A stretch of DNA of 64,000 nucleotides from Azolla caroliniana (Eukaryota; Plantae; Polypodiophyta): the NCBI GenBank assembly GCA_043228905.1, contig JBHGNT010000009.1, positions 4,216,001-4,280,000 on the forward strand. Reading direction: 5' to 3'. How positions within the stretch are numbered: the first letter of the stretch is position 1; every line of letters starts with the position of its first letter. Below the pieces are notes generated by a model. That model saw only the letters and a list, made by a program, of their open reading frames with translations. It had not been told where the DNA came from and did not search any database. Positions 1-64,000 of this stretch are shown piece by piece. The position numbers were made by a program, and so were the translations under genes.

Positions 1-1563
1 GGCTCCGCCATGTGACTTCGTTTCTACTTGACACACGTCAGTGTGCACCAACTCCAATGGCGCGCTACGTCTCGTCGGTGGCCTTGAGTGGAAGGAGGTT
101 CGGTTCTGCTTACCGGCCAGGCAATCGGTGCACTTCTCCAGGTGCACATGCTTCACTGGAATAAGGTTGTCTTCTGCAAGCCTCTTCATCCCCTTCTCAC
201 TCATGTGGCACAGTCTCTTGTGCCACAGCTCACCGGCAGTGTCGGCTGCCACGTTCAGCTCCTCCGGACATAGCCGGGAATTCATCAGGTACAGTGTGTT
301 GACCTTCCGGGCCCGAGCCACTATCAGGCTGCCTTTGCTGAACTTCATGACACCGTTCCGGATGCTACCCGTGTAGCCTTCATCGTCTAGCCTCCCGGCC
401 GAAATCAGGTTCAATCGAACCTCCGGAACGTGTCGGACATCCTTCAACAGCATCTTGCATCCGGTTGATGTCATCAGCCACACGTCTCCTATGCCGGAAA
501 TCCGGCATGTACCTTCATTTCCCATCCGGACACAGCCGTGCTCACCGGCTGTGTAGGATGAGAAGTATTTCTTCTCCGGGGTCAGGTGGAACGACGGTCC
601 GGAATCGACCACCCAGGTCATCTCTTCACCGGCAAGGTTCAGCTCCCTCTCTTCGGTAATGAGCATTATCTCTTCTTCACTTGCCGCGAGTGCCGTCGTT
701 CCTTTCCGGTCCTGCCCTCGCCGATCCGGACCTCTCCGGTCCGTGGCTCCCCGGTATGCACCGTTTCGCTCCGGTGACTTCTTCGAATCGGTACCGTCGG
801 TTCCGTTGTCTTTCCGGAAATGCCGACAGTTCTTCTGGAAGTGCCCCGGCTTCCCACAGTAGAAGCATGTAGGTCTTCCCCTCGACTGCGACCGTGTCCC
901 CGACTTCTCCCGTCTTTGCGGACTCCGGTTCCGTTGTCTTCCCCGTTCCGATTCGGTAAGCAGCGCCTTCGAGTCGGAGACCGGTTCTTTATCTCTCCGA
1001 CGCGCTTCTTCATTTAGAATACTTGTCTTTACCGTTAGTAAAGACAAGTTCTCTTCCTTACAGGAGGTGCTGAGAGTAACTACCAAGTTCTCCCAGCTCT
1101 CCGGAAGGGTACACATCAGCATGATGGCTTGCATTGCGTCATCCAACGGGAACTTGATCGCCGCAAGCTGGTTCACGAATCCCATGAATGTGCTGACGTG
1201 TGCGACCATGCTCTCGCCGTCCCGGTACTTAAGATTCACTATCTTCCTCATCAGGGAGGTCCGGGTCAGAGCATTCTTCCTCTCATAAAGTCCGGACAGC
1301 TTTTGCCACATCTCATAGGCGTTCGTATCGTTCGCCACATGTTGCAGGACACTTACATCGACATATTGCCGGATCGTCGCTACGGATTTCCGGTTCAGGA
1401 GCTTCCACTCCGACTCTATTACCCCCTTGGGTATCTCGGCATTGTCGATCGGTTCGTACAGGTCTCGGACGATGAGAAGGTCTTCCATCTTTATCTTCCA
1501 GTCGGCGTAGTTCTGTGAGTTCAACACCATCATGCCCGGAGGCCCACTACCGCCGCCTTCCAT
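1..1563 (-). CDS. gag-pol: C1 copia gag-pol polyprotein, N-terminal part (Gag, CCHC zinc knuckle, protease, start of integrase); runs off the window edge
   Basis: ATG at 1563 (MEGGGSGPPGMMVLNSQNY...), CFYCGKPGHFQKNC knuckle, WVVDSG protease motif, WHKRLCH integrase zinc finger; collinear with the ORF starting at 57609. Confidence 0.9.
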   Translation of the reverse strand, partial: MEGGGSGPPGMMVLNSQNYADWKIKMEDLLIVRDLYEPIDNAEIPKGVIESEWKLLNRKSVATIRQYVDVSVLQHVANDTNAYEMWQKLSGLYERKNALTRTSLMRKIVNLKYRDGESMVAHVSTFMGFVNQLAAIKFPLDDAMQAIMLMCTLPESWENLVVTLSTSCKEENLSLLTVKTSILNEEARRRDKEPVSDSKALLTESERGRQRNRSPQRREKSGTRSQSRGRPTCFYCGKPGHFQKNCRHFRKDNGTDGTDSKKSPERNGAYRGATDRRGPDRRGQDRKGTTALAASEEEIMLITEERELNLAGEEMTWVVDSGPSFHLTPEKKYFSSYTAGEHGCVRMGNEGTCRISGIGDVWLMTSTGCKMLLKDVRHVPEVRLNLISAGRLDDEGYTGSIRNGVMKFSKGSLIVARARKVNTLYLMNSRLCPEELNVAADTAGELWHKRLCHMSEKGMKRLAEDNLIPVKHVHLEKCTDCLAGKQNRTSFHSRPPTRRSAPLELVHTDVCQVETKSHGGA

Positions 1564-1579
1564 TTTCTGTGTTAACCTC

Positions 1580-1591
1580 GCTCTGATACCA
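1580..1591 (-). promoter_or_regulatory. Primer binding site of C1 (tRNA-iMet)
   Basis: TGGTATCAGAGC on the minus strand, 3 nt after the LTR end ...TTAACA. Confidence 0.92.
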
Positions 1592-1705
1592 CTTTGTTAA
1601 ACACAGTGCTCGGCCACAACCGAGGAATAGGATCAACTCACAGAAAACAGGAAATACAAAATGCACGAAGACAATAGAGAGAAGAGTACACAGGATGTTT
1701 TACGT

Positions 1706-2497
1706 TGTCGCGAAGAAAACCGTCCATAGGCGGAATCGGCGCACCTAGGCGTGGGAACCGGTTCTTCACGCGCGCAAGCTCCAAGTAGTACATAAAAGCG
1801 AATTAGGAGGATAATCGGCAGGAACGGGCCCTAACACAAGTGGAGACAAACACCGCGCGAACAGTCTTTTCGGTCGCGCGCGCGAGTTAAGGAACTGTAC
1901 GAGTCGGCGGCGTAACTACGCGGATGCGTGAAGAACGGAGCGGATCCCTGTCCAAAAGGGACAGGGAATAAAGCTGACATGACGGCCTGCTCATCGGCCT
2001 ATATAAGGAGCAGGAAAGAGCTGTTGCAGATATCTCGCGCAGAGAGGACGAAGTGCTGTCGGACCGTTTCTGGACGCTTCTCTCTCTGTTTCCTTCCTTC
2101 TTGAGCTCCATAGCTTTCTGTGCAGGGTTCCGAGGAGGCTCGCGCTGTTTCGAGGAATGCCCGAGTGCTTCCGGCAGCACCTCCGACCTGCTACCCCGTT
2201 TGTGCGTCGAAGCGAACAGGCATCGGCATCTGTTCGCCGGCCTGTTCGGTTGTAACCAACCTGTGCCCCATCGAGGGTTGTAGTCGTGTTAGCCATTTTG
2301 TTAATACACATATTTAGTCATTCGCATCTGTCTGTGTCGGTGTCTGTTCGCGTTCTCCGTGCTGAAGGGCCGTGTCCCCGTGTATCCCCGGTCCTGCGTA
2401 GCCGGTACTCTCTCTTTCTCCTCCCTCGCTTGCTCTTTGGTTCGAGACCCCCGCGGTCCCGCCTCGATTCCACACGCACTTGCATAATATCTCGACA
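1706..2497 (+). repeat. E1 5' LTR
   Basis: Direct repeat of 8219-9010; TG...CA termini; TATATAAG box near 2000. Confidence 0.97.
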
Positions 2498-2501
2498 TCT
2501 T

Positions 2502-2519
2502 TGGTGAACCTGACGTGAA
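2502..2519 (+). promoter_or_regulatory. E1 primer binding site, tRNA-Trp (one mismatch)
   Basis: TGGTGAACCTGACGTGAA. Sister copies read TGGTGAACCCGACGTGAA, the complement of the plant tRNA-Trp 3' end as I recall it (...TTCACGTCGGGTTCACCA). Confidence 0.85.
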
Positions 2520-2541
2520 AGAGGCGGCAGAAGAGCAGAAG

Positions 2542-4668
2542 ATGAGGGGGTCGGATCTCGCAGAGGCCATGGCTTCGGCCGTGGATCGGATTGTAAACGC
2601 GCGCGAGATCACCGGTGCCCTCGACAGAGCTATTGAGGCGGTCGTCGGCACGATCGGCCGGTTCGATGGGAAGGATGCCACGAAGTATTTGGCGTCCTAC
2701 GGTGCAGAGATGCTGATGCGGGACATTCCGGAAGAAAGGCGTCTTGCCGGATTTCCCCGAGTGGCGATGCCGAGCATCCATGCGGAGGTGCTCGAGGTGC
2801 GGACGGAGAGCCGTACCTGGGAGGAGTTCGAAGGTCGGCTCCTAGAGAAATACGGGCTGGACGACGCGCTCCGGCTTTCGAAGCGAAGGTTCATGGAATG
2901 GGTGGAGTCCCCGGGGAAGGGAAGAAACGCGTCGGCGCTCCTCCGGGAGTTCGAGGAAAACTTTGCGCGCCTTTCGGCGCTCGACCGAACCATCCTGGAC
3001 ACGAGCCGGGTCTTGCTGTTTGTCAAGTCGGTCGACGAACGGGATCGGGAGCACGTGGGCCTCTTGCTGGAAACCGAAGACGGGCTCACTACCGACTGGG
3101 CGGCTGTCAGGAAGGTCTGTGGCCGTTTCGACAAACGGCGAGAATGGGCGGATAACGGTGCAACCGGGTCGGGCTCGGTCGCAGCAAGGAAGCTCGAACC
3201 AGCGCCACAGGTGCGAAAGGAAGAGACCCGAGAGTGGTTGGATACCGGTTCGGCTTCGACCGGCGTAGTCAGAGGCTCAACCGGAGGAGCGGCGCTGGAG
3301 GAATTGACGAAGGCGATAAAGGACCTCCAAATCGCGCAGGCCCGAAGGGAAGGAGGCGAACCGGCTCGTGACCGACGGCCGGCGGCAGGAAACAGGTGCA
3401 TGTGGTGCGATGAAGTCGGCCACATTCGGAAGGACTGCGGCGACTTCGCGGAGGCGCTGAGGAACGGGGTGGTGTACCTGTGGGAAGGACGGGTGCATGC
3501 CAGCGACACCCGAAGGGCCCTGAGCCGAAACGACGGAAAAGGTGGTATGAAAAGGTTGATGGAAGAGGCGGCGGCCCGACACGCGGAAACCGTTCACTAC
3601 TCGGCGTCGGCCGGCATTCGAGTCGGGGGCGGCGAGGCCCGAAGGGAAAGCAAAGCCGGGTTCTGGCCGACGATGCTGGAAGGCCTTGCCGGTGCAAGGC
3701 TAAAAGGGGAGGAATCGGACCGTGCGGAGAAACGGGTACGGGAGATGACCGGGTGGAGCGACCCGGTCGAGGAAAGGACGGGCTTCGTGGAAGCCGCTTG
3801 CCAGAACTACGAGGCTCTGGTGGAAGAGAAGCAGGTGGGGAGACCCGGGACGACCGGGCCCTCACAACGATACGAGACCCGGTCCGGGCCACGACGGGAC
3901 GAAGCCGGCGGGGCCGGTACGCAAGATAAACCCCAGAAGGGCGGGTACCGTCTGGGGACGGAGATAGAAAGGACCACGGACTTACGAAAGGTCCTGGAGG
4001 AACGGATCCTCGACAGCAAGGTGGAGCTGTCGTTACGAGAGGTGCTGGGAACTGCCAAGAAGGAGTTCCACGACTCCATCGTGGACTTGGTGAAACGGAA
4101 GAGGCTGTCGACGGAGACAGAACCGGAAAGACCGGTGGAAGTGCGGACGACGCACCTAGACGACATGGCGCTGGGAGACGAGTGGGCGGAAAGCCACTAT
4201 TCGAGACCACACTGGGCCCGAGCGACCACGGAAACCCCGGTGAAGATCGGCGATGTCCAGGAACCGGTGATAGCTTTGGTGGACCACGGATCGGAGATCA
4301 ATTTGATGTCCATGGACTTCTATAAGAAGGGCAAATGGCCGATCAACACCAAGCACGGGTGGAAAATAAGGGCAGCAACGCGCGCCACCGAGGAACTGCA
4401 CGGGGCCTGTCCGAATGTGCGAGTCAAGATCGGCGACGTCGAGATTGACCAGCACTTCTTCGTGCAGGAGACGTCTTCGCATCCGGTCATTCTGGGAGAG
4501 CCGTACATCACGGCGGCGCGAATGGAGACCAAAGTGCTGGACAATGGTTCGGCCTACGCAAGGGTCAAAAGCCAAGACGGGCGCCATTCGGTCCAGTTTC
4601 TGACGGTACGGCCGAACCACGAACGTAACCGCGATTCCCTCGGTTCCGAAAACCGAGAGGATTTTTAG
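2542..4668 (+). CDS. gag: E1 ORF1: Gag, CCHC zinc knuckle and aspartic protease
   Basis: Open frame from the first ATG at 2542. CMWCDEVGHIRKDC knuckle, ALVDHGSEINLM protease active-site motif, VILGEPY protease C-terminal motif. Confidence 0.92.
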   Translation: MRGSDLAEAMASAVDRIVNAREITGALDRAIEAVVGTIGRFDGKDATKYLASYGAEMLMRDIPEERRLAGFPRVAMPSIHAEVLEVRTESRTWEEFEGRLLEKYGLDDALRLSKRRFMEWVESPGKGRNASALLREFEENFARLSALDRTILDTSRVLLFVKSVDERDREHVGLLLETEDGLTTDWAAVRKVCGRFDKRREWADNGATGSGSVAARKLEPAPQVRKEETREWLDTGSASTGVVRGSTGGAALEELTKAIKDLQIAQARREGGEPARDRRPAAGNRCMWCDEVGHIRKDCGDFAEALRNGVVYLWEGRVHASDTRRALSRNDGKGGMKRLMEEAAARHAETVHYSASAGIRVGGGEARRESKAGFWPTMLEGLAGARLKGEESDRAEKRVREMTGWSDPVEERTGFVEAACQNYEALVEEKQVGRPGTTGPSQRYETRSGPRRDEAGGAGTQDKPQKGGYRLGTEIERTTDLRKVLEERILDSKVELSLREVLGTAKKEFHDSIVDLVKRKRLSTETEPERPVEVRTTHLDDMALGDEWAESHYSRPHWARATTETPVKIGDVQEPVIALVDHGSEINLMSMDFYKKGKWPINTKHGWKIRAATRATEELHGACPNVRVKIGDVEIDQHFFVQETSSHPVILGEPYITAARMETKVLDNGSAYARVKSQDGRHSVQFLTVRPNHERNRDSLGSENREDF

Positions 4669-4724
4669 AGAGGACTGCCAAGGCGTGGGGCCGCGACAGT
4701 CCGGATGCTCTGGGAAACCCCCAC
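4659..4724 (+). promoter_or_regulatory. Predicted -1 ribosomal frameshift signal (G GAU UUU, 6-nt spacer, stem/pseudoknot)
   Basis: GGATTTT at 4659-4665 directly precedes the ORF1 stop TAG, and the -1 frame is open into pol. Stem GGACTG (4672-4677) / CAGTCC (4697-4702); loop GTGGGG is complementary to CCCCAC (4719-4724). Confidence 0.8.
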
Positions 4725-7700
4725 ATCTGTACGATAAAACCGTGTACAATAGGTAGGAAATTTTGCTTCTCCGACAGCGGAGCATGTACGATGGTCGGCA
4801 TCACCGGCCGAGAGAAAACAAAGACGGAGGGGAGACTTCGGGCGTGCGGAGTTCTCGGCCCTGACGAAGGAATCAACGGAGCCGTGGAGGCAGTCTCCTT
4901 CGACGACACCTTGGGGATGCTGGGGAAGGTAGTCGAAGAAGACCTTAACGAAGACCGGACGATACCGGTATGTTCCGAAGAAATGTACGAAGTCATCGCG
5001 GACTTCGGTCGAGGGCTCGAGTCGGAACGGACGGCCCGAGTGAGCACCAAGTACAAGACGGTGGACCGGAAGGTGAGGCCAGTTGCGGCGCCCTTACCGG
5101 AGGGCAGCGAATCCCGAATCAAAGGGGTTGCATCGGACCCCAGCTTACGAGATCCGGCCTGCATAGGACACACCTTCACCAACGAGACGCTCCGCGAGCT
5201 GAAGATCGGTGGGGGCGGGTTCCTACTGCCGATGGAGGAAGACCGGTTTCGGAGAATGCTCGGAAGGCACGGGAAAGCCTTCGCATTCTCACCGGAGGAA
5301 ATCGGGTGCGTAGACCCGACGATCGTAGAGCCCATGGTGATGTTCACGGTACCGCATGTACCGTGGAATCTCAAGCCAATTTCGGTTCCGAGAGCTCACA
5401 TCCCGAAGTTGATGGAGCTGTTGAAGCAGAAAGTTGATATGGGCATTCTCGAGCCGTCGAGCGCCCCGTATTCAAACCGCTGGTTTACCGTGCCAAAGAA
5501 AAACGGATCATTGCGCTTCATTCAGGACCTGCAGCCGGTCAATAGAGTGACCATTCGGAATGCAGGGATCGGACCGACCATAGACGAGTTCGCGGAGGCC
5601 TTCGCCGGAAGGTCGATTTACTCGGTCGGTGATCTATACTCAGGGTATGACCAGTTCCAGCTAGCCGTGGAGAGCAGAGACATCACGACGATGCGAACTC
5701 CCCTCGGCCTCGTGCGGATGTGTACGCTGCCGCAAGGAGGGACCAACTCGGTGGCCCACATGGTGAATGCAATGAACAAGGTGCTGAGGGACTGCATCCC
5801 GGACATCACCATGCCGTTTCTAGACGACATCCCGATCAAGGGATGCCCGGTAGAAGAGAGGGACGAGACGATCGGGCCGGACGGATGCCGGCGATTCGTG
5901 GTAATGCACATCGACGACTGCGAGAAGGTGCTGCAAAGGCTAGAGGATGCGAGGCTCACCTTCTCGGGGGAGAAATCAGCCTTCGGGCAGTCGGAAATCA
6001 TGGTGGTCGGACACTTATGTGGGCCATATGGCCGGAAACCGTCTCCGGCAAAGGTAGAAGCCATCTCCGCGATGAAGCCCGTCTGCGGCTCGGTCACGGA
6101 AGTACGAAGATTCCTGGGGGCATGCGCATTCTACCACATATGGATCCCGCATTACGCCCACGTTGCGGAGCCGCTATACGGACTATTGAGGAAAGGGCGA
6201 AGATTCGAATGGCTAGACGAGCACACGGAGTCGGTCCGGAAGCTGAAGGAGGCTCTTTCGGCAGCACCGGCGCTCCGGAAGGCCGTCTACAGGAAGGGCA
6301 CCCCAGTGTACATAACGGTTGACACGAGTCCGACCGGAATCGGGTGGGTCGTCAACCAAGAAGACGAGGACGGCAATCGGTTTCCGATCCGATTCGGCGC
6401 GACGGTCCTCAGCGAACGGCAGCGAGGATACGCCCAGGTTAAACGCGAACTCTGGGGCATCGTTTCGGCGGTAAAGGCCGACAAGGACTATCTGATCGGG
6501 ACAGAGGTAATCATAGAGACGGACTGCATGCCGATTCTCGGCATGGTTTCCGGATGCGCGACGCCGGACCTGGCAATGCTCAGGTGGATAGCGTACATCA
6601 AGTCCCTGGACCCGGAAATACGACACATTTCCGGGAAAGACAACGCCATGGCCGACATGCTTTCAAGGGCGAGATTCGATGACGAGGGCGGCATGGTTTC
6701 GGAGGACGAAGAGGTCGGCGTGGACTTCTTCGAGACTGCGTATGTAACAACCGACGGAACAAGCACTCCGGCGCTTAACGACTTCGACGCGAGCAAGTAC
6801 GACGGGGAGTGGCTGCAGATCGGTGGGTTTTTGAAGACAATGACGCCCGATGCGTCGTGGACGAAGGACGAGGCCAACCGGATCCGGAAGAAAGCGTACC
6901 GGTTCTTTCTCCGGGACGGCTACCTATGGAAGCACCCGAAGAAGAGGGACGGCGCTCCGCTCCGGGTGGTGGCGATGAAGGAAGAACAGGAGGAGCTGCT
7001 GACGGCCTACCACGACAGCCCTTGGGCTGGACACCGTGGGACGTGGGCTACGTTTGAGAAACTGAAGGGGAAGTATTGGTGGTCGGGGCAGTACCGGGAC
7101 GTGCATCGGTTCGTGACAACTTGCGAGAGCTGTCAGATGCACTCCATAGTCCGACACCGGGACGAGCTTCACCCTACGTACCCTCCGACCATCCATTTCA
7201 AATGGATGGTAGATCTGGTGACGATGCCAATGGGGGTAGGACAGATGCGGTACCTGGTCCTAGCACGGGAGGATCTGACGAACCAGGTGGAAGGCTGAGC
7301 CCTCCTGAACAAAACGACCGCGGCCGTATGTCGATTCCTAATCGAGGACGTGATATGCCGGTACGGGTGCGTCGGGAAGATCGTGGCTGATCGAGGGGAG
7401 TTGGACACCGAAGAAGCCGCGGAGCTGTTCGACCGGCTCGGAGTTAAGCTCTCGCTCACCACTGCGTACAATCCGGAGGCGAATGGGAAGGTGGAGCGCG
7501 GACACGGGCCGATCGTCAAGGCGTTGGTTCGGGCATGCGGAGGCCAAGTCGGTAACTGGCCGCGACTGCTACCTTATGCTTTGTGGGCAGACCGGACCAC
7601 GCACAGTTCGGTAACCGGGTACATGCCGACGGAGCTCATGTTCGGCCAGAAGCCGATCATGCCGATGGAACGGACGATCTCCTCATGGGCAACGGTCGAT

Positions 7701-8147
7701 TGGAGGGACGAGATGAGCCGGGAGGAGTTGTTGGCCGCGCGTATACGACAACTCGAGCGGAGACCGGAGGACGTGGAACTGGCTACGGAGAGGCTCCGGG
7801 TGGCGAGGGCAAAGAACAAAGCCAGGTTCGACCGAACGCACCGGCTCCGACCGAAGAAGATCGAAGAAGGTGACTGGGTGCTCGTCTACGACAGCAGTCT
7901 CGACAACCAGCACCGAGCTACAAGGAAGTTCGCACGTAGGTGGTTCGGGCCTTATGTGGTACGGAGCGCCAATGACAACGGGACATATCACCTGGCGGAA
8001 CTTGACGGCACGAGAGTGGCGATACCGGTTGCAGGGAAGCGGATCAAAGCGTTCAAGAAGCGACATGACGACGAGCCGGACCCGGCTCTCCTAGTCAGCA
8101 GTGACGGACGATCCGGAAACGAGGAAGAACCGACGGGCGAGGAATGA
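4659..8147 (+). pseudogene. pol: E1 ORF2 pol (RT-RNaseH-integrase) with one premature stop in the integrase
   Basis: LPQGGTNS and PFLDD RT motifs, TVDTSPTGIG RNase H, H-H-C-C and D,D,E integrase, WFGPY. In-frame TGA at 7296-7298 where E2 has CGG; ORFs 4791-7298 and 7350-8147 are in the same frame. Confidence 0.93.
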
Positions 8148-8218
8148 AGACGGGCCGGTTTTCTCCGTCCCAACTCTCTTGGCGCATACCGGAGGATGCG
8201 CGGTTAGGTGGGGGCGGA

Positions 8219-9010
8219 TGTCGCGAAGAAAACCGTCCATAGGCGGAATCGGCGCACCTAGGCGTGGGAACCGGTTCTTCACGCGCGCAAGCTCCAAGTA
8301 GTACATAAAAGCGAATTAGGAGGATAATCGGCAGGAACGGGCCCTAACACAAGTGGAGACAAACACCGCGCGAACAGTCTTTTCGGTCGCGCGCGCGAGT
8401 TAAGGAACTGTACGAGTCGGCGGCGTAACTACGCGGATGCGTGAAGAACGGAGCGGATCCCTGTCCAAAAGGGACAGGGAATAAAGCTGACATGACGGCC
8501 TGCTCATCGGCCTATATAAGGAGCAGGAAAGAGCTGTTGCAGATATCTCGCGCAGAGAGGACGAAGTGCTGTCGGACCGTTTCTGGACGCTTCTCTCTCT
8601 GTTTCCTTCCTTCTTGAGCTCCATAGCTTTCTGTGCAGGGTTCCGAGGAGGCTCGCGCTGTTTCGAGGAACGCCCGAGTGCTTCCGGCAGCACCTCCGAC
8701 CTGCTACCCCGTTTGTGCGTCGAAGCGAACAGGCATCGGCATCTGTTCGCCGGCCTGTTCGGTTGTAACCAACCTGTGCCCCATCGAGGGTTGTAGTCGT
8801 GTTAGCCATTTTGTTAATACACATATTTAGTCATTCGCATCTGTCTGTGTCGGTGTCTGTTCGCGTTCTCCGTGCTGAAGGGCCGTGTCCCCGTGTATCC
8901 CCGGTCCTGCGTAGCCGGTACTCTCTCTTTCTCCTCCCTCGCTTGCTCTTTGGTTCGAGACCCCCGCGGTCCCGCCTCGATTCCACACGCACTTGCATAA
9001 TATCTCGACA
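8219..9010 (+). repeat. E1 3' LTR
   Basis: Direct repeat of 1706-2497, preceded by the PPT. Confidence 0.97.
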
Positions 9011-9364
9011 ACGTGGAAAACCCTAAATGGGAAAAACCACGGGAGTCCTCAAACTCCAACTATCACTATAAACAGAGATGTACAATGGTGAAGCTACAAG
9101 GCAACAACCTTGAGCTCACTGTCTTCGCCACAGGCGGCGGTAATACACAGAGGCAACGACCTCTTCGTCTCTCTCTCTCTCTCTCTCTCGGCTGCTCTCT
9201 TCACTCCCTCTAAGTGGAAAACAGAAAAATGAGCAACACTTACAAAACTGTTTGCCCTAAGTCATATTTATACACATATGACTTTCGGGCTATTTACAAA
9301 TATAGCTTCAAGGGCCCTTGGCAAACATATTCACAAATATGTCCCCGCATCCGGATCTCTCTCC

Positions 9365-9505
9365 GGGTACATTCGTCATCCGGCTCCGTAGCCGGGGTCT
9401 TCATCATCCGGCTCCGTAGCCGGGGTCTTCATCATCCGGATCCGTAGCCGGGTACTCTTCATCCGGCTTCATGCCGGGTACTCTTCATCCTCCGGTTCCG
9501 TAACC
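9365..9505 (-). repeat. Tandem array of ~27-bp units in U3 of the C1 LTR (about 5 units)
   Basis: Repeated TCATCCGGCTCCGTAGCCGGG; same unit as in the C4 LTRs. Confidence 0.85.
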
Positions 9506-9567
9506 GCAACCGGGCTTGCCGTCATTCATCTCCGGACATCCCATCCGGAGGGACCGAAATCCCAACA

Positions 9568-9944
9568 TTCAGGATCTGCTTTTCGGACAGTTTGCAGTTT
9601 GCTGGAAGTGTTGACCCGATCGACTTCTCATTCGTCATGTTGAATCGTTGGAGCACCTTTGTCACGTACTTCTCCTGTGACAACCACAACAACTTCTTCG
9701 TCCGGTCCCGGATTATGTGCATCCCTAGGATCTGTCTCGCCGCACCCATATCTTTCATTGAGAAGGACTGACTTAGGGCCTTCTTCAACATTCCGATTTT
9801 GATACGGTCTCGTCCGACAATAAACATGTCGTCCACATACAACACTAGTATCAGGAAGTTTCCTGCGTCAAACTTCTTCACGAATATGCAGTGGTCGGCA
9901 TGTGTCTTGTGGTATCCTTGATCGGTCATGAAGGTGTCGAACTT
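9568..9944 (-). pseudogene. pol: C0: copia reverse transcriptase fragment, host of the C1 and C3 insertions
   Basis: ORF 9522-9929 contains LVLYVDDM and SMKDMGAARQILGM; cut on both sides by LTR termini. Confidence 0.88.
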
Positions 9945-11076
9945 TGTAAAAATAAATATGCGGAAGCTTAAGACAAAACCGGCTCAACCGGATAGCAACA
10001 GAATATAGACACAGGTTTGATGGAAACCTTACACGGGAGAAATAGAGATAGAGCATAACAACATAAACTAAATTAGAAAACTAACACTTTGTACATACAA
10101 TGTGCTCAACAACACTATTCATACAAGTCCTTGAGGGACTGATTGAAGTACTGACATGTACTTCAATGCTCGTACTGAGCCCATGACACTAACTACAAGA
10201 ACATTAACTACCTAGTAGTCTAAAACCGCAAGCCTCTAACAGTGTACTGGTTCACATGCGAGTCCGACTCTTGGTTCTGGATGCTATCCGGATACGATCC
10301 GGCTCTGGCTTATTCAGCCGATCCAGATCTGGTTGAGCTTGTTCGTTCAACACTTCCCTTCAAGCTCAACTTGAGGTCGGATCGTTGTGTTAGTGGCAGC
10401 TGGTGCTCTCCTTCGGCTCCTACTTGCGCTCATGTGCCTTACTCACGCTCCTTGTCCAGTCCGGGTCCTCTTTCCTTGACTTGTCCGGTTCTGCGCTCCT
10501 ACACCTTCTCGGTTGGCTTGTCTACTCCTTTGGCCCTTATCAAGTCCCTTGTTGTCACGGTGTTGGTGCCCCTCGACCCATCGGCTCTTCCATCTCGGCG
10601 TTGATTTCGGCTACCTTTTTGTCCGCTTGGCCCATCTTAGATTTGACTTCTCCGAATCAAACATTTTGATTGAATCGAGTGAACTTGATTCATTTCTACT
10701 CTCAACCGAATCGGATGTCTCCAATTCATTCTTTTCCTTATCAGAGTTGGCTGTCTCCAACTGGCCTCCTATTTCCAGACCTTTGACGACATCATACCAT
10801 GTCTGTGTCTCGGTCTTTCCGGATATGCCTCTTCCTTCTGCGGTTGGCTCCGACTTGGACTCTTCATTCCGGTGGTTCCCTGTGCGTCCAGTCTCGGCTT
10901 CTTCAGCCGACCCATGCACTCCGACTTCTTTAGTTAGGCCGAAGTCAAAATTGGTTTCTAACTCGGCTTTTCGGTCGTCTTTCTCATTCCTCCCCCTCAA
11001 GTTTGGAATATCGAGGTATTGCACACCTAGTGCACCAGAAAAGTTTCGCAACTTGTCTAAGCTGAGGGGCTTGGCG
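9945..11076 (-). mobile_element. C3: 3' end of a second copia family (RNase H end, extension, PPT, 3' LTR at 9945-10352)
   Basis: The minus strand reads AKPLSLDKLRNFSGALG, resembling a copia RNase H terminus. PPT TTGAAGGGAAG (10363-10353) is followed by TGTTGA...TTTACA (408 bp). Confidence 0.72.
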
Positions 11077-11201
11077 TGTTAGGAATAGTACTAAAATAGA
11101 GAGAGAATTAGTACTGGAGAATGGAAGTACTATTAGTACTAAGAGGAGGGGATTGCGTAAGAATCTCGAGAGAGGAAAGAGAAGAGGAGAGAGATAGCGA
11201 G

Positions 11202-11204
<3 letters not shown>

Positions 11205-11253
<49 letters not shown>
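11205..11253. repeat. (GA)n microsatellite inside the G4 LTR
   Basis: Perfect GA run. Confidence 0.95.
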
Positions 11254-11258
<5 letters not shown>

Positions 11259-12432
11259 GATAATAGATGATATATTATACGAAGAGTAAGTACAAGATTG
11301 CTATGAGGCTTAATACTGGCGTTGAACCAATTTGGTTCAACATAATGCCTTGTGCCTCCTTTTATAGTGTTCTTAGGAGGAGTCCTGAAGCTTCTAGAAT
11401 GTTCCAGAGAAATCTAGAATATACATTAATTTCCTGTAATAAAACTTAAATGAAAATAATATCCTACGTATTACAATAAATGGTATAATGGTCAAGAGCT
11501 CGACCCATATAACATAAGGTCATGGGTTCGAGTCTTGCCATATCATGACACTATCTACCCCCCTTAAGACGACGAGTGTAGCGAGTCGACGTTGATTAAG
11601 GACCGGGTTTGTCCGGATACTGTCGGTGGAAATCAGCAAGAAGATCCTAAGCATTGGCGACATGCTCGACGGGTTCCCAAGTATGTTCGGTCAGATTATA
11701 GCTAAGCCAATCGACCAAATAATAAAGTTTGTTGCAAACAAATTTGGAGTCGAGGACGACATCAACTTCATACTCCGGGCCGGCGTCTAACTCAAGTGGG
11801 GGTGGCGATGGTGTAACACGATTGGGAATAGTGTTTTCTTTATAAGGTTCAAGAAGAGAACTATGGAAGACTAGATGTATCTGAAGATGCGGAGGAAGAT
11901 CAAGGCGGAATGTGACATCATTAACCTTACTAGTAATATGGAAAGGACCGAGTCGTCAATAATCCAACTTGTCGCACAGTCAAGTAGTCTTGATGTGACG
12001 ACGTAAGAGCCATACTCGATCTCCGATGGCAAAAGAGGAGGGAAGCCGATGAAGATCTGCATAAGTCTTTTGTGTGTGTTGAGCATGATGAAGATGAGTA
12101 GAGAGATCCATCTGGATCTTGCGTAGCCTCTCCAAATGATCCTCGGCACGAGGATTGGTAGGTACCTCTGGGGTGTCGATCACAGACCAGTGAGGATGAG
12201 AACCAGTATAAATGCATAAAATGGGGAGACCTAAGTCGAGGAGTGAATAACGTTATTATAAGCAAAATCCGCAAAGTGGAGAATATCAACCCAGTCGTCC
12301 TGTTGATAACTCACAAAACACCGGAGGTATTGTTCCATCGTTTGATTTGTTCGTTCCGCCTGCCCATCGTTCTGGGGATGGTAGCCATAGGAGAGGTTAC
12401 AAGAGACCTTGAGCATGTTGAGAAATAGTTTC

Positions 12433-12998
12433 GGAATTTAAATCACAATGAACAGACAATGCTAAAATATGAATTACAGAAAAAAAAGATAGACAACTAT
12501 GCACAGAGATTTACATGGAAACCCTAAAACGGGAGAAAACCACGGGAATAGATCTTCACTATGGATAGTGGATATACAAAACTGAGAGGATTACAAACTC
12601 TGTCGAGTGTATCAGCCACATAGGGCTCTTCACGTCTACTGTTACTCACACAGCTGTGCCGCGACGCACACACTTCTATCTCACACTCACACTTATGACT
12701 TGTCTATTCTACCTCTTAAAGTTTGCCCTAGTTGCATATATACTTACACAACTTTCTGGCTATTTACATACCTAGCCCTCATGGGGCGCATATTGAGACT
12801 ATTTTCAAGTATAGTCTCCCAAGTATAGTCCCTCATCAACTCAACTCCTCTCTCTCCCCATCCGGAGTGACCTATTTCCTAACATCATCATTATTATTAC
12901 AATAATAATAATAATAATAGTCAAATTCTCAAACAGTCGAATCACTGTTTTCGACCCTTTGACAGTCGGCTTTCCGAACAGTCGGCTCTTCCTCCCAC
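12433..12998 (-). mobile_element. Composite insertion of LTR-derived fragments inside the G4 integrase (copia-type LTR remnant plus an unassigned AT-rich piece)
   Basis: Interrupts HGLPDSIIS...KLFLNMLKV. Contains TGGAAACCCTAAAACGGGAGAAAACCACGGG, shared with the copia LTRs here. Termini and TSD are not resolved. Confidence 0.55.
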
Positions 12999-14278
12999 TG
13001 ATGATACTGTCTGGGAGGCCATGGTGCCAAAATACCTCACGCATGACAAGGGCGGCAGTTTCCTCACTAGTGATGGCCTTAGTACACGACATAAAATGTG
13101 CCATCTTAGTATATTGATCAACGATGGTGAAGATAGCATCAAAACCCTTCGAGATCGGCAGATCTGTGATAAAATCAAGACAAATAGACTGCCACGGCTT
13201 ACTTGGAATCAGGGCAGCAAGCATCACAGGTCCGAATGTAGTTGTCAACAAAACCTCGCATATGGTGCCACCAAAAGGATCGTTGAACTAGATCCAACGT
13301 CTTCGTACTAGCGAAATGTCCCGCTGTATGGGTGTTGTGACAAATTTGGACGATTTGAAGGCGACAGGAGCAATCAGGAACATATACGAGCTTTTTAAAG
13401 AACAATAAACCATCATGATATTTGAATTTTCGGTAGTCCATATCTGGTTGTTGAGACTAGGAACAAGATGCCAGAGAGGTATCAATGTGCGCTAGAATGG
13501 CTTGAGCAAAACTGTCCGTCTTCAAGTTAGCACGTATGGCATCAATAATTTGAGAATCTAGTGGAGTGTGAAAAATCCGCGTTGTGTGCAAACGTGTTGG
13601 TCCCAAGATTACCTGCTTTTCATTATCAAATGCTGGATCACCAAGACGAGGTGCAAGATATGAACACCGCAATAGTGCATCTGCTTTTCCTTGCTGCTTC
13701 CCCGGTCGATATGTGATTTTGAAGTCAAAACGTGTGAGGAATTTGGCCCACCGAGCTTGCCGGCGATTTAGTACACGAGCGTTCTAGAAATAAGCAAGGT
13801 TTTTGTGATCACTGAAGATGATGAACTGATGTGGAGAGCCCTTTAAGAAGTGCCGCCATTGCACAAATGAATCCACGATGGCTAATAACTCCTTGTCATG
13901 TATCTCATAGTTGATTTCGCGCATGGAAAGCCACAATATGTAACTCTTCTTTATCTCCTTGTTGAGAAAGGATGCTACCGAGGGCAAAATCCGATGCATC
14001 GGCCTCCATGATGAATGGTTTGTTTGTATCCACATGAGCTAGAATAGGAGCTGATGTAAAGGCTTTCTTAAGATGCCTAAAAGCCATCTCCACTTCATTG
14101 GACCAAAGAGATGCCCGTCCCTTCTTCGTAAGCTGTGTGAGAGGTAAAATAATCTTCGAGTAATCTTGTATAAACTTGCGGTAGAAGCTAGCAAAACCTA
14201 GGAAACATTGTATATCTCGTAATGAACGTGGATTTTGCCACTGTAGCACAGTTTTGACTTTAGCCGGATCCATGGAGA

Positions 14279-15713
14279 TGTCAAGATTCAAACTCTTGAC
14301 ATGACCATGTTATAATCTAGTATCATGGGTTAACCAATATATCTAATACACAGTTATGTATGTAATTGGTCCTTATTGTTTTGCTAGCATCATGTGCATA
14401 GTTGCTCCCTTGTAGTATTTACACTTGGCACATGCATGCATACCTACATGCTCTATTGTAGATTCACATGCGTGCAACAAGTATGCATGCCATGTAGTAT
14501 AAATAGAGGAGTTCACCTTGAAGGAATTCAAGATGAACAACACCAGTTATGGAGTCTTTCCGTTAATACTACTCATCCATTTGTCTATCTTCTTTCTTGT
14601 CTCTTGAGCTTATGATCTATCCGTGACAGTTTTTTCACCTTCCCATCCTCATAGCTCTCCCTCTCATAAGCCATAACTATGTCCGACTCAACTAGTGAGT
14701 TAGGCCAAATAATGGTAGCCTTACGACAACTCCAGCTTGAAAATGAAGCTCTTCGAAATTCTTTACAAGAACTTCAAGTCGGTGCCTCCCTATCCTCACA
14801 ACCCCCGAATCCTAGTCTCCCACAACAACCTAGCCTAGAGCCCGATCTTCTACGAACATCTAGCCTAGCTTCGTCACATTTTCTTGAGCCTAAGGTTAGC
14901 CTCCCAGAAAAATTTGATGGAACGAGGTCACGTTTCCGAGGGTTCATCAACCAAGTTCAACTTATCATTCAGCTACAACCTCAACGTTATGGAGATGGTC
15001 TTCGACAAGTCGGCCTTGTGGGCACCCTTCTCTTCGGCATTGGTAGAAACCTCGTCACCTCTATTGGAGGACTTTCCCACCTTCCTCGCCGAGTTAGAGG
15101 CCACATTTGGAGAGACGGACCGATGATGTACAACTCTTAACAACATTTATGCACTCGAACAAGGTTTGCGTGCAGCTTTGGTCCATGCTTCAGAATTTCG
15201 ACAACTAGCATGCGACATCAATTGGGATGATCAAGCTCTAGCTGATCACTTTTGGCACGGCCTTCGAAGCAATGTCAAGAATCTTCTCTTAAACTTTCTG
15301 GAGCCCACCTCGTTATCCCAAGAGATTTCACAAGCAGTCCATTGTGACAATCGTCTTTTTGAATTTCGCTAGGAAGAGCGCCAAACTTGGGTTCCACCTC
15401 ATTCACTTCCACGACACGCCCCGGTCATACAATCCCAACGATCCCTCCCATCGACTGCGTCACACTCCCCTACTTTGGTAGATGCTCCTGTCCCCATGGA
15501 AATTGATCAAGCCCGATTTCAGCCATTGACTGATGCCGAACGACAATTTCGGTGGGCTAATGGCTTGTGCATGTATTGTGGCGCCTCCGGTCATGTTGTT
15601 CACCATTGTCCTAGGAGTAATCGCCCACAATTCCATCGAGCTAACGGACCCCAACATCCAGAAAACGACATCGGTCGGTTGTAGTAGGAGCCATGCAACT
15701 AGACATCTCCCGT
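14279..15713 (+). mobile_element. G3: Tcn1/Tf-like gypsy element, 5' LTR (14279-14628) and degenerate gag; cut by E5
   Basis: LTR TGTCAAGA...GTGACA is homologous to the G2 LTRs. gag at 14679-15684 has PEKFDGTRSRFRGFINQ, PVPMEID and a CMYCGASGHVVHHC knuckle. Confidence 0.9.
14679..15684 (+). pseudogene. gag: G3 gag (frameshifted, with stops)
   Basis: Pieces in ORFs 14679-15140, 14884-15126, 15166-15372 and 15475-15684. Confidence 0.85.
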
Positions 15714-16627
15714 TGTCGTGGAGAAAACCGTCCCTAGGCGGAATCAGAGAATAATGTGCGCGAACTGGCCCTTATACGTAGGCACAAGTTTTGTTGTAAT
15801 ATATATATTTAGGTACAAGTCGGCAGATGTGAATATCCTAGGTAGCACGCATTTGTTAGGTAGAAAATCGAGGCGTATCTCTGTTCGAAAGGACAGAGAG
15901 TAAAGATGATGTAACGGGTTGTGAAGGCCTCCCTCCTTAGGCTATAAAAGAGAGGGAGAGAAATCGTAATGGGGATCGCTTTTGTCGAGGATGAAGTGCT
16001 GTCGGACTGGGACCGAACTCTTCTCCTCTGTCTTTCTCTGTATTTGCTCTGTGCAGGTTTTCGGGAGGTCGACTTTGCTCCATGGAACGCCCGAGTGCTT
16101 CCGACCGAGTCTCCATCTCGCGTTTGTGTGTGTGTGTGTGCGTGCATGCGTGCAGGCGTTAGAGCTTGTCGCTCACCAGCCCGCCGGTTGTAACCCCTTT
16201 CATCTGCTATATATATATATACACACACACATACACACATTCATCTTGTCTCAATCGGTTACGGTTTGTGTGTATTTGCGTGTGTGCGAAGCACGACCGT
16301 TGTCTTTCTTGTTCCCCTCCTGCTCTCTTTTTCCTCGGTCCAAGACCCTCGTGGTCCCGCCTTGTTCTTGTTAGGATCTCGGTCCCACCGGATGGGATAT
16401 GCAGGCCCGACATCGGAAGACCCGGTGAGAACCGGATGTTGCAGGCCTGGTGAGAACATCTCACCGGATGAAGGGACATATATGTAAATATGTTCTAGAG
16501 AGCCCACTAGGGCTATATTTGTAAATAGCCGAAAGTCATATTAGTATAAATATGACTTAGGGCAAACCTTTGTTAGTGAGTTGGTTGTGTCATTATCGTT
16601 GTGGTGATAATTCAGAGCGTAATTGTG

Positions 16628-16630
<3 letters not shown>

Positions 16631-16682
<52 letters not shown>
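16631..16682. repeat. (AG)n microsatellite in the C2 5' LTR (shorter copy at ~21347-21373 in the 3' LTR)
   Basis: Perfect AG run whose length differs between the two LTRs. Confidence 0.95.
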
Positions 16683-16685
<3 letters not shown>

Positions 16686-16990
16686 GAGGTTGTTGCCTTT
16701 GTTGTAACTGCCTGGTGGCGAAGCGAGGGAGCAAGAGGTCGTTGCCTCTATGCCCCATTGTTGTAATCTTGACATAGTGATATTTTGCAGTCTAAGGGCT
16801 GCTGTGGTTTTTCCCATATTTGGGTTTTCCACGTTAACATCCAGTGCACTCTCTTCTTTACTGTTTCGTGTGTAGATACATCTCTCCACATCCCTGTTTT
16901 TTGTGATTGATCTAACGTCTCTGTTGTGGCCGAGCATAGCTTAGGAGAGCGTATTCCTATCAATTTGGTATCAGAGCGAAAACACAGAAA

Positions 16991-19900
16991 ATGGAAGGAG
17001 GCGGGAGTGGACTCCCGGGAATGATGGTTCTTAACTCGCAGAACTATGCTGACTGGGAGATCAAGATGGAAGACCTTCTCATCGTAAAAGACCTGTATGA
17101 ACCGATCGACAGAGCCGAAATACCCAAAGGGGTAGTGGAGTCGGAATGGAAGCTTCTGAATAGAAAAGCCGTGGCCACCATCCGACAATGCGTCGACGTA
17201 AGTGTCCTTCAGCACGTAGCGAACGACACGAATGCCCACGAGATGTGGCAGAAGCTGTCGGGTCTATATGAAAGGAAGAACGCTGTGAACAGAACCTCGC
17301 TGATGAGGAAAATTGTGAACCTGAAGTACCGGGACAGCGAGAGTATGGTTGAACACGTCAGCACATTTATGGGGTATGTAAATCAACTTGCGGCGATCAA
17401 GTTCCCCTTGGATGATGCGATGCAAGAAATCATGCTGATGTGTACCTTGCCAGAAAGCTGGGAGAACTTGGTGGTTACTCTCATCACCTCTTGCCAAGAA
17501 GAGAACTTGTCTTTACAGATGGTGAAGACAAGTATCCTGAACAAAGAGGCACGTTGGAGAGACAAGGACTCGAACCCCGACTCAAAGGCGCTTCTTACCG
17601 AATCGGAATGCGGAAGACAAAGGAACCAGAGTCCCCAGAACCGGGAAAAATTGGGGACACGATGAAAGTCAAGGGGGAAGCCCACTTGCTTCTACTACGG
17701 GAAGCCGGGGCACTTCCAGAAGAACTATCGGCATTTCCGGAAGGATAAGGAAACCGACAGTACCGATTCGAAGAAGTCACTGGAACGAAACGGTGCTTAC
17801 AATGAAGCCACGGACCGAAGTGGTTTGGATCGGCGAGGGCAGGACCGGAAAGGAACGACGGCAATTGCGGCAAGTGAAGAGGAGATGATGCTCATCACCG
17901 AAGAGAGTGAGCTAAAACATTGCCGACGAAGAGACGACCTGGGTGGTCGACTCCGGAGCGTCTTTCCACCTGACCCCGGATAGGAAATACTTCTCATCCT
18001 ACACAACCGGTGATCACGACCGCGCCCGGATGGGGAATGAAGGTACATGCCGAATTGTCGGCATAGGAGACGTGTGGTTGTCAACACCCACCGGATGCAA
18101 AATGCTGCTGAAAGACGTCTGACACGTTCCGGAGGTTCGATTGAACCTAATATCGGCTGGTAGGCTAGATGATGAAGGCTACACGGGTAGCATCCGGAAC
18201 GGTATTATGAAGTTCAGCAAAGGGAGCCTGATTGTGGTTCGGGCCCGGAAAGTCAACACTCTGTACCTAATGAATGCCCGGTTATCTCCGGAGGAAGTGA
18301 ACGTAGCATTCGACATTGCCGGTGAGCTGTGGCACAAGAGGCTGTGTCACATGAGTGAGAAGGGGATGAAGAGGCTTGCAGACGACAACCTCATTCTAGT
18401 GAAGAACGTGCACTTGGAGAAGTGCATTGATTGTCTGGTTGGTAAACAAAACCAGACCTCCTTCTGATCGAGGCCACCGATGAGACGTAATGCACCACTG
18501 GAGTTGGTGCATACTGATGTGTGTCAAGTGGACACGAAGTCACATGCCGGATCGCAGTACTTCGTGACGTTCATAGACGACCACAGCCGGAAGCTGTGGG
18601 CCAGATCGTTGAAGACGAAGGATCAGGTGCTATCCGTCTTCAAAGAGCTCCACGTGAGAGTGGAAAGAGAAACTGACCGGAAGCTGTAGGCGGTTCGAGC
18701 AAATAACAGAGGAGAATACCGGGGGCAGTTCGAGGAGTACTGTTGCTCGAAGGGAATCTGGCTCGAATTTACCGTGCCAAAGACGCCGGAACTAAACGGG
18801 CTGGCCGAGAGGATGAACTGGACCATAATGGAGAGGGTCCGGAGTATGCTGGCGCATGCAAAATTACCCAAGACGTTTTGGGCTGAGGCATTGTCGACGG
18901 CGACATATGTGATAAACAGATCACCCTCAGTACCCTTGGACGGAGACACGCCGTAGAGAGTCTGGAACGGTAAGGAAGTGTCCTATCGGCATTTGAAGGT
19001 ATTTGGGTGTCTTGTGTACGTGCATGTAGCTAAGGACCGGAGAGGAAATTTAGATCTGAAGACCCGACCATGCATATTCCTCGGTTACGACGACGATGAG
19101 TTCGGCTACCGAGTGTGGGACCCGGTCGACCAGAAAGTATTCCGGAGTCGAGATATTATCTTCATGGAGGACAAGACGCTCATCGACTGGGAGTTGGAGA
19201 AGAAGATAATGAACTCCGAGTCGAACAGTAAGGAAAAATTTCGATATGATGAAACACAGTTCCAACCGGCAAGATGCCGGTTAGCACTCGATGAACTGGC
19301 CGGTGACGGTGAGGAGACAAAACCGGCCGAAGAAGAAGGAATAGGAGAAACCGAAACCGGACAAGACCCCGAATCGGATTCGGGTGAAGAGCAAATGGAG
19401 GTGCCAGTTACTGAAGCACAAGGACGCAGATATCCTATTAGAGAGAGAAGGGACCCCCGGAGATTTCTGGATCCAGAGCATGTGTTGCTAACCGATGAGG
19501 GGGAGCCAGAAAACTTTGAGGAAGCTAAAAGTGACGCCCACAATCGCAAATGGTTAAGTGCCATGCAAGATGAGATGGATTCCCAGCATGAGAACCATAC
19601 GTACTATTTGGTGGAGTTGCCGAAAGGAAAGTGGGCACTCCGAAACAAATGGGTGTACAAGTTGAAACCGGGAGATGTCGGCAACCCCTCGAGATACAAA
19701 GCCAGGATTGTGGTGAAGGGATTCCAGTAGAAGAAGGGCATGGACTTCGACGAGTTATTTGCCCTGGTAGTAAAGATGACTTCCATCTGGACGGTGCTGA
19801 GTGTAGCTGCAAGCATGGACCTCGAGGTAGAGCAGTTAGACGTGAAGACGACGTTCCTCCACGACGACCTCGAAGAGGATATCTACATGCAGCAACCGGA

Positions 19901-21074
19901 GGGATTTGTGGAGAAAGGGAAGGAGCACCTAGTTTTCCGGTTAAAAAAGAGCCTCTATGGGTTGAAGCAGGCTCCTTGGAAATGGTACCGGAAGTTCGAC
20001 ACCTTCATGACCAATCAAGGGTACCACAAGACGCAGGGCAATCACTGCGTATTTGTGAAGAAGTTCGAAGGTGGAGTCTTCCTGATACTCCTCTTGTACG
20101 TGGACGACATGTTGATCGTCGAACGAGACCAAGTCAAGATACGGATGCTGAAGAAGGCCCTGAATTGGACCTTCTCAATGAAAGACCTGGGTCCGGTAAG
20201 ACAGATGCTGGGGATGTATATCATTCGGGACCGGCCAACGAAGCAATCGTTGTTGTCACAAGAGAAGTATGTGACAAAGGTGCTTCAACAGTTCAACATG
20301 TCAGATGCGAAACCAGTCGGATCGACACTTCCGACAAACTGCAGGTTATCCGGTAAGCTAAGCCCGAAGACGAAGGCAGAGAAGGAGGATATGATGAAGA
20401 TACCATATGCCTCTACCGTTGGGAGCCTAATGTACGCAATGGTGTGTACCCGACCGGATTTCAGATACGCAGTCAGAGTGGTGAGCCGGTTTATGAGCAA
20501 TTCTAGCAAGGAGCACTGGAATGCGGTCAAATGGATACTCTGATACTTGAAGGGCACTTCGAATATGTGTCTCCGATTCGGCTCCGGTAAGCCTCAACTT
20601 GACGGTTTTACCGATTCGGATATGTCGGCTGATGTGGATACTAGCCGGTCTAAATTTGGGTATGTAATGACATATGCAGGGGGAGCTGTTTCGTGGTAGT
20701 CGAGGCTGCAGAAGATGGTTGCGTTGTCAACCACAGAGGCGGAGTACATGGCGGCTATGGAAGCCGGCAAGGAAATACTATGGATGAAGGACTTCATCGA
20801 AGAGCGAGGGATCCGACAAGAGGAATACCGGCTCTATTGTGATAGTCAAAGTGCCATCCACCTTGTGAAGAACGCAGCGTATCATTCCAGGACGAAGCAC
20901 ATCCAGCGGAGGTACCACTCGATTCGGGAGCGAGTAGAAGACTGAGAGTTCGTGTTGACGAAGATCCACACGGAGGAGAATGGGTCGGATATGCTGACCA
21001 AGGTGCTGACACCCAACAAGCTAGACGCATGCCGGAAGCGGATCAGATTGACGAGGCATCCCATACCGGAGTGA
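16991..21074 (+). pseudogene. gag-pol: C2 gag-pol with multiple stops and frameshifts
   Basis: Copia domain order Gag-PR-IN-RT-RH across ORFs 16991-17665, 18141-18467, 18480-18689, 18774-18956, 18978-19730, 19740-20543 and 20715-20945; LLYVDDM. Confidence 0.92.
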
Positions 21075-21343
21075 AGGGGGAGTTTGTTAGGATCTCGGTC
21101 CCTCCGGATGGGATATGCAGGCCTGACATCGGAAGACCCGATGAGAACTGGATGTTGAAGGCCCGGTGAGAACCTCTCACCGGATGAAGGGACATATATG
21201 TAAATATGTTCCAAAGAGCCCACTGGGGCTATGTTTGTAAATAGCCAAAAGTCATATTAGTATAAATATGACTTAGGGCAAACGTTTGTTAGTTAGTTGG
21301 TTGTGTCATTATCGTTGTGGCGATAATTCAGAGTGTAATTGTG

Positions 21344-21377
<34 letters not shown>

Positions 21378-24300
21378 GAGGTTGTTGCCTCTGTTGTAAC
21401 CGCATGGTGGCGAAGCGAGGAAGGCATGGCTTCAGCTGTGGATCGGATAGTGAGTGCGCAGGCACCCTCGATAGGGCCATTGAAGCGATTGTCGGCACGA
21501 TAGGCCGGTTCGATGGAAAGGACGCCACGAGCTATTTGGAGGCCTATTGAGCTGAAATGGTGATGAGGGACATTCTGGAGGGCAGGCGACTAGCCGGATT
21601 CCCTTAGGTGGCAATGCCGAGCATCCATGCGGAGGTGCTCGAGGTACGGGCTAAGAGCCGAACCTGGGAAGAATTTGAAGGTCGGCTCCTTGAGAAATAC
21701 AGGCTTGATGACACTCTTTGGCTATTGAAACGGGACTTCATGGAATGGGTGGAGACCCCCGAAAAGGGGAGAAATGCGTCGGTGCTCCTCCGGGAGTTTG
21801 GAGAACGCTTCGTGCGTCTTTCGGCGTTGGACCGGACCGTACTGGACACAAGTCGTGTCCTATTGTTTGTTAAATCGGTGGACGTGAGGGACCGGGAGCA
21901 AGTGGGCCTCCTGCTGGAGACCGACGATAGGATGACGGTCAATTGGGCCGTGGTGAAGAGAGTTTGCGGCCATTTCGACAAACGACGAGATTGGGTTGAT
22001 AAAGGCTCGATGGGAGCAGGCTCTGTTGCGGCAAGGAAGCTCAAGGTACCCCCACCAGCGCGAAGGGAGGAGATCCGAGATTGGCTTGAGACCGGCTCAC
22101 TTCGACCAGCGTAGTCAAGGGCCCGTCTGGAGGTGCGGCTCTGGAGGAGCTAACTCAGATGGTGAGGGACCTCCAGATTGCACATGCACAGAGGGACAAC
22201 GGTGAACAAGCCTTTGATCGAAGGCCTCCGGCCGGGGATCGGTGCTTTTGGTGCGACGTGGTCAGCCACGCCCGGAAGGATTGCGGGGATTTCACCGAAG
22301 CAATAAGGTCTAACGTGGTGTACCTGTGGAACGGGCGTGTACACGCTAGCGAAACTTGGAGGGCCCTAGAACTGAACTTCGGACGAGGGGGAATGAAGCG
22401 GTTGATGGAAGAAGCGGCGGCTCGCCACGCGGAGATTGTCCACTACTTGGCGTCGGCAGGAATCCGGGTGGGGAGTGACGAAGTTCGGAAGACGAAGGAC
22501 TCCGGGTTCTAGCCGTTGACGCTAGAAGGCCTCGCCGGTGTACGATTGAGGAAAGACGAAGCGGACTGCGCGGAAAGACGGGTCCGGGAGGTAACCGGGT
22601 GGAGCGACCCGGTCGAAGAAAAGATGGGCTTCATAGAAGCCGTGTGCCAGAACTACAAGGTTTTGGTGGAAGAGAAGCGTGTGGGAAAGACCGGAGGGGC
22701 TGGACCCTCGCAACGGTATGAGGCCCGGTTCAGGCAGAGGCAGAATGACGCCGGTGCATCCGGCGCACCGGACAAGGCCAAGAAGGCCAGTTACCGGTTG
22801 AGCACAGAGATCGAAAGGACCACGGACCTACGAAAGGTCCTGGAGGAAAGGATCCTCGACAACAAAGTGGAGCTGTCGCTGAGAGAAGTGCTCGGTATCG
22901 CCAAAAAGGAGTTCCACGACTCCATCCTAGAGTTGGTGAAGCGGAAGAGGCTTTCGATGGAGCCGGAGCCGGAGAAGCCAATGGAGGTGCTAACGACGCA
23001 CCTAGAAGACATGGCCTTGGAAGAGGAGTTGGCGGAAAGCCACTATTTGAGGCTACATTGGGCTAGAGCCACTACGGAGACCCCCGTGAAGATCGGAGGT
23101 GTTCAGGAGCCGGTGGTGGTGTTGATAGACCACGGTTCGGAAATCAACTTGATGTCCATGGACTTTTACAAGAAGGGCAAGTGGCTGATCAACACCAAGC
23201 ATGGGTGGAAAATAGAAGCGGCGATGCGCGCCATGGAGGAGCTAGCCATAGCCTACCCAAATGTACGAGTGAAAATCGGTGATTTTGAGATCGATCAACA
23301 GTTCTTTGTGTAGGAGACATCCTTGCATCCGGTGATACTCGGGGAATCGTACATCACAGCGGCACGAATGGAGACAAATGTGCTGGACAACGGGTCGGCG
23401 TACGCGCGAGTCAAGAGCCAAGACGGGCGTCACTCCGTCCAGTTTTTGATGGTACGACCGAACCATGAACGAAACTGAGAGACCCTCAGCGGCGAAAGCC
23501 GAGGAGATTTTCTGAGAGGGCTATCAAGGCGTGGGGCCGCGATAGTCCGGACACTTCGGAAAAACCCCACACGTGTACGGTAGGCAGAAGAACCTGTAAC
23601 ATAGGTAGGAGGTTTTGGTTCTCTGACAGCGGAGGTTGTACAATGGCCAACGTCGTTGGCCCGGAGAAGAAGCGGGCAGAAGAGGAACTCAGGGCATGCG
23701 GAGTCCTCGGCCCCGGAGAGGAAATCAACGGAGCCGTGGAGGTGGTCTCTTTCGACGACACCTTGGGGAAGCTACGGGAGGTGTTCGGAGAGGGCCTTAG
23801 TGGAGACCGGACGATCCCGGTATGTACGGAAAAGATGTACGAAGTCATCGCTGACTTCGGTAGAGGACTCGAGTCGGATCGGATGGCCTGAGTGGATACG
23901 AAGTACAAGACTATGGACTGGAAGGTGAGGCAAGTCGTGGCACCCTTAATGAAGGGCAGCGAGTTACAGATGAAAGGGGTCACGTCAGACCCAAGTTTAT
24001 GAGATCCGGCTGGCATAGGACACCTATTCATCGACATAACGCTACGGGAGCTCAAGGTCGGAGGGGAGTGTGTGTGTGTGTTGGCTTTCTACTACCGGCG
24101 GAGGAGAACCGGTTTCAGAGAATGTTCGGGAGGCACGGAAAGGCCTTCGTATTCTCGTCGGAGGAGATTGGGTGCGTAGACCCGAGGATTGTGGAATCGA
24201 TGGTGATCTTCACGGTACCACATGTACCGTGGAATCTCAAACCGATTCAAGTACCCAGTGTTAGAGACATAGACTAATGTAGGCATGAGATAAGGATAGA

Positions 24301-24702
24301 AAATAGATAAATAGATAGAAAGGAGAGAGAGAAAGAAGGGTGCCGATCCACCTGACCACCTCCGAGCGAAGGGATCGAGACGGACTCGAGCCTCGATCGG
24401 CGTTCCATACCACCGCCGTGGCGTCGAGTTGTACCTGGTGCTAGCGTGCTCGCTACAAGAGTTGACCGACCACAAGACAGAGTCTCGATGTAGTCAACAA
24501 GATAATGAAATGAGGGTAGCTAGGCCTCTTATTTATAGCGATACCCAAGGCCCCTAGGCAAGTTCACACTTGGCCTAATCGGTTGTCTCAATTCCGAGGA
24601 TTTAAAAGTAATCCTCCCCTTCTTTACACTCTCGTTTAACCCTCACACTTATCCACGTGTATAGAATACTACGGTAATTTCTCACCACGGGGTATTATAT
24701 GG

Positions 24703-27129
24703 TCATGCCCGTAACATACTCCCCCTCTTTAAAACATTGCACTCTTGCAATGGAAAGTTAGGGAAGTTAGTTCTGAGAGTATTTTCGTGTTCCCATGTGG
24801 CATCTTTTATTGATTTATCCATCCATTTTATTTTAAATTCTCGGATTTCTTTAGTACGTAATTTTTTTGTTTTAACATCGAGAATTCTTTCTGGTACATG
24901 TGGTTTAGAAGATAATTCTTCAGAAGTAACCAGAGTTTCAGTTGTAACTGTATTGTCGCCAGAACCTAGAAGTTCTTTTAGACGACTCACATGAAAAATT
25001 GGATGAATTTCAACACCATCTGGAAGAGCGAGATGATAGGCTGATGACCCAATGCGTTTGAGGACTGTAAATGGTCCACAAAACCGTGGGGCTAACTTAG
25101 CGCACTTACCCGTAGACAATGTCTTAGAATTGTGAGGTACACGTAAAAATACCTTTTGTCCAGGGTTGAATACACGACGTTGCCTATGATGATCGGCATA
25201 AAAACGCACTCTATCTTGAGCTGTTTTTATATTATCTTGTGCAATATGCAACATATCTTGCATATCCTGAAGAAAGTTGTGTACTTCGCAACTCATCATG
25301 ATGTATATTAACATCAATTGGGGCTCGTGGCTGAAAACCATACATCAACATAAAAGGACTATATCCCGTCGACGTATGCTTGGAGCTGTTATAAGCAAAC
25401 TCCAGAATTGGGAGATAACGTTCCCATTTTGTTGGTTTTGTACCAACGTATGCTCGAAGCATGTCCTCAATAATTTGATTTACTCGTTCTGTTTGTCCAT
25501 CGGATTGAGGATGATCCATGGAGCTCATGCTCAATGTAGTTTCTAACTTCTTAAAGACTTGCGTCCAGAAGTCACTAGTAAATTTTGGATCTCAATCACT
25601 CACAATATCCATTGGTAACCCATAAAAATGAAATAACTCGTCAACGAATTGGTAAGCCAATTCAGGATCTGTTACCGTGGTTTTAGTAGCAATAAATCTG
25701 GCCATTTTAGTTAGTCGATCAACCACAACCCAGATGGCATCATGGCCTTTTTGGGTGCGAGGAAGGCTAACAATAAAATCCATGGATATACTTTCCCACT
25801 TATTGTTGGGAATGTCCAAAGGATGTAAAAGTCTTGCGGCTTTAAGTCGCTTGGCTTTGTTAACCTGACATTGGTGACATTTAGTCACATAGCTATGTAT
25901 GTCAGGACGCATATTAGGCCAATAAAATTGAGTGGAGATGAGAACGAGTGTACGATGTATTCCAGGGTGCCCTGCTGAGGGTGCATCATGGCATTAGAAA
26001 AGAATCCTCTTTTTGACCTCGGGTAAATCTAGAACACAAACCTTCCCATTACGGTAGAGCAGACCGTTAACAATGTGGAAGTATTCCTTCGAGGATGTGG
26101 TGGTGTCTATTCCAGACTCAACTCTTGCCCAGTATTTTGCGAAATAACTGTCATCAGGATACTTTCTTCGAAGGTGATCATAAAGATCTGATGATATTTC
26201 AGTGAAGCTAAGCATGTTAATTTCACGGATGCGACTTAGTGCATCAGCGACAGTGTTCATGGAACCTTTACAATATCGTATGGAAAAATCAAAGTCCTGG
26301 ATGAGATCAGCCCATCATGCCTTACGACCTTTCAGGTCTTGTTGGTCACAAAAATATTTCAAGGACTCGTGGTCTGTAGTTACCACAAAGTGATTTCCAT
26401 AAAGATAATGGCGCCATGTTTTGAGCGCATGTATAACTGCAAATAATTCCTTTTCTTGAACGGTATACCGACATTGAGTAGAATCAAGTTTCTTACTCTC
26501 AAATGCTATTGGTTTACCATCTCGATATAAGACAACACCTATAGCATAATTGCTTGCATCGGTTTCAACCTCAAAAGGTTTTGAAGGATCGGGTAAAAGA
26601 AGTGAAGGAGCCTTGCACACTAGGTCCTTGAGTTCCTTAAAGGCGAGGTCTAGTGTAGCATTCCAGACAATAGGTTTTGTAGACTTACGCGTTTGACCTT
26701 TTAAAAGATCAGTAAACGACGTCGTCAATTGGGAGTAATTATGAAGGGATTTTCGCAAAAACCCGACAAAACCAAGGAATGATCGAACTTCTCGAATATT
26801 CCGAAGAGTGGGCCTAAGCTTGATTTTCTCGATGCGAGAAGGATCAATTTCAAGTCCTCGTTCGGTTATGAGATGTCCAAGATAAGTAATTGATTTCTTG
26901 AAGAACTCACATTTTGAGATCTTCGCATAAAACTGTTTGTCATGCCATGTTTGTAAAACAAAGCGGACATGTTTAAAATGTTCTTGTAATGTACGGCTAT
27001 AAACTAAAATATCATCCAAGAAAATAACGACAAATTTTCCAAGTTGTTCTCGGAAAATGTCATTCATTTCTTGTTGAAATGTAGCTTGAGCATTGGTCAA
27101 ACCAAAAACTCATAATGGCTATAGTGCGT
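24703..27129 (-). pseudogene. pol: G1 pol, 3' part: RT, RNase H, integrase, GPF motif, chromodomain
   Basis: IFLDDILVYS, VETDASNYAIG, SISMDFI, HPQSDGQTER, FCGPF, PERILD...IKW...ATWE. Confidence 0.9.
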
Positions 27130-27953
27130 TGTTGCGTTGTTACGCGTTGTCGTGAAGAAAACCGTCCATAGGCGGAATCGGCGCACCTAGGCGTGGGTAC
27201 CGGTTCTTCACGCGCGCAAGCTCCAAGTTGTGCATAGAAGCGAGTTAGGAGGATAACCGGCAGGAACGGGCCCTAACACAAGTGGAGACAAAGACCGCGC
27301 GAACAGTCTTTTCGATCGCGCGCGCGAGCAAAGGGACTGTACGAGTCGGCGGCGTAACTACGCGGACGCGTGAAGGACGGAGCGGATCCCTGTTCAAAAG
27401 GGACAGGGGAATAAAGCTGACAGGACGGCCTGCTCGTCGGGCTATAAAAAGAGGAGGAAAGAGCTGTTGCAGATATCTCGCGCGGAGAGGACGAAGTGCT
27501 GTCGGACCGTTTCTGGACGCTTCTCTCTCTGTTTCCTTCCTTCTTGAGCTCCATAGCTTTTCTGTGCAGGGTTCCGAGGAGGCTCGTGCTGCTTCGAGGA
27601 ACGCCCGAGTGCTTCCGGCAGCACCTCCGACCTGCTTCCCCCCCCCCTTTTTGTGCATCAAAGCGAACAAGTATCGGCATCTGTTCGCCGGCTTGTTCGG
27701 TTGTAACCAACCTGAGCCCCATCGAGGGTTGTAGTCGTGTTAGCCATTTTTGTTAATATACATATTTAGTCGTTCGCGTCTGTCTGTGTCGGTGTCTGTT
27801 CGCGTTCTCCGTGCTGAAGGGCCGTGTCCCTGTGTATCCCCGGTCCTGCGTAGCCGGTTCTCTCTCTTTCTCCTCCCTCGCTTGCTCTTTGGTTCGAGAC
27901 CCCCGCGGTCCCGCCTCATCTCCACACGCACTTGCGAAATATCTCGACATCTT

Positions 27954-27971
27954 TGGTGAACCCGACGTGAA
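27954..27971 (+). promoter_or_regulatory. E2 primer binding site, tRNA-Trp
   Basis: TGGTGAACCCGACGTGAA, 4 nt after the LTR end. Confidence 0.88.
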
Positions 27972-27993
27972 AGAGGCGGCAGAAGAGCAGAAG

Positions 27994-30120
27994 ATGAGGG
28001 GGTCGGATCTCGCGGAGGCCATGGCTTCGGCTGTGGATCGGATTGTAAACGCGCGCGAGAGCACCGGTGCCCTCGACAGAGCTATTGAGGCGGTCGTCGG
28101 CACGATCGGCCGGTTCGATGGGAAGGATGCCACGAAGTACTTGGCGTCCTACGGTGCAGAGATGCTGATGCGGGACATTCCGGAAGAAAGGCGTCTTGCC
28201 GGATTTCCCCGAGTAGCGATGCCAAGCATCCATGCGGAGGTGCTCGAGGTGCGGACGGAGAGCCGTACCTGGGAGGAGTTCGAAGGTCGGCTCCTAGAGA
28301 AATACGGGCTGGACGACGCGCTCCGGCTTTCGAAGCGAAGGTTCATGGAATGGGTGGAGTCCCCGGGGAAGGGAAGAAACGCGTCGGCGCTCCTCCGGGA
28401 GTTCGAGGAAAACTTTGCGCGCCTTTCGGCGCTTGACCGAACCATCCTGGACACGAGCCGGGTCTTGCTGTTTGTCAAGTCGGTCGACGAGCGGGATCGG
28501 GAGCAAGTGGGCTTCTTGCTGGAAACCGAAGACGGGCTCACTACCGACTGGGCGGCTGTCAGGAAGGTCTGTGGCCGTTTCGACAAACGGCGAGAATGGG
28601 CGGATAACGGGGCGACCGGGTCGGGCTCGGTCGCAGCAAGGAAGCTCGAACCAGCGCCACAGGTGCGCAAAGAAGAGACCCGGGAGTGGTTGGAAACCGG
28701 TTCGGCTTCGACCGGCGTAGTCAGAGGCTCAACCGGAGGAGCGGCGCTGGAGGAATTGACGAAGGCGATAAAGGACCTCCAAATCGCGCAGGCCCGAAGG
28801 GAAGGAGGCGAACCGGCTCGTGACCGACGGCCGGCGGCAGGAAACAGGTGCATGTGGTGCGATGAAGTCGGCCACATTCGGAAGGACTGCGGCGACTTCG
28901 CGGAGGCGCTGAGGGACAGGGTGGTGTACCTGTGGGAAGGACGGGTGCATGCCAGCGACACCCGAAGGGCCCTGAGCCGAAACGACGGAAAAGGTGGTAT
29001 GAAAAGGTTGATGGAAGAGGCGGCGGCCCGACACGCGGAAACCGTCCACTACTCGGCGTCGGCCGGCATTCGAGTCGGGGGCGGCGAGGCCCGAAGGGAA
29101 AGCAAAGCGGGATTCTGGCCGACGATGCTGGAAGGCCTTGCCGGTGCAAGGCTTAAAGGGGAGGAATCGGACCGTGCGGAGAAACGGGTACGGGAGATGA
29201 CCGGGTGGAGCGACCCGGTCGAGGAAAGGACGGGCTTCGTGGAAGCTGCTTGCCAGAACTACGAGGCTCTGGTAGAAGAGAAGCGGGTGGGGAGACCCGG
29301 GACGACCGGGCCCTCACAACGATACGAGACCCGGTCCGGGCCACGACGGGACGAAGCCGGCGGGGCCGGTACGCAAGATAAACCCCAAAAGGGCGGGTAC
29401 CGTCTGGGGACGGAGATAGAAAGGACCACGGACTTACGAAAGGTCCTGGAGGAACGGATCCTCGACAGCAAGGTGGAGCTGTCGTTACGAGAGGTGCTGG
29501 GAATCGCCAAGAAGGAGTTCCACGACTCCATCGTGGACTTGGTGAAACGGAAGAGGCTGTCGACGGAGACAGAACCGGAAAGACCGGTGGAAGTGCGGAC
29601 GACGCACCTAGACGATATGGCACTGGGAGACGAGTGGGCGGAAAGCCACTATTCGAGACCACACTGGGCCCGAGCGACCACGGAAACCCCGGTGAAGATC
29701 GGCGATGTCCAGGAACCGGTGATAGCTTTGGTGGACCACGGATCGGAGATCAATTTGATGTCCATGGACTTCTATAAGAAGGGCAAATGGCCGATCAATA
29801 CCAAGCACGGGTGGAAAATAAGGGCAGCAACGCGCGCCACCGAGGAACTGCACGGGGCCTGTCCGAATGTGCGAGTCAAGATCGGCGACGTCGAGATTGA
29901 CCAGCACTTCTTCGTGCAGGAGACGTCTTCGCATCCGGTCATTCTGGGAGAGCCGTACATCACGGCGGCGCGAATGGAGACCAAAGTGCTGGACAATGGT
30001 TCAGCCTACGCGAGGGTCAAAAGCCAAGACGGGCGCCATTCGGTCCAGTTTCTGACGGTAAGGCCGAACCACGAACGTAACCGCGATTCCCTCGGTTCCG
30101 AAAACCGAGAGGATTTTTAG
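27994..30120 (+). CDS. gag: E2 ORF1: Gag, zinc knuckle, protease (intact)
   Basis: Uninterrupted ORF, near-identical to E1 ORF1. Confidence 0.94.
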   Translation: MRGSDLAEAMASAVDRIVNARESTGALDRAIEAVVGTIGRFDGKDATKYLASYGAEMLMRDIPEERRLAGFPRVAMPSIHAEVLEVRTESRTWEEFEGRLLEKYGLDDALRLSKRRFMEWVESPGKGRNASALLREFEENFARLSALDRTILDTSRVLLFVKSVDERDREQVGFLLETEDGLTTDWAAVRKVCGRFDKRREWADNGATGSGSVAARKLEPAPQVRKEETREWLETGSASTGVVRGSTGGAALEELTKAIKDLQIAQARREGGEPARDRRPAAGNRCMWCDEVGHIRKDCGDFAEALRDRVVYLWEGRVHASDTRRALSRNDGKGGMKRLMEEAAARHAETVHYSASAGIRVGGGEARRESKAGFWPTMLEGLAGARLKGEESDRAEKRVREMTGWSDPVEERTGFVEAACQNYEALVEEKRVGRPGTTGPSQRYETRSGPRRDEAGGAGTQDKPQKGGYRLGTEIERTTDLRKVLEERILDSKVELSLREVLGIAKKEFHDSIVDLVKRKRLSTETEPERPVEVRTTHLDDMALGDEWAESHYSRPHWARATTETPVKIGDVQEPVIALVDHGSEINLMSMDFYKKGKWPINTKHGWKIRAATRATEELHGACPNVRVKIGDVEIDQHFFVQETSSHPVILGEPYITAARMETKVLDNGSAYARVKSQDGRHSVQFLTVRPNHERNRDSLGSENREDF

Positions 30121-33100
30121 AGAGGACTGCCAAGGCGTGGGGCCGCGACAGTCCGGATGCTCCGGGAAAACCCCACATCTGTACGATAAAACCGTGTACA
30201 ATAGGTAGGAAATTTTGCTTCTCCGACAGCGGAGCATGTACGATGGTCGGCATCACCGGCCGAGAGAAAACAAAGACGGAGGGGAGACTTCGGGCGTGCG
30301 GAGTTCTCGGCCCTGTCGAAGGAATCAACGGAGCCGTGGAGGCAGTCTCCTTCGACGACACCTTGGGAATGCTGGGGAAGGTAGTCGAAGAAGACTTTAA
30401 CGAAGACCGGACGATACCGGTATGTTCCGAAGAAATGTACGAAGTCATCGCGGACTTCGGTCGAGGGCTCGAGTCGGAACGGACGGCCCGAGTGAGCACC
30501 AAGTACAAGACGGTGGACCGGAAGGTGAGACCAGTTGCGGCGCCCTTACCGGAGGGCAGCGAATCCTGGATTAAAGGGGTTGCATCGGACCCCAGCTTAC
30601 GAGATCGGGCCTGCATAGGACACACCTTCACCAACGAGACGCTCCGCGAGCTGAAGATCGGTGGGGGCGGGTTCCTACTGCCGGCGGAGGAAGACCGGTT
30701 CCGGAGAATGCTCGGAAGGCACGGGAAAGCCTTCGCATTCTCGCCGGAGGAAATCGGGTGCGTGGACCCGACGATCGTAGAGCCGATGGAGATATTCACG
30801 GTACCGCATGTACCGTGGAATCTCAAGCCAATTTCGGTTCCGAGAGCTCACATCCCGAAGTTGATGGAGCTGTTGAAGCAGAAAGTTGATATGGGCATTC
30901 TCGAGCCGTCGAGCGTCCCGTATTCAAACCGCTGGTTTACCGTGCCAAAGAAAAACGGATCATTGCGCTTCATTCAGGACCTGCAGCCGGTCAATAGAGT
31001 GACCATTCGGAACGCAGGGATCGGACCGACCATAGACGAGTTCGTGGAGGCCTTCGCCGGAAGGTCGATTTACTCGGTCGGTGATCTGTACTCAGGGTAC
31101 GACCAGTTCCAGCTAGCCGTGGAAAGCAGAGACATTACGACGATGCGAACTCCCCTCGGCCTAGTGCGGATGTGTACGCTGCCGCAAGGAGGGACCAACT
31201 CGGTGGCCCACATGGTGAATGCGATGAACAAGGTGCTGAGGGACTGCATCCCGGACATCACCATGCCGTTTCTAGACGACATCCCGATCAAGGGATGCCC
31301 GGTAGAAGAGAAGGACGAGACGGTCGGGCCGGACGGATGCCGGCGATTCGTGATGGCGCACATCGACGACTGCGAGAAGGTGCTGCAAAGGCTAGAGGAT
31401 GCGGGGCTCACCTTCTCGGGGGAGAAATCAGCCTTCGGGCAGTCGGAAATCATGGTGGTCGGACACTTATGTGGGCCATATGGCCGGAAACCGTCTCCGG
31501 CAAAGGTAGAAGCCATCTCCGCGATGAAGCCCGACTGCAGCTCGGTCACGGAAGTACGTAGATTCCTGGGGGCATGTGCATTTTACCACATATGGATCCC
31601 GCATTACGCCCATGTTGCGGAGCCGCTATACGGATTATTGAGGAAAGGGCGAAGATTCGAATGGCTAGACAAGCACAAGGAGTCGGTCCGGAAGCTGAAG
31701 GAGGCTCTCTCGGCAGCACCGGCGCTCCGAAAGGCCGTCTACGGAAAGGGCACCCCAGTGTACATAACGGTTGACACGAGTCCGACCGGAATCGGGTGGG
31801 TCGTCAACCAAGCAGACGAGGACGGCAATCGGTTTCCGATCCGATTCGGCGCGAAGGTCCTCAGCGAACGGCAGCGAGGATACGCCCAGGTTAAACGCGA
31901 ACTCTGGGGTATCGTTTCGGCGGTGAAAGCCGACAAGGACTATCTGATCGGGACAGAGGTAATCATAGAGACGGATTGCATGCCGATTCTCGGCATGGTT
32001 TCCGGATGCGCGACGCCGGACCTGGCAATGCTCAGGTGGATAGCGTACATCAAGTCCCTGGACCCGGGAATACGACACATTTCCGGGAAAGACAACGCCA
32101 TGGCCGACATGCTTTCGAGGGTGAGATTCGATGACGAGGGCGGCATGATTTCGGAGGACGAAGAGGTCGGCGTGGACTTCTTCGAGACTGCGTATGTAAC
32201 CACCGACGGGACAAGCACTCCGGCGCTTAACGACTTCGACGCGAGCAAGTACGACGGGGAGTGGCTGCAGATCGGTGGGTTTTTGAAGACAATGACGCCC
32301 GATGCGTCATGGACGAAGGACGAGGCCAACCGGATCCGGAAGAAAGCGTACCGGTTCTTTCTCCGGGACGGATACTTGTGGAAGCACCCGAACAGGAGGA
32401 ACGGCGTCCCGCTCCGGGTGGTGGCAATGAAGGAAGATCAGGAGGAGCTGCTAGCGGCCTACCACGACAGCCCTTGGGCTGGACACCGTGGAACATGGGC
32501 TACGTTTGAGAAACTGAAGGGGAAGTATTGGTGGCCGGGGCAGTACCAGGACGTGCATCAGTTCGTGACAACTTGCGAGAGCTGTCAGATGCACTCCATA
32601 GTCCGACATCGAGACGAGCTTCACCCTACGTACCCTCCGACCATCCACTTCAAATGGATGGTAGATCTGGTGACGATGCCAATGGGGGTAGGACAGATGC
32701 GATACCTGGTCCTAACGCGGGAGGATCTGACGAACCAGGTGGAAGGCCGGGCCCTTTCGAACAAAACAACCGAGGCCGTATGCCGGTTCCTAATCGAGGA
32801 CGTGATATGCCGGTACGGGTGCGTCGGGAAGATCGTGGCTGACCGAGGGGAGTTGGACGCCGAAGAAGCCGCGGAGCTGTTCGACCGGCTGGGAGTCAAG
32901 CTCTCGCTCACCACTGCGTACAATCCGGAGGCGAATGGAAAGGTGGAGCGCGGACACGGACCGATCGTCAAGGCGTTGGTTCGGGCATGCAGAGGCCGAG
33001 TCGGTAACTGGCCGCGGCTGCTACCTTATGCTTTGTGGGCGGACCGGACCACGCACAGTTCGGTAACCGGGTACATGCCGACGGAGCTCATGTTCGGCCA

Positions 33101-33599
33101 GAAGCCGATCATGCCGATGGAACGGACGATCTCCTCATGGGCAACGGTCGATTGGAGGGACGAGATGAGCCGGGAGGAGTTGTTGGCCGCGCGTATACGA
33201 CAACTCGAGCGGAGACCGGAGGACGTGGAACTGGCTACGGAGAAGCTCCAGGTGGCGAGGACAAAGAACAAAGCCAGGTTCGACCGAATGCACCGGCTCC
33301 GACCGAAGAAAATCGAAGAAGGTGACTGGGTGCTCGTCTACGACAGCAGCCTCGACAACCAGCACCGAGCCACACGGAAGTTCGCACGAAGGTGGTTCGG
33401 GCCTTACGTGGTACGGAGCGCCAATGACAACGGGACATATCACCTGGCGGAACTCGACGGCACGAGAGTGGCGATACCGGTTGCAGGGAAGCGGATCAAA
33501 GAGTTCAAGAAGCGACACGACGACAAGCCAGACCCGGCTCTTCTAGTCAGCAGTGACGAACGATCCGAAAACGAGGAAGAACCGACGGGCGAGGAATGA
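30111..33599 (+). CDS. pol: E2 ORF2 pol (RT-RNaseH-IN), intact; probably reached by -1 frameshift at 30111-30117
   Basis: 1118-aa ORF from the ATG at 30243, with the frame open back to GGATTTT. All RT, RH and IN motifs present; no chromodomain. Confidence 0.94.
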   Translation, partial: GFLERTAKAWGRDSPDAPGKPHICTIKPCTIGRKFCFSDSGACTMVGITGREKTKTEGRLRACGVLGPVEGINGAVEAVSFDDTLGMLGKVVEEDFNEDRTIPVCSEEMYEVIADFGRGLESERTARVSTKYKTVDRKVRPVAAPLPEGSESWIKGVASDPSLRDRACIGHTFTNETLRELKIGGGGFLLPAEEDRFRRMLGRHGKAFAFSPEEIGCVDPTIVEPMEIFTVPHVPWNLKPISVPRAHIPKLMELLKQKVDMGILEPSSVPYSNRWFTVPKKNGSLRFIQDLQPVNRVTIRNAGIGPTIDEFVEAFAGRSIYSVGDLYSGYDQFQLAVESRDITTMRTPLGLVRMCTLPQGGTNSVAHMVNAMNKVLRDCIPDITMPFLDDIPIKGCPVEEKDETVGPDGCRRFVMAHIDDCEKVLQRLEDAGLTFSGEKSAFGQSEIMVVGHLCGPYGRKPSPAKVEAISAMKPDCSSVTEVRRFLGACAFYHIWIPHYAHVAEPLYGLLRKGRRFEWLDKHKESVRKLKEALSAAPALRKAVYGKGTPVYITVDTSPTGIGWVVNQADEDGNRFPIRFGAKVLSERQRGYAQVKRELWGIVSAVKADKDYLIGTEVIIETDCMPILGMVSGCATPDLAMLRWIAYIKSLDPGIRHISGKDNAMADMLSRVRFDDEGGMISEDEEVGVDFFETAYVTTDGTSTPALNDFDASKYDGEWLQIGGFLKTMTPDASWTKDEANRIRKKAYRFFLRDGYLWKHPNRRNGVPLRVVAMKEDQEELLAAYHDSPWAGHRGTWATFEKLKGKYWWPGQYQDVHQFVTTCESCQMHSIVRHRDELHPTYPPTIHFKWMVDLVTMPMGVGQMRYLVLTREDLTNQVEGRALSNKTTEAVCRFLIEDVICRYGCVGKIVADRGELDAEEAAELFDRLGVKLSLTTAYNPEANGKVERGHGPIVKALVRACRGRVGNWPRLLPYALWADRTTHSSVTGYMPTELMFGQKPIMPMERTISSWATVDWRDEMSREELLAARIRQLERRPEDVELATEKLQVARTKNKARFDRMHRLRPKKIEEGDWVLVYDSSLDNQHRATRKFARRWFGPYVVRSANDNGTYHLAELDGTRVAIPVAGKRIKEFKKRHDDKPDPALLVSSDERSENEEEPTGEE

Positions 33600-34664
33600 A
33601 GACGGGCCGGTTTTCTCCGTCCCAACTCTCTGGCGCATACCGGAGGATGCGCGGTTAGGTGGGGGCGGATGTCGTGAAGAAAACCGTCCATAGGCGGAAT
33701 CGGCGCACCTAGGCGTGGGTACCGGTTCTTCACGCGCGCAAGCTCCAAGTTGTGCATAGAAGCGAGTTAGGAGGATAACCGGCAGGAACGGGCCCTAACA
33801 CAAGTGGAGACAAAGACCGCGCGAACAGTCTTTTCGGTCGCGCGCGCGAGCAAAGGGACTGTACGAGTCGGCGGCGTAACTACGCGGACGCGTTGTCGGG
33901 GTTGCTACGCCCTTGCGTGCTGAAAGGAGGAGGGACCACGGGGGTCTTGGACCGAAGAGCAAGAGAGAGAGAGGAGAAGGAGAGACCCGATTACACAGAA
34001 CCGAAGATTGCACAGGGACACGGCCCAACAAACAGAGATCACAAACAAACGCCGACACAGATGGACGCAACCACGGAAGATATGTACTTATGAATGCAAG
34101 AAAATAACAGCTAAAGTGTTACAACCCTCGGTGGGGCACGAAATAGATACTAACGAAAACGAACAGGGCGGCGAACAGATGCCGACCCCTGTACGTCGCG
34201 ACGCACGGAAAGGGGAAAACAGGTCGGAGGTGCTGCAGGACGCACTCGGGGCGTTCCACGGAACAGCGCAAGCCTCCTCGAAACCTGCACAGGTACGCGG
34301 TGGAGCAGAAGACAGAGAGAGCAGGAGTGAGAGAGGAGCTTCGAAATCGGTTCGGCAGCACTTCGTCCTCTCTGCGCGAGATGTCTCACTTCTATTCTCC
34401 CTCTTCCTTTTATAGCTCGTCAAGAGGCCGTTTGGCATTAACTGCATACCAACCGAATCTACCCACCTAGGATCCTCGTATGTACCTACTTCGTCCTTAG
34501 GTACTTCTTGGCGCGCGTGTGCGTGTAGAGCCGTTTCCCCCCCCCACGCCTTGTTCCTCCGATTCCCCCGGTGGGCGGTTTTCTTCACGACATCCGCCCC
34601 CACCTAACCGCGCATCCACCGGCATGCGCCAAATTAAGTTGGCACGGAGAAAACCGGCCCGTCT

Positions 34665-37600
34665 TTACTCTTCGCCTGCCGGCCCTTCCTCGGCCTCGGA
34701 TCGGTCGTCGCTGCTGTCCAGGAGAATCGGGTCGGGTTCGTCGTCGTGCCGCTTCTTGAAAGCTTTGATCCTCTTCCCGGCCACGGGTATCGCTATTCTC
34801 GTACCGTCGAGTTCCGCCAGATGATACGTCCCGTTGTCGTTGGCGCTCTGTACCGTGTACGGCCCGAACCATCTTCGTGCGAACTTCCGCGTTGCTCGGT
34901 GCTGGTTGTCGAGGCTGCTGTCGTAGACGAGCACCCAGTCACCTTCGTCGATTCTCTTCGGTCGTAGCCGGTGCGTTCGGTCGAACCGGGCTTTGTTCTT
35001 TGTCCTCGCCACCCGGAGCTTCTCCGTAGCCAGTGCCACGTCCTCCGGTCTCCGCTCGAGCTGTCGTATACGCGCGGCCAACAACTCCTCCCGGCTCATC
35101 TCGTTCCTCCAGTCGACCGTTGCCCACGAGGAGATCGTCCGTTCAATCGGCATGATCGGCTTCTGGCCGAACATGAGCTCTGCCGGCATGTACCCGGTTA
35201 CCGAACTGTGCGTGGTCCGGTCTGCCCACAAAGCATAAGGTAGGAGCCGCGGCCAGTCACCGATTCGGCCTCCGCATGCCCGAACCAACGCCTTGACGAT
35301 CGGTCCGTGTCCGCGCTCCACCTTCCCATTCGCCTCCGGATTGTACGCAGTGGTGAGCGAGAGCTTGACCCCCAGCCGGTCGAACCGCTCCGCGGCTTCC
35401 TCGGCGTCCAACTCCCCTCGGTCAGCCACGATCTTCCCGACGCACCCGTACCAGCATATCACGTCCTCGATCAGGAACCGACACACGGCCGCGGTCGTCT
35501 TGTTCTGAAGGGCTCGGCCTTCCACCTGGTTCGTCAGGTCTTCCCGTGCTAGGACCAGATACCGCATCTGTCCTACCCCCATCGGCATCGTCACCAGATC
35601 TACCATCCATTTGAAGTGGATAGTCGGAGGGTACGTAGGGTGAAGCCCGTCCCGGTGTCGGACTATCGAGTGCATCTGACAACTCTCGCAAGTTGACACG
35701 AACCGATGCACGTCCCGGTACAATCCCGGCCACCAGTACTTCCCCTTCAGCTTCTCAAATGTCGCCCACGTTCCACGGTGTCCAGCCCAAGGGCTGTCGT
35801 GGTAGGCCGCCAATAGCTCCTCCTGTTCTTCCTTCATCGCCACCACCCGGAGCGGGACGCCGTTCCTCTTCTTCGGGCGCTTCCACAAATGCCCATCTCG
35901 GAGAAAGAATCGATATGCTTTCTTCCGGATCCGGTTGGCCTCGTCCTTCGTCCATGACGCATCGGGCGTCATTGTCTTCAAAAACCCGCCGATCTGCAGC
36001 CACTCCCCGTCGTACTTGCTCGCGTCGAACTCGTTAAGCGCCGGAGTGCCCATCCCGTCGGTTGTTATGTATGCCGCCTCGAAGAAATCCACGCCGACTT
36101 CTTCGTCTTCCGAAACCATGCCGCCCTCGTCGTCGAACCTCGCCCTCGAAAGCATGTCGGCCATGGCGTTGTCTTTCCCGGAAATGTGTCGTATTTCCGG
36201 GTCCAGGGACTTGATGTACGCTATCCACCTGAGCATCGCCAGGTCCGGAGTCGCGCATCCGGAAACCATACCGAGAATCGGCAGGCAATCCGTCTCGATG
36301 ATCACTTCTGTCCCTATCAGGTAGTCTTTGTCGGCCTTAACCGCCGAAACAATACCCCAGAGTTCGCGTTTAACCTGGGCGTATCCTCGCTGCCGTTCAC
36401 TGAGGACTTTCGCGCCGAATCGGATTGGAAACCGATTGCCGTCCTCGTCTTCCTGGTTCATGACCCATCCGATCCCGGTCGGGCTGGTATCCACCGTTAT
36501 GAATACCGGGGTACCCTTCCCGTATGCCGCCTTCCGGAGTGCCGGTGCCGCTGCAAGGGCCTCTTTCAGCCTCCGGACCGATTCCGCATGCTCGTCTAGC
36601 CATTCGAACCTTCGCCCCTTTTTCAGCAACCCGTACAGTGGCTCCGCGACGTGTGCGTAATGCGGGATCCATATGTGGTAGAACGCGCATGCCCCCAGGA
36701 ATCTCCGTACTTCCGTGACCGAGCTGCAGTCGGGCTTCATCGCGGAGATGGCTTCTACCTTTGCCGGAGACGGTTTCCGGCCATATGGTCCGCACAGGTG
36801 TCCGACCACCATGATTTCTGACTGCCCGAAGGCCGACTTCTCCCCGGAGAAGGTGAGTCTCGCATCCTCTAGCCTTTGCAGCACCTTCTCGCAGTCGTCG
36901 ATGTGCGTCGCCACGAATCGCCGGCATCCGTCCGGCCCGATCGTCTCGTCCCTTTCTTCCACCGGGCATCCCTTGACCGGGATGTCGTCCAGAAACGGCA
37001 TGGTGATGTCCGGGATACAGTCCCTCAGAACCTTGTTCATCGCATTCACCATGTGGGCCACCGAGTTGGTCCCCCCTTGCGGCAGTGTACACATCCGAAC
37101 TAGGCCGAGGGGAGTTCGCATCGTCGTAATGTCTCTGCTCTCCACGGCTAGCTGGAACTGGTCGTACCCCGAGTATAGATCCCCGACCGAGTAAATTGAC
37201 CTTCCGGCGAAGGCCTCCGCGAACTCGTCTATGGTCGGTCCGATCCCTGCGTTCCGAATCGTCACTCGATTGACCGGCTGCAGGTCCTGGATGAAGCGCA
37301 ACGAACCGTTTTTCTTCGGTACGGTAAACCATCGATTCGAATATGGGGCGCTCGACGGCTCGAGAATTCCCATATCAACTTTCTGCCTCAGCAGCTCCAT
37401 CAACTTCGGGATGTGAGCTCTCGGAACCGGGATCGGCTTGAGATTCCATGGTACATGCGGTACCGTGAATATCACCATCGGCTCCACGATCGTCGGGTCA
37501 ACGCACCCGATTTCCTCCGGCGAGAATGCGAAGGCTTTCCCGTGCCTTCCGAGCATTCTCCGAAACCGGTCTACCTCCGCCGGCAGTAGGAACCCGCCCC

Positions 37601-38162
37601 CACCGATTTTGAGCTCTCGGAGCGTCTCGTCGGTAAAGGTGTGTCCTATGCAGGCCGGATCTCGTAGACTAGGGTCCGATGCAACCCCTTCGATTCTCGA
37701 CGCGCTGTCCTCCGGTAAGGGTGCCGCGACTGGCCTTACCTTCCGGTCCACAGTCTTGTACTTGGTGCTCACGTGGGCCGTCCGAACCGACTCGAGCCCT
37801 CGACCGAAGTCCGCGATGACTTCGTACATCTCCTCGGAACACACCGGTATCGTCCGGTCTTCGTTAAGGCCTTCTTCGACTACCTTTCCCAGCATTCCCA
37901 AGGTGTCGTCGAATGAGACCGCCTCCACGGCTCCGTCGATTTCCTCGTCAGGGCCGAGAACTCCGCACGCTCGAAGTCTCCCCTCCGCCTTTCTCTTCTC
38001 TCGGCCGCCGATGCCGACTGTCGTGCACGCTCCGCTGTCGGAGAACAAAAATTCCCTACCTATGGTACAAGGTTTCTTCGGTTTTATCGTACAGGTGTGG
38101 GGTTTTCCCGGGGTGTCCGGACTGTCGCGGCCCCACGCCTTGGCAGTCCTCTCTAAAAATCC
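34665..38162 (-). CDS. pol: E3 ORF2 pol (RT-RNaseH-IN), intact
   Basis: 1127-aa ORF at 38048-34665; slippery site GGATTTT at 38162-38156. Confidence 0.94.
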   Translation of the reverse strand, partial: GFLERTAKAWGRDSPDTPGKPHTCTIKPKKPCTIGREFLFSDSGACTTVGIGGREKRKAEGRLRACGVLGPDEEIDGAVEAVSFDDTLGMLGKVVEEGLNEDRTIPVCSEEMYEVIADFGRGLESVRTAHVSTKYKTVDRKVRPVAAPLPEDSASRIEGVASDPSLRDPACIGHTFTDETLRELKIGGGGFLLPAEVDRFRRMLGRHGKAFAFSPEEIGCVDPTIVEPMVIFTVPHVPWNLKPIPVPRAHIPKLMELLRQKVDMGILEPSSAPYSNRWFTVPKKNGSLRFIQDLQPVNRVTIRNAGIGPTIDEFAEAFAGRSIYSVGDLYSGYDQFQLAVESRDITTMRTPLGLVRMCTLPQGGTNSVAHMVNAMNKVLRDCIPDITMPFLDDIPVKGCPVEERDETIGPDGCRRFVATHIDDCEKVLQRLEDARLTFSGEKSAFGQSEIMVVGHLCGPYGRKPSPAKVEAISAMKPDCSSVTEVRRFLGACAFYHIWIPHYAHVAEPLYGLLKKGRRFEWLDEHAESVRRLKEALAAAPALRKAAYGKGTPVFITVDTSPTGIGWVMNQEDEDGNRFPIRFGAKVLSERQRGYAQVKRELWGIVSAVKADKDYLIGTEVIIETDCLPILGMVSGCATPDLAMLRWIAYIKSLDPEIRHISGKDNAMADMLSRARFDDEGGMVSEDEEVGVDFFEAAYITTDGMGTPALNEFDASKYDGEWLQIGGFLKTMTPDASWTKDEANRIRKKAYRFFLRDGHLWKRPKKRNGVPLRVVAMKEEQEELLAAYHDSPWAGHRGTWATFEKLKGKYWWPGLYRDVHRFVSTCESCQMHSIVRHRDGLHPTYPPTIHFKWMVDLVTMPMGVGQMRYLVLAREDLTNQVEGRALQNKTTAAVCRFLIEDVICWYGCVGKIVADRGELDAEEAAERFDRLGVKLSLTTAYNPEANGKVERGHGPIVKALVRACGGRIGDWPRLLPYALWADRTTHSSVTGYMPAELMFGQKPIMPIERTISSWATVDWRNEMSREELLAARIRQLERRPEDVALATEKLRVARTKNKARFDRTHRLRPKRIDEGDWVLVYDSSLDNQHRATRKFARRWFGPYTVQSANDNGTYHLAELDGTRIAIPVAGKRIKAFKKRHDDEPDPILLDSSDDRSEAEEGPAGEE

Positions 38163-40279
38163 TCTCGGTGTTCGGAACCGAGGGAATCACGGTTTCGTTC
38201 GTGGTTCGGCCTTACCGTCAGAAACTGGACCGAATGGCGCCCGTCTTGGCTTTTGACCCTCGCGTAGGCCGAACCATTGTCCAGCACTTTGGTCTCCATC
38301 CGCGCCGCCGTAATGTACGGTTCTCCCAGAATGACCGGGTGGGAAGACGTCTCCTGCACGAAGAAGTGTTGGTCAATCTCGACGTCGCCAATCTTGACCC
38401 GCACATTCGGACAGGCCCCGTGCAGTTCCTCGGTGGCGCGCGTTGCTGCCCTTATTTTCCACCCGTGCTTGGTGTTGATCGGCCATTTGCCCTTCTTATA
38501 GAAGTCCATGGACATCAAATTGATCTCCGATCCGTGGTCCACCAAAGCTATCACCGGTTCCTGGACATCGCCGATCTTCACCGGGGTTTCCGTGGTCGCT
38601 CGGGCCCAGTGTGGTCTCGAATAGTGGCTTTCCGCCCACTCGTCTCCCAGCGCCATGTCGTCTAGGTGCGTCGTCCGCACTTCCACCGGTCTTTCCGGTT
38701 CTGTCTCCGTCGACAGCCTCTTCCGTTTCACCAAGTCCACGATGGAGTCGTGGAACTCCTTCTTGGCGATTCCCAGCACCTCCCGTAACGACAGCTCCAC
38801 CTTGCTGTCGAGGATCCGTTCCTCCAGGACCTTTCGTAAGTCCGTGGTTCTTTCTATCTCCGTCCCCAGACGGTACCCGCCCTTCTGGGGTTTATCTCGC
38901 GTACCGGCCCCGCCGGCTTCGTCCCGTCGCGGCCCGGACCGGGTCTCGTATCGTTGTGAGGGCCCGGTCGTCCCGGGTTTCCCCACCCGCTTCTCTTCTA
39001 CCAGAGCCTCGTAGTTCCGGCAAGCGGCTTCCACGAAGCCCGTCTTCTCCTCGACGGGGTCGCTCCACCCGGTCATCTCCCGTACCCGTTTCTCCGCACG
39101 GTCCGATTCCTCCCTTTTAAGCCCTGCACCGGCAAGGCCTCCCAGCATCGTCGGCCAGAATCCGGCTTCGCTTTCCCTTCGGGCCTCGCCGCCCCCGACT
39201 CGAATGCCGGCTGACGCCGAGTAGTGGACGGTTTCCGCGTGTCGGGCCGCCGCCTCTTCCATCACCCTTTTCATACCGCCTTTTCCGTCGTTTCAGCTCA
39301 GGGCCCTTCGGGTGTCGCTGGCATGCACCCGTCCTTCCCACAGGTACACCACCCTGTTCCTCAGCGCCTCCGCGAAGTCGCCGCAGTCCTTCCGAATGTG
39401 GCCGACTTCATCGCACCACATGCACCTGTTTCCTGCCGCCGGCCGTCGGTCACGAGCCGGTTCGCCTCCTTCCCTTCGGGCCTGCGCGATTTGGAGGTCC
39501 TTTATCGCCTTTGTCAATTCCTCCAGCGCCGCTCCTCCGGTTGAGCCTCTGACTACGCCGGTCGAAGCCGAACCGGTATCCAACCACTCTCGGGTCTCTT
39601 CCTTTCGCACCTGTGGCGCTGGATCGAGCTTCCTTGCTGCGACCGAGCCCGACCCGGTTGCACCGTTTTCCGCCCATTCTCGCCGTTTGTCGAAACGGCC
39701 ACAGACCTTCCTGACAGCCGCCCAGTCCGTAGTGAGCCCGTCTTCGGTTTCCAGCAAGAAGCCCACTTGCTCCCGATCCCGCTCGTCGACCGACTTGACA
39801 AACAGCAAGACCCGGCTCGTGTCCAGGATGGTTCGGTCAAGCGCCGAAAGGCGCGCAAAGTTTTCCTCGAACTCCCGGAGGAGCGCCGACGCGTTCCTTC
39901 CCTTCCCCGGGGACTCCACCCATTCCATGAACCTTCGCTTCGAAAGCCGGAGCGCGTCGTCCAGCCCGTATTTCTCTAGGAGCCGACCTTCGAACTCCTC
40001 CCAGGTACGGCTCTCCATCCGCACCTCGAGCACCTCCGCGTGGATGCTCGGCATCGCCACTCGGGGAAATCCGGCAAGACGCCTTTCTTCCGGAATGTCC
40101 CGCATCAGCATCTCTGCACCGTAGGACGCCAAATACTTCGTGGCATCCTTCCCATCGAACCGGCCGATCGTGCCGACGACCGCCTCAATAGCTCTGTCGA
40201 GGGCACCGGTGCTCTCGCGCGCATTTACAATCCGATCCACGGCCGAAGCCATGGCCTCTGCGAGATCCGACCCTCTCAT
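38153..40279 (-). pseudogene. gag: E3 ORF1 gag-protease with one nonsense mutation
   Basis: ORFs 40306-39293 and 39274-38153 are in the same frame; CGA>TGA at 39295-39293. Confidence 0.93.
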
Positions 40280-42228
40280 TTCCTGCTCTTCTGCCGCCTC
40301 TTTCACGTCGGGTTCACCAAGATGTCGGGGTTGCTACGCCCTTGCGTGCTGAAAGGAGGAGGGACCACGGGGGTCTTGGACCGAAGAGCAAGAGAGAGAG
40401 AGGAGAAGGAGAGACCCGATTACACAGAACCGAAGATTGCACAGGGACACGGCCCAACAAACAGAGATCACAAACAAACGCCGACACAGATGGACGCAAC
40501 CACGGAAGATATGTACTTATGAATGCAAGAAAATAACAGCTAAAGTGTTACAACCCTCGGTGGGGCACGAAATAGATACTAACGAAAACGAACAGGGCGG
40601 CGAACAGATGCCGACCCCTGTACGTCGCGACGCACGGAAAGGGGAAAACAGGTCGGAGGTGCTGCAGGACGCACTCGGGGCGTTCCACGGAACAGCGCAA
40701 GCCTCCTCGAAACCTGCACAGGTACGCGGTGGAGCAGAAGACAGAGAGAGCAGGAGTGAGAGAGGAGCTTCGAAATCGGTTCGGCAGCACTTCGTCCTCT
40801 CTGCGCGAGATGTCTCACTTCTATTCTCCCTCTTCCTTTTATAGCCCGTCAAGAGGCCGTTTGGCATTAACTGCATACCAACCGAATCTACCCACCTAGG
40901 ATCCTCGTATGTACCTACTTCGTCCTTAGGTACTTCTTGGCGCGCGTGTGCGTGTAGAGCCGTTTCCCCCCCCCACGCCTTGTTCCTCCGATTCCCCCGG
41001 TGGGCGGTTTTCTTCACGACAGCGTGAAGGACGGAGCGGATCCCTGTTCAAAAGGGACAGGGGAATAAAGCTGACAGGACGGCCTGTTCGTCGGGCTATA
41101 AAAAGAGGAGGAAAGAGCTGTTGCAGATATCTCGCGCGGAGAGGACGAAGTGCTGTCGGACCGTTTCTGGACGCTTCTCTCTCTGTTTCCTTCCTTCTTG
41201 AGCTCCATAGCTTTTCTGTGCAGGGTTCCGAGGAGGCTCGTGCTGCTTCGAGGAACGCCCGAGTGCTTCCGGCAGCACCTCCGACCTGCTTCCCCCCCCC
41301 CTTTTTGTGCATCAAAGCGAACAAGTATCGGCATCTGTTCACCGGCTTGTTCGGTTGTAACCAACCTGAGCCCCATCGAGGGTTGTAGTCGTGTTAGCCA
41401 TTTTTGTTAATATACATATTTAGTCGTTCGCGTCTGTCTGTGTCGGTGTCTGTTCGCGTTCTCCGTGCTGAAGGGCCGTGTCCCTGTGTATCCCCGGTCC
41501 TGCGTAGCCGGTTCTCTCTCTTTCTCCTCCCTCGCTTGCTCTTTGGTTCGAGACCCCCGCGGTCCCGCCTCATCTCCACACGCACTTGCGAAATATCTCG
41601 ACAGCGTGTGCGTGGAGAAACGAGGCGGGACCACCGGGGTCTTGAACCGAAGAGCAGGTGATAGAAGGGGAAAGAGAAGGAGAGAGACGCCCGGTCACAT
41701 ATGAGCAAAGAAACACAGGGGCGTGGCCCGTCAACACAGAAGACGCGAATGGACACAGAGACAGGGAGAGACAAGTGTTTGTATATTAACGAATAACAAG
41801 TACACAGCAGAACACGCGAGCGGCTACAACCGAACAGGCCGGCAAACAGATGTCGATGCCTGTTCGTCTGCGCACGAAATGGGGATAGGATGGAGGTGCT
41901 GCCGGAAGCACACAGGCGTTCCTCGAAGCAGCGCGAGCCTCCCGAAACCTGCAGAGAAGAGCAACAAAGAACATGCAGAGGAGAAGCGTTCGGTTCCGGT
42001 CCGACAACACTTCGTCCTCCTGAATGCCCTCCCCTTCTCCCTGCGTCTCCCTCTCCTTTATAGCGTCAAGAAGGGAGCCGTCTCCCTCATTTACTTCCTA
42101 CCTACCGAATCTAACTACCCCGGATCTCTCTCTATACCTAATTCTCTATTATATACATTAAGAGCGTGCACACGTGAAGGGCCGGTTCATGTGCGCTATT
42201 CACCGATTGCGCCAGGGGACGGTTTTCT

Positions 42229-45200
42229 TCACGACATTCGCCCCCACCTAACCGCGCATTCACCGGTATGCGCCAAAATTGGTTTCTGGTTGGAGAAAAC
42301 CGGTCTGGGTTCCGTTTCTTTGTCCATCGGTTCGCCCTCCGTTTCAGACTGTTCGTCTTCGCTGTCCAGGCCTCTTAGATCCGGTTCATCGTCGTGGAGT
42401 TTCTTGAATGCTTTGACCCGCTCCCCTGCTACCGGCATCGCCATCCTCGTACTGTCGAGTTCCTCCAGGTGATACGTCCCGTTGTCGTTGGCGCTTGTTA
42501 CCACGTAAGGCTCGAACCACCGGTTCGCGAACTTCCGTGTTGCTCGGTGCTGGTTGTCGAGGCTGTTGTCGTAGACTAGCACCCAGTTGCCTTCCTCGAT
42601 TTTCTTTGGTCGGAGCCGGTGCGTCCGGTCGAACCGGGCTTTGTTCTTCATCCTCGCCGCCCGAAGTTTCTCCGCCGCTCGTTCCACGTCCTCTGGCCTC
42701 CGCTCGAGCTGCCGCATACGCGCCGCTAGCAGTTCTTCCCGACTCATTTCGTCACTCCAGTCTACTGTCTCCCAAGAGGAGATCGTCCATTCCATTGGCA
42801 TGATCAGCTTCTGTCCGAACATGAACTCTGACGGCAGGAACCCGGTTACCGAACTGTGCGTTGTCCGGTCCGCCCACAAGGCGTAAGGTAACAGCCGTGG
42901 CCAGTTCCCGACCTGGTCTCCGCATGCCCGGACTAGCGCTTTGACGATTGGCCCGTGCCCGCGCTCTACCTTCCCGTTTGCCTCCGGATTGTACGCTGTG
43001 GTGAGCGAGAGCTTGACCCCTAACCGGTTGAACAACTCCTCGGCCTCTTCGGCGTCCAACTCCCCGTGGTCAGCCACGATCTTTCCGACGCACCCGTACC
43101 GGCATATCACGTCCTCGATCAGGAACCGACACACGGCCGCGGTCGTTTTGTTCTGCAGGGCTCGGCCTTCCACTTGGTTCGTCAGGTCCTCCCGGGCCAG
43201 CACCAGATATCGCATCTGCCCTACGCCCATCGACATCGTCACCAAATATACCATCAATTTGAAGTGGATGGCCGGAGGGTATGTGGGGTGAAGCTCATCC
43301 CGATGTCGGATTATGGAGTGCACTTGACAGCTCTCACAAGTTGTCATGAACCGATGCACGTCCCGGTACAGTCCCGGCCACCAGTACTTCCCCTTCAGCT
43401 TCTTGAACGTGGCCCACATCCCACAGTGCCCAGCCCAGGGGCTGTCGTGGTAGGCCTTCAGCAATTCCTCCTGTTCCTCCTTCGTCGCCACTACTCGGAG
43501 CGGGATGCCGTTCCTCTTCTTCGGGTGCTTCCACAAGTATTCGTCCCGGAGAAAGAACCGGTACGCTTTCTTCCGGATCCGGTTGGCCTCGTCCCTTGTC
43601 CACGATGTGTCCGGCATCATTGTCCTTAAGAATCCCCCAATTTGCAGCCACTCCCCGTTGTACTTGCTCTCGTTGAAATCGTTAAGCGCCGGAGTGCTCC
43701 CCCCCTCGGTTGTTACGTAAGCCGCCTCGAAGAAGTCTACGCCGACTTCCTCGTCCTCCGAAACCATGCCGCCCTCGTCGTTGAATCGCGCCCTCGAAAG
43801 CATGTCGGCCATGGCATTGTCTTTCCCGGAAATGTGTCGTATTTCCGGATCCAGGGACTTGATGTACGCTATCCACCTGAGCATCGCCAGGTCCGGGGTT
43901 GCGCATCCGGAAACCATGCCGAGAATCGGCAGGCAGTCCGTCTCGATAATCACCTCTGTCCCAATCAGATAGTCTTTATCGGCCTTTACCACCGAAACGA
44001 TACCCCAGAGTTCGCGTTTAACCTGGGCGTATCCTCGCTGTCGCTCGTTGAGGACCTTCGCGCCGAACCGGATTGGGAACCGGATGCCGTCCTCGTCTTC
44101 TTGGTTGACGACCCATCCGATCCCGGTCGGACTCGTATCTACCTTTATGTAGACGGGAGTGCCTTTCTCGTAGACAGCCTTCCGGAGTGCTGGAGCCACA
44201 GCAAGAGCCTCCTTCATCTTTCGCACCGTCTCCGTATGCTCGTCTCGCCACTCGAATTTTCGCCCCTTTTTTAGCAACCCATATAGCGGCTCGGCAATGT
44301 GGGCGTAATGTGGGATCCATATGTGGTAGAACGCGCATGCTCCCAAGAACCTCCATACCTCCGTGACCGAGTTACAGTCGGGCTTCATTGCGGAGATGGC
44401 TTCCACCTTTGCTTGAGACGGTTTCCGGCCATACGGTCCGCATAGATGTCCGACGACCATGATCTCTGATTGCCCGAAGGCCGATTTTTCCCTAGAGACC
44501 TCTAGCCTCTGCAGCACCCTCTCGCAGTCGTCAATGTGTGTCGCCACGAATTTCCGGCATCCGTCCGGTCCGATCGTTTCGTCCTTTTCCTCCACCGGAC
44601 ATCCCTTGATTGGGATGTCATCCAAGAATGGCATGGTGATGTCTGGGATACAATCCCTCAGCACCTTGTTCATCGCATTCACCATGTGGGCCACCGAGTT
44701 CATCCCTCCCTGTGGCAGGGTACACATCCGCACTAGGCCGAGAGGAGTCCGCATCGTCGTAATGTCTCTGCTTTCTACGGCTAGTTGGAACTGATCGTAC
44801 CCCGAGTACCGATCACTGACCGAGTACATCGACCTTCCGGCGAAGGCCTCCGCGAACTCGTCTATCGTTGGTCCGATTCCTGCGTTCCGAATGGTCACTC
44901 TGTTGACCGGTTGCAGGTCTTGAATGAAGCGCAACGCCCCGTTCTTCTTCGGTACGGTAAACCACCGGTTTGAGTACGGGGCACTCGACGGTTCGAGGAT
45001 GCCCATATCAACTTTCTGCCTTAATAGCTCCATCAGCTCCGGGATGTGAGCTCTCGATACGGAAATTGGTTTGAGATTCCACGGCACATGCGGTACCGTG
45101 AATATCACCATCGGCTTCACGACTGCCGGGGCTACGCACCCGATCTCTCCCGGCGAGAATGCGAAGGCTTTCCCGTGCCTTTCGAGCATTCTCCGAAACT

Positions 45201-45801
45201 GGTCTTCTTCCGCCTGCAGTAGGAACCCGCCCCCACCTACCTTGAGCTCCCGTAGCGTTCTATCGGTGAAGGCGTGCCCTATGCAGGCCGGATCTCATAA
45301 ACTGGGGTCCGACGCGACCCCCTTGATTCGTAACTCGCTGCCCTCCGGTAAGGGTGCCGCGACTGGCCTTACCTTCCGGTCCACAGTTTTGTACTTCGTG
45401 TTAACCCGGGCCGTCCGATCTGACTCGAGCCCTCGACTGAAGTCCGCGATGACTTCATACATCTCTTCTGAACAAACCGGTATCGTCCGTTCCTCTTTAA
45501 GGCCCTCTCCGACCACCTCTCGCCATATTCCGAAGGTATCGTCGAAGGAGACCGCCTCCACGGCCCCGTTGATTTCCTCGCTGGGCCCGAGAACTCCGCA
45601 CGCCCGAAGTCGCTCTTCCAGCCTTGTCTTTTCTCAGCCTACGACGCCAACTATCGTACACCCTCCGTTGTCGGAGAAACAAAACTTCCTACTTATGGTA
45701 CAAGTTTTCATCGGTTTTGCTTCTATCGTACATTTGTGGGGTTTTCCCGGAGTGTCCGGACTGTCGCGGCCCCACGCCTTGGCAGCCCTCTCTAAAAATC
45801 C
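42229..45801 (-). pseudogene. pol: E4 pol (stop at ~45295, small in-frame deletion in RT); the frame runs through the PPT into the LTR
   Basis: 986-aa ORF at 45189-42229 plus upstream pieces; RLEVSREKS versus RLEDARLTFSGEKS in E1/E3. Confidence 0.92.
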
Positions 45802-47918
45802 TCTCGGTTCTCGCCACCGAGGGACTCGTGGTTTCGCTCGTGGTTCGGTCGCACCGTCAGGAACTGGACCGAATGACGCCCGTCCTGACTTTTGACCCTC
45901 GTGTAAGCCGACCCGTTGTCCAGCACCTTGGTCTCCATTCGCGCCGCCGTAATGTACGGTTCCCCTAGAATGACCGGGTGCGAGGACGTTTCCTGCACAA
46001 AGAAGTGCTGGTCTATTTCGATGTCGCCGATCTTGACTTGCACGTTTGGGCAGGCCCCGTGTAGTTCCTCGGTGGCTCGTGTCGCCGCCCGTATCTTCCA
46101 CCCGTGCTTAGTGTTGATCGGCCATTTCCCCTTTTTGTAGAAGTCCATGGACATCAGGTTTATTTCCGAACCGTGGTCCACCAGTGCCACCACCGGTTCC
46201 TGCACATCTCCGATCTTCACCGGGGTTTCCGTGGTCGCTCGGGCCCAATGTGGCCTCGAATAGTGGCTCTCCGCCCACTCGTCTTCCAGCGCCATGTCCT
46301 CTATGTGCGTCGTCTGCACTTCCACCGGCCTTTCCAGTTCTGCCTCTGTCGACAGCCTCTTCCTCTTCACCAAGTCCACGATGGAGTCGTGGAACTCCTT
46401 CTTGGCTATCCCGAGCACCTCTCGCAACGACAGTTCCACCTTGCTATCGAGGATTCGTTCTTCCAGGACTTTTCGTAGGTCCGTGGTCCTTTCGATCTCC
46501 ATGCCCAACCGGTATCCGCCCTTCTTGTGGTTATCCCGGGTACTGGACTCACCGGCCTCGATCCGTTTCGGTCCGAATCGGGTTTCGTATCTCTGTGAGG
46601 GTCCGGCCCCTCCGTTCTTACCTACCCGTTTGTCTTCAACCAGAGCCTCGTAGTTCTGGCAAGCTGCTTCGACGAAACCCGTCTATTCTTCGACCGGGTC
46701 ATTCCATCCGGTTACCTCTTGGACCCGCTTCTCCGCGCGGTCCGCCTCGTCTCTCTTCAGTCGGGCACCGGCGAGGCCTTCCAGCACCATCGGCTAGAAT
46801 TCGGCTTTGCTCTCCTTCCGGGCCCCTCTGCCCCCGACCCGAATACCGGCTGACACTGAGTAGTGGACGGTCTTCGCGTGCCGGGCTGCAGCCTCTTCCA
46901 TCAGTTTTTTCATTCCTCCTCTCCCGTCGTTTCGGTTCAGGGCCCTCCGGGTATCGCTGGCGTGCACCCGATCTTCCCACAGGTACACTACCCGGCTTCT
47001 CAAAGCCTCCATAAAGTCCCCGCAGTCTTTCCGGATGTGGCCGACCTCGTCGCACCACATGCACCTACTTCCTGCCGGAGGCCGTCGGTCACGAGCCTGA
47101 TCGCTGCCTTCCCTCCGAGCCTGGGCGATCTGGAGATCCTTTACCGCTCGTGTCAACTCCTCCAGAGCTGTTCCCCCGGACGAGCCTCTGATCACGCCGG
47201 TCGAAAGCGAACCGGTTTCGAGCCACTCCCGGGTCTCTTCCCTTCGTGCCTGCGGTATCGGTTCGAGCTTCCTTGCTGCGACAGGTCCTGCCCCGGTCGC
47301 CTCTGTATCAGCCCACTCCCACTGTTTGTCAAAATGACCGCAGACTCTCTTTACCGCGGCCCAATCGGTCGTCAGCCCATCTTCGGTTTCCAGTAAGGAG
47401 CCAACTTGCCCCCGATCCCGTGCGTCAACCGATTTGACAAACAGTAGGACACGACTTGTGTCCAGAACAGTCCGATCGAGCGTCGAAAGGCGCGCAAAGC
47501 GTTCCTCGAACTCCCGGAGGAGTACCGACGCATTTCTTCCTTTGTTGGGGGACTCCACCCACTCCATGAAGCTCCGCTTCAAAAGTTGAAGCGCGTCATC
47601 CAACCCGTATTTCTCCAGGAGCCGTCCTTCGAACTCTTCCCAGGTCCGGCTCTTCGCCCGGACCTCGAGTACATCCGCATGGATGCCTGGCATCGCCACT
47701 CGAGCGAATCCAGCAAGATGCCTCTCTTCCGGAATATCCCTCATCAACATCTCCGCCCGATAGGACGCCAAATAACTCGTGGCATCCTTTCCACTGAACC
47801 GGCCGATCATACCGACGATCGCCTCAATAGCCCTGTCAAGGGCGCCGGTGCCCTCGCGTGCGCTCACTATCCGGTCCACGGCCGAAGCCATGGCCTCTGC
47901 AAGATCCAACCCCCTCAT
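45792..47918 (-). pseudogene. gag: E4 ORF1 gag-protease with a nonsense mutation
   Basis: ORFs 47918-46794 and 46508-45792; TGG>TAG at 46796-46794. Confidence 0.92.
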
Positions 47919-48612
47919 CTTCTGCTCCTCTGCCGCCTGTTCACGTCGGGTTCACCAAATATGTCGCGTTGTTACTCGCATGCGTGGAGAAACGAGGCGG
48001 GACCACCGGGGTCTTGAACCGAAGAGCAGGTGATAGAAGGGGAAAGAGAAAGAGAGAGACGCCCGGTCACGTATGAGCAAAGAAACACAGGGGCGTGGCC
48101 CGTCAACACAGAAGACGCGAATGGACACAGAGACAGGGAGAGACAAGTGTTTGTATATTAACGAATAACAAGTACACAGCAGAACACGCGAGCGGCTACA
48201 ACCGAACAGGCCGACGAACAGATGCTGATGCCTGTTCGTCTGCACACGAAATGGGGATAGGATGGAGGTGCTGCCGGAAGCACACGGGCGTTCCTCGAAG
48301 CAGCGCAAGCCTCCCGAAACCTGTAGAGAAGAGCAACAGAGAACAGGCAGAGGAGAAGCGTTCGGTTCCGGTCCGACAACACTTCGTCCTCCTGAATGCC
48401 CTCCCCTTCTCCCTGCGTCTCCCTCTCCTTTATAGCATCAAGAAGGGAGCCGTCTCCCTCATTTACTTCCTACCTACCGAATCTAACTACCCCGGATCTC
48501 TCTCTGCACCTAATTCTCTATTATATACATTAAGAGCGTGCACACGTGAAGGGCCGGTTCATGTGCGCTATTCACCGATTGCGCAAGGGGACGGTTTTCT
48601 TAACGATAGCGT

Positions 48613-49998
48613 ACGAAATTCCGTTTTAGGAACATTGTCGTCACTTATATGAATTTGATGGTAGCCCATACGGAGATCAAGTTTCGTAAAATACCGAGCT
48701 CCTTGGAGACGGTCAATTAGATTATCAGACTGGGGCAATGGATATGAATTCTTGATCGTCACTTTATTCAAGCGTCGGTAATTAATACACATACGCCATG
48801 TGCTCTCTTTCTTTTTAACTAAGAGAATTGGTGCACCCCATGGAGATGTACTATAACGTATATATCCCATTTGTAAATAGTCCTTGAGTTGCTTAGATAC
48901 CTCATCCTCTTTGGATCGACTTAAGTGATAAGGAGGTATACTTATTGGTGCAACGCCAGGTACAATCAATATCTATACGATGGTCTATATTACATTTAGG
49001 AGGTAACCCATCTAGTAGTTCACTCGGGAAAACATCACGAAAATCATTTAAGATTTCATCAAGTATTTATTGTTCAAAATATGTTAATTGAACCGAGACA
49101 TTATCGATATTGTAAACGTGAATGTTCGGATCAAGTACACAATAAAAAAGAGTAGAACAAGACAACTCGGATATTGATGGACACGAGGAAACAATCGAGA
49201 GGGATTGTTTTTTGACACATTGAATAAAATGAGTCCAGTCGTTTAGTACAAATGTAATTGAATGATGAACCCAATCAATAGATAAAGAAGAGTTTTTATT
49301 ATAGAACCAAGGATAACCCAGTATTACATCAATGGTACAAAGATTCATTACATGGAAGTCTACTTCCTCTATATAAGTGTCAATAGAAATTCCTAATGAA
49401 TGAATCGCCCTGTTGATGTATTGTACTCTTCCATCAGCCAAGTGCAATGTATAGGTGTGATCAATTACGGGATTCCCCATATCTGAACCAAACGATCATT
49501 GACAAAGTTGTCTGAGCTTCCCGAATCAAATAAAAATTGTACGGGAGATCCATTGATATACCCGTTTGCACGTAGTAAATCATTGGGATCCAATACATAG
49601 TGAGGGAAAGAACATTGGCAATTACTTAAATGATGTGTATAGACCTCAAGGACATTAGGAATCTGACCTTTATGGTCTGCAGCTTTAGCTTTGCTGTTGT
49701 GCTCTTTTCGTTGGAGCTTTCAACATTGGTCTTTTGTATGACCCTTCTTTTTGCAGAATACGCAAAAAGGATGTTATCGCTTTCAATCGCGATCCATGAA
49801 TTCGTTGGGTGTCTTGCATTTCCCAGCGAATTGCGACTACTTAGTCCCGGGTGCTTCGTTGGGTTTATTGTGATCCTTCTTCGAAGTGCGTTGATAGCGA
49901 AGAACTATTTCAACGGCCTCTTCGAAGGATTTTGGATCCTTATTGTGCACTATCCATTGATAGTCTGAATTGGGGATTCCATTGACAAAACAAGCTAT
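48613..49998 (-). pseudogene. gag-pol: G1 middle piece: gag C-terminus, protease, RT N-terminus
   Basis: FLFDSGSSDNFV protease (~49550-49500), [41 protein letters not shown]. Confidence 0.88.
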
Positions 49999-50353
49999 TG
50001 TCAAGATTCGAACTCTTGACACGACCATGTTATAATCTAGTATTATGAGTTAACCAAGATATCTAGTACTAGTTATGTATATAATTGGTCCTTATTATTT
50101 TGGTAGCATCATGTGCATAGTTGCACCCTTGTAGTATTTACTCTTGGCACATGCATGCATACCTACATGCTCTATTGTAGATTCACATGCGTGCAACAAG
50201 TGTGCATGCCATGTAGTATAAATAGAGGAGTTCACCTTGAAGGAATTCAAGGTGAACAACACCAGTTATGGAGTCTTTCCTTTAATACTATCTTCTTTCT
50301 TGTCCATTTGGTTATCTTCTTGCTTGTCTCTTGAGTTTATGATCCGTGACAGT

Positions 50354-50364
50354 TTGTTCACCTT
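50354..50364 (+). promoter_or_regulatory. Putative self-priming PBS of G2
   Basis: TTGTTCACCTT is the exact complement of AAGGTGAACAA (50249-50259), which begins 32 nt from the first base of TATAAATA (50217). Confidence 0.78.
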
Positions 50365-50401
50365 CCCATCCTCATAGCTCTTCCTCTCATAAGCTATAGC
50401 T

Positions 50402-53400
50402 ATGTCCGACTCAACTAGTGAGTTAGGCCAAATAATGGTAGCCTTACGACAACTACAGCTTGAAAATGAAGCTCTTCGAAATTCTTTACAAGAACTTCAA
50501 GTTGGTACCTCCCTATCCTCACAACCCCTGAACCCTAGTCTCCCACAACAACCTAGCCTAGAGCCCGATCTTCTACTAACATCTAGCCTAGCTTCGTCAC
50601 AGTTTCTTGAGCCTAAGGTTAGCCTCCCAGAAAAATTTGATGGAACGACGTCGCGTTTCCGAGGGTTCATCAACCAAGTTCGATTTATCATTCGGCTACA
50701 ACCTCAACGTTATGGAGATGGTCTTCGACAAGTCTGTTGCTTTACTTGATTCTGGGGCATCTTCTTGCTTCATCAAAGTTGCGTTTGCCCAAGCACATGG
50801 CGTACCTGTCGTTGGCCTCTCAAAACCCATTCCAGTTGAAGCCATCGACGGGTGCGTCCTCTCGTCAAGTGCAATTACTCAAGCTACAATCCCATTAGGG
50901 CTTCGGGTGGGCTCACACAAAGAGGAGCTCACCTTTTACCTCATCGCATCTCCTCGACATCCGATCGTCTTAGGACTAACGTGGTTGGAGGCGCACAATC
51001 CGATAGTGGATTGGTGCAACCGCTCGATCACATTTAGCAAGCCAAGATACTCGTGCAAAAGTATGAAGGTAAATTTAGTTTCCTATCCTTTGGAGATGGT
51101 CGACTCCGAATTGACTACCCCATCATCGGTCCAGGATGGGTTTGTTTGTGGCGCCATTTCTAACACACTCCATGTTATTCCCGAAAAATACCAACACTTC
51201 TCCGACGTATTTGAAAAATGTAATGCTGATCGTTTGCCTGAACACCGGCTCTACGACTATCCGATTGATCTTCAAGAAGGTGCGTGTCCACCCTTTGCTC
51301 CTCTATATGCGTTGTCTGCACCAGAGTTGAAGACCCTTCATGTGTATCTCGATGAGAACCTCGAGAAAAGCTTTATTCAACCTTCTAAGTCACCAGCCGG
51401 GGCCCAAATTTTATTTGTGAAGAAGAAGGACGGCTCTCTACGCTTATGCGTCGACTACCGAGGTCTCAACAAACTCACTGTGCGCAACCGCTATTCGCTA
51501 CCTTTGATCCCCGAACTCCTTGATCGGCTCCGAGTTGCGCGTGTCTTCTCCAAAGTTGATCTGCGTGGAGCATACACTCTAGTACGCATCAAGCCGGGGG
51601 ATGAATGGAAAACCGCATTTCGAACACGGTATGGGCATTTGGAATACAAGATAATGCCTTTTAGTCTTACTAACGCTCCCGCAGTTTGTCAACATATGAT
51701 GAACGATATTTTCCGGGAATATCTTGATATTTTTGTTGTCATTTACCTCGATGATATTCTCATTTTTTCGCCAAACATGGAGGTACACACTCGCCAAGTC
51801 CGATTAGTTCTTGCCAAACTTCACGAGCATGGCCTTTATGCCAAAGGCGAGAAATGCGAGTTCGACCGTATCTCGATCGAATTTCTGGGCTACATCATTT
51901 TGCCCACTGGCATCACCATGGATATGAAGAAGGCCTCTATCATTCAGGCGTGGGTGACTCCAAGGCGACTTAAAGATGTGCAATCCTTCCTTGGCTTCGC
52001 CAATTTTTACCGTCGCTTCATCAAGGGGTTTTCCACCCTTGCACAACCTTTTATCGCTCTCACCCATAAAGGCACTCCATTTTTATGGACCTCGGAGGCA
52101 CAAAATACGTTCGACTCACTCAAACACGCATTCATCACTACCCCGGTGCTGCTACATGCCGACCCCACAAAACCCTTCCAAGTCGAAACCGATGCCTCTG
52201 ACTTTGCCATTGGCGCCATCTTATCCCAGGAAGACGACATCAACCTAATGCACCCAGTGGCTTACTATTCCCGAAAATTTACGGCACCCGAAATCAATTA
52301 TCCCATTTACGACAAGGAGCTTGTTGCTATCATTGCTGCCTTTGAAGAATGGCAACCCTACTTGGCCGACGCACAACATCGTGTCCAAGTAGTGATTGAT
52401 CATAAAAATTTAGTTTATTTTTCCAGGACTTGTACTTTGAATCGAAGGCAGGCCCGTTGGTCGACATTTCTCGCCGACTACGATTTTGAGATCGTATTTC
52501 GACCTGGTGGCCAACATGGGAAGGCTGATGCCCTTTCTCGCCGAGCGGACCTTGCACTCTGCCCTGGGGATGTTGCTTATGCTTAACAATCTAGACGTTT
52601 GTTGAAACCCGACCAATTGCATCTTTTTTCCACTTGTATGTTGCAGGATGATTCTTTACTCCAACAAATCACTGATGCATCCAAGACCGATGCGTTCGCC
52701 AATGAGATTCGAGATATTTACAAAACCCCTCCAAGGCGACCAAAAGGAAGGATCTTGATACCTTCACCATACAAGAGGGTTTGTTGTTCCGAGATCATCT
52801 CTTATACGTCCCAGAGGGCCCATGTCGCACCTGGGTGTTGCGGGAATGCCACGATGACCGACTTGCAGGTCATTTCGGGGTCGCGAAAACCCTCGAGCTA
52901 ATCTCTCGGGGGTATTGGTGGCCACAACCAAGGAAGCTGGTCAAAGAATACATAAAGAGTTGTGAGGTTTGTGCTCACTCCAAAGCCATTCATCATCGGC
53001 CATACTGCTTACAGCCGCTTCCATGTGCTCGTCGTCCTTGGGCCTCTATCTCTATGGACCTGGTAACTGATCTACCCTTGGTCAATAGCTATGACTCGGT
53101 GTTGGTCGTTGTCGATCGGTTTACGAAGATGGCTCACTTCACTCCATGCTCCAAAACCATTTCCGGAGAAGGAATGGTGCATCTCCTACTCAACAATGTG
53201 GTACGCTTGCATGGACTCCCGGATGATGTCATCTCGGATCGCAGAGCCCAGTTTGTCTCTCACTTCTAGCAGTGCCTGCTACAAACTTTAGGCCTCTCTG
53301 TCAAGTTTTCCTCCGCTTATCACCCCCAAAATGACGGGCAAATGGAGCGTGTCAACCAAATCCTTGAGCAGTATCTTCGGTGCTCGGTTAGTTACCAACA

Positions 53401-54169
53401 AGATGATTGGGTCAACTTACTTTCGCCCGCGGAATTCGCCTACAATAATTCTCTCCATGGATCGACTGGCGTCACTCCCTTCTTTGCCAACTACGGTTTA
53501 CATCCTCGCTTCAACATTTCCCTTCCTACCACTTCCGTGAACCCTTCGGCGGAGGATCGCGCCCGCATTTTGGAAGAACTACATCATGATTTATCCTTGG
53601 AGCTTAGTCTTGCTAGTGAACGATACAAGAAGCAGGCTGATCCCCATCGATCTTCCACTCCACACTTTGTCGTTGGAGACATGGTCTGGTTGTTACGTCG
53701 ACACATCTTTACTACTCGTCCATGTGCGAAACTTGATTACAAGAAGTTGGGACCATTCCGTATCATCGAGTGCATCAATCCCGTTGCCTTCCGGCTCGCC
53801 CTTCCATCCCACTTCCGGATTCACGATGTTTTTCATGTCTCCCTCCTCGAACCCCATTATGCTTCACAACTCCCAGGACGTCAAGCCCCACCACCACCAC
53901 CTGTGCAATTGACGACAGGGGAGGAATATGAGGTCGACCAAATCCTTGACTCGCGTTGGCACCGTCGACACTTGCAATACCTTGCCCTATGGAGGGGTTA
54001 CCCCATGTCTGAGGCCACATGGGAACCATCAGCAAATTTACAAAATGCCCTAGAGGTCGTCCAAGATATTCATCACCGATATCCCCACAAACTAGCGGCC
54101 GATTTGGGAAGGCGGCGTAAGAGGGGGGATAATGTCAAGATTCGAACTCTTGACACGACCATGTTATAA
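50402..54169 (+). pseudogene. gag-pol: G2 truncated gag (50402-~50732) fused to pol (PR-RT-RH-IN-chromodomain) with stops and frameshifts
   Basis: ALLDSGA protease, IYLDDILIFS RT, VETDASDFAIG RH, GHFG...CEVC integrase, LGPF, YEVDQILDSR...YLALWRGY...TWEP chromodomain. Confidence 0.92.
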
Positions 54170-54490
54170 TCTAGTATTATGAGTTAACCAAGATATCTAG
54201 TACTAGTTATGTATGTAATTGGTCCATGTTATTTTGCTAGCATCATGTGCATAGTTGCTTCCTTGTAGTATTTACACTTGGCACATGCATGCATACCTAC
54301 ATGCTCTATTGTAGATTCACATGCGTGCAACAAGTGTGCATGCCATGTAGTATAAATAGAGGAGTTCACCTTGAAGGAATTCAAGGTGAACAACACCTGT
54401 TATGGAGTCTATCCTTTAATACTATCTTCTTTCTTGTCCATTTGGTTATATTCTTGCTTGTCTCTTGAGTTTATGATCCGTGACAGCTAT

Positions 54491-54926
54491 TAACCAATTG
54501 TCCCCTTCTAGACCCGATTTTTGGATTTGGGTTCTAGCATGGTAGACATAGTCTTCTAGCGAGGAAAATTTCCGACTAGAGAGGTTCATTAAAGCTTGTG
54601 TTGCCTCGGTTTGAGATGGAGATTGCAGAAATTGACCCTTGAAAACTGTGACAAAATCTGTCCATGTATCGGGCAATTTCCCCAAAGTACGAAGCCCACG
54701 CCACCAAGCGGCGGCCTTACCCCCTAGTTCTCGACCGACATATGCAATCTTCGTACTATCTGGCGTGGGATAGAGCTGAAAATGAGATTCCCATCGGCCT
54801 AGCCACTTGCAGATTGCTTCTTCGGTTCTTTCCTTTTTGTCTCCCGTAAATGGCTTAACGACAAACGATGGTTCACCTTGTCGCTCAGTAGGTCTATTAG
54901 TCTCACGTTGTAAACTAATGACACGT
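54491..54926 (-). pseudogene. gag: G1 gag, N-terminal piece
   Basis: LPDTWTDFVTVFKGQFL...SLEDYV retrotransposon Gag motif; continuous with 49998 across the GCTAT TSD. Confidence 0.8.
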
Positions 54927-56924
54927 TGTCGCTTTATTACGCGCGTGCGTGTAGAAGGGCGGAACCACAGGGGTCTTGGACTAGGGAGTGGAGGAGAAAG
55001 ATTAGCTCAAGAGGAGAAGAGAACGAATATGATATTATGATAGAAGAAGAAGATGCAATCAAGATACTCAACAAGAAGTTCTATTAAGAAATGAATGATT
55101 ACAACAAATGGTGGCCGCCATGGCCGCACCAAACGACTATATGAAAAACCCTAAAGGAAAACCCAAGAAGAAAACCGTAACCGAAACCCTAACCCTAAAA
55201 CGAAATGGGAAGAAGTAGAACCCTCGACTAAGTGGTATACCTTACTTACACAAAATAGGCAACCCCTCCACAAAGGGCGATCCCTTCCTTTGATAGAACA
55301 AGGAGAGGGATGCGTTACAATGTGGGACCAATCCCGACTTTCATGGGATCGTCTATCCCGACTTGGCTATTCTTCGGCGCCATAAAGGTGCCCTCGATAT
55401 TCACACTAAATGTACATGGGTGCGTACACACGCTGCACCCCGCCGATGTAGCCAATGTTTCCCGGTTTTCGCCTCTGGCCGAAATTCTTCACGACATCCG
55501 CCCCCACCTAACTGCACGTCCACCGGTACGTGCCAATCTGGTTGAAGGGTGAGAGATTTCGGCCGGTGAGAAACCGGTCTCCTGTGATCCGCATCTCGGC
55601 TCGCTGCCGGTTTGATCCGTCAGCTTGGAGTCTTCCTTCGTGCTCGCCTCCCCGTAGGCTCGTTCGACCCGTCGATGGGTCCTCTGCCGCGATCTCTGTA
55701 GTACGCGTTCTTCCGGTGGCCCTTGTTTGGCCGTATGAACGCCCCGCTTCCCGCCGTATGCCCGATGTCCTCCGCTTGAGGCATGCCCGTGGTGGCCCGC
55801 TTGGCCTCTGTTGTCCAATCGTGATGTCCCGATGGTGTTTCACGTCGCCTTCGTCCTTCCGCCGCCACCTTCCTTCTCCATGGTCTTACATCGCCGCGTC
55901 GGTCCGAACCGCCATGGTCTCCGGAACGGTGTGGAGGATCCCTTTCCGACGTTCCCCGAGCTCTCCTTCCTGCTCCGGCACCCCCCCCGTGTGCCACATA
56001 CCCTCGTCCGTTGTTTGGCACTGCCTGTACCGCGCTCCGGTTCATTGCACGTCTTGTCGACCCCTTTCTGGCCAGATCGTGCATCACCGCTCACCCATAT
56101 ACCGGTGTTCTTTGCATCTGAGGAACACCCCGTAGTAGCCCGCTTGGCCCTTCCCGTCTTCATGCTGCTGCAATAGGTCCTAAGTCTTCCGCTTGCCGTC
56201 GTCCCCTCGCCCCCACCAGCTTCTCATCCCGGCTTGCCGTGTCAGTCTTCGTTACTTCGACGAAGCTACGAGGATCTACGAAGCGAGTGTGGAGGATCCT
56301 CCTTCGGCCTCTCTTGCCATCCCCTGACTCCGACCCTGTGCAGTCCACTAGGCACTTGTCCCGTCGTTCCCGGCACCTCCTCTGTTCGGCACCGCCCGTG
56401 CCGAACACCGTCCCGTAGTCACACTTCGATCCGGCCCGGGATGGCCACTTGCGAGACTCTTGTTCTGTCCAAGGTGTGCCTTTCTAGTCTGACACACCTC
56501 TCCGTGTTTGCCCTTACCGGCTCCTTCCGAAACCTCGTGTTGTCGGGTCCCGTTCCCTGCCGCCACCGTCCTTCTCCCTCGGTCTCACGTTGCCACGTTG
56601 GCCGAACTGCCGGAGCCTCCGGATCGGTGTGAGGGTCCCATAGGACCGGACTCCGTTTCTATGCTTGCCGAAATTCGGGTGTCTTTTGTTTGAGTCCCTC
56701 CCGGACTCTCCTCGTGTCTTCCGCGTAGCTGGGTCCCGTTTCCCGCCGCCACCTTCCTTCTCCCTCAGTCTTACGTTGCCACGATGGCAGAACAACCGGA
56801 GTCTCCGGAACCGGTGTGAGGATCCCGTAGGACCGGACTTCCTTACGCCCATTGTCTTCGTTGTTGGGATTTTCGGTCCCTCCGGATGGGATGTCCGGAG
56901 ATGAATGACGGCAAGCCTGGTTGC

Positions 56925-57128
56925 GGTTACGGAACCAGAGGATGAAGAGAAGACCCCGGCTACGGAGCCGGATGACGAAGAGAAGACCCCGGCTACGGAG
57001 CCGGATGACGAAGACCCGGCTACGGAGCCGGATGACGAAGACCCGGCTACGGAGCCGGATGATGAAGACCCCGGCTACGGAGCCGGATGACGAAGACCCG
57101 GCTACGGAGCCAGATGATGAATGTACCC
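56925..57128 (+). repeat. Tandem array of 27/28/33-bp units in U3 of the C4 5' LTR (7 units)
   Basis: GGCTACGGAGCCGGATGACGAAGA(GAAGAC)CCC repeats. Confidence 0.93.
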
Positions 57129-57608
57129 GGAGAGAGATCCGGATGCGGGGACATATTTGTGAATATGTTTGCCAAGGGCCCTTGAGGCTATATTTGTAAA
57201 TAGCCCGAAAGTCATATGTGTATAAATATGACTTAGGGCAAACAGTTTATGTTGTTGCTTATTTTTCTGTTTTCACTCAGAGAGAGTAAAGAGAGCAGCC
57301 GAGAGAGAGAGACGAAGAGGTCGTTGCCTCTGTGTATTGCCGCCGCCTGTGGCGAAGACAGTGAGTTCAAGGTTGTTGCCTTGAAGCTTCACCATTGTAA
57401 ATCTCTGTTCATAGTGATAGTTGGAGTTTGAGGACTCCCGTGGTTTTTTCCCATTTAGGGTTTTCCACGTAAAATATCTTGTGTACTCTTCTTTCTATTG
57501 TCTTCGTGTACTTTGTATTTCCTATTTTCTGTGAGTTGATCCTATTCCTCGGTCGTGGCCGAGCACCGTGAGCAACAAATTGGTATCAAAGCGACGGTAA
57601 CACAGAAA

Positions 57609-60600
57609 ATGGAAGGCGGCGGTAGTGGGCCTCCGGGCATGATGGTGTTGAACTCACAGAACTACGCCGACTGGAAGATAAAGATGGAAGACCTTCTCAT
57701 CGTCCGAGACCTGTACGAACCGATCGACAATGCCGAGATACCCAAGGGGGTAATAGAGTCGGAGTGGAAGCTCCTGAACCGGAAAGCCGTAGCGACGATC
57801 CGGCAATATGTCGATGTAAGTGTCCTGCAACATGTGGCGAACGATACGAACGCCTATGAGATGTGGAAGAAGCTGTCGGGCCTTTATGAGAGGAAGAATG
57901 CGTTGAACCGGACCTCCCTGATGAGGAAGATAGTGAACCTCAAGTACCGAGACGGCGAGAATATGGTGGAACACGTGAGCACGTTCATGGGATTCGTGAA
58001 CCAGCTTGCGGCGATCAAGTTCCCGTTGGAGGATGCAATGCAAGCCATCATTCTGATGTGTACATTGCCGGAAAGCTGGGAGAACTTGGTGGTGACTCTC
58101 AGCACCTCCTGCACCGAAGATAACTTGTCCCTACAAACGGTAAAGACAAGTATTTTGAATGAAGAAGCGCGTCGGAGAGATAAAGAACCGGCCTCCGATC
58201 CGAAGATGCTGCTTACCGAATCGGATCGGGGAAGACAATGGAACCGGAGTCCGCAAAGACGGGAGAAGTCGGGGACCCGGTCGCAGTCAAGAGGAAGACC
58301 CACATGTTTCCACTGTGGGAAGCCGGGGCACTTCCGGAAGAATTGTCGGCATTACCGAAAGGACAACGGAGCCGACGACACCGATTCGAAGAAGTCACCG
58401 GAACGAAACGGTGCATACCGGGGAGCCACGGACCGGAGAGGTTCGGATCGGCGAGGGCAGGACCGGAAAGGAACGACGGCACTCGCGGCAAGTGAAGAAG
58501 AGATAATGCTCATTACCGAAGAGAGGGAGCTGAATCTTGCCGGTGTAGAGATGACCTGGGTGGTCGATTCCGGAGCGTCGTTCCACCTGACCCCGGAGAA
58601 GAAATACTTCTCATCCTACACAGCCGGTGAGCATGGCTGTGTCCGGATGGGAAATGAAGGTACATGCCGGATTGCCGGCATAGGAGACGTGTGGCTAATG
58701 ACATCAACCGGATGCAAGATGCTGCTGAAGGATGTACGACACGTTCCGGAGGTCCGATTGAACCTGATTTCGGCCGGGAGGCTAGACGATGAAGGCTACA
58801 CGGGTAGCATCCGGAACGGTGTCATGAAGTTCAGCAAAGGGAGCCTGGTAGTGGCTCGGGCCCGGAAGGTCAACACACTGTACCTGATGAATTCCCGGCT
58901 ATGTCCGGAGGAGCTGAACGTGGCAGCCGATACTGCCGGTGAGTTGTGGCACAAGAGACTGTGTCACATGAGTGAGAAGGGGATGAAGAGGCTTGCAGAA
59001 GACAACCTTATTCCAGTGAAGCATGTGCACCTGGAGAAGTGCACCGATTGCCTGGCCGGTAAGCACAACCGGACCTCCTTCCGCTCAAGACCACCGATGA
59101 GACGTAGTGTACCATTGGAGTTGGTACACACTGATGTGTGCCAGGTAGAAACGAAGTCACATGGCGGAGCCCAGTACTTCGTAACATTCATAGATGACCA
59201 TAGCCGGAAGCTGTGGACGGCACCGTTGAAGACAAAGGACCAAGTATTGTCCGTCTTCAAAGAACTCCACGCGAGAGTGGAAAGGGAATCCAGCAAGAAG
59301 CTGAAAGCGATACGAGTAGATAATGGAGGAGAATACCGAGGGCAATTTGAGGAGTATTGCCGTTCGATGGGAATTCGGCTCGAGTTTACTGTGCCGAAGA
59401 CGCCGGAACTGAACGGGCTGGCCGAGAGGATGAACCGGACCATAATGGAGAGGGTCCGGAGTATGTTAGCACATGCGAAATTACCCAAGGGACTTTGGGC
59501 TGAGGCAATGTCGACGGCGACATATGTGATAAATAGATCACCCTTAGTACCCCTGGATGGAGACACGCCACAGAGAGTGTGGACCGGTAAGGAAGTGTCC
59601 TACCGGCATCTGAAGGTGTTCGGGTGTCTCGCATACGTGCATGTGGCAAAGGACTGGAGAGGAAAGTTAGATCCAAAGACCCGGCCATGCATATTCCTCG
59701 GTTACGGCGACGACGAGTTCGGCTACCGAGTATGGGACCCGGTCGACAAGAAGATATTCAGGAGTCGAGATATCATCTTCATGGAGGACAAGACACTCGC
59801 CGACTGGGAGTCGGAGAAGAAGATGAAGAGCTCCAAGTCGACCGGTGAGAATCAACTCTACGAGGAGCAGTCCCGACCGGCAAGGGACCGGTTAGCACTC
59901 GAGGATCCGGCCGAAGACGGTGAAGAAACAGAACCGGCCGAGGAAGATGAAACTGATACCGGAACCGGCCCCGATCCCGAAATGGATTCGGATGAAGAGG
60001 AAACGGAGGAGCCGGTTACCGAAGCTCCGGAACGGAGATATCCTCTAAGAGAGAGAAGGGCCCCCCGGAGATTTCCGGAACCAGAGCACTTGCTGCTAAC
60101 CGACGAGGGGGAGCCGGAGAGTCTTGAAGAAGCAAAGCTTGACACCCATAGCCGCAGGTGGTTAAGTGCCATGCAGGAGGAGATGGATTCTCTGCATAAG
60201 AATCACACATATGAACTTGTGGAGTTGCCGAAAGGAAAGCGGGCACTTCGAAACAAGTGGGTGTTCAAGCTGAAACCGGGAGATACCGGAAGCCCCGCGA
60301 GATACAAAGCCAGGATCGTGGTGAAGGGGTTCCAGCAGAAGAAGGGCGTCGACTTCGACGAGATATTTGCCCCGGTAGTGAAGATGACCTCCATCCGGAC
60401 GGTGCTGAGCATAGCGGCAAGCATGGACCTCGAGGTAGAACAGATGGACGTAAAGACGACATTCCTTCACAGTAACCTCGAAGAAGAGATCTACATGCAG
60501 CAACCGGAAGGATTCGAGAAGAAAGGGAAGGAGCACCTGGTATGCCGGTTGAAGAAGAGCCTTTACGGACTGAAGCAGGCTCCCCGGTAGTGGTACCGGA

Positions 60601-61682
60601 AGTTCGACTCCTTCATGACCGACGAAGGGTACCACAAAACGCAGTCCGATCACTGCGTGTTTGTGAAGAAGTTCGAAGGAGGAGACTTTCTAATACTCCT
60701 CCTGTACGTGGACGACATGTTGATCGTGGGACGGGACCAGGTCAAGATACGGATGCTGAAGAAGGCTCTTCACCGAACCTTCTCAATGAAGGACCTGGGT
60801 CCGGCGAGGCAAATACTAGGCATGCACATCATCCGGGACCGGAAGAAGAAGCAGTTGTGGCTGTCACAGGAGAAGTACGTGACAAAGGTGCTTCACCGGT
60901 TCAACATGTCGGAAGCAAGACCGGTCGGGTCAACCCTCCCGGCAAACTGCAAGTTGTCCAGCAAGCAAAGCCCCAAGACAAAGGCTGAGAAGGAGGACAT
61001 GATGAAAGTACCATATGCCTCTGCCGTCGGAAGCTTGATGTACGCAATGGTGTGTACAAGACCGGACATTGGATACGCAGTCGGAGTGGTGAGCCGGTAT
61101 ATGAGTAATCCCGGCAAGGAGCATTGGAACGCGGTCAAATGGATACTCCGATACCTGAAAGGCACAACAAACGTGTGCCTTCGATTCGGCTCCGGTAAGC
61201 CCGAACTCGACGGCTTTACCGATTCGGATATGTCGGCTGATGCAGATACCAGCCGGTCCACATCAGGGTATGTGATGACGTATGCAGGGGGAGCTGTTTC
61301 GTGGCAGTCGAGGCTGCAGAAGACGGTTGCACTGTCAACCACGGAGGCGGAGTACATGGCGGCTGTTGAAGCCGGCAAGGAAATAATATGGATGAAGGAC
61401 TTCATTAGAGAGCTCGGTATCCGGCAGGAGGAGTACCGACTCTACTGCGACAGTCAGAGTGCCATCCACCTTGCGAATAATGCGGCCTACCATTCCCGGA
61501 CGAAGCACATCCAGCGGAGATACCACTGGATCCGGGAAAGGATAGAAGACAAGGAGTTCGTGCTGACGAAGATCCACACGGACGAGAACGGGTCGGATAT
61601 GCTGACCAAGGTACTTACACCCGACAAGCTGGAAGCATGCCAGAAGAGGATCGGATTGGAGAGACATCCCATGCCGAAGTGA
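57609..61682 (+). pseudogene. gag-pol: C4 gag-pol polyprotein with a single in-frame stop in RT
   Basis: One frame from the ATG at 57609 to the TGA at 61682, except TAG at 60588-60590 (LKQAPR*WY, normally Q). CCHC, DSG, HHCC/DDE, YVDD and RNase H motifs present. Confidence 0.95.
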
Positions 61683-61755
61683 AGGGGGAGTTTGTTGGGA
61701 TTTTCGGTCCCTCCGGATGGGATGTCCGGAGATGAATGACGGCAAGCCTGGTTGC

Positions 61756-61986
61756 GGTTACGGAACCGGAGGATGAAGAGAAGACCCCGGCTACGGAGCC
61801 GGATGACGAAGACCCGGCTACGGAGCCGGATGACGAAGAGAAGACCCCGGCTACGGAGCCGGATGACGAAGACCCGGCTACGGAGCCGGATGACGAAGAC
61901 CCGGCTACGGAGCCGGATGATGAAGACCCCGGCTACGGAGCCGGATGACGAAGACCCGGCTACGGAGCCAGATGATGAATGTACCC
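61756..61986 (+). repeat. Tandem array in U3 of the C4 3' LTR (8 units)
   Basis: Same array as the 5' LTR with one extra 27-bp unit. Confidence 0.93.
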
Positions 61987-62435
61987 GGAGAGAGATCCGG
62001 ATGCGGGGACATATTTGTGAATATGTTTGCCAAGGGCCCTTGAGGCTATATTTGTAAATAGCCCGAAAGTCATATGTGTATAAATATGACTTAGGGCAAA
62101 CAGTTTATGTTGTTGCTTATTTTTCTGTTTTCACTCAGAGAGAGTAAAGAGAGCAGCCGAGAGAGAGAGACGAAGAGGTCGTTGCCTCTGTGTATTGCCG
62201 CCGCCTGTGGCGAAGACAGTGAGTTCAAGGTTGTTGCCTTGAAGCTTCACCATTGTACATCTCTGTTCATAGTGATAGTTGGAGTTTGAGGACTCCCGTG
62301 GTTTTTTCCCATTTAGGGTTTTCCACGTAAAATATCCTGTGTACTCTTCTCTCTATTGTCTTCGTGTACTTTGTATTTCCTATTTTCTGTGAGTTGATCC
62401 TATTCCTCGGTCGTGGCCGAGCACCGTGAGCAACA

Positions 62436-62651
62436 TTCGTCACCTCGCCACCACCGTCAGTATCTTGGTCTTACGTCGACCGCGTTGCCGACTGCCGAAG
62501 TCTCTAGATCCGGTGTGAAGGATCCTCCGTAGACCGCCCATCTGTAGCCCTTGCCTTCGTCACCTCGCCGCCACCGTCAGTATCTTGGTCTTACGTCGAC
62601 CGCGTTGCCGACTGCCGAAGTCTCTAGATCCGGTGTGAAGGATCCTCCGTA
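62436..62651. repeat. 120-bp tandem duplication inside E6
   Basis: 62461-62520 is identical to 62581-62640; period 120. Confidence 0.93.
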
Positions 62652-63565
62652 GGCCTCTCTTGCCTTCTCGACCCTGTCCCGGGTCGTCCTTTTCCGCATG
62701 CCGAGAGGGCGGTTTACTCCGCACCCTTTCCCGTGGTACCGACATACCGTGTCCTCGGCCTCTTCGTAGGCCTGCTCTCTTCCTCCCTCCTGGAATGGTC
62801 ATCCGGGAGTCCGCTCCGCCCGGTTCTCGTCCGGGTCCGTTCGTCCTTCTCCGGATTGCTGAGTCCCGTTCTCCTGTCGCCACTGATCTCCCTTATAGGA
62901 CTCACGCCGGCACTCGGGCCTGCAGCCGGATCGGTGTAAGGAATCCCATAGGACCGGCTTTCATTCTCTTTCCAAATCTCGACCTTTGCCCGGTCGGTCT
63001 TTCTCCCCATGTAAAAGAGGGCGGCTCGTCCCGCACCCCCTTCCGTATCGGCACCTTTATCCCGAATCCGGCCTCGATCGAACGATCCACGACCGGATTT
63101 TGCTCCATACGAATCGGAATGCCGATCCCCTCGTGCCGTGTTCGTCCTCGGCCTCCTCGCAGGCCGTTTCCCATCCGTCTTCGCTGGCATCGTGCCAGGA
63201 CTCCTCGGTACCGCCATCCATCTCCTCGGTCTTACATGGGCATACGGGCCAAATTGCTGAGTTCTCTGGAATCGGGTCCGTGGGCTTTCGTCCGCTCCTT
63301 CCCCATATCGTGTCGTCGGTGATTCTTGGTCTATCGTCGTCGCCTTCCTCCGCTTGAGACTCACGTGGGCACTCGGGCCCGACTGCCATCGTCTCGGGAG
63401 CAAGTGTGGGAAGACACAAAGAATCGCCCGTCCGTTTTACGCCCTTGTCCGTAGCCACCGACTCTTCGTGGTCGGCGGTCGTCTTCTTACCGATCGCGCA
63501 AGCCCCGTCTGGGCTTGCTTCCCCAATGACCGGGATCTTGGGCTGACACGCCCGAAACCGCTGTC

Positions 63566-64000
63566 CTAACGTTCCGATTCCGCGATCGGTATCTCGACCT
63601 CGTCCTTGGCCGTTCTATCTCTGCAAGTCGAGAGGGCGTTTCGTTCCGCACCCTCTCCCGTGGTACCGTCGTACCGATCTTCCGCCGTCGCGTGGGGCAA
63701 GTCCGTCTTCTCAGTCTCGGCTTGCGGCCTCCGTCTTTCCACCTCCTCGAGCATCGCCTCGAGAGCTGCATACGCCTCCGCAATCTTGGCCCCAACACCA
63801 ACCCTTGCCAACTCTCCCTGCCGTTCGGCCTCTTCCCACTGTGATGGCACGCCGTCGCGTCCCTTCCTCTTAGCCTTCTCGGCTCGCTCTTTGTCTAGCC
63901 GTTGGCACACCCTTCCGACCTTCGACCAGTCCTCCATAAGTCCATTCGCTCCGTCATCGTCTTCGAGCTCAATACCGATGGCTTCCCGTTCCGCTCGGTC
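63566..64000 (-). pseudogene. gag: E6 Gag-related reading frame (partial)
   Basis: Motif similarity to E1-E4 Gag (ED..GL..DW..V..VC.R.DK); starts outside the window. Confidence 0.7.

What the first reader, a model, noticed from the sequence alone, without database searches (positions are those of the whole stretch)
1702..54926. A plant gypsy family that integrates at CpG with 4-bp target-site duplications
Seen: all four complete E elements have 4-bp TSDs. With one flanking base each side the empty sites read T-ACGT-G (E1), C-GCGT-G (E2), C-GCGT-G (E3) and T-GCGT-A (E4), all alternating YRCGYR. The 4-bp length is confirmed by rebuilding the empty sites from sister LTRs (C4, E2 5' LTR, E4 5' LTR) and the G1 RT frame. 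The two one-sided junctions are ACGT (E6) and CCGT (E5), so CG is central in 6/6 sites. The complete C4 and G2 elements instead make 5-bp TSDs (TTCGT, GCTAT). Known: most plant LTR elements make 5-bp TSDs with little sequence preference, whereas Drosophila errantiviruses such as ZAM make 4-bp TSDs at CG-alternating sites. Inference: the E integrase has intrinsic CpG-centred specificity, perhaps methylation-sensitive. That could steer a chromodomain-less element into CpG-rich, TE-dense chromatin.
Basis: partly seen in the sequence, partly recalled or inferred. Interest (0 to 1): 0.85.

Follow-up and report, generated by a model that had tools for sequence, protein, structure and literature searches.

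The report
Phygy-like retrotransposons inserting at CG
These plant jumping genes insert almost only at four-letter DNA sites with CG in the middle, likely because their integrase enzyme picks that sequence, a habit already published for the moss Phygy group to which they likely belong.

Summary
All four complete E elements have 4-bp duplications (ACGT, GCGT x3), and both one-sided junctions have a central CG. In public contigs of related copies, 69 of 72 distinct left junctions and 22 of 24 right junctions have CG at the same place, against 3.2% background. The motif is NCGN with ACGT as the mode and T avoided at the joining base, not strict YRCGYR. It is not new for plants: Neumann et al. 2019 (PMC6317226) list Phygy, a chromodomain-less gypsy lineage of moss, with 4-bp NCGN duplications in all 186 elements and a mostly tRNA-Trp primer. 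E matches these traits, and its named relatives are liverwort and fern proteins. The defining tree with Phygy references could not be built, so membership is likely (about 0.85), not shown. Integrase-intrinsic readout is the likeliest mechanism but is inferred. Methylation sensitivity is untested, and the flanks are not CpG-rich, so steering into CpG-rich DNA is unsupported. An earlier scan note on another piece of this genome also names Phygy.

The parts
1706..9010 (+). E1, complete element of 7,305 bp; LTRs 1706-2497 and 8219-9010 (1 mismatch in 792); pol interrupted by a stop near 7297; inserted in a copia LTR
1702..1705 (+). E1 left TSD copy ACGT (right copy 9011-9014)
27148..41603 (+). 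E2, complete element (7,324 bp without E3); 3' LTR interrupted by E3; inserted in E4's 3' LTR; TSD GCGT at 27144-27147 and 41604-41607
27954..27971 (+). E2 primer-binding site; 17 of 18 aligned letters match the Rfam Rous sarcoma virus PBS consensus (tRNA-Trp type, recalled)
27757..30120 (+). E2 gag-protease ORF (DUF4100 hit; protease-like LVDHGSEIN)
30111..30117 (+). Candidate -1 slippery site GGATTTT before the ORF1 stop; same motif in E1 and E3
   Evidence: function inferred
30081..33599 (+). E2 RT-RNaseH-integrase ORF, open throughout; no chromodomain, no extra RNase H
32400..33596 (+). E2 integrase: zinc domain, DDE core, SH3-like end; closest solved relatives are the Ty3 and PFV integrases
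33657..33669 (+). E2 polypurine tract
33894..41021 (-). E3, complete element of 7,128 bp; LTRs 33894-34592 and 40323-41021 (1 mismatch in 699); TSD GCGT at 33890-33893 and 41022-41025
27130..48608 (-). E4, complete element (7,019 bp without E2/E3); LTRs differ at 19 of 629; inserted in the RT of chromovirus G1; TSD GCGT at 27126-27129 and 48609-48612
15714..24247 (+). E5, truncated element; 5' LTR interrupted by a copia at 16369; one junction only, flank CCGT at 15710-15713
54927..64000 (-). E6: E-type 3' LTR (54927-55496) and PPT; interior interrupted by C4 and running off the window; one junction only, flank ACGT at 54923-54926
56862..62435 (+). C4, copia control with 5-bp TSD TTCGT
49999..54485 (+). 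G2, Tcn1-like chromovirus control with 5-bp TSD GCTAT

Best explanation
E is a recently active family of chromodomain-less Ty3/gypsy retrotransposons that inserts at 4-bp sites with CG in the middle, likely belongs to the Phygy lineage of seed-free plants, and likely owes this preference to its own integrase reading the target DNA. Shown: 4-bp TSDs in 4 of 4 complete copies; CG at -3/-2 and +2/+3 of junctions; ACGT preferred; T avoided at the joining base; intact DDE integrase; no chromodomain. Inferred: the integrase joins the two LTR ends 4 bp apart and so must kink the target at its central step, which favours a flexible pyrimidine-purine step as in foamy virus. A further base-specific contact would narrow TA/CA/CG down to CG. 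The choice would be local (4-5 bp) and would not steer the element to CpG-rich regions.
For: Window: 6 of 6 sites CG-centred. Related loci: CG in 69 of 72 distinct LTR-confirmed left junctions, and 79 of 85 with no homology filter, against 3.2% background; CG in 22 of 24 distinct right junctions (union). CG at both offsets fits a 4-bp duplication; the 6-bp alternative needs CG at -5/-4, seen in 5 of 72. Loose-end majority lines before the LTR start end in ACGT in runs X2 and X5, 16 contigs each. Symmetrised position 1 is A 64, C 19, G 13, T 4%, against T 37% in background NCGN; PFV-type integrases also avoid T there and favour a central YR step (PMC4422553 sections 6 and 14). Phygy: 4 bp in 100% of 186 elements, NCGN, tRNA-Trp in 81%, no extra domain. 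E: tRNA-Trp-type PBS, no chromodomain or extra RNase H, named relatives in Riccia, Calypogeia and Adiantum. ZAM integrase binds and nicks its CGCGCg site in vitro (PMC2527525 abstract), a precedent for intrinsic readout.
Against: No Phygy reference sequence could be put in a tree, and no Physcomitrium-named protein was among the 120 listed hits of any of three homologue searches (323, 913 and 794 hits in all). E copies are 7.0-7.3 kb, below the 7.66-9.97 kb of moss Phygy. In 11 contigs holding one LTR with host-like DNA on both sides, only 3 have matching 4-mers, all ACGT, the commonest word. I read the rest as collapsed-repeat joins or inter-element recombinants, but they give no independent proof of TSD length. 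Runs X4 and X11 showed no loose-end row at the LTR start among the rows printed. No biochemistry was done.
Confidence: 0.8

Rival explanations
1. The integrase or a partner senses the methylation state of the central CG, preferring or avoiding 5mCG, so host DNA methylation decides where E lands.
For: CG is chosen over the other flexible steps (69 of 72). Two exceptions read ATGG and ATGC, as expected if a methylated CG was deaminated after insertion. LTR-pair transitions are about twice as frequent at CG (9 of 508) and CHG (7 of 321) as at CHH (8 of 915), a weak hint that these repeats are methylated (significance not tested).
Against: No methylation data were available. ZAM-group elements choose CGCG in a host with almost no CpG methylation (recalled), so CG choice does not require methylation. 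The methyl clash modelled for PFV concerns the base at the joining point, not the central C. Pfam finds no methyl-binding domain in E pol.
Confidence: 0.12
2. E belongs to a sister lineage of seed-free plants (Selgy-, TatI- or fungal Ylt1-related) that shares or separately gained the NCGN preference.
For: Membership is not tested by tree; copies are shorter than moss Phygy; TatI also has 4-bp TSDs and a tRNA-Trp PBS. A link between the DUF4100 gag and fungal Ylt1-like elements is recalled only.
Against: TatI always carries an extra RNase H between protease and RT; none is found in E. Selgy uses tRNA-Ala and averages 5.0 kb. Phygy is the only lineage for which Neumann et al. report a sequence preference.
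Confidence: 0.12
3. The CG excess is a by-product of CG-rich surroundings, of selection after insertion, or of assembly.
For: The window is all transposon DNA with CpG o/e 1.05; the C4 control TSD also contains a CG.
Against: CG occupies one exact offset in 69 of 72 junctions, while every other offset from -30 to -2 has 0-6 of 72. Flank CG density is 3.0-3.6%.
Confidence: 0.02

Closest known systems
Phygy clade, non-chromovirus Ty3/gypsy (Neumann et al. 2019, PMC6317226; passages, section 9 and supplementary files 5-7 read; files 1 and 3 not readable)
   Same: 4-bp TSD, NCGN target, tRNA-Trp-type PBS, no chromodomain, no extra RNase H, coding region filling the interior, seed-free plant relatives. 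In moss, Phygy nested in Tcn1 was the commonest recurring pair (PMC6911290, passages); here E4 sits in a chromovirus.
   Different: Described as specific to Physcomitrella patens, later also reported in the liverwort Apopellia (PMC12885004, passages). E is 7.0-7.3 kb against 7.66-9.97 kb. E's intact copies show gag-protease overlapping RT-RH-INT in the -1 frame, where Neumann lists the organisation as not determined. The motif is refined here to ACGT-dominant with T avoided at position 1.
ZAM-subgroup errantiviruses of Drosophila (PMC2527525, abstract; PMC5408687, passages)
   Same: CG-containing palindromic target; precedent for an integrase that binds its target sequence.
   Different: ZAM wants CGCGCg, has AGT-type ends and an env gene; E wants a single central CG (ACGT mode), has TG..CA ends and no env-like ORF. 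No sign of close kinship; a tree with ZAM was not built.
Prototype foamy virus integrase (PMC4422553, abstract and sections 6 and 14)
   Same: 4-bp stagger, central pyrimidine-purine step, T avoided at the joining base; closest solved structures by fold and, with Ty3, by sequence.
   Different: For PFV and three other 4-bp viruses central YR use is raised by 63% on average; E uses CG at 96% of left junctions. At the position aligned to PFV Ala188, E and 116 of 116 aligned relatives have Glu or Asp, in a loop one residue shorter.
TatI and Selgy clades (PMC6317226, supplementary file 5)
   Same: 4-bp TSDs; TatI also has a tRNA-Trp PBS.
   Different: TatI has an extra RNase H, absent in E; Selgy uses tRNA-Ala and is about 5 kb; no NCGN preference is reported for either.

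Membership tests
Phygy | Clusters with P. patens Phygy in RT-RH-INT trees (primary definition) | not testable with these tools
   Reference FASTA too large to read; no Physcomitrium-named hit among listed homologues. A quick RT-RH tree of 59 rows groups E with unnamed, fern and liverwort sequences, far from G2.
Phygy | 4-bp TSD | tested here: met
   4 of 4 complete copies
Phygy | NCGN target preference | tested here: met
   6 of 6 in the window; 69 of 72 left and 22 of 24 right junctions in related loci
Phygy | PBS for tRNA-Trp (81% of members) | tested here: met
   17 of 18 letters align to the Rfam RSV_PBS consensus (E 0.05, below gathering score). That RSV primes on tRNA-Trp is recalled. 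No tRNA gene in 31 viral loci with the same 15-mer.
Phygy | No chromodomain and no extra RNase H | tested here: met
   Pfam to E = 1 on E2 and E3 pol; G1 and G2 give chromodomain hits
Phygy | Short element, polyprotein spans the interior, no extra ORF | tested here: met
   E2 ORFs run from the PBS to 33599; 3' LTR starts at 33670
Phygy | Length 7,656-9,968 bp in moss (descriptive; the authors call size insignificant for classification) | tested here: inconclusive
   E copies are 7,019-7,324 bp (from coordinates), below a range that comes from one species
TatI | Extra RNase H between protease and RT | tested here: not met
   No such domain; definition
Selgy | tRNA-Ala PBS, about 5 kb | tested here: not met
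   PBS is RSV-like; 7.0-7.3 kb
Chromovirus | Chromodomain and chromovirus-type RT | tested here: not met
   No chromodomain; 26% RT-RH identity to G2
Errantivirus (ZAM group) | env ORF and AGT-type LTR ends | tested here: not met
   TG..CA ends and no room for a third ORF; definition
Fungal Ylt1-like clade | Phylogenetic clustering with Ylt1 | not tested
   No reference sequence held; link recalled only (clade described in PMC2864245, passages)

The most novel reading that the evidence does not exclude
The E/Phygy integrase is a sequence-specific CpG reader whose activity depends on whether the central CG is methylated, helped by a lineage-wide remodelled target-binding loop (acidic residue, one residue shorter, where retroviruses have a small neutral one). 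Host DNA methylation would then directly set where a chromodomain-less retrotransposon inserts, across mosses, liverworts and ferns.
Probability: 0.12. Interest if true: 0.7.

Novelty: new member of a known kind. Interest (0 to 1): 0.27.

Why it matters
The target rule is in print, though in what I read only as one sentence and one table cell, with no mechanism. This window adds very young copies with an open pol frame (E2, E3), a quantitative motif, and a sign that the rule extends beyond moss. An LTR integrase that picks CG at about 96% is far more specific than retroviral integrases and is a ready test case for how intasomes read bases and whether 5mC matters.

Tried and rejected
No whole genome is held, so no genome-wide count was possible. 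Laying contigs on the bare LTR showed a high-copy family but no flanks. ESM Atlas gave no answer. Viral contigs held no pol relative. 31 viral loci with the PBS 15-mer held no tRNA gene. Cluster look-ups of 10 homologues gave no organism names. Three homologue searches listed no Physcomitrium protein. Apparent solo LTRs in short-read contigs were rejected as a TSD test (3 of 11 matched). Rows dropped before the 69-of-72 count: 27 PPT-preceded 3' LTRs, 9 loci without LTR homology, 6 too short to test, 6 duplicate flanks (120 to 72). The tree used 59 hand-picked rows out of the roughly 135 candidates and only the quick search finished. Rejected readings: strict YRCGYR; CpG-rich steering; the acidic loop residue as the direct reader of the central CG, because its PFV/HIV counterpart contacts bases 2-3 outside the cut, so it is only a lead. 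Ten paper searches listed no study of Phygy integrase biochemistry or methylation sensitivity; only listings were seen for most hits and subscription papers are not covered. Neumann's supplementary files 1 (per-element TSDs) and 3 (domain sequences) could not be read and may already hold the ACGT bias.
Full report
Observation. The window is wall-to-wall LTR retrotransposon DNA. Four complete E elements are present: E1 (1706-9010, +), E2 (27148-41603, +), E3 (33894-41021, -) and E4 (27130-48608, -). E3 sits in E2's 3' LTR, E2 in E4's 3' LTR, and E4 in the RT of chromovirus G1. Their flanks are ACGT/ACGT and three times GCGT/GCGT, and the 5-bp flanks never match. Aligning left and right flanks separately to sister LTRs gives a 4-bp overlap in 5 of 5 LTR comparisons for E1, E2 and E3; two further DNA projections found no usable sister. 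G1's RT motif continues in register for about ten codons across a 4-bp overlap. E5 (from 15714) and E6 (to 54927) each keep one junction, CCGT and ACGT. C4 and G2 have 5-bp duplications. With CG at 7.5% of steps, 6 of 6 has a chance of about 2e-7 by my arithmetic.

Wider test. Of these, 27 are 3' LTRs behind the PPT. Of the other 93, 78 continue into E-like LTR sequence, 9 do not and 6 are too short to test. The 78 collapse to 72 distinct flanks, and 69 of 72 have CG at -3/-2; without the homology filter it is 79 of 85. Background CG in the same flanks is 3.2%, and no other offset exceeds 6 of 72. On the right side, 22 of 24 distinct junctions have CG at +2/+3 (union; exceptions ATGC and TCCA). 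One CG seen at both offsets implies a 4-bp duplication. Contigs of sequencing runs X2 and X5 give loose-end majority lines ending in ACGT before the LTR start, 16 contigs each; X4 and X11 printed no such row. Caveats: the loci come from few assemblies, are 70-90% like the window's LTRs and may be from related species. Of 11 contigs with host-like DNA on both sides of one LTR, only 3 have matching 4-mers; this is expected of collapsed repeats, but it means they do not confirm TSD length.

The motif. ACGT makes up 30 of the 69 CG sites and is 7-fold enriched over background NCGN words. Position 1 is A 64%, C 19%, G 13%, T 4%, against T 37% in background. CG density is 3.6% within 60 bp of the sites and 3.0-3.1% further out, and median flank GC is 41%. 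24 of 71 flanks hit transposons of this window, with no genome background to compare. Five of six window sites have left-flank CG below the window mean. There is no sign of steering into CpG-rich DNA. E itself is CG-rich (10% of steps against 3.5-4.5% in G elements), which would mildly favour self-nesting; this is inference.

What E is. It has gag (DUF4100 hit) and protease in one frame, and RT-RNaseH-integrase overlapping in the -1 frame at GGATTTT. It has no chromodomain and no extra RNase H. The PBS aligns 17 of 18 with the Rfam RSV PBS, which I recall as tRNA-Trp. LTR pairs differ at 1 of 792 (E1), 1 of 699 (E3), 3 of about 806 (E2) and 19 of 629 (E4), so activity is recent. Named relatives are Riccia (up to 64% over RT to integrase), Calypogeia and Adiantum proteins. 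A quick tree of 59 rows puts E in a group with the Adiantum rows (SH-aLRT 94), next to Riccia, and far from G2. G2 has an intact aromatic cage and an 11-nt self-priming match, like Tcn1, a clade reported only in non-seed plants and fungi. The host is therefore likely a seed-free land plant, possibly a fern.

Mechanism. The integrase has invariant D, D and E residues across 55 aligned sequences, and a confident model (pLDDT 83) matches PFV intasome chains best. For retroviruses with 4-bp duplications, a flexible central pyrimidine-purine step is favoured and T is avoided at the joining base (PMC4422553 sections 6 and 14). E shows both, which points to the same bending chemistry (inferred). Flexibility alone would also admit TA and CA/TG, so the near-exclusive CG needs a base-specific contact (inferred; residue unknown). 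ZAM shows that an LTR integrase can bind its target sequence directly (PMC2527525 abstract). One lead: at the position aligned to PFV Ala188, E and 116 of 116 aligned relatives (of 120 that matched) have Glu or Asp in a loop one residue shorter. In PFV and HIV that residue reads bases outside the duplication, so it is not the obvious CG reader. Nothing here tests methylation sensitivity. The slight excess of CG/CHG transitions between LTR pairs and two TG-centred exceptions only suggest that sites are methylated after insertion.

Comparison with what is known. Neumann et al. 2019 state that Phygy elements are the exception among plant LTR elements in preferring NCGN. Their table gives 186 elements, 4 bp in 100%, tRNA-Trp in 81% and no extra domain. 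Jedlicka et al. 2019 also found GC-rich centres in 4-bp TSDs and Phygy nested in Tcn1 in moss (PMC6911290 passages). Phygy has since been reported in a liverwort (PMC12885004 passages). E works like Phygy in every trait tested except a slightly shorter length. The defining tree could not be built, so I call it a likely member (about 0.85). TatI, Selgy, chromoviruses and errantiviruses each fail a tested feature. PMC7466625 and PMC5014426 (passages) added nothing on target sites. An earlier scan note on another piece of this genome also names Phygy as closest; it is an AI note and not independent evidence.

Verdict. The feature is real and strong but belongs to a known kind. Interest 0.27. The open and testable part is how the integrase reads CG and whether methylation matters (probability about 0.12, interest 0.7 if true).

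Noticed in passing
window 32841-32858: Integrase loop DRGELD: acidic residue at the position aligned to PFV Ala188 in 116 of 116 aligned relatives, and one residue shorter than in PFV or G2.
   Followed up: partly
window 55497-56861 and 62436-64000: E6 has an E-type LTR and PPT, but its interior shows only weak patchy likeness to E pol and no Pfam hit in 8 ORFs tested; possibly a non-autonomous derivative with internal repeats.
   Followed up: partly
window 30111-30120 (also E1, E3): Gag-protease and RT-RH-INT overlap in the -1 frame at GGATTTT followed by the stop; Neumann lists Phygy's ORF organisation as not determined.
   Followed up: partly
window 33640-33669; 27 loci: The 30 bases before the 3' LTR are nearly identical across related loci whose LTRs are only 70-85% alike.
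   Followed up: no
window 49999-54485: G2 is Tcn1-like: no tRNA PBS, an 11-nt match for self-priming within its LTR, intact aromatic cage.
   Followed up: partly
window 24706-25341: G1's chromodomain lacks the first aromatic cage residue, unlike G2's, so two chromovirus types share the window.
   Followed up: no
window 27130-48608: Three-deep nest E4 > E2 > E3 with alternating orientation, both inner insertions in 3' LTRs; E2 lies 18 bp from E4's end.
   Followed up: partly
window 48606-48608: E4's 5' LTR begins TA instead of TG, and E4's integrase has DHGELD; several related LTRs end in TA instead of CA.
   Followed up: no
protein P0303: A close RT relative (65%) is labelled as a Kitasatospora protein on a 1.5-kb contig, probably plant contamination of that assembly.
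   Followed up: no

Follow-up and report, generated by a model that had tools for sequence, protein, structure and literature searches.

The stretch of DNA analyzed here in its entirety (the window, 64 kb) is a nest of LTR retrotransposons, and one of them, E1 (1706-9010), raises the question of how an element that carries Gag and protease in one open reading frame (ORF) and reverse transcriptase, RNase H, and integrase in another, overlapping it in the -1 frame, expresses both. The junction of the two, between Gag-protease and Pol, is the segment 4659-4724. The features of the element, of the junction, and of related junctions are collected in Table 1.

Table 1. Positions of E1 features, of the junction cassette and its copies in the window, and of the sister-clade cassettes
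Feature	Position	Strand	Remarks
Target-site duplication ACGT, 4 bp, NCGN type	1702..1705		second copy at 9011-9014
5' LTR of E1, 792 bp	1706..2497	+	99.87% identity to 8219-9010
Primer-binding site, complement of tRNA-Trp 3' end	2502..2518	+	one mismatch in E1, none in E3
ORF1, Gag + aspartic protease, ending E-D-F-stop	2542..4668	+	
ORF2, RT-RNase H-integrase, -1 frame	4629..8147	+	E1 stop at 7296-7298
Hairpin adjoining the heptamer on its 5' side	4636..4661	+	U-A vs C-G change, E1/E4 vs E5 subfamilies
Slippery heptamer G_GAU_UUU, ORF1 frame	4659..4665	+	
ORF1 stop TAG and spacer, 6 nt up to stem 1	4666..4671	+	
Stem 1 (4672-4679 with 4695-4702) and loop, 31-nt span	4672..4702	+	ungapped in 29/29 families
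Stem 2 of a predicted H-type pseudoknot, loop GTGGGG (4685-4690) with CCCCAC (4719-4724)	4685..4724	+	
3' LTR of E1	8219..9010	+	
Cassette in E5	23505..23570	+	heptamer and stop decayed, both stems intact
Cassette in E2	30111..30176	+	pol open 1172 codons
Cassette in E3	38097..38162	-	pol open 1173 codons; early stop in ORF1
Cassette in E4, decayed copy	45736..45801	-	
Sister-clade cassettes	L142:2836-2904; L148:2498-2566		
Genomic examples, L142 family	C8:1484837-1484880; C16:14466888-14466931		

E1 (7,305 bp) is a young Ty3/gypsy LTR retrotransposon with Phygy-type hallmarks: it has two LTRs, a target duplication, and the domain order Gag-PR-RT-RH-IN, and coding sequence occupies its internal part. 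The Gag portion of ORF1 contains a zinc-knuckle-like CX2CX4HX4C motif and DUF4100, and the protease portion has a DHG motif at about 4282-4290, its Pfam match being weak (E 0.005) and found on the E4 copy; no chromodomain match was found in E1-E4. The NCGN-type 4-bp duplication (ACGC in E3), the tRNA-Trp primer site, and the coding sequence filling the internal part are all traits of Phygy elements in the available portion of PMC6317226, and the length of E1 is slightly below the Phygy range of 7,656-9,968 bp, which is drawn from one species. The closest named homologues are Physcomitrium patens and Riccia proteins, with Adiantum entries also present, and those of Physcomitrium are about 70% identical over the protease region; taken by itself, this set of homologues would point to a bryophyte as the likely host. 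ARAGORN identified the tRNA matching the primer site as tRNA-Trp(CCA) at four of the four own-genome loci scanned (from 63 pattern matches), all of them outside motif clusters. Many of these 63 genome-wide matches to the tRNA-Trp-like 3' motif are spaced about 0.9-1.3 kb apart, and the clusters at C8:17796786-17823371, C16:4989495-5105657, and C5:10105608-10112201 may be tandem arrays of the tRNA that primes this abundant element.

As for the neighbors of E1 in the window, E3 (33894-41021; LTRs 99.86% identical) is a reverse-oriented insertion, made at an NCGN site, within the 3' LTR of E2. Ty1/copia elements are present at 1-1705 (-), 16940-20543 (+), and 57540-61682 (+), and E1 immediately adjoins the 5' part of the first of them. 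Another kind of gypsy element, carrying protease-RT-RH together with a chromodomain, is chromovirus-like and is found at 50592-54169 (+) and 26315-27109 (-).

The initial annotation had placed a -1 frameshift cassette at the junction, with ORF1 ending E-D-F-stop in E1-E4, and GGATTTTTAG is indeed found exactly at 4659 (+), 30111 (+), 38162 (-), and 45801 (-). The stem GGACTG/CAGTCC, the loop GTGGGG, and the downstream CCCCAC are present as described, and so are the stem variants of E4 (GGGCTG/CAGTCC) and E5 (GGGCTA/TAGTCC). The six pairs claimed for stem 1 hold, but its real length is 8 positions, one of them a C-A mismatch in E1. The -1 frame runs into pol in E1 and E2, as described, with a premature stop within the integrase in E1. 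E3 likewise has a complete pol (1173 aa) in this frame, which is decayed in E4. The heptamer of E5 was correctly reported as degraded, and 25/30 best-hit loci of the E5 subfamily retain GGATTTTTAG. That 3.4 chance matches to the site would be expected at one mismatch is uninformative, since the four sites are homologous copies within one element family. Repeats within the window reflect homology, so the real test of the cassette is divergence.

Homologous Gag-PR proteins were collected by a search with the protease region, the cassette not being used, and 120 are listed, Physcomitrium, Riccia, and Adiantum entries among them. Ninety-eight of these 120 listed homologues stop within 25 residues of the E1 end, with C-termini DF (63), GF (3), NF (2), or DF/GF five residues before the stop (25). 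Thus, 93/98 fit a G_GAU_UUY, G_GGU_UUY, or A_AAU_UUY site, while of the other five listed proteins two end in VFD/VFY and three end short. At the DNA level, metagenome contigs scanned by protein alignment yielded 80 loci; the protease end was present in 72 of them, and 60 of these had a pol match as well; 8/80 loci were dropped for want of a protease end and 12 for want of a pol match (including two without the heptamer and two that were too short). The 60 loci were clustered at 90% identity into 29 families, which are 58-90% identical upstream (median 66% nucleotide identity). Since related metagenome assemblies supplied most of the 80 loci, the range of hosts covered by DNA is narrow.

Relative to ORF1, pol lay in the -1 frame in 58 of the 60 loci, in the +1/-2 frame in 2, and in frame in none. 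All 60 had a slippery-type heptamer in the ORF1 frame (51 GGATTTT, 4 GGATTTC, 2 GGGTTTT, 1 GGTTTTC, and 2 GGTTTTT), as scored with a regular expression drawn up after the junctions had been inspected. In five families (L134, L162, L165, L166, and L168), the ORF1 stop lies 15 nt past the heptamer, within stem 1, the proteins ending in DF/GF plus five residues, and the same ending is seen in Physcomitrium and Adiantum protein records. Since the stop is displaced into stem 1 there with no change in the register of heptamer, spacer, and stem, it is not the fixed element of the cassette. As expected of a -1 frameshift signal, the junction has a slippery heptamer in the upstream frame, a downstream ORF in the -1 frame, a spacer within 5-9 nt, and a conserved 3' structure.

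We determined the conservation of that structure in a MAFFT alignment of the 29 families to which no fitting was applied, and the 31-nt span of stem 1 had no gaps in 29/29 rows. Over 12 pairs, 81% of the cells were paired, compared with 72.8% after shuffling (0/500) and 28-42% in slid controls, and 10 of the 12 pairs change on both sides. Against a tree-aware null, with columns simulated independently on the protein tree, the 8-pair core of stem 1 had 226/232 cells paired (null mean, 201; 0/1000) and 10 coupled changes (null, 3.2; 2/1000). For stem 2, 153/174 cells were paired (7/1000), with 16 coupled changes versus 5.8 under the null (0/1000); here the register was fitted, each row having a free offset of its own, and this favors stem 2. 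Covariation over many copies, which the initial annotation had named as a check, was found in both stems, above the tree-aware null. The caveat it had attached, that C>T decay could mimic covariation, did not hold: one pair is A-U in 21/29 families, the G-C of E1 being its rare state (1/29), some changes are transversions (G-C to U-A), and coupled changes beyond the tree-aware null are not explained by such decay.

The structure rests on this comparative evidence, since lone folding was unremarkable and Rfam offered no match at E <= 10. In single-sequence folding the stability was not unusual relative to shuffles (E1 z = -1.27), and the minimum-energy fold of E3 contained stem 2 alone in preference to stem 1. 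A hairpin on the 5' side of the heptamer is strong in about a third of the families and shows a compensatory change between subfamilies; as a lineage-wide core signal it was rejected, with z <= -2.2 in 9/29 families only and a mean z of -1.1 versus -0.2 in controls. An extra pair is possible below stem 1 (column 13) in 11/29 families, which would make the effective spacer 5 nt in -1 families as well.

A genuine -1 shift stimulated by stem 1 alone, as a stem-loop, with stem 2 incidental or serving another step, is an unlikely alternative to a pseudoknot. Stem 2 is short (4-8 bp), the offset of its 3' strand was fitted, and many families are individually nonsignificant: its duplex energy differed from that of shuffles at a P of <0.05 in 11/29 families, and the E1 type gave a P of 0.14. 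Yet each loop pairs better with its own partner than with swapped ones (15.3 versus 13.0; permutation P = 5e-5, a value that ignores relatedness), and the loop and the 3' strand change together in the 16 rows with divergent loops (own, 14.9; swapped, 11.3). The excess of coupled changes in stem 2 argues in the same direction, as does the observation that the residues encoded by stem 2 differ freely.

Where the reading frame would change can be narrowed from the pattern of stop codons. From the heptamer to KYKT, the first of the conserved Pol motifs, the pol frame had 0 stops in 3,279 codons in 26/29 families (three lack the motif), while the other two frames had 531. Upstream of the heptamer, the pol frame closes 1-3 codons away in 8/29 families, leaving the heptamer as the place of the crossover. 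No Met is conserved in the pol frame, the first one being at codon 1-109. Production of Pol by transcriptional slippage on the T-run or by reinitiation at a downstream AUG is scarcely credible, for although five Ts stand at the site in most families, the run is just 3-4 nt in 7/29, polymerase slippage requires longer runs, 0 indels at the run were seen in 131 reads, and a conserved Met is missing.

It is also very improbable that Pol comes from an RNA that is spliced or subgenomic, as for Ogre, EVADE, and BARE1, with the heptamer being incidental and the knot acting in splicing, in packaging, or in some other step involving the RNA. Splicing is a documented route to the Gag:Pol ratio in plant elements, according to the accessible parts of PMC5580714 and, for Ogre, PMC6317226, and several Riccia gene models (P0018, P0025, P0039, P0049, P0050, and others) fuse Gag-PR to Pol with the junction left out, the skipped length differing from model to model and the place being similar in three. 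These models, known from protein records only, skip 172-281 residues between landmarks, compared with 279 in E2; the variation resembles bridging by a predictor rather than a fixed intron, another Riccia protein ends in DF, and the fused models are probably predictor artifacts at a frameshift. Moreover, the pol frame is stop-free over about 125 poorly conserved codons from the heptamer, which is not intron-like, and the heptamer varies among slippery types only. The 131 poly(A) reads of related elements that span the junction show no joint and no indel at the T-run, but they are weak evidence, being shallow, mostly 90-95% alike (not E1 itself), and about equal on both strands, and they may include DNA.

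The best reading of the junction, with a probability of roughly 0.88 in our estimate from the sequence, is -1 ribosomal frameshifting on G_GAU_UUU, stimulated by a covarying 3' pseudoknot and placed after the protease. The frameshift predicted by the initial annotation is supported by the covariation across 29 families, by the pol frame being open past the heptamer and closing shortly before it in 8/29 of them, and by the DF/GF/NF site in 93/98 listed proteins. We infer that the RNA would fold as a knot in vivo and that most ribosomes would stop at UAG and release Gag-PR, whereas a ribosome with GAU in the P site and UUU in the A site would meet the knot 6 nt downstream. A minority would then slip by -1, from GAU to GGA in the P site and from UUU to UUU in the A site, and go on to make Gag-PR-RT-RH-IN. 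The share of slippage, that is, its efficiency, would set the ratio of structural to enzymatic products, with Gag-PR in excess.

The signal is abundant in this genome. Ninety genomic copies, with loci chosen as best hits, fell into three subfamilies, and GGATTTTTAG was present in 30/30, 27/30, and 25/30 of them, respectively. A degenerate pattern for the heptamer and stem 1 (G_GAU_UUY, 6 nt, and the 31-nt stem layout) matched 3,019 places genome-wide, and the reversed control of this pattern had 0 matches in the genome. With a 5-nt spacer, the -1 pattern was found in 11 scattered copies, compared with the 3,019 with 6 nt.

L142 and L148, the two loci whose pol is in the +1/-2 frame, group as sisters in the tree with a support of 100/100. 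They have the knot common to the -1 families, preceded by AG_GUU_UUU and a spacer of 5 nt, 1 nt shorter, and their +1/-2-frame pol is open for 1153 and 1100 codons, respectively, and their -1 frame meets a stop after 1 and 6. The two Pol proteins are 82% identical, with a dS of 1.18, a dN of 0.10, and a dN/dS of about 0.09, and on these sequences sister-clade pol is judged to be under purifying selection. The L142 family has 40 scored hits in this genome, at 95-97% identity; pol is in the +1/-2 frame in 12/12 genomic loci examined, and with a wider pattern the sister-clade copies genome-wide number 85 with a 5-nt spacer and 0 with 6 nt. Three of the six copies fetched have 100% identical LTRs and both ORFs open, and the NCGN duplication and the tRNA-Trp site are visible in most of the six. 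An assembly slip or a dead single-base deletion was rejected as the source of this layout, given 78 exact genomic copies, 0 with an extra T, six protein records that end identically in QVFD, and the selection on pol. One contig (L157), itself decayed, has GG_GUU_UUC, a 6-nt spacer, and pol in the -1 frame.

We lean, by sequence comparison, toward the prediction that the sister clade uses -2 slippage, on AG_GUU_UUU with the shared knot and the shorter spacer. Expression of its pol by a +1 shift instead, or the clade being a broken passenger of the Pol of -1 families, is doubtful. Judged from the sequence, re-pairing of the P-site tRNA-Val would be poor with a -2 shift (GUU to AGG) and would improve with +1 (GUU to UUU), and the effective 5-nt spacer that is possible in 11/29 families would not be peculiar to the clade; in addition, the arterivirus -2 site needs a protein stimulator (PMC7618472, in the part available). 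The +1 route is opposed by AG_GUU_UUU being a documented arterivirus -2/-1 site and by shorter spacers favoring -2, both from the same excerpt, and by the -2 route preserving the F-x-x-R-T junction length of the -1 families. A passenger would not be expected to keep pol open over 1153 and 1100 codons at such a dN and dS, nor to include copies with identical LTRs and both ORFs open. Taken as a whole, the picture that we favor by a little is that Phygy elements of seed-free plants have a lineage-wide, pseudoknot-driven -1 shift after the protease and that in one thriving clade the same knot would have been switched to an RNA-only -2 shift, through a change of the slippery site to AG_GUU_UUU and a spacer shortened by one base. 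The initial annotation had overlooked three things: the +1/-2 sister clade, the 5' hairpin, and the placement of the shift after the protease.

The ORF organization of Phygy is listed as "ND" in PMC6317226, and this gap is filled by a specific, testable signal with more than 3,000 copies in one genome, which also accounts for the inconsistent bridging of the junction by gene predictors. In the literature covered (titles and the beginnings of abstracts, with most subscription papers outside the coverage), no description of a Phygy frameshift signal or of a -2 signal in a retrotransposon was found; what we report is probably a known type of mechanism in a lineage and a position without a description found there. 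For a plant frameshift knot, the families are a large natural source of covariation, and they also supply matched natural -1 and predicted -2 cassettes that share one knot, so that the shorter-spacer rule, which comes from engineered constructs in which spacers 1-2 nt shorter favor -2 (PMC7618472, excerpt), can be tested on natural pairs. If the prediction is true, the sister clade is a case of a retroelement with a -2 signal that is natural and made of RNA only, and the mRNA-tension model of shift direction can be tested on an evolutionary change.

Among known systems, most plant LTR elements are said to have a single ORF or to be regulated by splicing in the parts of PMC5580714 and PMC12786077 at hand, and those with split frames known at the time were all +1, as far as the excerpt of a 2016 review (PMC5009743) goes. 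Split frames in elements of seed-free plants are not new in themselves, since Tcn1 and Selgy have overlapping GAG and PROT-POL ORFs (PMC6317226). In the table of that paper, no lineage has GAG-PROT overlapping RT-RH-INT as its prevailing layout, which is the layout of E1. Ogre/Retand elements share with E1 the break between protease and RT (GAG-PROT split from RT-RH-INT) but have an intron or an in-frame stop there, according to the accessible text, whereas E1 has overlapping frames and a slippery site.

The -1 cassettes of retroviruses, animal and fungal gypsy elements, PEG10, and PNMA3 resemble that of E1 in joining gag- and pol-side ORFs by a heptamer, a spacer of 5-9 nt, and a 3' structure (excerpts of PMC5009743 and PMC7618472). 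E1 differs from them in its plant host, in the noncanonical first triplet G_GA, which is an accepted one (PMC5009743, same excerpt), and in the shift after the protease. Umbraviruses and dianthoviruses, such as pea enation mosaic virus RNA2 or red clover necrotic mosaic virus, share with it G_GAU_UUU, a nearby stop, and plant ribosomes. The likeness to dianthoviruses drawn by the initial annotation is sound for the heptamer but not for the stimulator, which in the viruses involves long-distance pairing (with a stem-loop in red clover necrotic mosaic virus) and in E1 is a predicted local, two-stem H-type knot, again by the available part of PMC5009743. There was no indication of shared ancestry with the viral elements, the search of viral_contigs giving no relative and that of Rfam no match.

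The sister clade has its counterpart in the nsp2 -2/-1 site of an arterivirus (PRRSV), which has the same 8 nt, AG_GUU_UUU, and a downstream ORF in the +1/-2 frame. The PRRSV site, in the portion of PMC7618472 available, is stimulated by proteins located on unstructured RNA at a distance of 10 nt, whereas the sister clade has a predicted RNA knot 5 nt away; the protein-bound C-rich stimulator 10 nt downstream is absent from the clade, and stem 1 holds its place. Unlike in PRRSV, the -1 frame closes after 1-6 codons. By this analogy, the sister-clade signal is predicted to resemble the arterivirus system in its working, without being a member of it.

What the first reader, a model, noticed from the sequence alone, without database searches (positions are those of the whole stretch)
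8156..8235. Covarying RNA structure around the PPT with a palindromic loop (candidate dimerisation or packaging signal)
Seen: just upstream of the PPT, E1-E4 have a hairpin GCGCAT-[8 nt]-ATGCGC (E1 8182-8201). The pol-less E6 has GCACGT-[8 nt]-ACGTGC (55533-55514), which is two compensatory pair changes. All loops keep the palindrome CCGG (ACCGGT in E4 and E6). An outer helix pairs 3'UTR CGGTTTTCT (8156-8164) with AGAAAACCG at the LTR start (8227-8235). In E6 both arms carry a matching extra block, GGCCGAAAT/ATTTCGGCC (55477-55485 / 55556-55564), plus CCGGTTT/AAACCGG. Known: palindromic loops mediate kissing-loop genome dimerisation in retroviruses (HIV-1 DIS), but at the 5' end. Inference: this is a selected cis element for packaging, dimerisation or plus-strand priming.
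Basis: partly seen in the sequence, partly recalled or inferred. Interest (0 to 1): 0.75.

Follow-up and report, generated by a model that had tools for sequence, protein, structure and literature searches.

The report
Hairpins frame retrotransposon second-strand primer
A lineage of plant jumping genes keeps a base-paired hairpin 17-18 bases before its 3' repeat and a second helix just inside that repeat, framing the purine tract, and this frame likely helps cut out the primer for the second DNA strand rather than join two RNA genomes.

Summary
The structure is real, under selection and lineage-wide; the kissing-loop reading is weakly supported. The elements are Phygy-like Ty3/gypsy retrotransposons (NCGN target duplications 24/24, tRNA-Trp PBS 32/34). 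The hairpin GCRCRT-RCCGGWGG-AYGYGC precedes the LTR start in 5,454 genomic matches (control 1). It lies 17-18 nt from the LTR in 225 of 227 registered sites, while its distance to the integrase stop varies widely. Three stem pairs swap between Watson-Crick types, one at least three times independently; a compensated sub-lineage spread to 22 sites. E6's 'extra block' is the same helix with flipped pairs. The loop folds as a bulge, two C-G pairs and a GG(A/U) triloop. Half the clusters have only a 4-bp palindrome, its flanks do not covary, and several lineages lack it. Best reading (0.4): a PPT-processing cassette; rivals are Gag binding (0.25) and kissing dimers (0.17). RNA versus minus-strand DNA is unresolved. 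No Rfam match, paper or earlier scan note found for it.

The parts
1706..2497 (+). E1 5' LTR
   Evidence: 99.9% to 8219-9010; ACGT target duplication
2502..2519 (+). E1 primer binding site, complementary to the 3' 18 nt of host tRNA-Trp (one mismatch in E1, none in E2 and E3)
2488..4668 (+). E1 gag frame (DUF4100, one CCHC knuckle)
4629..8147 (+). E1 pol (RT, RNase H, integrase; no chromodomain), split by an in-frame stop
8156..8164 (+). E1 outer helix, 5' arm (3' UTR)
8182..8201 (+). E1 conserved hairpin: 6-bp stem, purine bulge, two C-G pairs, GG(A/U) triloop (predicted fold)
8202..8218 (+). E1 17-nt spacer: GGTT tract plus G-rich polypurine tract
8227..8235 (+). E1 outer helix, 3' arm (U3 +9..+17)
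8219..9010 (+). E1 3' LTR
33633..33669 (+). E2 hairpin (33633-33652) and spacer/PPT
34593..34629 (-). E3 hairpin (34610-34629) and spacer/PPT
42237..42273 (-). E4 hairpin (42254-42273; loop ends GA) and spacer/PPT
55497..55533 (-). E6 hairpin (55514-55533) and spacer/PPT
55556..55577 (-). E6 outer helix 5' arms (GGCCGAAAT 55564-55556; extension CCGGTTT 55577-55571)
55462..55485 (-). E6 outer helix 3' arms in U3 (ATTTCGGCC 55485-55477; extension AAACCGG 55468-55462)
54927..55496 (-). E6 3' LTR; E6 is a gag-only element interrupted by a copia insertion (56861-62435), with its 5' LTR beyond the window

Best explanation
The hairpin, the 17-18 nt GGTT+polypurine spacer and a helix over the first ~20 nt of U3 form one conserved, covarying cassette at the 3' end of Phygy-like Ty3/gypsy retrotransposons, and it likely serves to cut out and hold the plus-strand primer. 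Shown: the cassette, selection on its pairings, the fixed spacing, and retention in gag-only elements. Inferred mechanism: during minus-strand synthesis RT melts the U3 helix, copies the PPT and pauses at the base of the GC-rich hairpin. That would place RNase H one enzyme length back, at the PPT/U3 junction. After the flanking RNA is degraded, the complementary hairpin in the minus-strand DNA would abut the primer's 5' end and help fix RT's register. The conserved loop letters would be read by RT or NC. Whether the working form is RNA, minus-strand DNA or both is not resolved.
For: Spacing to the LTR is 17 (188) or 18 (37) in 225 of 227 registered sites and in 99 of the first 100 genomic matches when 12-24 was allowed (hand count). 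The integrase-stop-to-hairpin distance runs from -88 to +203 nt in 64 clusters. Stem pairs among 79 clusters: 3:18 A-U 54 / G-C 22 / A-C 3; 5:16 A-U 68 / G-C 7 / other 4; G-C at 3:18 falls in at least 3 separate places of a 56-row integrase tree (quick tree). Pair 2:19 C-G to U-A: 22 double-change copies in the E1 loop background against 1 with the 5' change alone; the 16 fetched form one clade (support 92). U3 is paired in two lineage-specific ways: long-range helix in the 17-nt group (cognate -24.0 vs swapped -19.0 kcal/mol, 0 of 10,000 permutations, n=49) and local hairpin in the 18-nt clade (halves -9.1 vs -6.0, 0 of 10,000, n=32). On sequence-only alignment A3, all 8 outer pairs have double-sided changes and 0 of 500 shuffles reach the covariation score. 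One lineage (L163, L164, L173) has lost the loop but keeps the stem's 3' arm 18 nt from the LTR. HIV-1 RT: the two active sites are 18 nt apart on RNA:DNA, and 5'-end-directed cuts fall 13-19 nt from the RNA end (PMC3388302, section 7). RT pauses at template hairpins (PMC6088434, passage). Ty3 reuses its PPT several times (PMC5371799, passages).
Against: Ty3 RT, the nearer relative, has active sites ~13 bp apart (PMC5371799, passage), so the 17-18 match is to the wrong enzyme. The spacer is itself conserved sequence (0.62-1.0 per position), so fixed spacing could come from two conserved elements simply abutting. Pausing needs no conserved loop, yet G10/G11 are 82%/92% conserved. Pollom et al. 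judge it unlikely that RNA structure modulates PPT priming, since the PPT acts in a hybrid (PMC3616985, passage). NC helps RT through pause sites. No experiment or raw-read evidence was available.
Confidence: 0.4

Rival explanations
1. The hairpin is a 3' Gag/nucleocapsid recognition site (packaging or RNP nucleation). The single CCHC knuckle would bind the exposed GG(A/U)G, and the outer helix would present it.
For: Loop and stem are conserved in sequence, not only in pairing. GGAG is the NC-bound loop of the HIV-1 psi hairpin (PMC7599994, passages). Gag has one CCHC knuckle. Clusters with no integrase before the PPT keep the hairpin and have stronger outer helices (-28.3 kcal/mol, n=14, vs -22.3, n=35).
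Against: It does not explain the fixed distance to the LTR. Replacing the HIV-1 GGAG loop did not affect packaging. One lineage lacks the loop (L163, L164, L173). Gag-only elements need the PPT as much as a packaging signal.
Confidence: 0.25
2. One reading: the open 8-nt loop pairs through CCGG (ACCGGU in some families) with the same loop on a second genome, a 3' dimer-initiation site.
For: CCGG is intact in 54 of 79 clusters and in 4,614 genomic copies. G10/G11 conservation is not explained by the internal fold. Loop-loop duplexes are -7 to -10 kcal/mol. One cluster (L146) has the alternative palindrome TCCGGA. A family fixed for the palindrome-breaking CCAG was sought and not found (6 of 28 copies read GCCAGAGG), and CACGG loops have 0 matches in G000.
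Against: Flank pair 7:12 is A-A 32, A-U 30, G-U 7, G-A 7, C-A 2, U-A 1, so there is no covariation. CACGGAGG arose in two separate branches (L170, L179); it keeps two internal C-G pairs and kills the palindrome (-1.5 kcal/mol). 8 of 29 high-coverage contigs lack CCGG. Genome-wide CCAG (breaks a kiss) is 482 against CTGG (keeps G-U) 250, while background CpG decay is symmetric (451 C>T vs 460 G>A). HIV-1 DIS is a 6-nt palindrome, and known signals (DIS, Ty1 PAL1/2) are 5'.
Confidence: 0.17
3. An RNA-level signal for something else (export, stability or 3' processing of the genomic RNA), placed by chance next to the PPT like retroviral 3' elements (CTE, ASLV direct repeats; recalled, not from a call).
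For: It is conserved, structured, in the 3' UTR and kept by non-autonomous copies.
Against: It gives no reason for the fixed spacing or for pairing U3 +4..+20 by two different routes. G-U pairs are rare among fixed outer-helix columns (4 G-U, 13 A-C of which 7 are one inherited column, 25 other).
Confidence: 0.1
4. Mutational by-product: CpG decay plus template-switch copying keeps inverted repeats perfect without function.
For: All inner-stem swaps are transitions, several at CpG. Template switching can create and repair stems (PMC8794818, abstract). The stems are almost pure Watson-Crick.
Against: The hairpin sequence and position persist across integrases only 62-94% identical while neighbouring sequence turns over (0.3-0.6 conservation upstream). 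Template switching could explain how pairs are repaired, not why this one hairpin is kept.
Confidence: 0.08

Closest known systems
Phygy clade, non-chromovirus Ty3/gypsy (Neumann et al. 2019, PMC6317226; passages and one supplement row)
   Same: 4-bp NCGN target duplication, tRNA-Trp PBS, compact internal part nearly all coding, no chromodomain
   Different: Elements here are ~6.6-7.3 kb against 7.7-10.0 kb; no hairpin or PPT structure appeared in the passages read; placement on the REXdb tree was not tested
HIV-1 DIS and Ty1 PAL1/PAL2 dimer signals (PMC7599994, PMC6844567; passages)
   Same: Hairpin with a self-complementary loop core
   Different: 3' location; 4-nt core in about half the clusters; flanks do not covary; loop predicted to close internally; lost in some lineages
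Structured PPT/cPPT of HIV-1 and SIV (PMC3616985, passage)
   Same: PPT G-tract embedded in RNA structure
   Different: There judged a by-product of G content; here a separate hairpin and a U3 helix covary and hold a fixed distance
Ty3 bipartite PBS in U3 (PMC5371799, section 5)
   Same: Replication cis element at the 3' end of a Ty3/gypsy RNA
   Different: No excess complementarity to the non-PBS part of host tRNA-Trp in 82 clusters (0 with z <= -2)
TR-GAG elements (PMC4350172, passages), for E6
   Same: LTRs, PBS, PPT and gag only
   Different: E6 is ~4.6 kb without its insertion (TR-GAG <4 kb); no significant leader structure was found in TR-GAG1, whereas E6 has a strong 3' structure

Membership tests
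Phygy (non-chromovirus Ty3/gypsy) | 4-bp target duplication of form NCGN | tested here: met
   34 copies with both LTRs; 24 have a matching 4-bp TSD, all 24 NCGN; 0 with 5 bp
Phygy (non-chromovirus Ty3/gypsy) | PBS mainly tRNA-Trp | tested here: met
   32 of 34 within 2 mismatches of the 18-nt complement of host tRNA-Trp
Phygy (non-chromovirus Ty3/gypsy) | RT-RH-INT order, no chromodomain, internal part nearly all coding | tested here: met
Phygy (non-chromovirus Ty3/gypsy) | Size 7,656-9,968 bp (descriptive, one species) | tested here: not met
   LTR-to-LTR 5,966-6,530 plus LTR 0.63-0.81 kb in autonomous copies; hence only 'Phygy-like'
Phygy (non-chromovirus Ty3/gypsy) | Clade membership on the RT-RH-INT tree | not testable with these tools
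   No REXdb reference sequences at hand; nearest named proteins are from Riccia
DIS-type kissing loop | 6-nt self-complementary loop | tested here: not met
   ACCGGT in 25, GCCGGT in 4, xCCGGA in 25 of 79 clusters
DIS-type kissing loop | Variants keep self-complementarity | tested here: not met
   Pair 7:12 unpaired in 41 of 79, one compensated case; CACGG twice; 8 of 29 high-coverage contigs without CCGG. Against this verdict: no CCAG-fixed family found
DIS-type kissing loop | Located in the 5' leader | tested here: not met
   3' UTR, next to the PPT
DIS-type kissing loop | Loop-dependent dimer in vitro | not testable with these tools
   needs native gels
Ty3-type bipartite PBS | 3' segment complementary to primer tRNA arms | tested here: not met
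   mean z -0.28, 0 of 82 at z <= -2
Any Rfam family | Match to a covariance model | tested here: not met
   0 hits at E <= 5 in window 7900-9100; 0 at gathering score in 5 loci

The most novel reading that the evidence does not exclude
A structural ruler for plus-strand priming: a whole Ty3/gypsy lineage specifies its PPT/U3 cut not by PPT sequence alone but by a hairpin one RT length upstream, possibly working as minus-strand DNA, with a second helix gating the LTR start that evolved in two interchangeable architectures.
Probability: 0.25. Interest if true: 0.75.

Novelty: new variant of a known kind. Interest (0 to 1): 0.5.

Why it matters
Little is known about cis signals of plant LTR retrotransposons beyond PBS, PPT and LTR ends. 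This is a compact element (about 60-100 nt) with thousands of natural variants and clear covariation, shared by autonomous and gag-only elements, so it can be tested directly with short synthetic nucleic acids. If it positions RNase H, it adds a structure-based route to PPT selection, whose molecular details reviews call largely unknown (PMC3185511, abstract). If it binds Gag or kisses, it would be a rare 3' packaging or dimer signal. Either way it is a sequence marker for this lineage.

Tried and rejected
Rfam: no match. Viral contigs: 32 pattern hits, no relative. Sequencing runs: no RNA holder listed; three contig sets laid, uninformative on expression or strand. Pairing of the 3' element with host tRNA-Trp: none above shuffles. 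A lower stem joining the GGTT tract to the upstream linker is visible in some clusters but not significant overall (46 of 82 better than shuffle, p=0.34). Strand of action: inconclusive (minus strand folds better in 50 of 82 with RNA and 45 of 82 with DNA parameters; the A-C excess is mostly one inherited column). A family fixed for loop CCAG: not found; in the old family tested 6 of 28 copies read GCCAGAGG and 9 GCCGGAGG, so the 482:250 excess may be mutational (unpaired loop cytosines on the minus strand) rather than selective. CACGG loop in G000: 0. RNAalifold did not recover the outer helix or the U3 hairpin as consensus, and my fixed register for the U3 hairpin on A2 paired only 37.9% of cells because loop lengths vary; support for it rests on swap and shuffle tests. 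The careful integrase tree did not finish; the quick tree was used. One search's own/metagenome labels and de-duplication were wrong and were redone. Ten paper searches found no description of this element; subscription journals and preprint supplements were not searchable. Scan notes: none by sequence; by words and place only a different, PPT-less lineage.

Full report
Setting. The window is a nest of LTR retrotransposons. E1-E4 carry a DUF4100 gag with one CCHC knuckle and an RT-RNase H-integrase pol without chromodomain. The nearest named proteins are from the liverwort Riccia. Of 34 genomic copies with both LTRs, 24 have a matching 4-bp target duplication, all NCGN, and 32 have a PBS for host tRNA-Trp. 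Both are the listed traits of the Phygy clade (PMC6317226, supplement row). Size is below the published range and tree placement could not be tested, so I call them Phygy-like. E6 has only a gag-like frame between its LTRs.

Observation. Single copies fold only modestly better than shuffles, so the case rests on comparison.

Data set. I used 60 loci picked only by PPT+LTR start (the first 60 of 1,971 matches), 80 metagenome loci picked only by integrase (62-94% identity), 40 loci picked by the hairpin pattern and 60 best hits to E1 and E6. The last two sets are biased towards the hairpin. After de-duplication there were 231 sites (179 own genome, 52 metagenome) in 82 clusters defined on flanks without hairpin and PPT; many clusters are single, possibly decayed, copies. 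Most of the other metagenome loci end or are rearranged before a PPT. 227 sites match the 20-nt motif at 15 or more positions; the four that do not are metagenome loci (L163, L164, L173, L195). Genome-wide the pattern has 5,454 matches against 1 control.

Inner stem. Among 79 clusters pair 3:18 is A-U 54, G-C 22, A-C 3; pair 5:16 is A-U 68, G-C 7, G-U 2, A-C 2; pair 6:15 never varies. On a quick integrase tree of 56 clusters, G-C at 3:18 occurs in at least three separate places and G-C at 5:16 marks one autonomous clade whose flanks resemble E6's. A third swap, 2:19 C-G to U-A, is found in 22 copies with E1's loop against 1 copy with the 5' change alone (the 3'-only count was not searched). 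The 16 such copies fetched form one clade on dispersed contigs, so a compensated lineage transposed. All these swaps are transitions, and CpG decay or template switching (PMC8794818, abstract) may supply them. Conservation of 0.7-1.0 in the stem against 0.3-0.6 a few bases upstream still requires selection.

Loop. Energy models and RNAalifold (17-nt group) close the loop as a purine bulge, C8-G14, C9-G13 and a GG(A/U) triloop, about 1.5 kcal/mol below the open loop in E1 and E6; for the 18-nt clade RNAalifold left it open. Those internal pairs are possible in 76 and 78 of 79 clusters, the palindrome pairs 9:10 in 66 and 7:12 in 38. Half the clusters have only CCGG. CACGGAGG, which shifts the bulge and removes the palindrome, appears on two branches, and 8 of 29 high-coverage contigs lack CCGG. 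In the genome CCGG, CCAG and CTGG number 4,614, 482 and 250, while CpG decay nearby is symmetric; a kiss would tolerate CTGG better than CCAG. Against over-reading this: the family I checked for fixed CCAG was mixed, CACGG is absent from this genome, one cluster has TCCGGA, and G10/G11 stay conserved. Kissing is weakened, not excluded.

Outer structure. In the 17-nt group the 3' UTR arm and U3 pair better in own than in swapped combinations (-24.0 vs -19.0 kcal/mol, 0 of 10,000, n=49). On the sequence-only alignment all 8 outer pairs show double-sided changes, for example U-A 21 against A-U 15 at one column, and slid registers score lower (related sequences inflate the shuffle control). E6's arms are this same helix in flipped form plus an extension. 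In the clade of 28 rows (support 100) with 18-nt spacing in nearly all rows, the long-range helix is absent (2,769 of 10,000) and U3 forms its own hairpin over about nt 3-26 (mean z -2.1; halves swap 0 of 10,000). So the PPT is framed on both sides in both groups, by different means downstream.

Spacing. Hairpin base to LTR start is 17 or 18 nt in 225 of 227 sites, whereas integrase stop to hairpin varies from -88 to +203. The lineage that lost the loop keeps the stem's 3' arm at 18 nt.

Mechanism. The tight coupling to the PPT/U3 junction is what a packaging or dimer signal would not need. I therefore favour a role in making or holding the plus-strand primer (0.4): a pause at the hairpin base would put RNase H at the junction if the enzyme spans 17-18 nt, as HIV-1 RT does (PMC3388302, section 7). 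This step is inferred. Ty3 RT spans about 13 bp (PMC5371799, passage), the spacer is conserved in its own right, and others doubt that RNA structure affects PPT use (PMC3616985, passage). Gag binding to GG(A/U)G (0.25) explains the loop conservation better, and kissing (0.17) remains possible. A Ty3-like second tRNA site was tested and not found. Tests for RNA versus minus-strand DNA were inconclusive. That sequences just 5' of retroviral PPTs affect priming is recalled, not from a call.

Novelty. No Rfam family matched, ten literature searches found no description, and the scan had no note on this sequence. Papers were seen as passages or single sections, PMC8794818 as abstract, and PMC6317226 also as one supplement row. 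Structured cis elements for reverse transcription and packaging are a known kind; this is a new, lineage-wide variant at the plus-strand origin with an untested function. Interest 0.5.

Noticed in passing
window 45226-45241 (-); also L071, L083, L095, L096, L109, L124, L130, L133, L154, L190: A near copy of the PPT word lies inside pol about 3 kb upstream of the 3' LTR in several families; it could be only glycine codons, or a central PPT.
   Followed up: no
G000 C8:17.80-17.82 Mb, C16:4.99-5.11 Mb, C5:10.11 Mb: 63 matches to the tRNA-Trp 3' half, many in tandem clusters; 4 of 4 checked are tRNA-Trp genes by ARAGORN.
   Followed up: partly
window 27148-48606 and 54927-64000: Nested elements: E3 sits inside E2's 3' LTR, a copia (56861-62435) inside E6, and a chromodomain gypsy at 49996-54486.
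   Followed up: partly
L085, L213, L217, L222, L123: Gag-only elements with LTRs up to 100% identical occur in both spacing groups; some carry long frames (up to 1,428 codons) of which only the N-terminus resembles gag.
   Followed up: partly
12 of 64 clusters: The next in-frame stop lies after the hairpin start, so the hairpin overlaps the integrase frame; some of these may be decayed copies.
   Followed up: no
window 4629-4668 and 30081-30120: gag and pol frames overlap by 40 nt in different frames, suggesting frameshift expression.
   Followed up: no
same genome, other windows: Unchecked scan notes describe a different gypsy lineage with a small hairpin and a tRNA-end copy in place of the PPT, and call the host a fern; a hairpin at the plus-strand priming site may recur in this genome.
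   Followed up: no

What the first reader, a model, noticed from the sequence alone, without database searches (positions are those of the whole stretch)
54927..64000. Pol-less, gag-derived satellite element of the CpG-targeting family
Seen: after removing C4, only about 2.5 kb separates the Gag-like segment (64000-63566) from the PPT, versus about 5 kb in autonomous copies. I see no protease, RT, RNase H or integrase motif there, only GC-rich repeated modules. E6 keeps the family's cis signals: TGTCG...CGACA termini, the PPT, the covarying pre-PPT structure, the U5 GACCCC-N-GTGGT motif and an ACGT target. Its Gag and LTR are strongly diverged, so it is not a recent deletion product. Known: gag-only non-autonomous LTR elements (TR-GAG type) exist in angiosperms. 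Inference: a long-separate parasite lineage that borrows E-family Pol, and whose Gag might interfere with helper particles.
Basis: partly seen in the sequence, partly recalled or inferred. Interest (0 to 1): 0.7.

Follow-up and report, generated by a model that had tools for sequence, protein, structure and literature searches.

The report
Capsid-only parasite retrotransposon that switches helpers
This is one broken copy of a large family of plant jumping genes that keep only a capsid gene with a long repeat-built tail and likely borrow their copying enzymes from complete relatives; the general design is known from wheat and coffee, but here one branch carries the ends and half the capsid of a second helper family, which likely records a switch of helper.

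Summary
Beyond the window lie a matching 570-bp 5' LTR (8 differences), a primer site matching a genomic tRNA-Trp and an ACGT duplication. No protease, RT, RNase H or integrase remnant was found in 75 internal regions. E6's subfamily has at least 459 copies. Its frame is 479 codons: a capsid (about 40% identical to the helper's, dN/dS 0.16-0.39 between subfamilies) plus an acidic tail, with no zinc knuckle. E6's own frame breaks at codon 310. The 'GC-rich modules' are repeats that are protein-coding in sister subfamilies, where one frame of up to about 1,420 codons runs from primer site to PPT. One sister subfamily has the LTR, PPT and capsid N-lobe of a second autonomous lineage joined to the parasite's C-lobe and tail. 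The helper lineage is Phygy-like (NCGN target, tRNA-Trp). The closest known system is wheat RLG_Quinta/RLG_Cereba, then TR-GAG. Interference by the Gag is untested and runs against the pattern of domain loss. Verdict: new variant of a known kind.

The parts
54923..54926 (-). ACGT target-site duplication, 3' copy; the 5' copy flanks the 5' LTR outside the window
54927..55496 (-). 3' LTR, 570 bp. The 5' LTR is at G000:C9:4280533-4281102 (window-equivalent 64533-65102), 8 differences in 570. First 313 bases resemble subfamily A (85%), the rest subfamily C (76%)
54964..54975 (-). U5 motif GACCCC-T-GTGGT, within the last 55-60 LTR bases shared with the E-lineage helpers (79%)
55497..55509 (-). Polypurine tract, same as in E1, E2 and L062
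55514..55533 (-). Pre-PPT hairpin, 6-bp stem and 8-base loop, with two-sided changes at pairs 3 and 5
55852..55939 (-). Decayed tail-repeat module (non-coding here), E 5e-7
56557..56634 (-). Decayed tail-repeat module, E 3e-8
56740..56822 (-). Decayed tail-repeat module, E 1e-8
56861..62435 (+). C4, a nested Ty1/copia element with ACGAA duplication and one in-frame stop in pol; not part of E6
62439..62644 (-). Two tandem decayed tail-repeat modules (62559-62644, 62439-62524), E 1e-12 and 9e-12
62867..62945 (-). Decayed tail-repeat module, E 5e-9
63057..63880 (-). Acidic low-complexity tail of the family frame (residues 206-479) with two repeat modules (63334-63412, 63210-63275); in this copy cut by a stop at 63566-63568 and a frameshift next to it; family stop at 63057-63059
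63881..64000 (-). End of the capsid C-lobe (residues 166-205). Start codon (window-equivalent 64495) and tRNA-Trp primer site lie beyond the window edge in L011

Best explanation
E6 is a dead copy of a long-lived family of LTR retrotransposons that carry a capsid gene and no pol, and that likely replicate inside particles containing the Gag-Pol of Phygy-like autonomous elements. Shown: paired LTRs, NCGN 4-bp duplications, tRNA-Trp primer site, PPT and hairpin shared with a helper lineage; hundreds of copies in at least four subfamilies; a two-lobed capsid under purifying selection; no zinc knuckle; a repeat-built tail that is non-coding after codon 480 in E6's subfamily but open to the PPT in young sisters; one subfamily that is a mosaic with a second autonomous lineage. 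Inferred: (1) the RNA is co-packaged with helper RNA and copied and integrated by helper RT and integrase (about 0.9); (2) the mosaic arose by template switching and marks a change of helper (about 0.75); (3) the capsid N-lobe works as a docking part that joins helper particles while the tail, translated along the element's own RNA, holds that RNA in cis in place of a nucleocapsid (about 0.5). On this reading the protein serves the parasite's own spread.
For: 5' LTR, primer site and ACGT found as predicted. The primer site is complementary to a genomic tRNA-Trp(CCA) gene. Pattern counts: 459 (subfamily A), 72 (B), 198 (C), 724 (D plus some of its helper), 913 exact for the E1-E3 type; reversed-pattern controls 0. 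24 of 39 fetched A loci gave both LTRs, 93.4-98.6% identical, 4.7-5.4 kb; 13 of 22 scored have an exact 4-bp duplication, all 13 with central CG. No pol in 75 internal stretches. AlphaFold model of residues 1-265 (pLDDT 81) matches Arc, copia, PEG10, PNMA2 and Ty3 capsids, best Z 10.9, single lobes rmsd 1.8-3.1. Capsid dN/dS between subfamilies 0.16-0.39 at dS 0.6-1.5. In A, shared non-deamination variants give 0.37 (capsid) and 0.49 (tail), against 0.92-1.31 and 0.57-2.11 in the shifted frames. One frame from start to PPT in 13 of 16 complete B copies (751-1,421 codons) and 8 of 13 D copies; the L108 tail has 0 stops in 1,216 codons against 24 and 24 in the other frames and at least 20 in 500 shuffles. 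D's N-lobe groups with the L058/L139 autonomous lineage (97/94), its C-lobe with the satellites; identity flips at about 320 bases after the primer site, the lobe linker, and L147 has a further patch 95-100% identical to L058. D's PPT, U5 end and LTR start are L058-type. N-lobe kept but C-lobe not detected in 15 of 17 C and 6 of 17 D copies. B, C and D tails end in a basic stretch.
Against: No RNA, protein or particle data. The A and B N-lobes are only about 40% identical to the E-lineage N-lobe, which may be too distant for co-assembly. E6's own subfamily stops at codon 480 (33 of 33 copies) and has no basic end, yet is abundant, so a full-length basic tail is not required. Amino-acid selection on B and D tails is weak or absent (0.6-1.2), so only the open frame is clearly kept. 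For the A capsid the single-versus-shared contrast is not significant (p 0.056). Only 1 of 11 complete C copies has an unbroken frame (they are older). Some 'C-lobe missing' calls are frameshifts or truncations (L104, L109, possibly L156). D's N-lobe may simply have hitch-hiked with the adjacent LTR and primer site. Foldseek gave no match at E<=0.001 and the aligner warns that Z under about 13 can be generic for helical proteins.
Confidence: 0.62

Rival explanations
1. Mutualist Gag donor, as proposed for wheat RLG_Quinta: the element supplies extra working Gag that both partners use to build particles.
For: Two-lobed capsid kept under purifying selection in subfamilies A, B and most of D. Helpers here encode Gag-protease and Pol in overlapping frames. 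The model is stated for Quinta (PMC11302176, section 5 read).
Against: No zinc knuckle in 28 of 28 long satellite frames or L017, while autonomous L139 has one. The C-lobe is lost in frame in most C copies and some young D copies. Tails of up to 1,200 disordered residues are an unlikely bulk shell component (inference).
Confidence: 0.15
2. The frame is kept mainly so that ribosomes run to the end of the RNA and protect it from decay or silencing; the tail protein itself is largely irrelevant.
For: B and D tails keep the frame through length changes of up to 2 kb but show dN/dS near 1. In B the frame ends at the PPT in any of three registers.
Against: The capsid shows amino-acid selection over deep splits. 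Subfamily A has about 1.9 kb of non-coding sequence after its stop and still reached at least 459 copies. This rival can hold for the tail together with the best explanation.
Confidence: 0.13
3. The Gag is an interfering factor that limits helper particles, like yeast Ty1 p22 or Drt2.
For: Diverged capsid without nucleocapsid; the C-lobe model matches Drt2 among other capsid C-lobes (Z 6.3).
Against: p22 and Drt2 are C-lobe products (abstract starts only), whereas here the N-lobe is kept and the C-lobe is lost. The element depends on helper particles, and helpers and parasites both have copies with 99-100% identical LTRs.
Confidence: 0.08
4. A recent deletion or one-off rearrangement of an E-type element.
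For: None found.
Against: Hundreds of copies, four subfamilies, about 40% capsid identity to E2, DNA similarity to helpers confined to the ends.
Confidence: 0.01

Closest known systems
RLG_Quinta with RLG_Cereba in wheat (Heuberger et al. 2024, PMC11302176; abstract and sections 5 and 6 read)
   Same: Long-lived non-autonomous partner encoding only a diverged Gag plus a domain of unknown function; primer site, PPT and LTR termini shared with the helper; several Gag lineages; recombination ascribed to template switching.
   Different: Helper there is a centromeric chromovirus, here Phygy-like. Quinta shares half its LTR with the helper, these only about 55-60 bases of U5. The recombination described there is between Quinta lineages; here one subfamily took parts from a second autonomous lineage. 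A repeat tail open to the PPT and loss of the C-lobe are not described in the sections read; figures and supplements not seen.
TR-GAG elements (Chaparro et al. 2015, PMC4350172; parts 2 and 4 of 6 read)
   Same: LTRs, primer site, PPT, duplication, a single Gag frame, no pol, multi-copy.
   Different: Defined as under 4 kb with 5-bp duplications and a Gag-profile hit; these are mostly 4.6-5.7 kb (D about 3.1-3.7 kb), have 4-bp NCGN duplications and miss the Pfam Gag cut-off. No helper was identified for TR-GAG1.
Phygy clade of non-chromovirus Ty3/gypsy (Neumann et al. 2019, PMC6317226; passages, section 9 and one supplementary table row read)
   Same: 4-bp NCGN duplication, tRNA-Trp primer site (81% of Phygy), no chromodomain, short autonomous elements.
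   Different: Described from Physcomitrella at 7.7-10.0 kb; the helpers here are about 7.1-7.4 kb. No non-autonomous partner is mentioned in what I read.
Ty1 p22/p18 and Drt2 restriction factors (PMC4599808, PMC8458377, PMC10951436, PMC12624411; search listing and abstract starts only)
   Same: Gag-derived product lacking the rest of the machinery.
   Different: C-lobe products that restrict; not mobile parasites. Here the C-lobe is the dispensable part.

Membership tests
TR-GAG | Paired LTRs, primer site, PPT and target duplication | tested here: met
TR-GAG | Single Gag frame, no RT or other pol domain | tested here: met
TR-GAG | At least two copies | tested here: met
TR-GAG | Length under 4 kb | tested here: not met
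   E6 about 4.6 kb without C4; subfamily A 4.7-5.4 kb; the paper's HMM pipeline allowed 1-6 kb
TR-GAG | Gag profile hit at E < 1e-5 and 5-bp duplication | tested here: not met
   Retrotrans_gag E 0.03 and 0.053, under cut-off; duplication is 4 bp. GyDB profiles were not available
Quinta-type autonomous/non-autonomous pair | Same primer site as the helper | tested here: met
Quinta-type autonomous/non-autonomous pair | Same LTR termini and PPT as the helper | tested here: met
   A, B (and C with small PPT changes) match the E lineage; D matches L058
Quinta-type autonomous/non-autonomous pair | 3' half of the LTR conserved with the helper | tested here: not met
   A, B, C share only about 55-60 bases of U5 with E3, E4 and L062; D shares its whole LTR with L139 at 69%
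Quinta-type autonomous/non-autonomous pair | Transcription and co-expression with the helper | not testable with these tools
   no usable RNA data
Phygy (helper lineage) | 4-bp NCGN duplication | tested here: met
Phygy (helper lineage) | tRNA-Trp primer site | tested here: met
Phygy (helper lineage) | RT-RNase H-integrase order, no chromodomain | tested here: met
   Pfam scan of E2 Pol
Phygy (helper lineage) | Placement with reference Phygy RT/integrase in a tree | not testable with these tools
   No REXdb sequences held; nearest named relatives are liverwort (Riccia) elements at up to 69% over RT-RNase H. Hence 'Phygy-like'
Ty1 p22/Drt2-type restriction factor | Product is the capsid C-lobe alone | tested here: not met
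   N-lobe kept, C-lobe often lost
Ty1 p22/Drt2-type restriction factor | Inhibits helper transposition | not testable with these tools
   needs an experiment

The most novel reading that the evidence does not exclude
A modular parasite of retrotransposon particles: a capsid N-lobe acts as a docking tag, a disordered repeat tail translated across the whole internal region replaces the nucleocapsid and tethers the element's own RNA in cis, and the parasite changes helper by swapping its LTR ends and N-lobe for those of another autonomous lineage at the lobe linker.
Probability: 0.3. Interest if true: 0.72.

Novelty: new variant of a known kind. Interest (0 to 1): 0.5.

Why it matters
Gag-only LTR elements are known, but what their Gag does and how they choose a helper is open (stated in PMC4350172 and PMC13570524, passages read). 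This genome holds a natural series: one parasite clade with subfamilies that keep or lose the capsid C-lobe, keep or silence the long tail, and pair with either of two helper lineages, with very young copies of parasite and helper. That makes helper specificity and cis-packaging testable by sequencing and biochemistry. The family also escapes standard annotation, since the frames miss the Pfam cut-offs, although the four start patterns total about 1,450 hits beside 6,181 primer-site hits genome-wide (different stringencies; not a clean fraction).

Tried and rejected
Pol remnants: tblastn and HMMs, none. Pfam on the long frames of L108, L128 and L137: no family. Protein atlas on tail residues 205-479: no usable hit, which shows neither absence nor novelty. 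Complex prediction of helper and satellite capsids: no answer, score 0.00, alignments not used; no evidence either way. Expression: no RNA holder listed; the four runs laid are contigs of uncertain type and show only family presence in two of them. A second selected frame after the stop in subfamily A: no frame was consistently selected in four blocks (one of 12 contrasts p 0.03) and majority stops occur in 11 of 12 block-frames. One search's hairpin census was out of register and was redone. The C-lobe tree holds four rows whose C-lobe is deleted; their clade is an artefact. Whether the clade occurs in other hosts: unnamed metagenome proteins P0008 and P0004 have best scored matches here of only about 70% and 73-84%, suggestive but only top candidates were scored. 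Literature searches without a description of this family: 'Phygy + target site duplication + tRNA', 'Physcomitrium patens/RLG1/non-autonomous/Phygy' (none), 'Phygy + moss', 'gag-only/nonautonomous/retrotransposon/capsid', 'lacking pol + purifying selection' (none), 'fern/bryophyte/non-autonomous LTR/Gag/NCGN'; subscription journals, Repbase-type libraries, figures and preprint supplements were not covered.
Full report
1. The observation. On the minus strand E6 runs from beyond the window edge to 54927 and is split by a copia element, C4 (56861-62435, ACGAA duplication). The neighbouring genome stretch (L011) holds the predicted 5' end: a 570-bp LTR differing from the 3' LTR at 8 positions, ACGT on both outer sides, and a primer site followed by a start codon. 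The primer site is complementary to the 3' end of a genomic tRNA-Trp(CCA) gene (L065). Without C4 the element is about 4.6 kb. Protease, RT, RNase H, integrase and the nucleocapsid region of the helper were not found in 31 internal stretches by tblastn or in 75 by lineage-specific HMMs, best E 0.73.

2. The family. A DNA search returned 40 scored full or near-full matches at 92-100%; a 27-base pattern across primer site and start codon gives 459 hits with one mismatch. I fetched 39 of these loci: 24 gave both LTRs (93.4-98.6% identical, 4.7-5.4 kb). Of 22 scored (2 dropped for mis-called ends), 13 have exact 4-bp duplications, all NCGN; 8 others differ at one base. The family frame is 479 codons, unbroken in 6 of 34 copies where the start was located, and codon 480 is a stop in 33 of 33 aligned copies. 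Residues 1-205 are about 40% identical to the E2 Gag and fold like a two-lobed retrotransposon capsid; the rest is acidic and low-complexity, with no zinc knuckle. Shared variants show purifying selection in the coding frame of capsid and tail but not consistently in shifted frames or after the stop (capsid contrast p 0.056, tail p 0.0016).

3. The wider clade. A primer-site 14-mer has 6,181 hits. I sampled 40 hits on one contig that were outside the listed matches of the two known patterns. Every Gag with pol behind it was 28-42% identical to the satellite capsid; nine had a satellite-type Gag (46-84%) and no pol in their own internal region. Twenty more loci each were fetched for three sister subfamilies, B, C and D. 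B is very young (LTRs 99.1-100%) and 13 of 16 complete copies have one frame from start to PPT, 751-1,421 codons, although internal length ranges from 2.3 to 4.3 kb. D has 8 of 13 such copies; C is older, with 1 of 11. The L108 tail has no stop in 1,216 codons, against 24 in each other frame and at least 20 in every one of 500 shuffles. A DNA profile built from 23 in-frame repeat units of these tails finds eight modules in E6, two inside the family frame and six after the stop, and none in five autonomous elements, C4 or 30 shuffles. The GC-rich modules are therefore tail repeats that have fallen out of frame in E6's subfamily. Between subfamilies the capsid has dN/dS 0.16-0.39. With liverwort Gags as outgroup, satellites A and B form one clade (100/100) sister to the E lineage (86/97).

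4. Helper matching and a switch. A, B and C share the U5 end, PPT and LTR start of the E lineage; D shares those of a second autonomous lineage, L058/L139, and its whole LTR at 69%. In trees D's N-lobe groups with L058/L079/L139 (97/94) while its C-lobe stays on the satellite side of a 100/99 split. Sliding identity flips about 320 bases after the primer site, at the lobe linker, in 3 of 3 D copies examined, and L147 carries an extra patch 95-100% identical to L058. E6's own LTR is a mosaic of A-like and C-like halves. Template switching needs two RNAs in one particle (established knowledge, recalled; also invoked for Quinta), so these mosaics are the best indirect evidence of co-packaging. 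The C-lobe is not detected in 15 of 17 C and 6 of 17 D copies that keep the N-lobe, in frame in those inspected.

5. Mechanism. Shown: anatomy, copy number, selection on the capsid, an open frame in young sisters, mosaic structure. Inferred: helper RT and integrase copy and insert the element, which explains the NCGN targets of an element with no integrase. Less certain: the N-lobe docks the protein on helper particles and the tail holds the element's own RNA in place of a nucleocapsid. Against this last step, subfamily A lacks the basic tail end, the A and B N-lobes are far from the helper's, and tail residues in B and D evolve almost neutrally. Rivals are a Gag donor, frame-keeping for RNA stability, and interference; the last fits the domain losses worst.

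6. What is known. The target and primer match Phygy (4-bp NCGN, tRNA-Trp in 81%; PMC6317226); the nearest named Pol relatives are liverwort elements; earlier unchecked notes call the host a fern. Formal Phygy membership could not be tested. Gag-only LTR elements are TR-GAG (PMC4350172), whose size, duplication and profile criteria are not met here. The closest system is wheat RLG_Quinta, a 28-35 million-year-old Gag-plus-unknown-domain partner of RLG_Cereba (PMC11302176). A sugar-beet survey lists 28 Gag/protease-only families and frequent template switching (PMC13570524, passages). The Physcomitrium paper checked (PMC7466625, passages) has no occurrence of 'non-autonomous' or 'gag'. I found no description of this family, of a repeat tail open to the PPT, or of a lobe-linker helper swap in the searches listed under Tried and rejected; figures, most supplements and subscription papers were not seen.

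7. Verdict. Real, well supported, and richer than the window shows, but of a known general kind. New variant; interest 0.5. The bold reading, a modular docking-tag parasite that changes helper, has probability about 0.3.

Noticed in passing
window 54446-54926 (-) and L011 about 2700-4500: E6 sits inside the Gag frame of another element (Retrotrans_gag E 2e-7, Ty3_capsid E 3e-6). Upstream lie about 1.6 kb of AT-rich sequence and a likely LTR end with a tRNA-Met-like primer site (label recalled); the frame stops after about 220 codons near the LTR at 54130-54486.
   Followed up: partly
L075 and L089 (G000:C1:4179495-4188495, 7753628-7762628): Gag related to the L060/L080 autonomous lineage with no pol behind it; L075 has a 2.6-kb internal region with an acidic repeat frame resembling the satellite tail. 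Possibly a fifth subfamily matched to a third helper.
   Followed up: partly
window 2488-8144, 27757-33596, 34668-40333: The autonomous E elements encode Gag-protease and RT-RNase H-integrase in two overlapping frames, so Pol likely needs a frameshift placed after the protease.
   Followed up: no
L097-L116: In subfamily B the long frame ends at the PPT or just inside the LTR in any of three registers, so the last residues differ among young copies.
   Followed up: partly
L087, L088, L070 C-terminal ends: The tails end in a Trp/Arg-rich stretch that recurs in B, C, D and in proteins P0004 and P0010; function unknown.
   Followed up: no
window 9011 and L011, L091, L079: Phygy-like elements and satellites are often nested in each other and in copia LTRs at NCGN sites; E1 (1706-9010) sits in a C4-type LTR at an ACGT.
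   Followed up: no
L065 7942-8016 and 8182-8254: A tRNA-Trp gene and a tRNA-His gene lie 165 bases apart on opposite strands.
   Followed up: no
window 56924-57145 and 61755-62003: C4's LTRs contain a short tandem repeat array whose copy number differs between the two LTRs (717 against 744 bp).
   Followed up: no
G000:C3:11236222-11242043; L022, L048: Tandem arrays of satellite copies sharing LTRs (three D-type starts spaced 2,895 bases apart).
   Followed up: no
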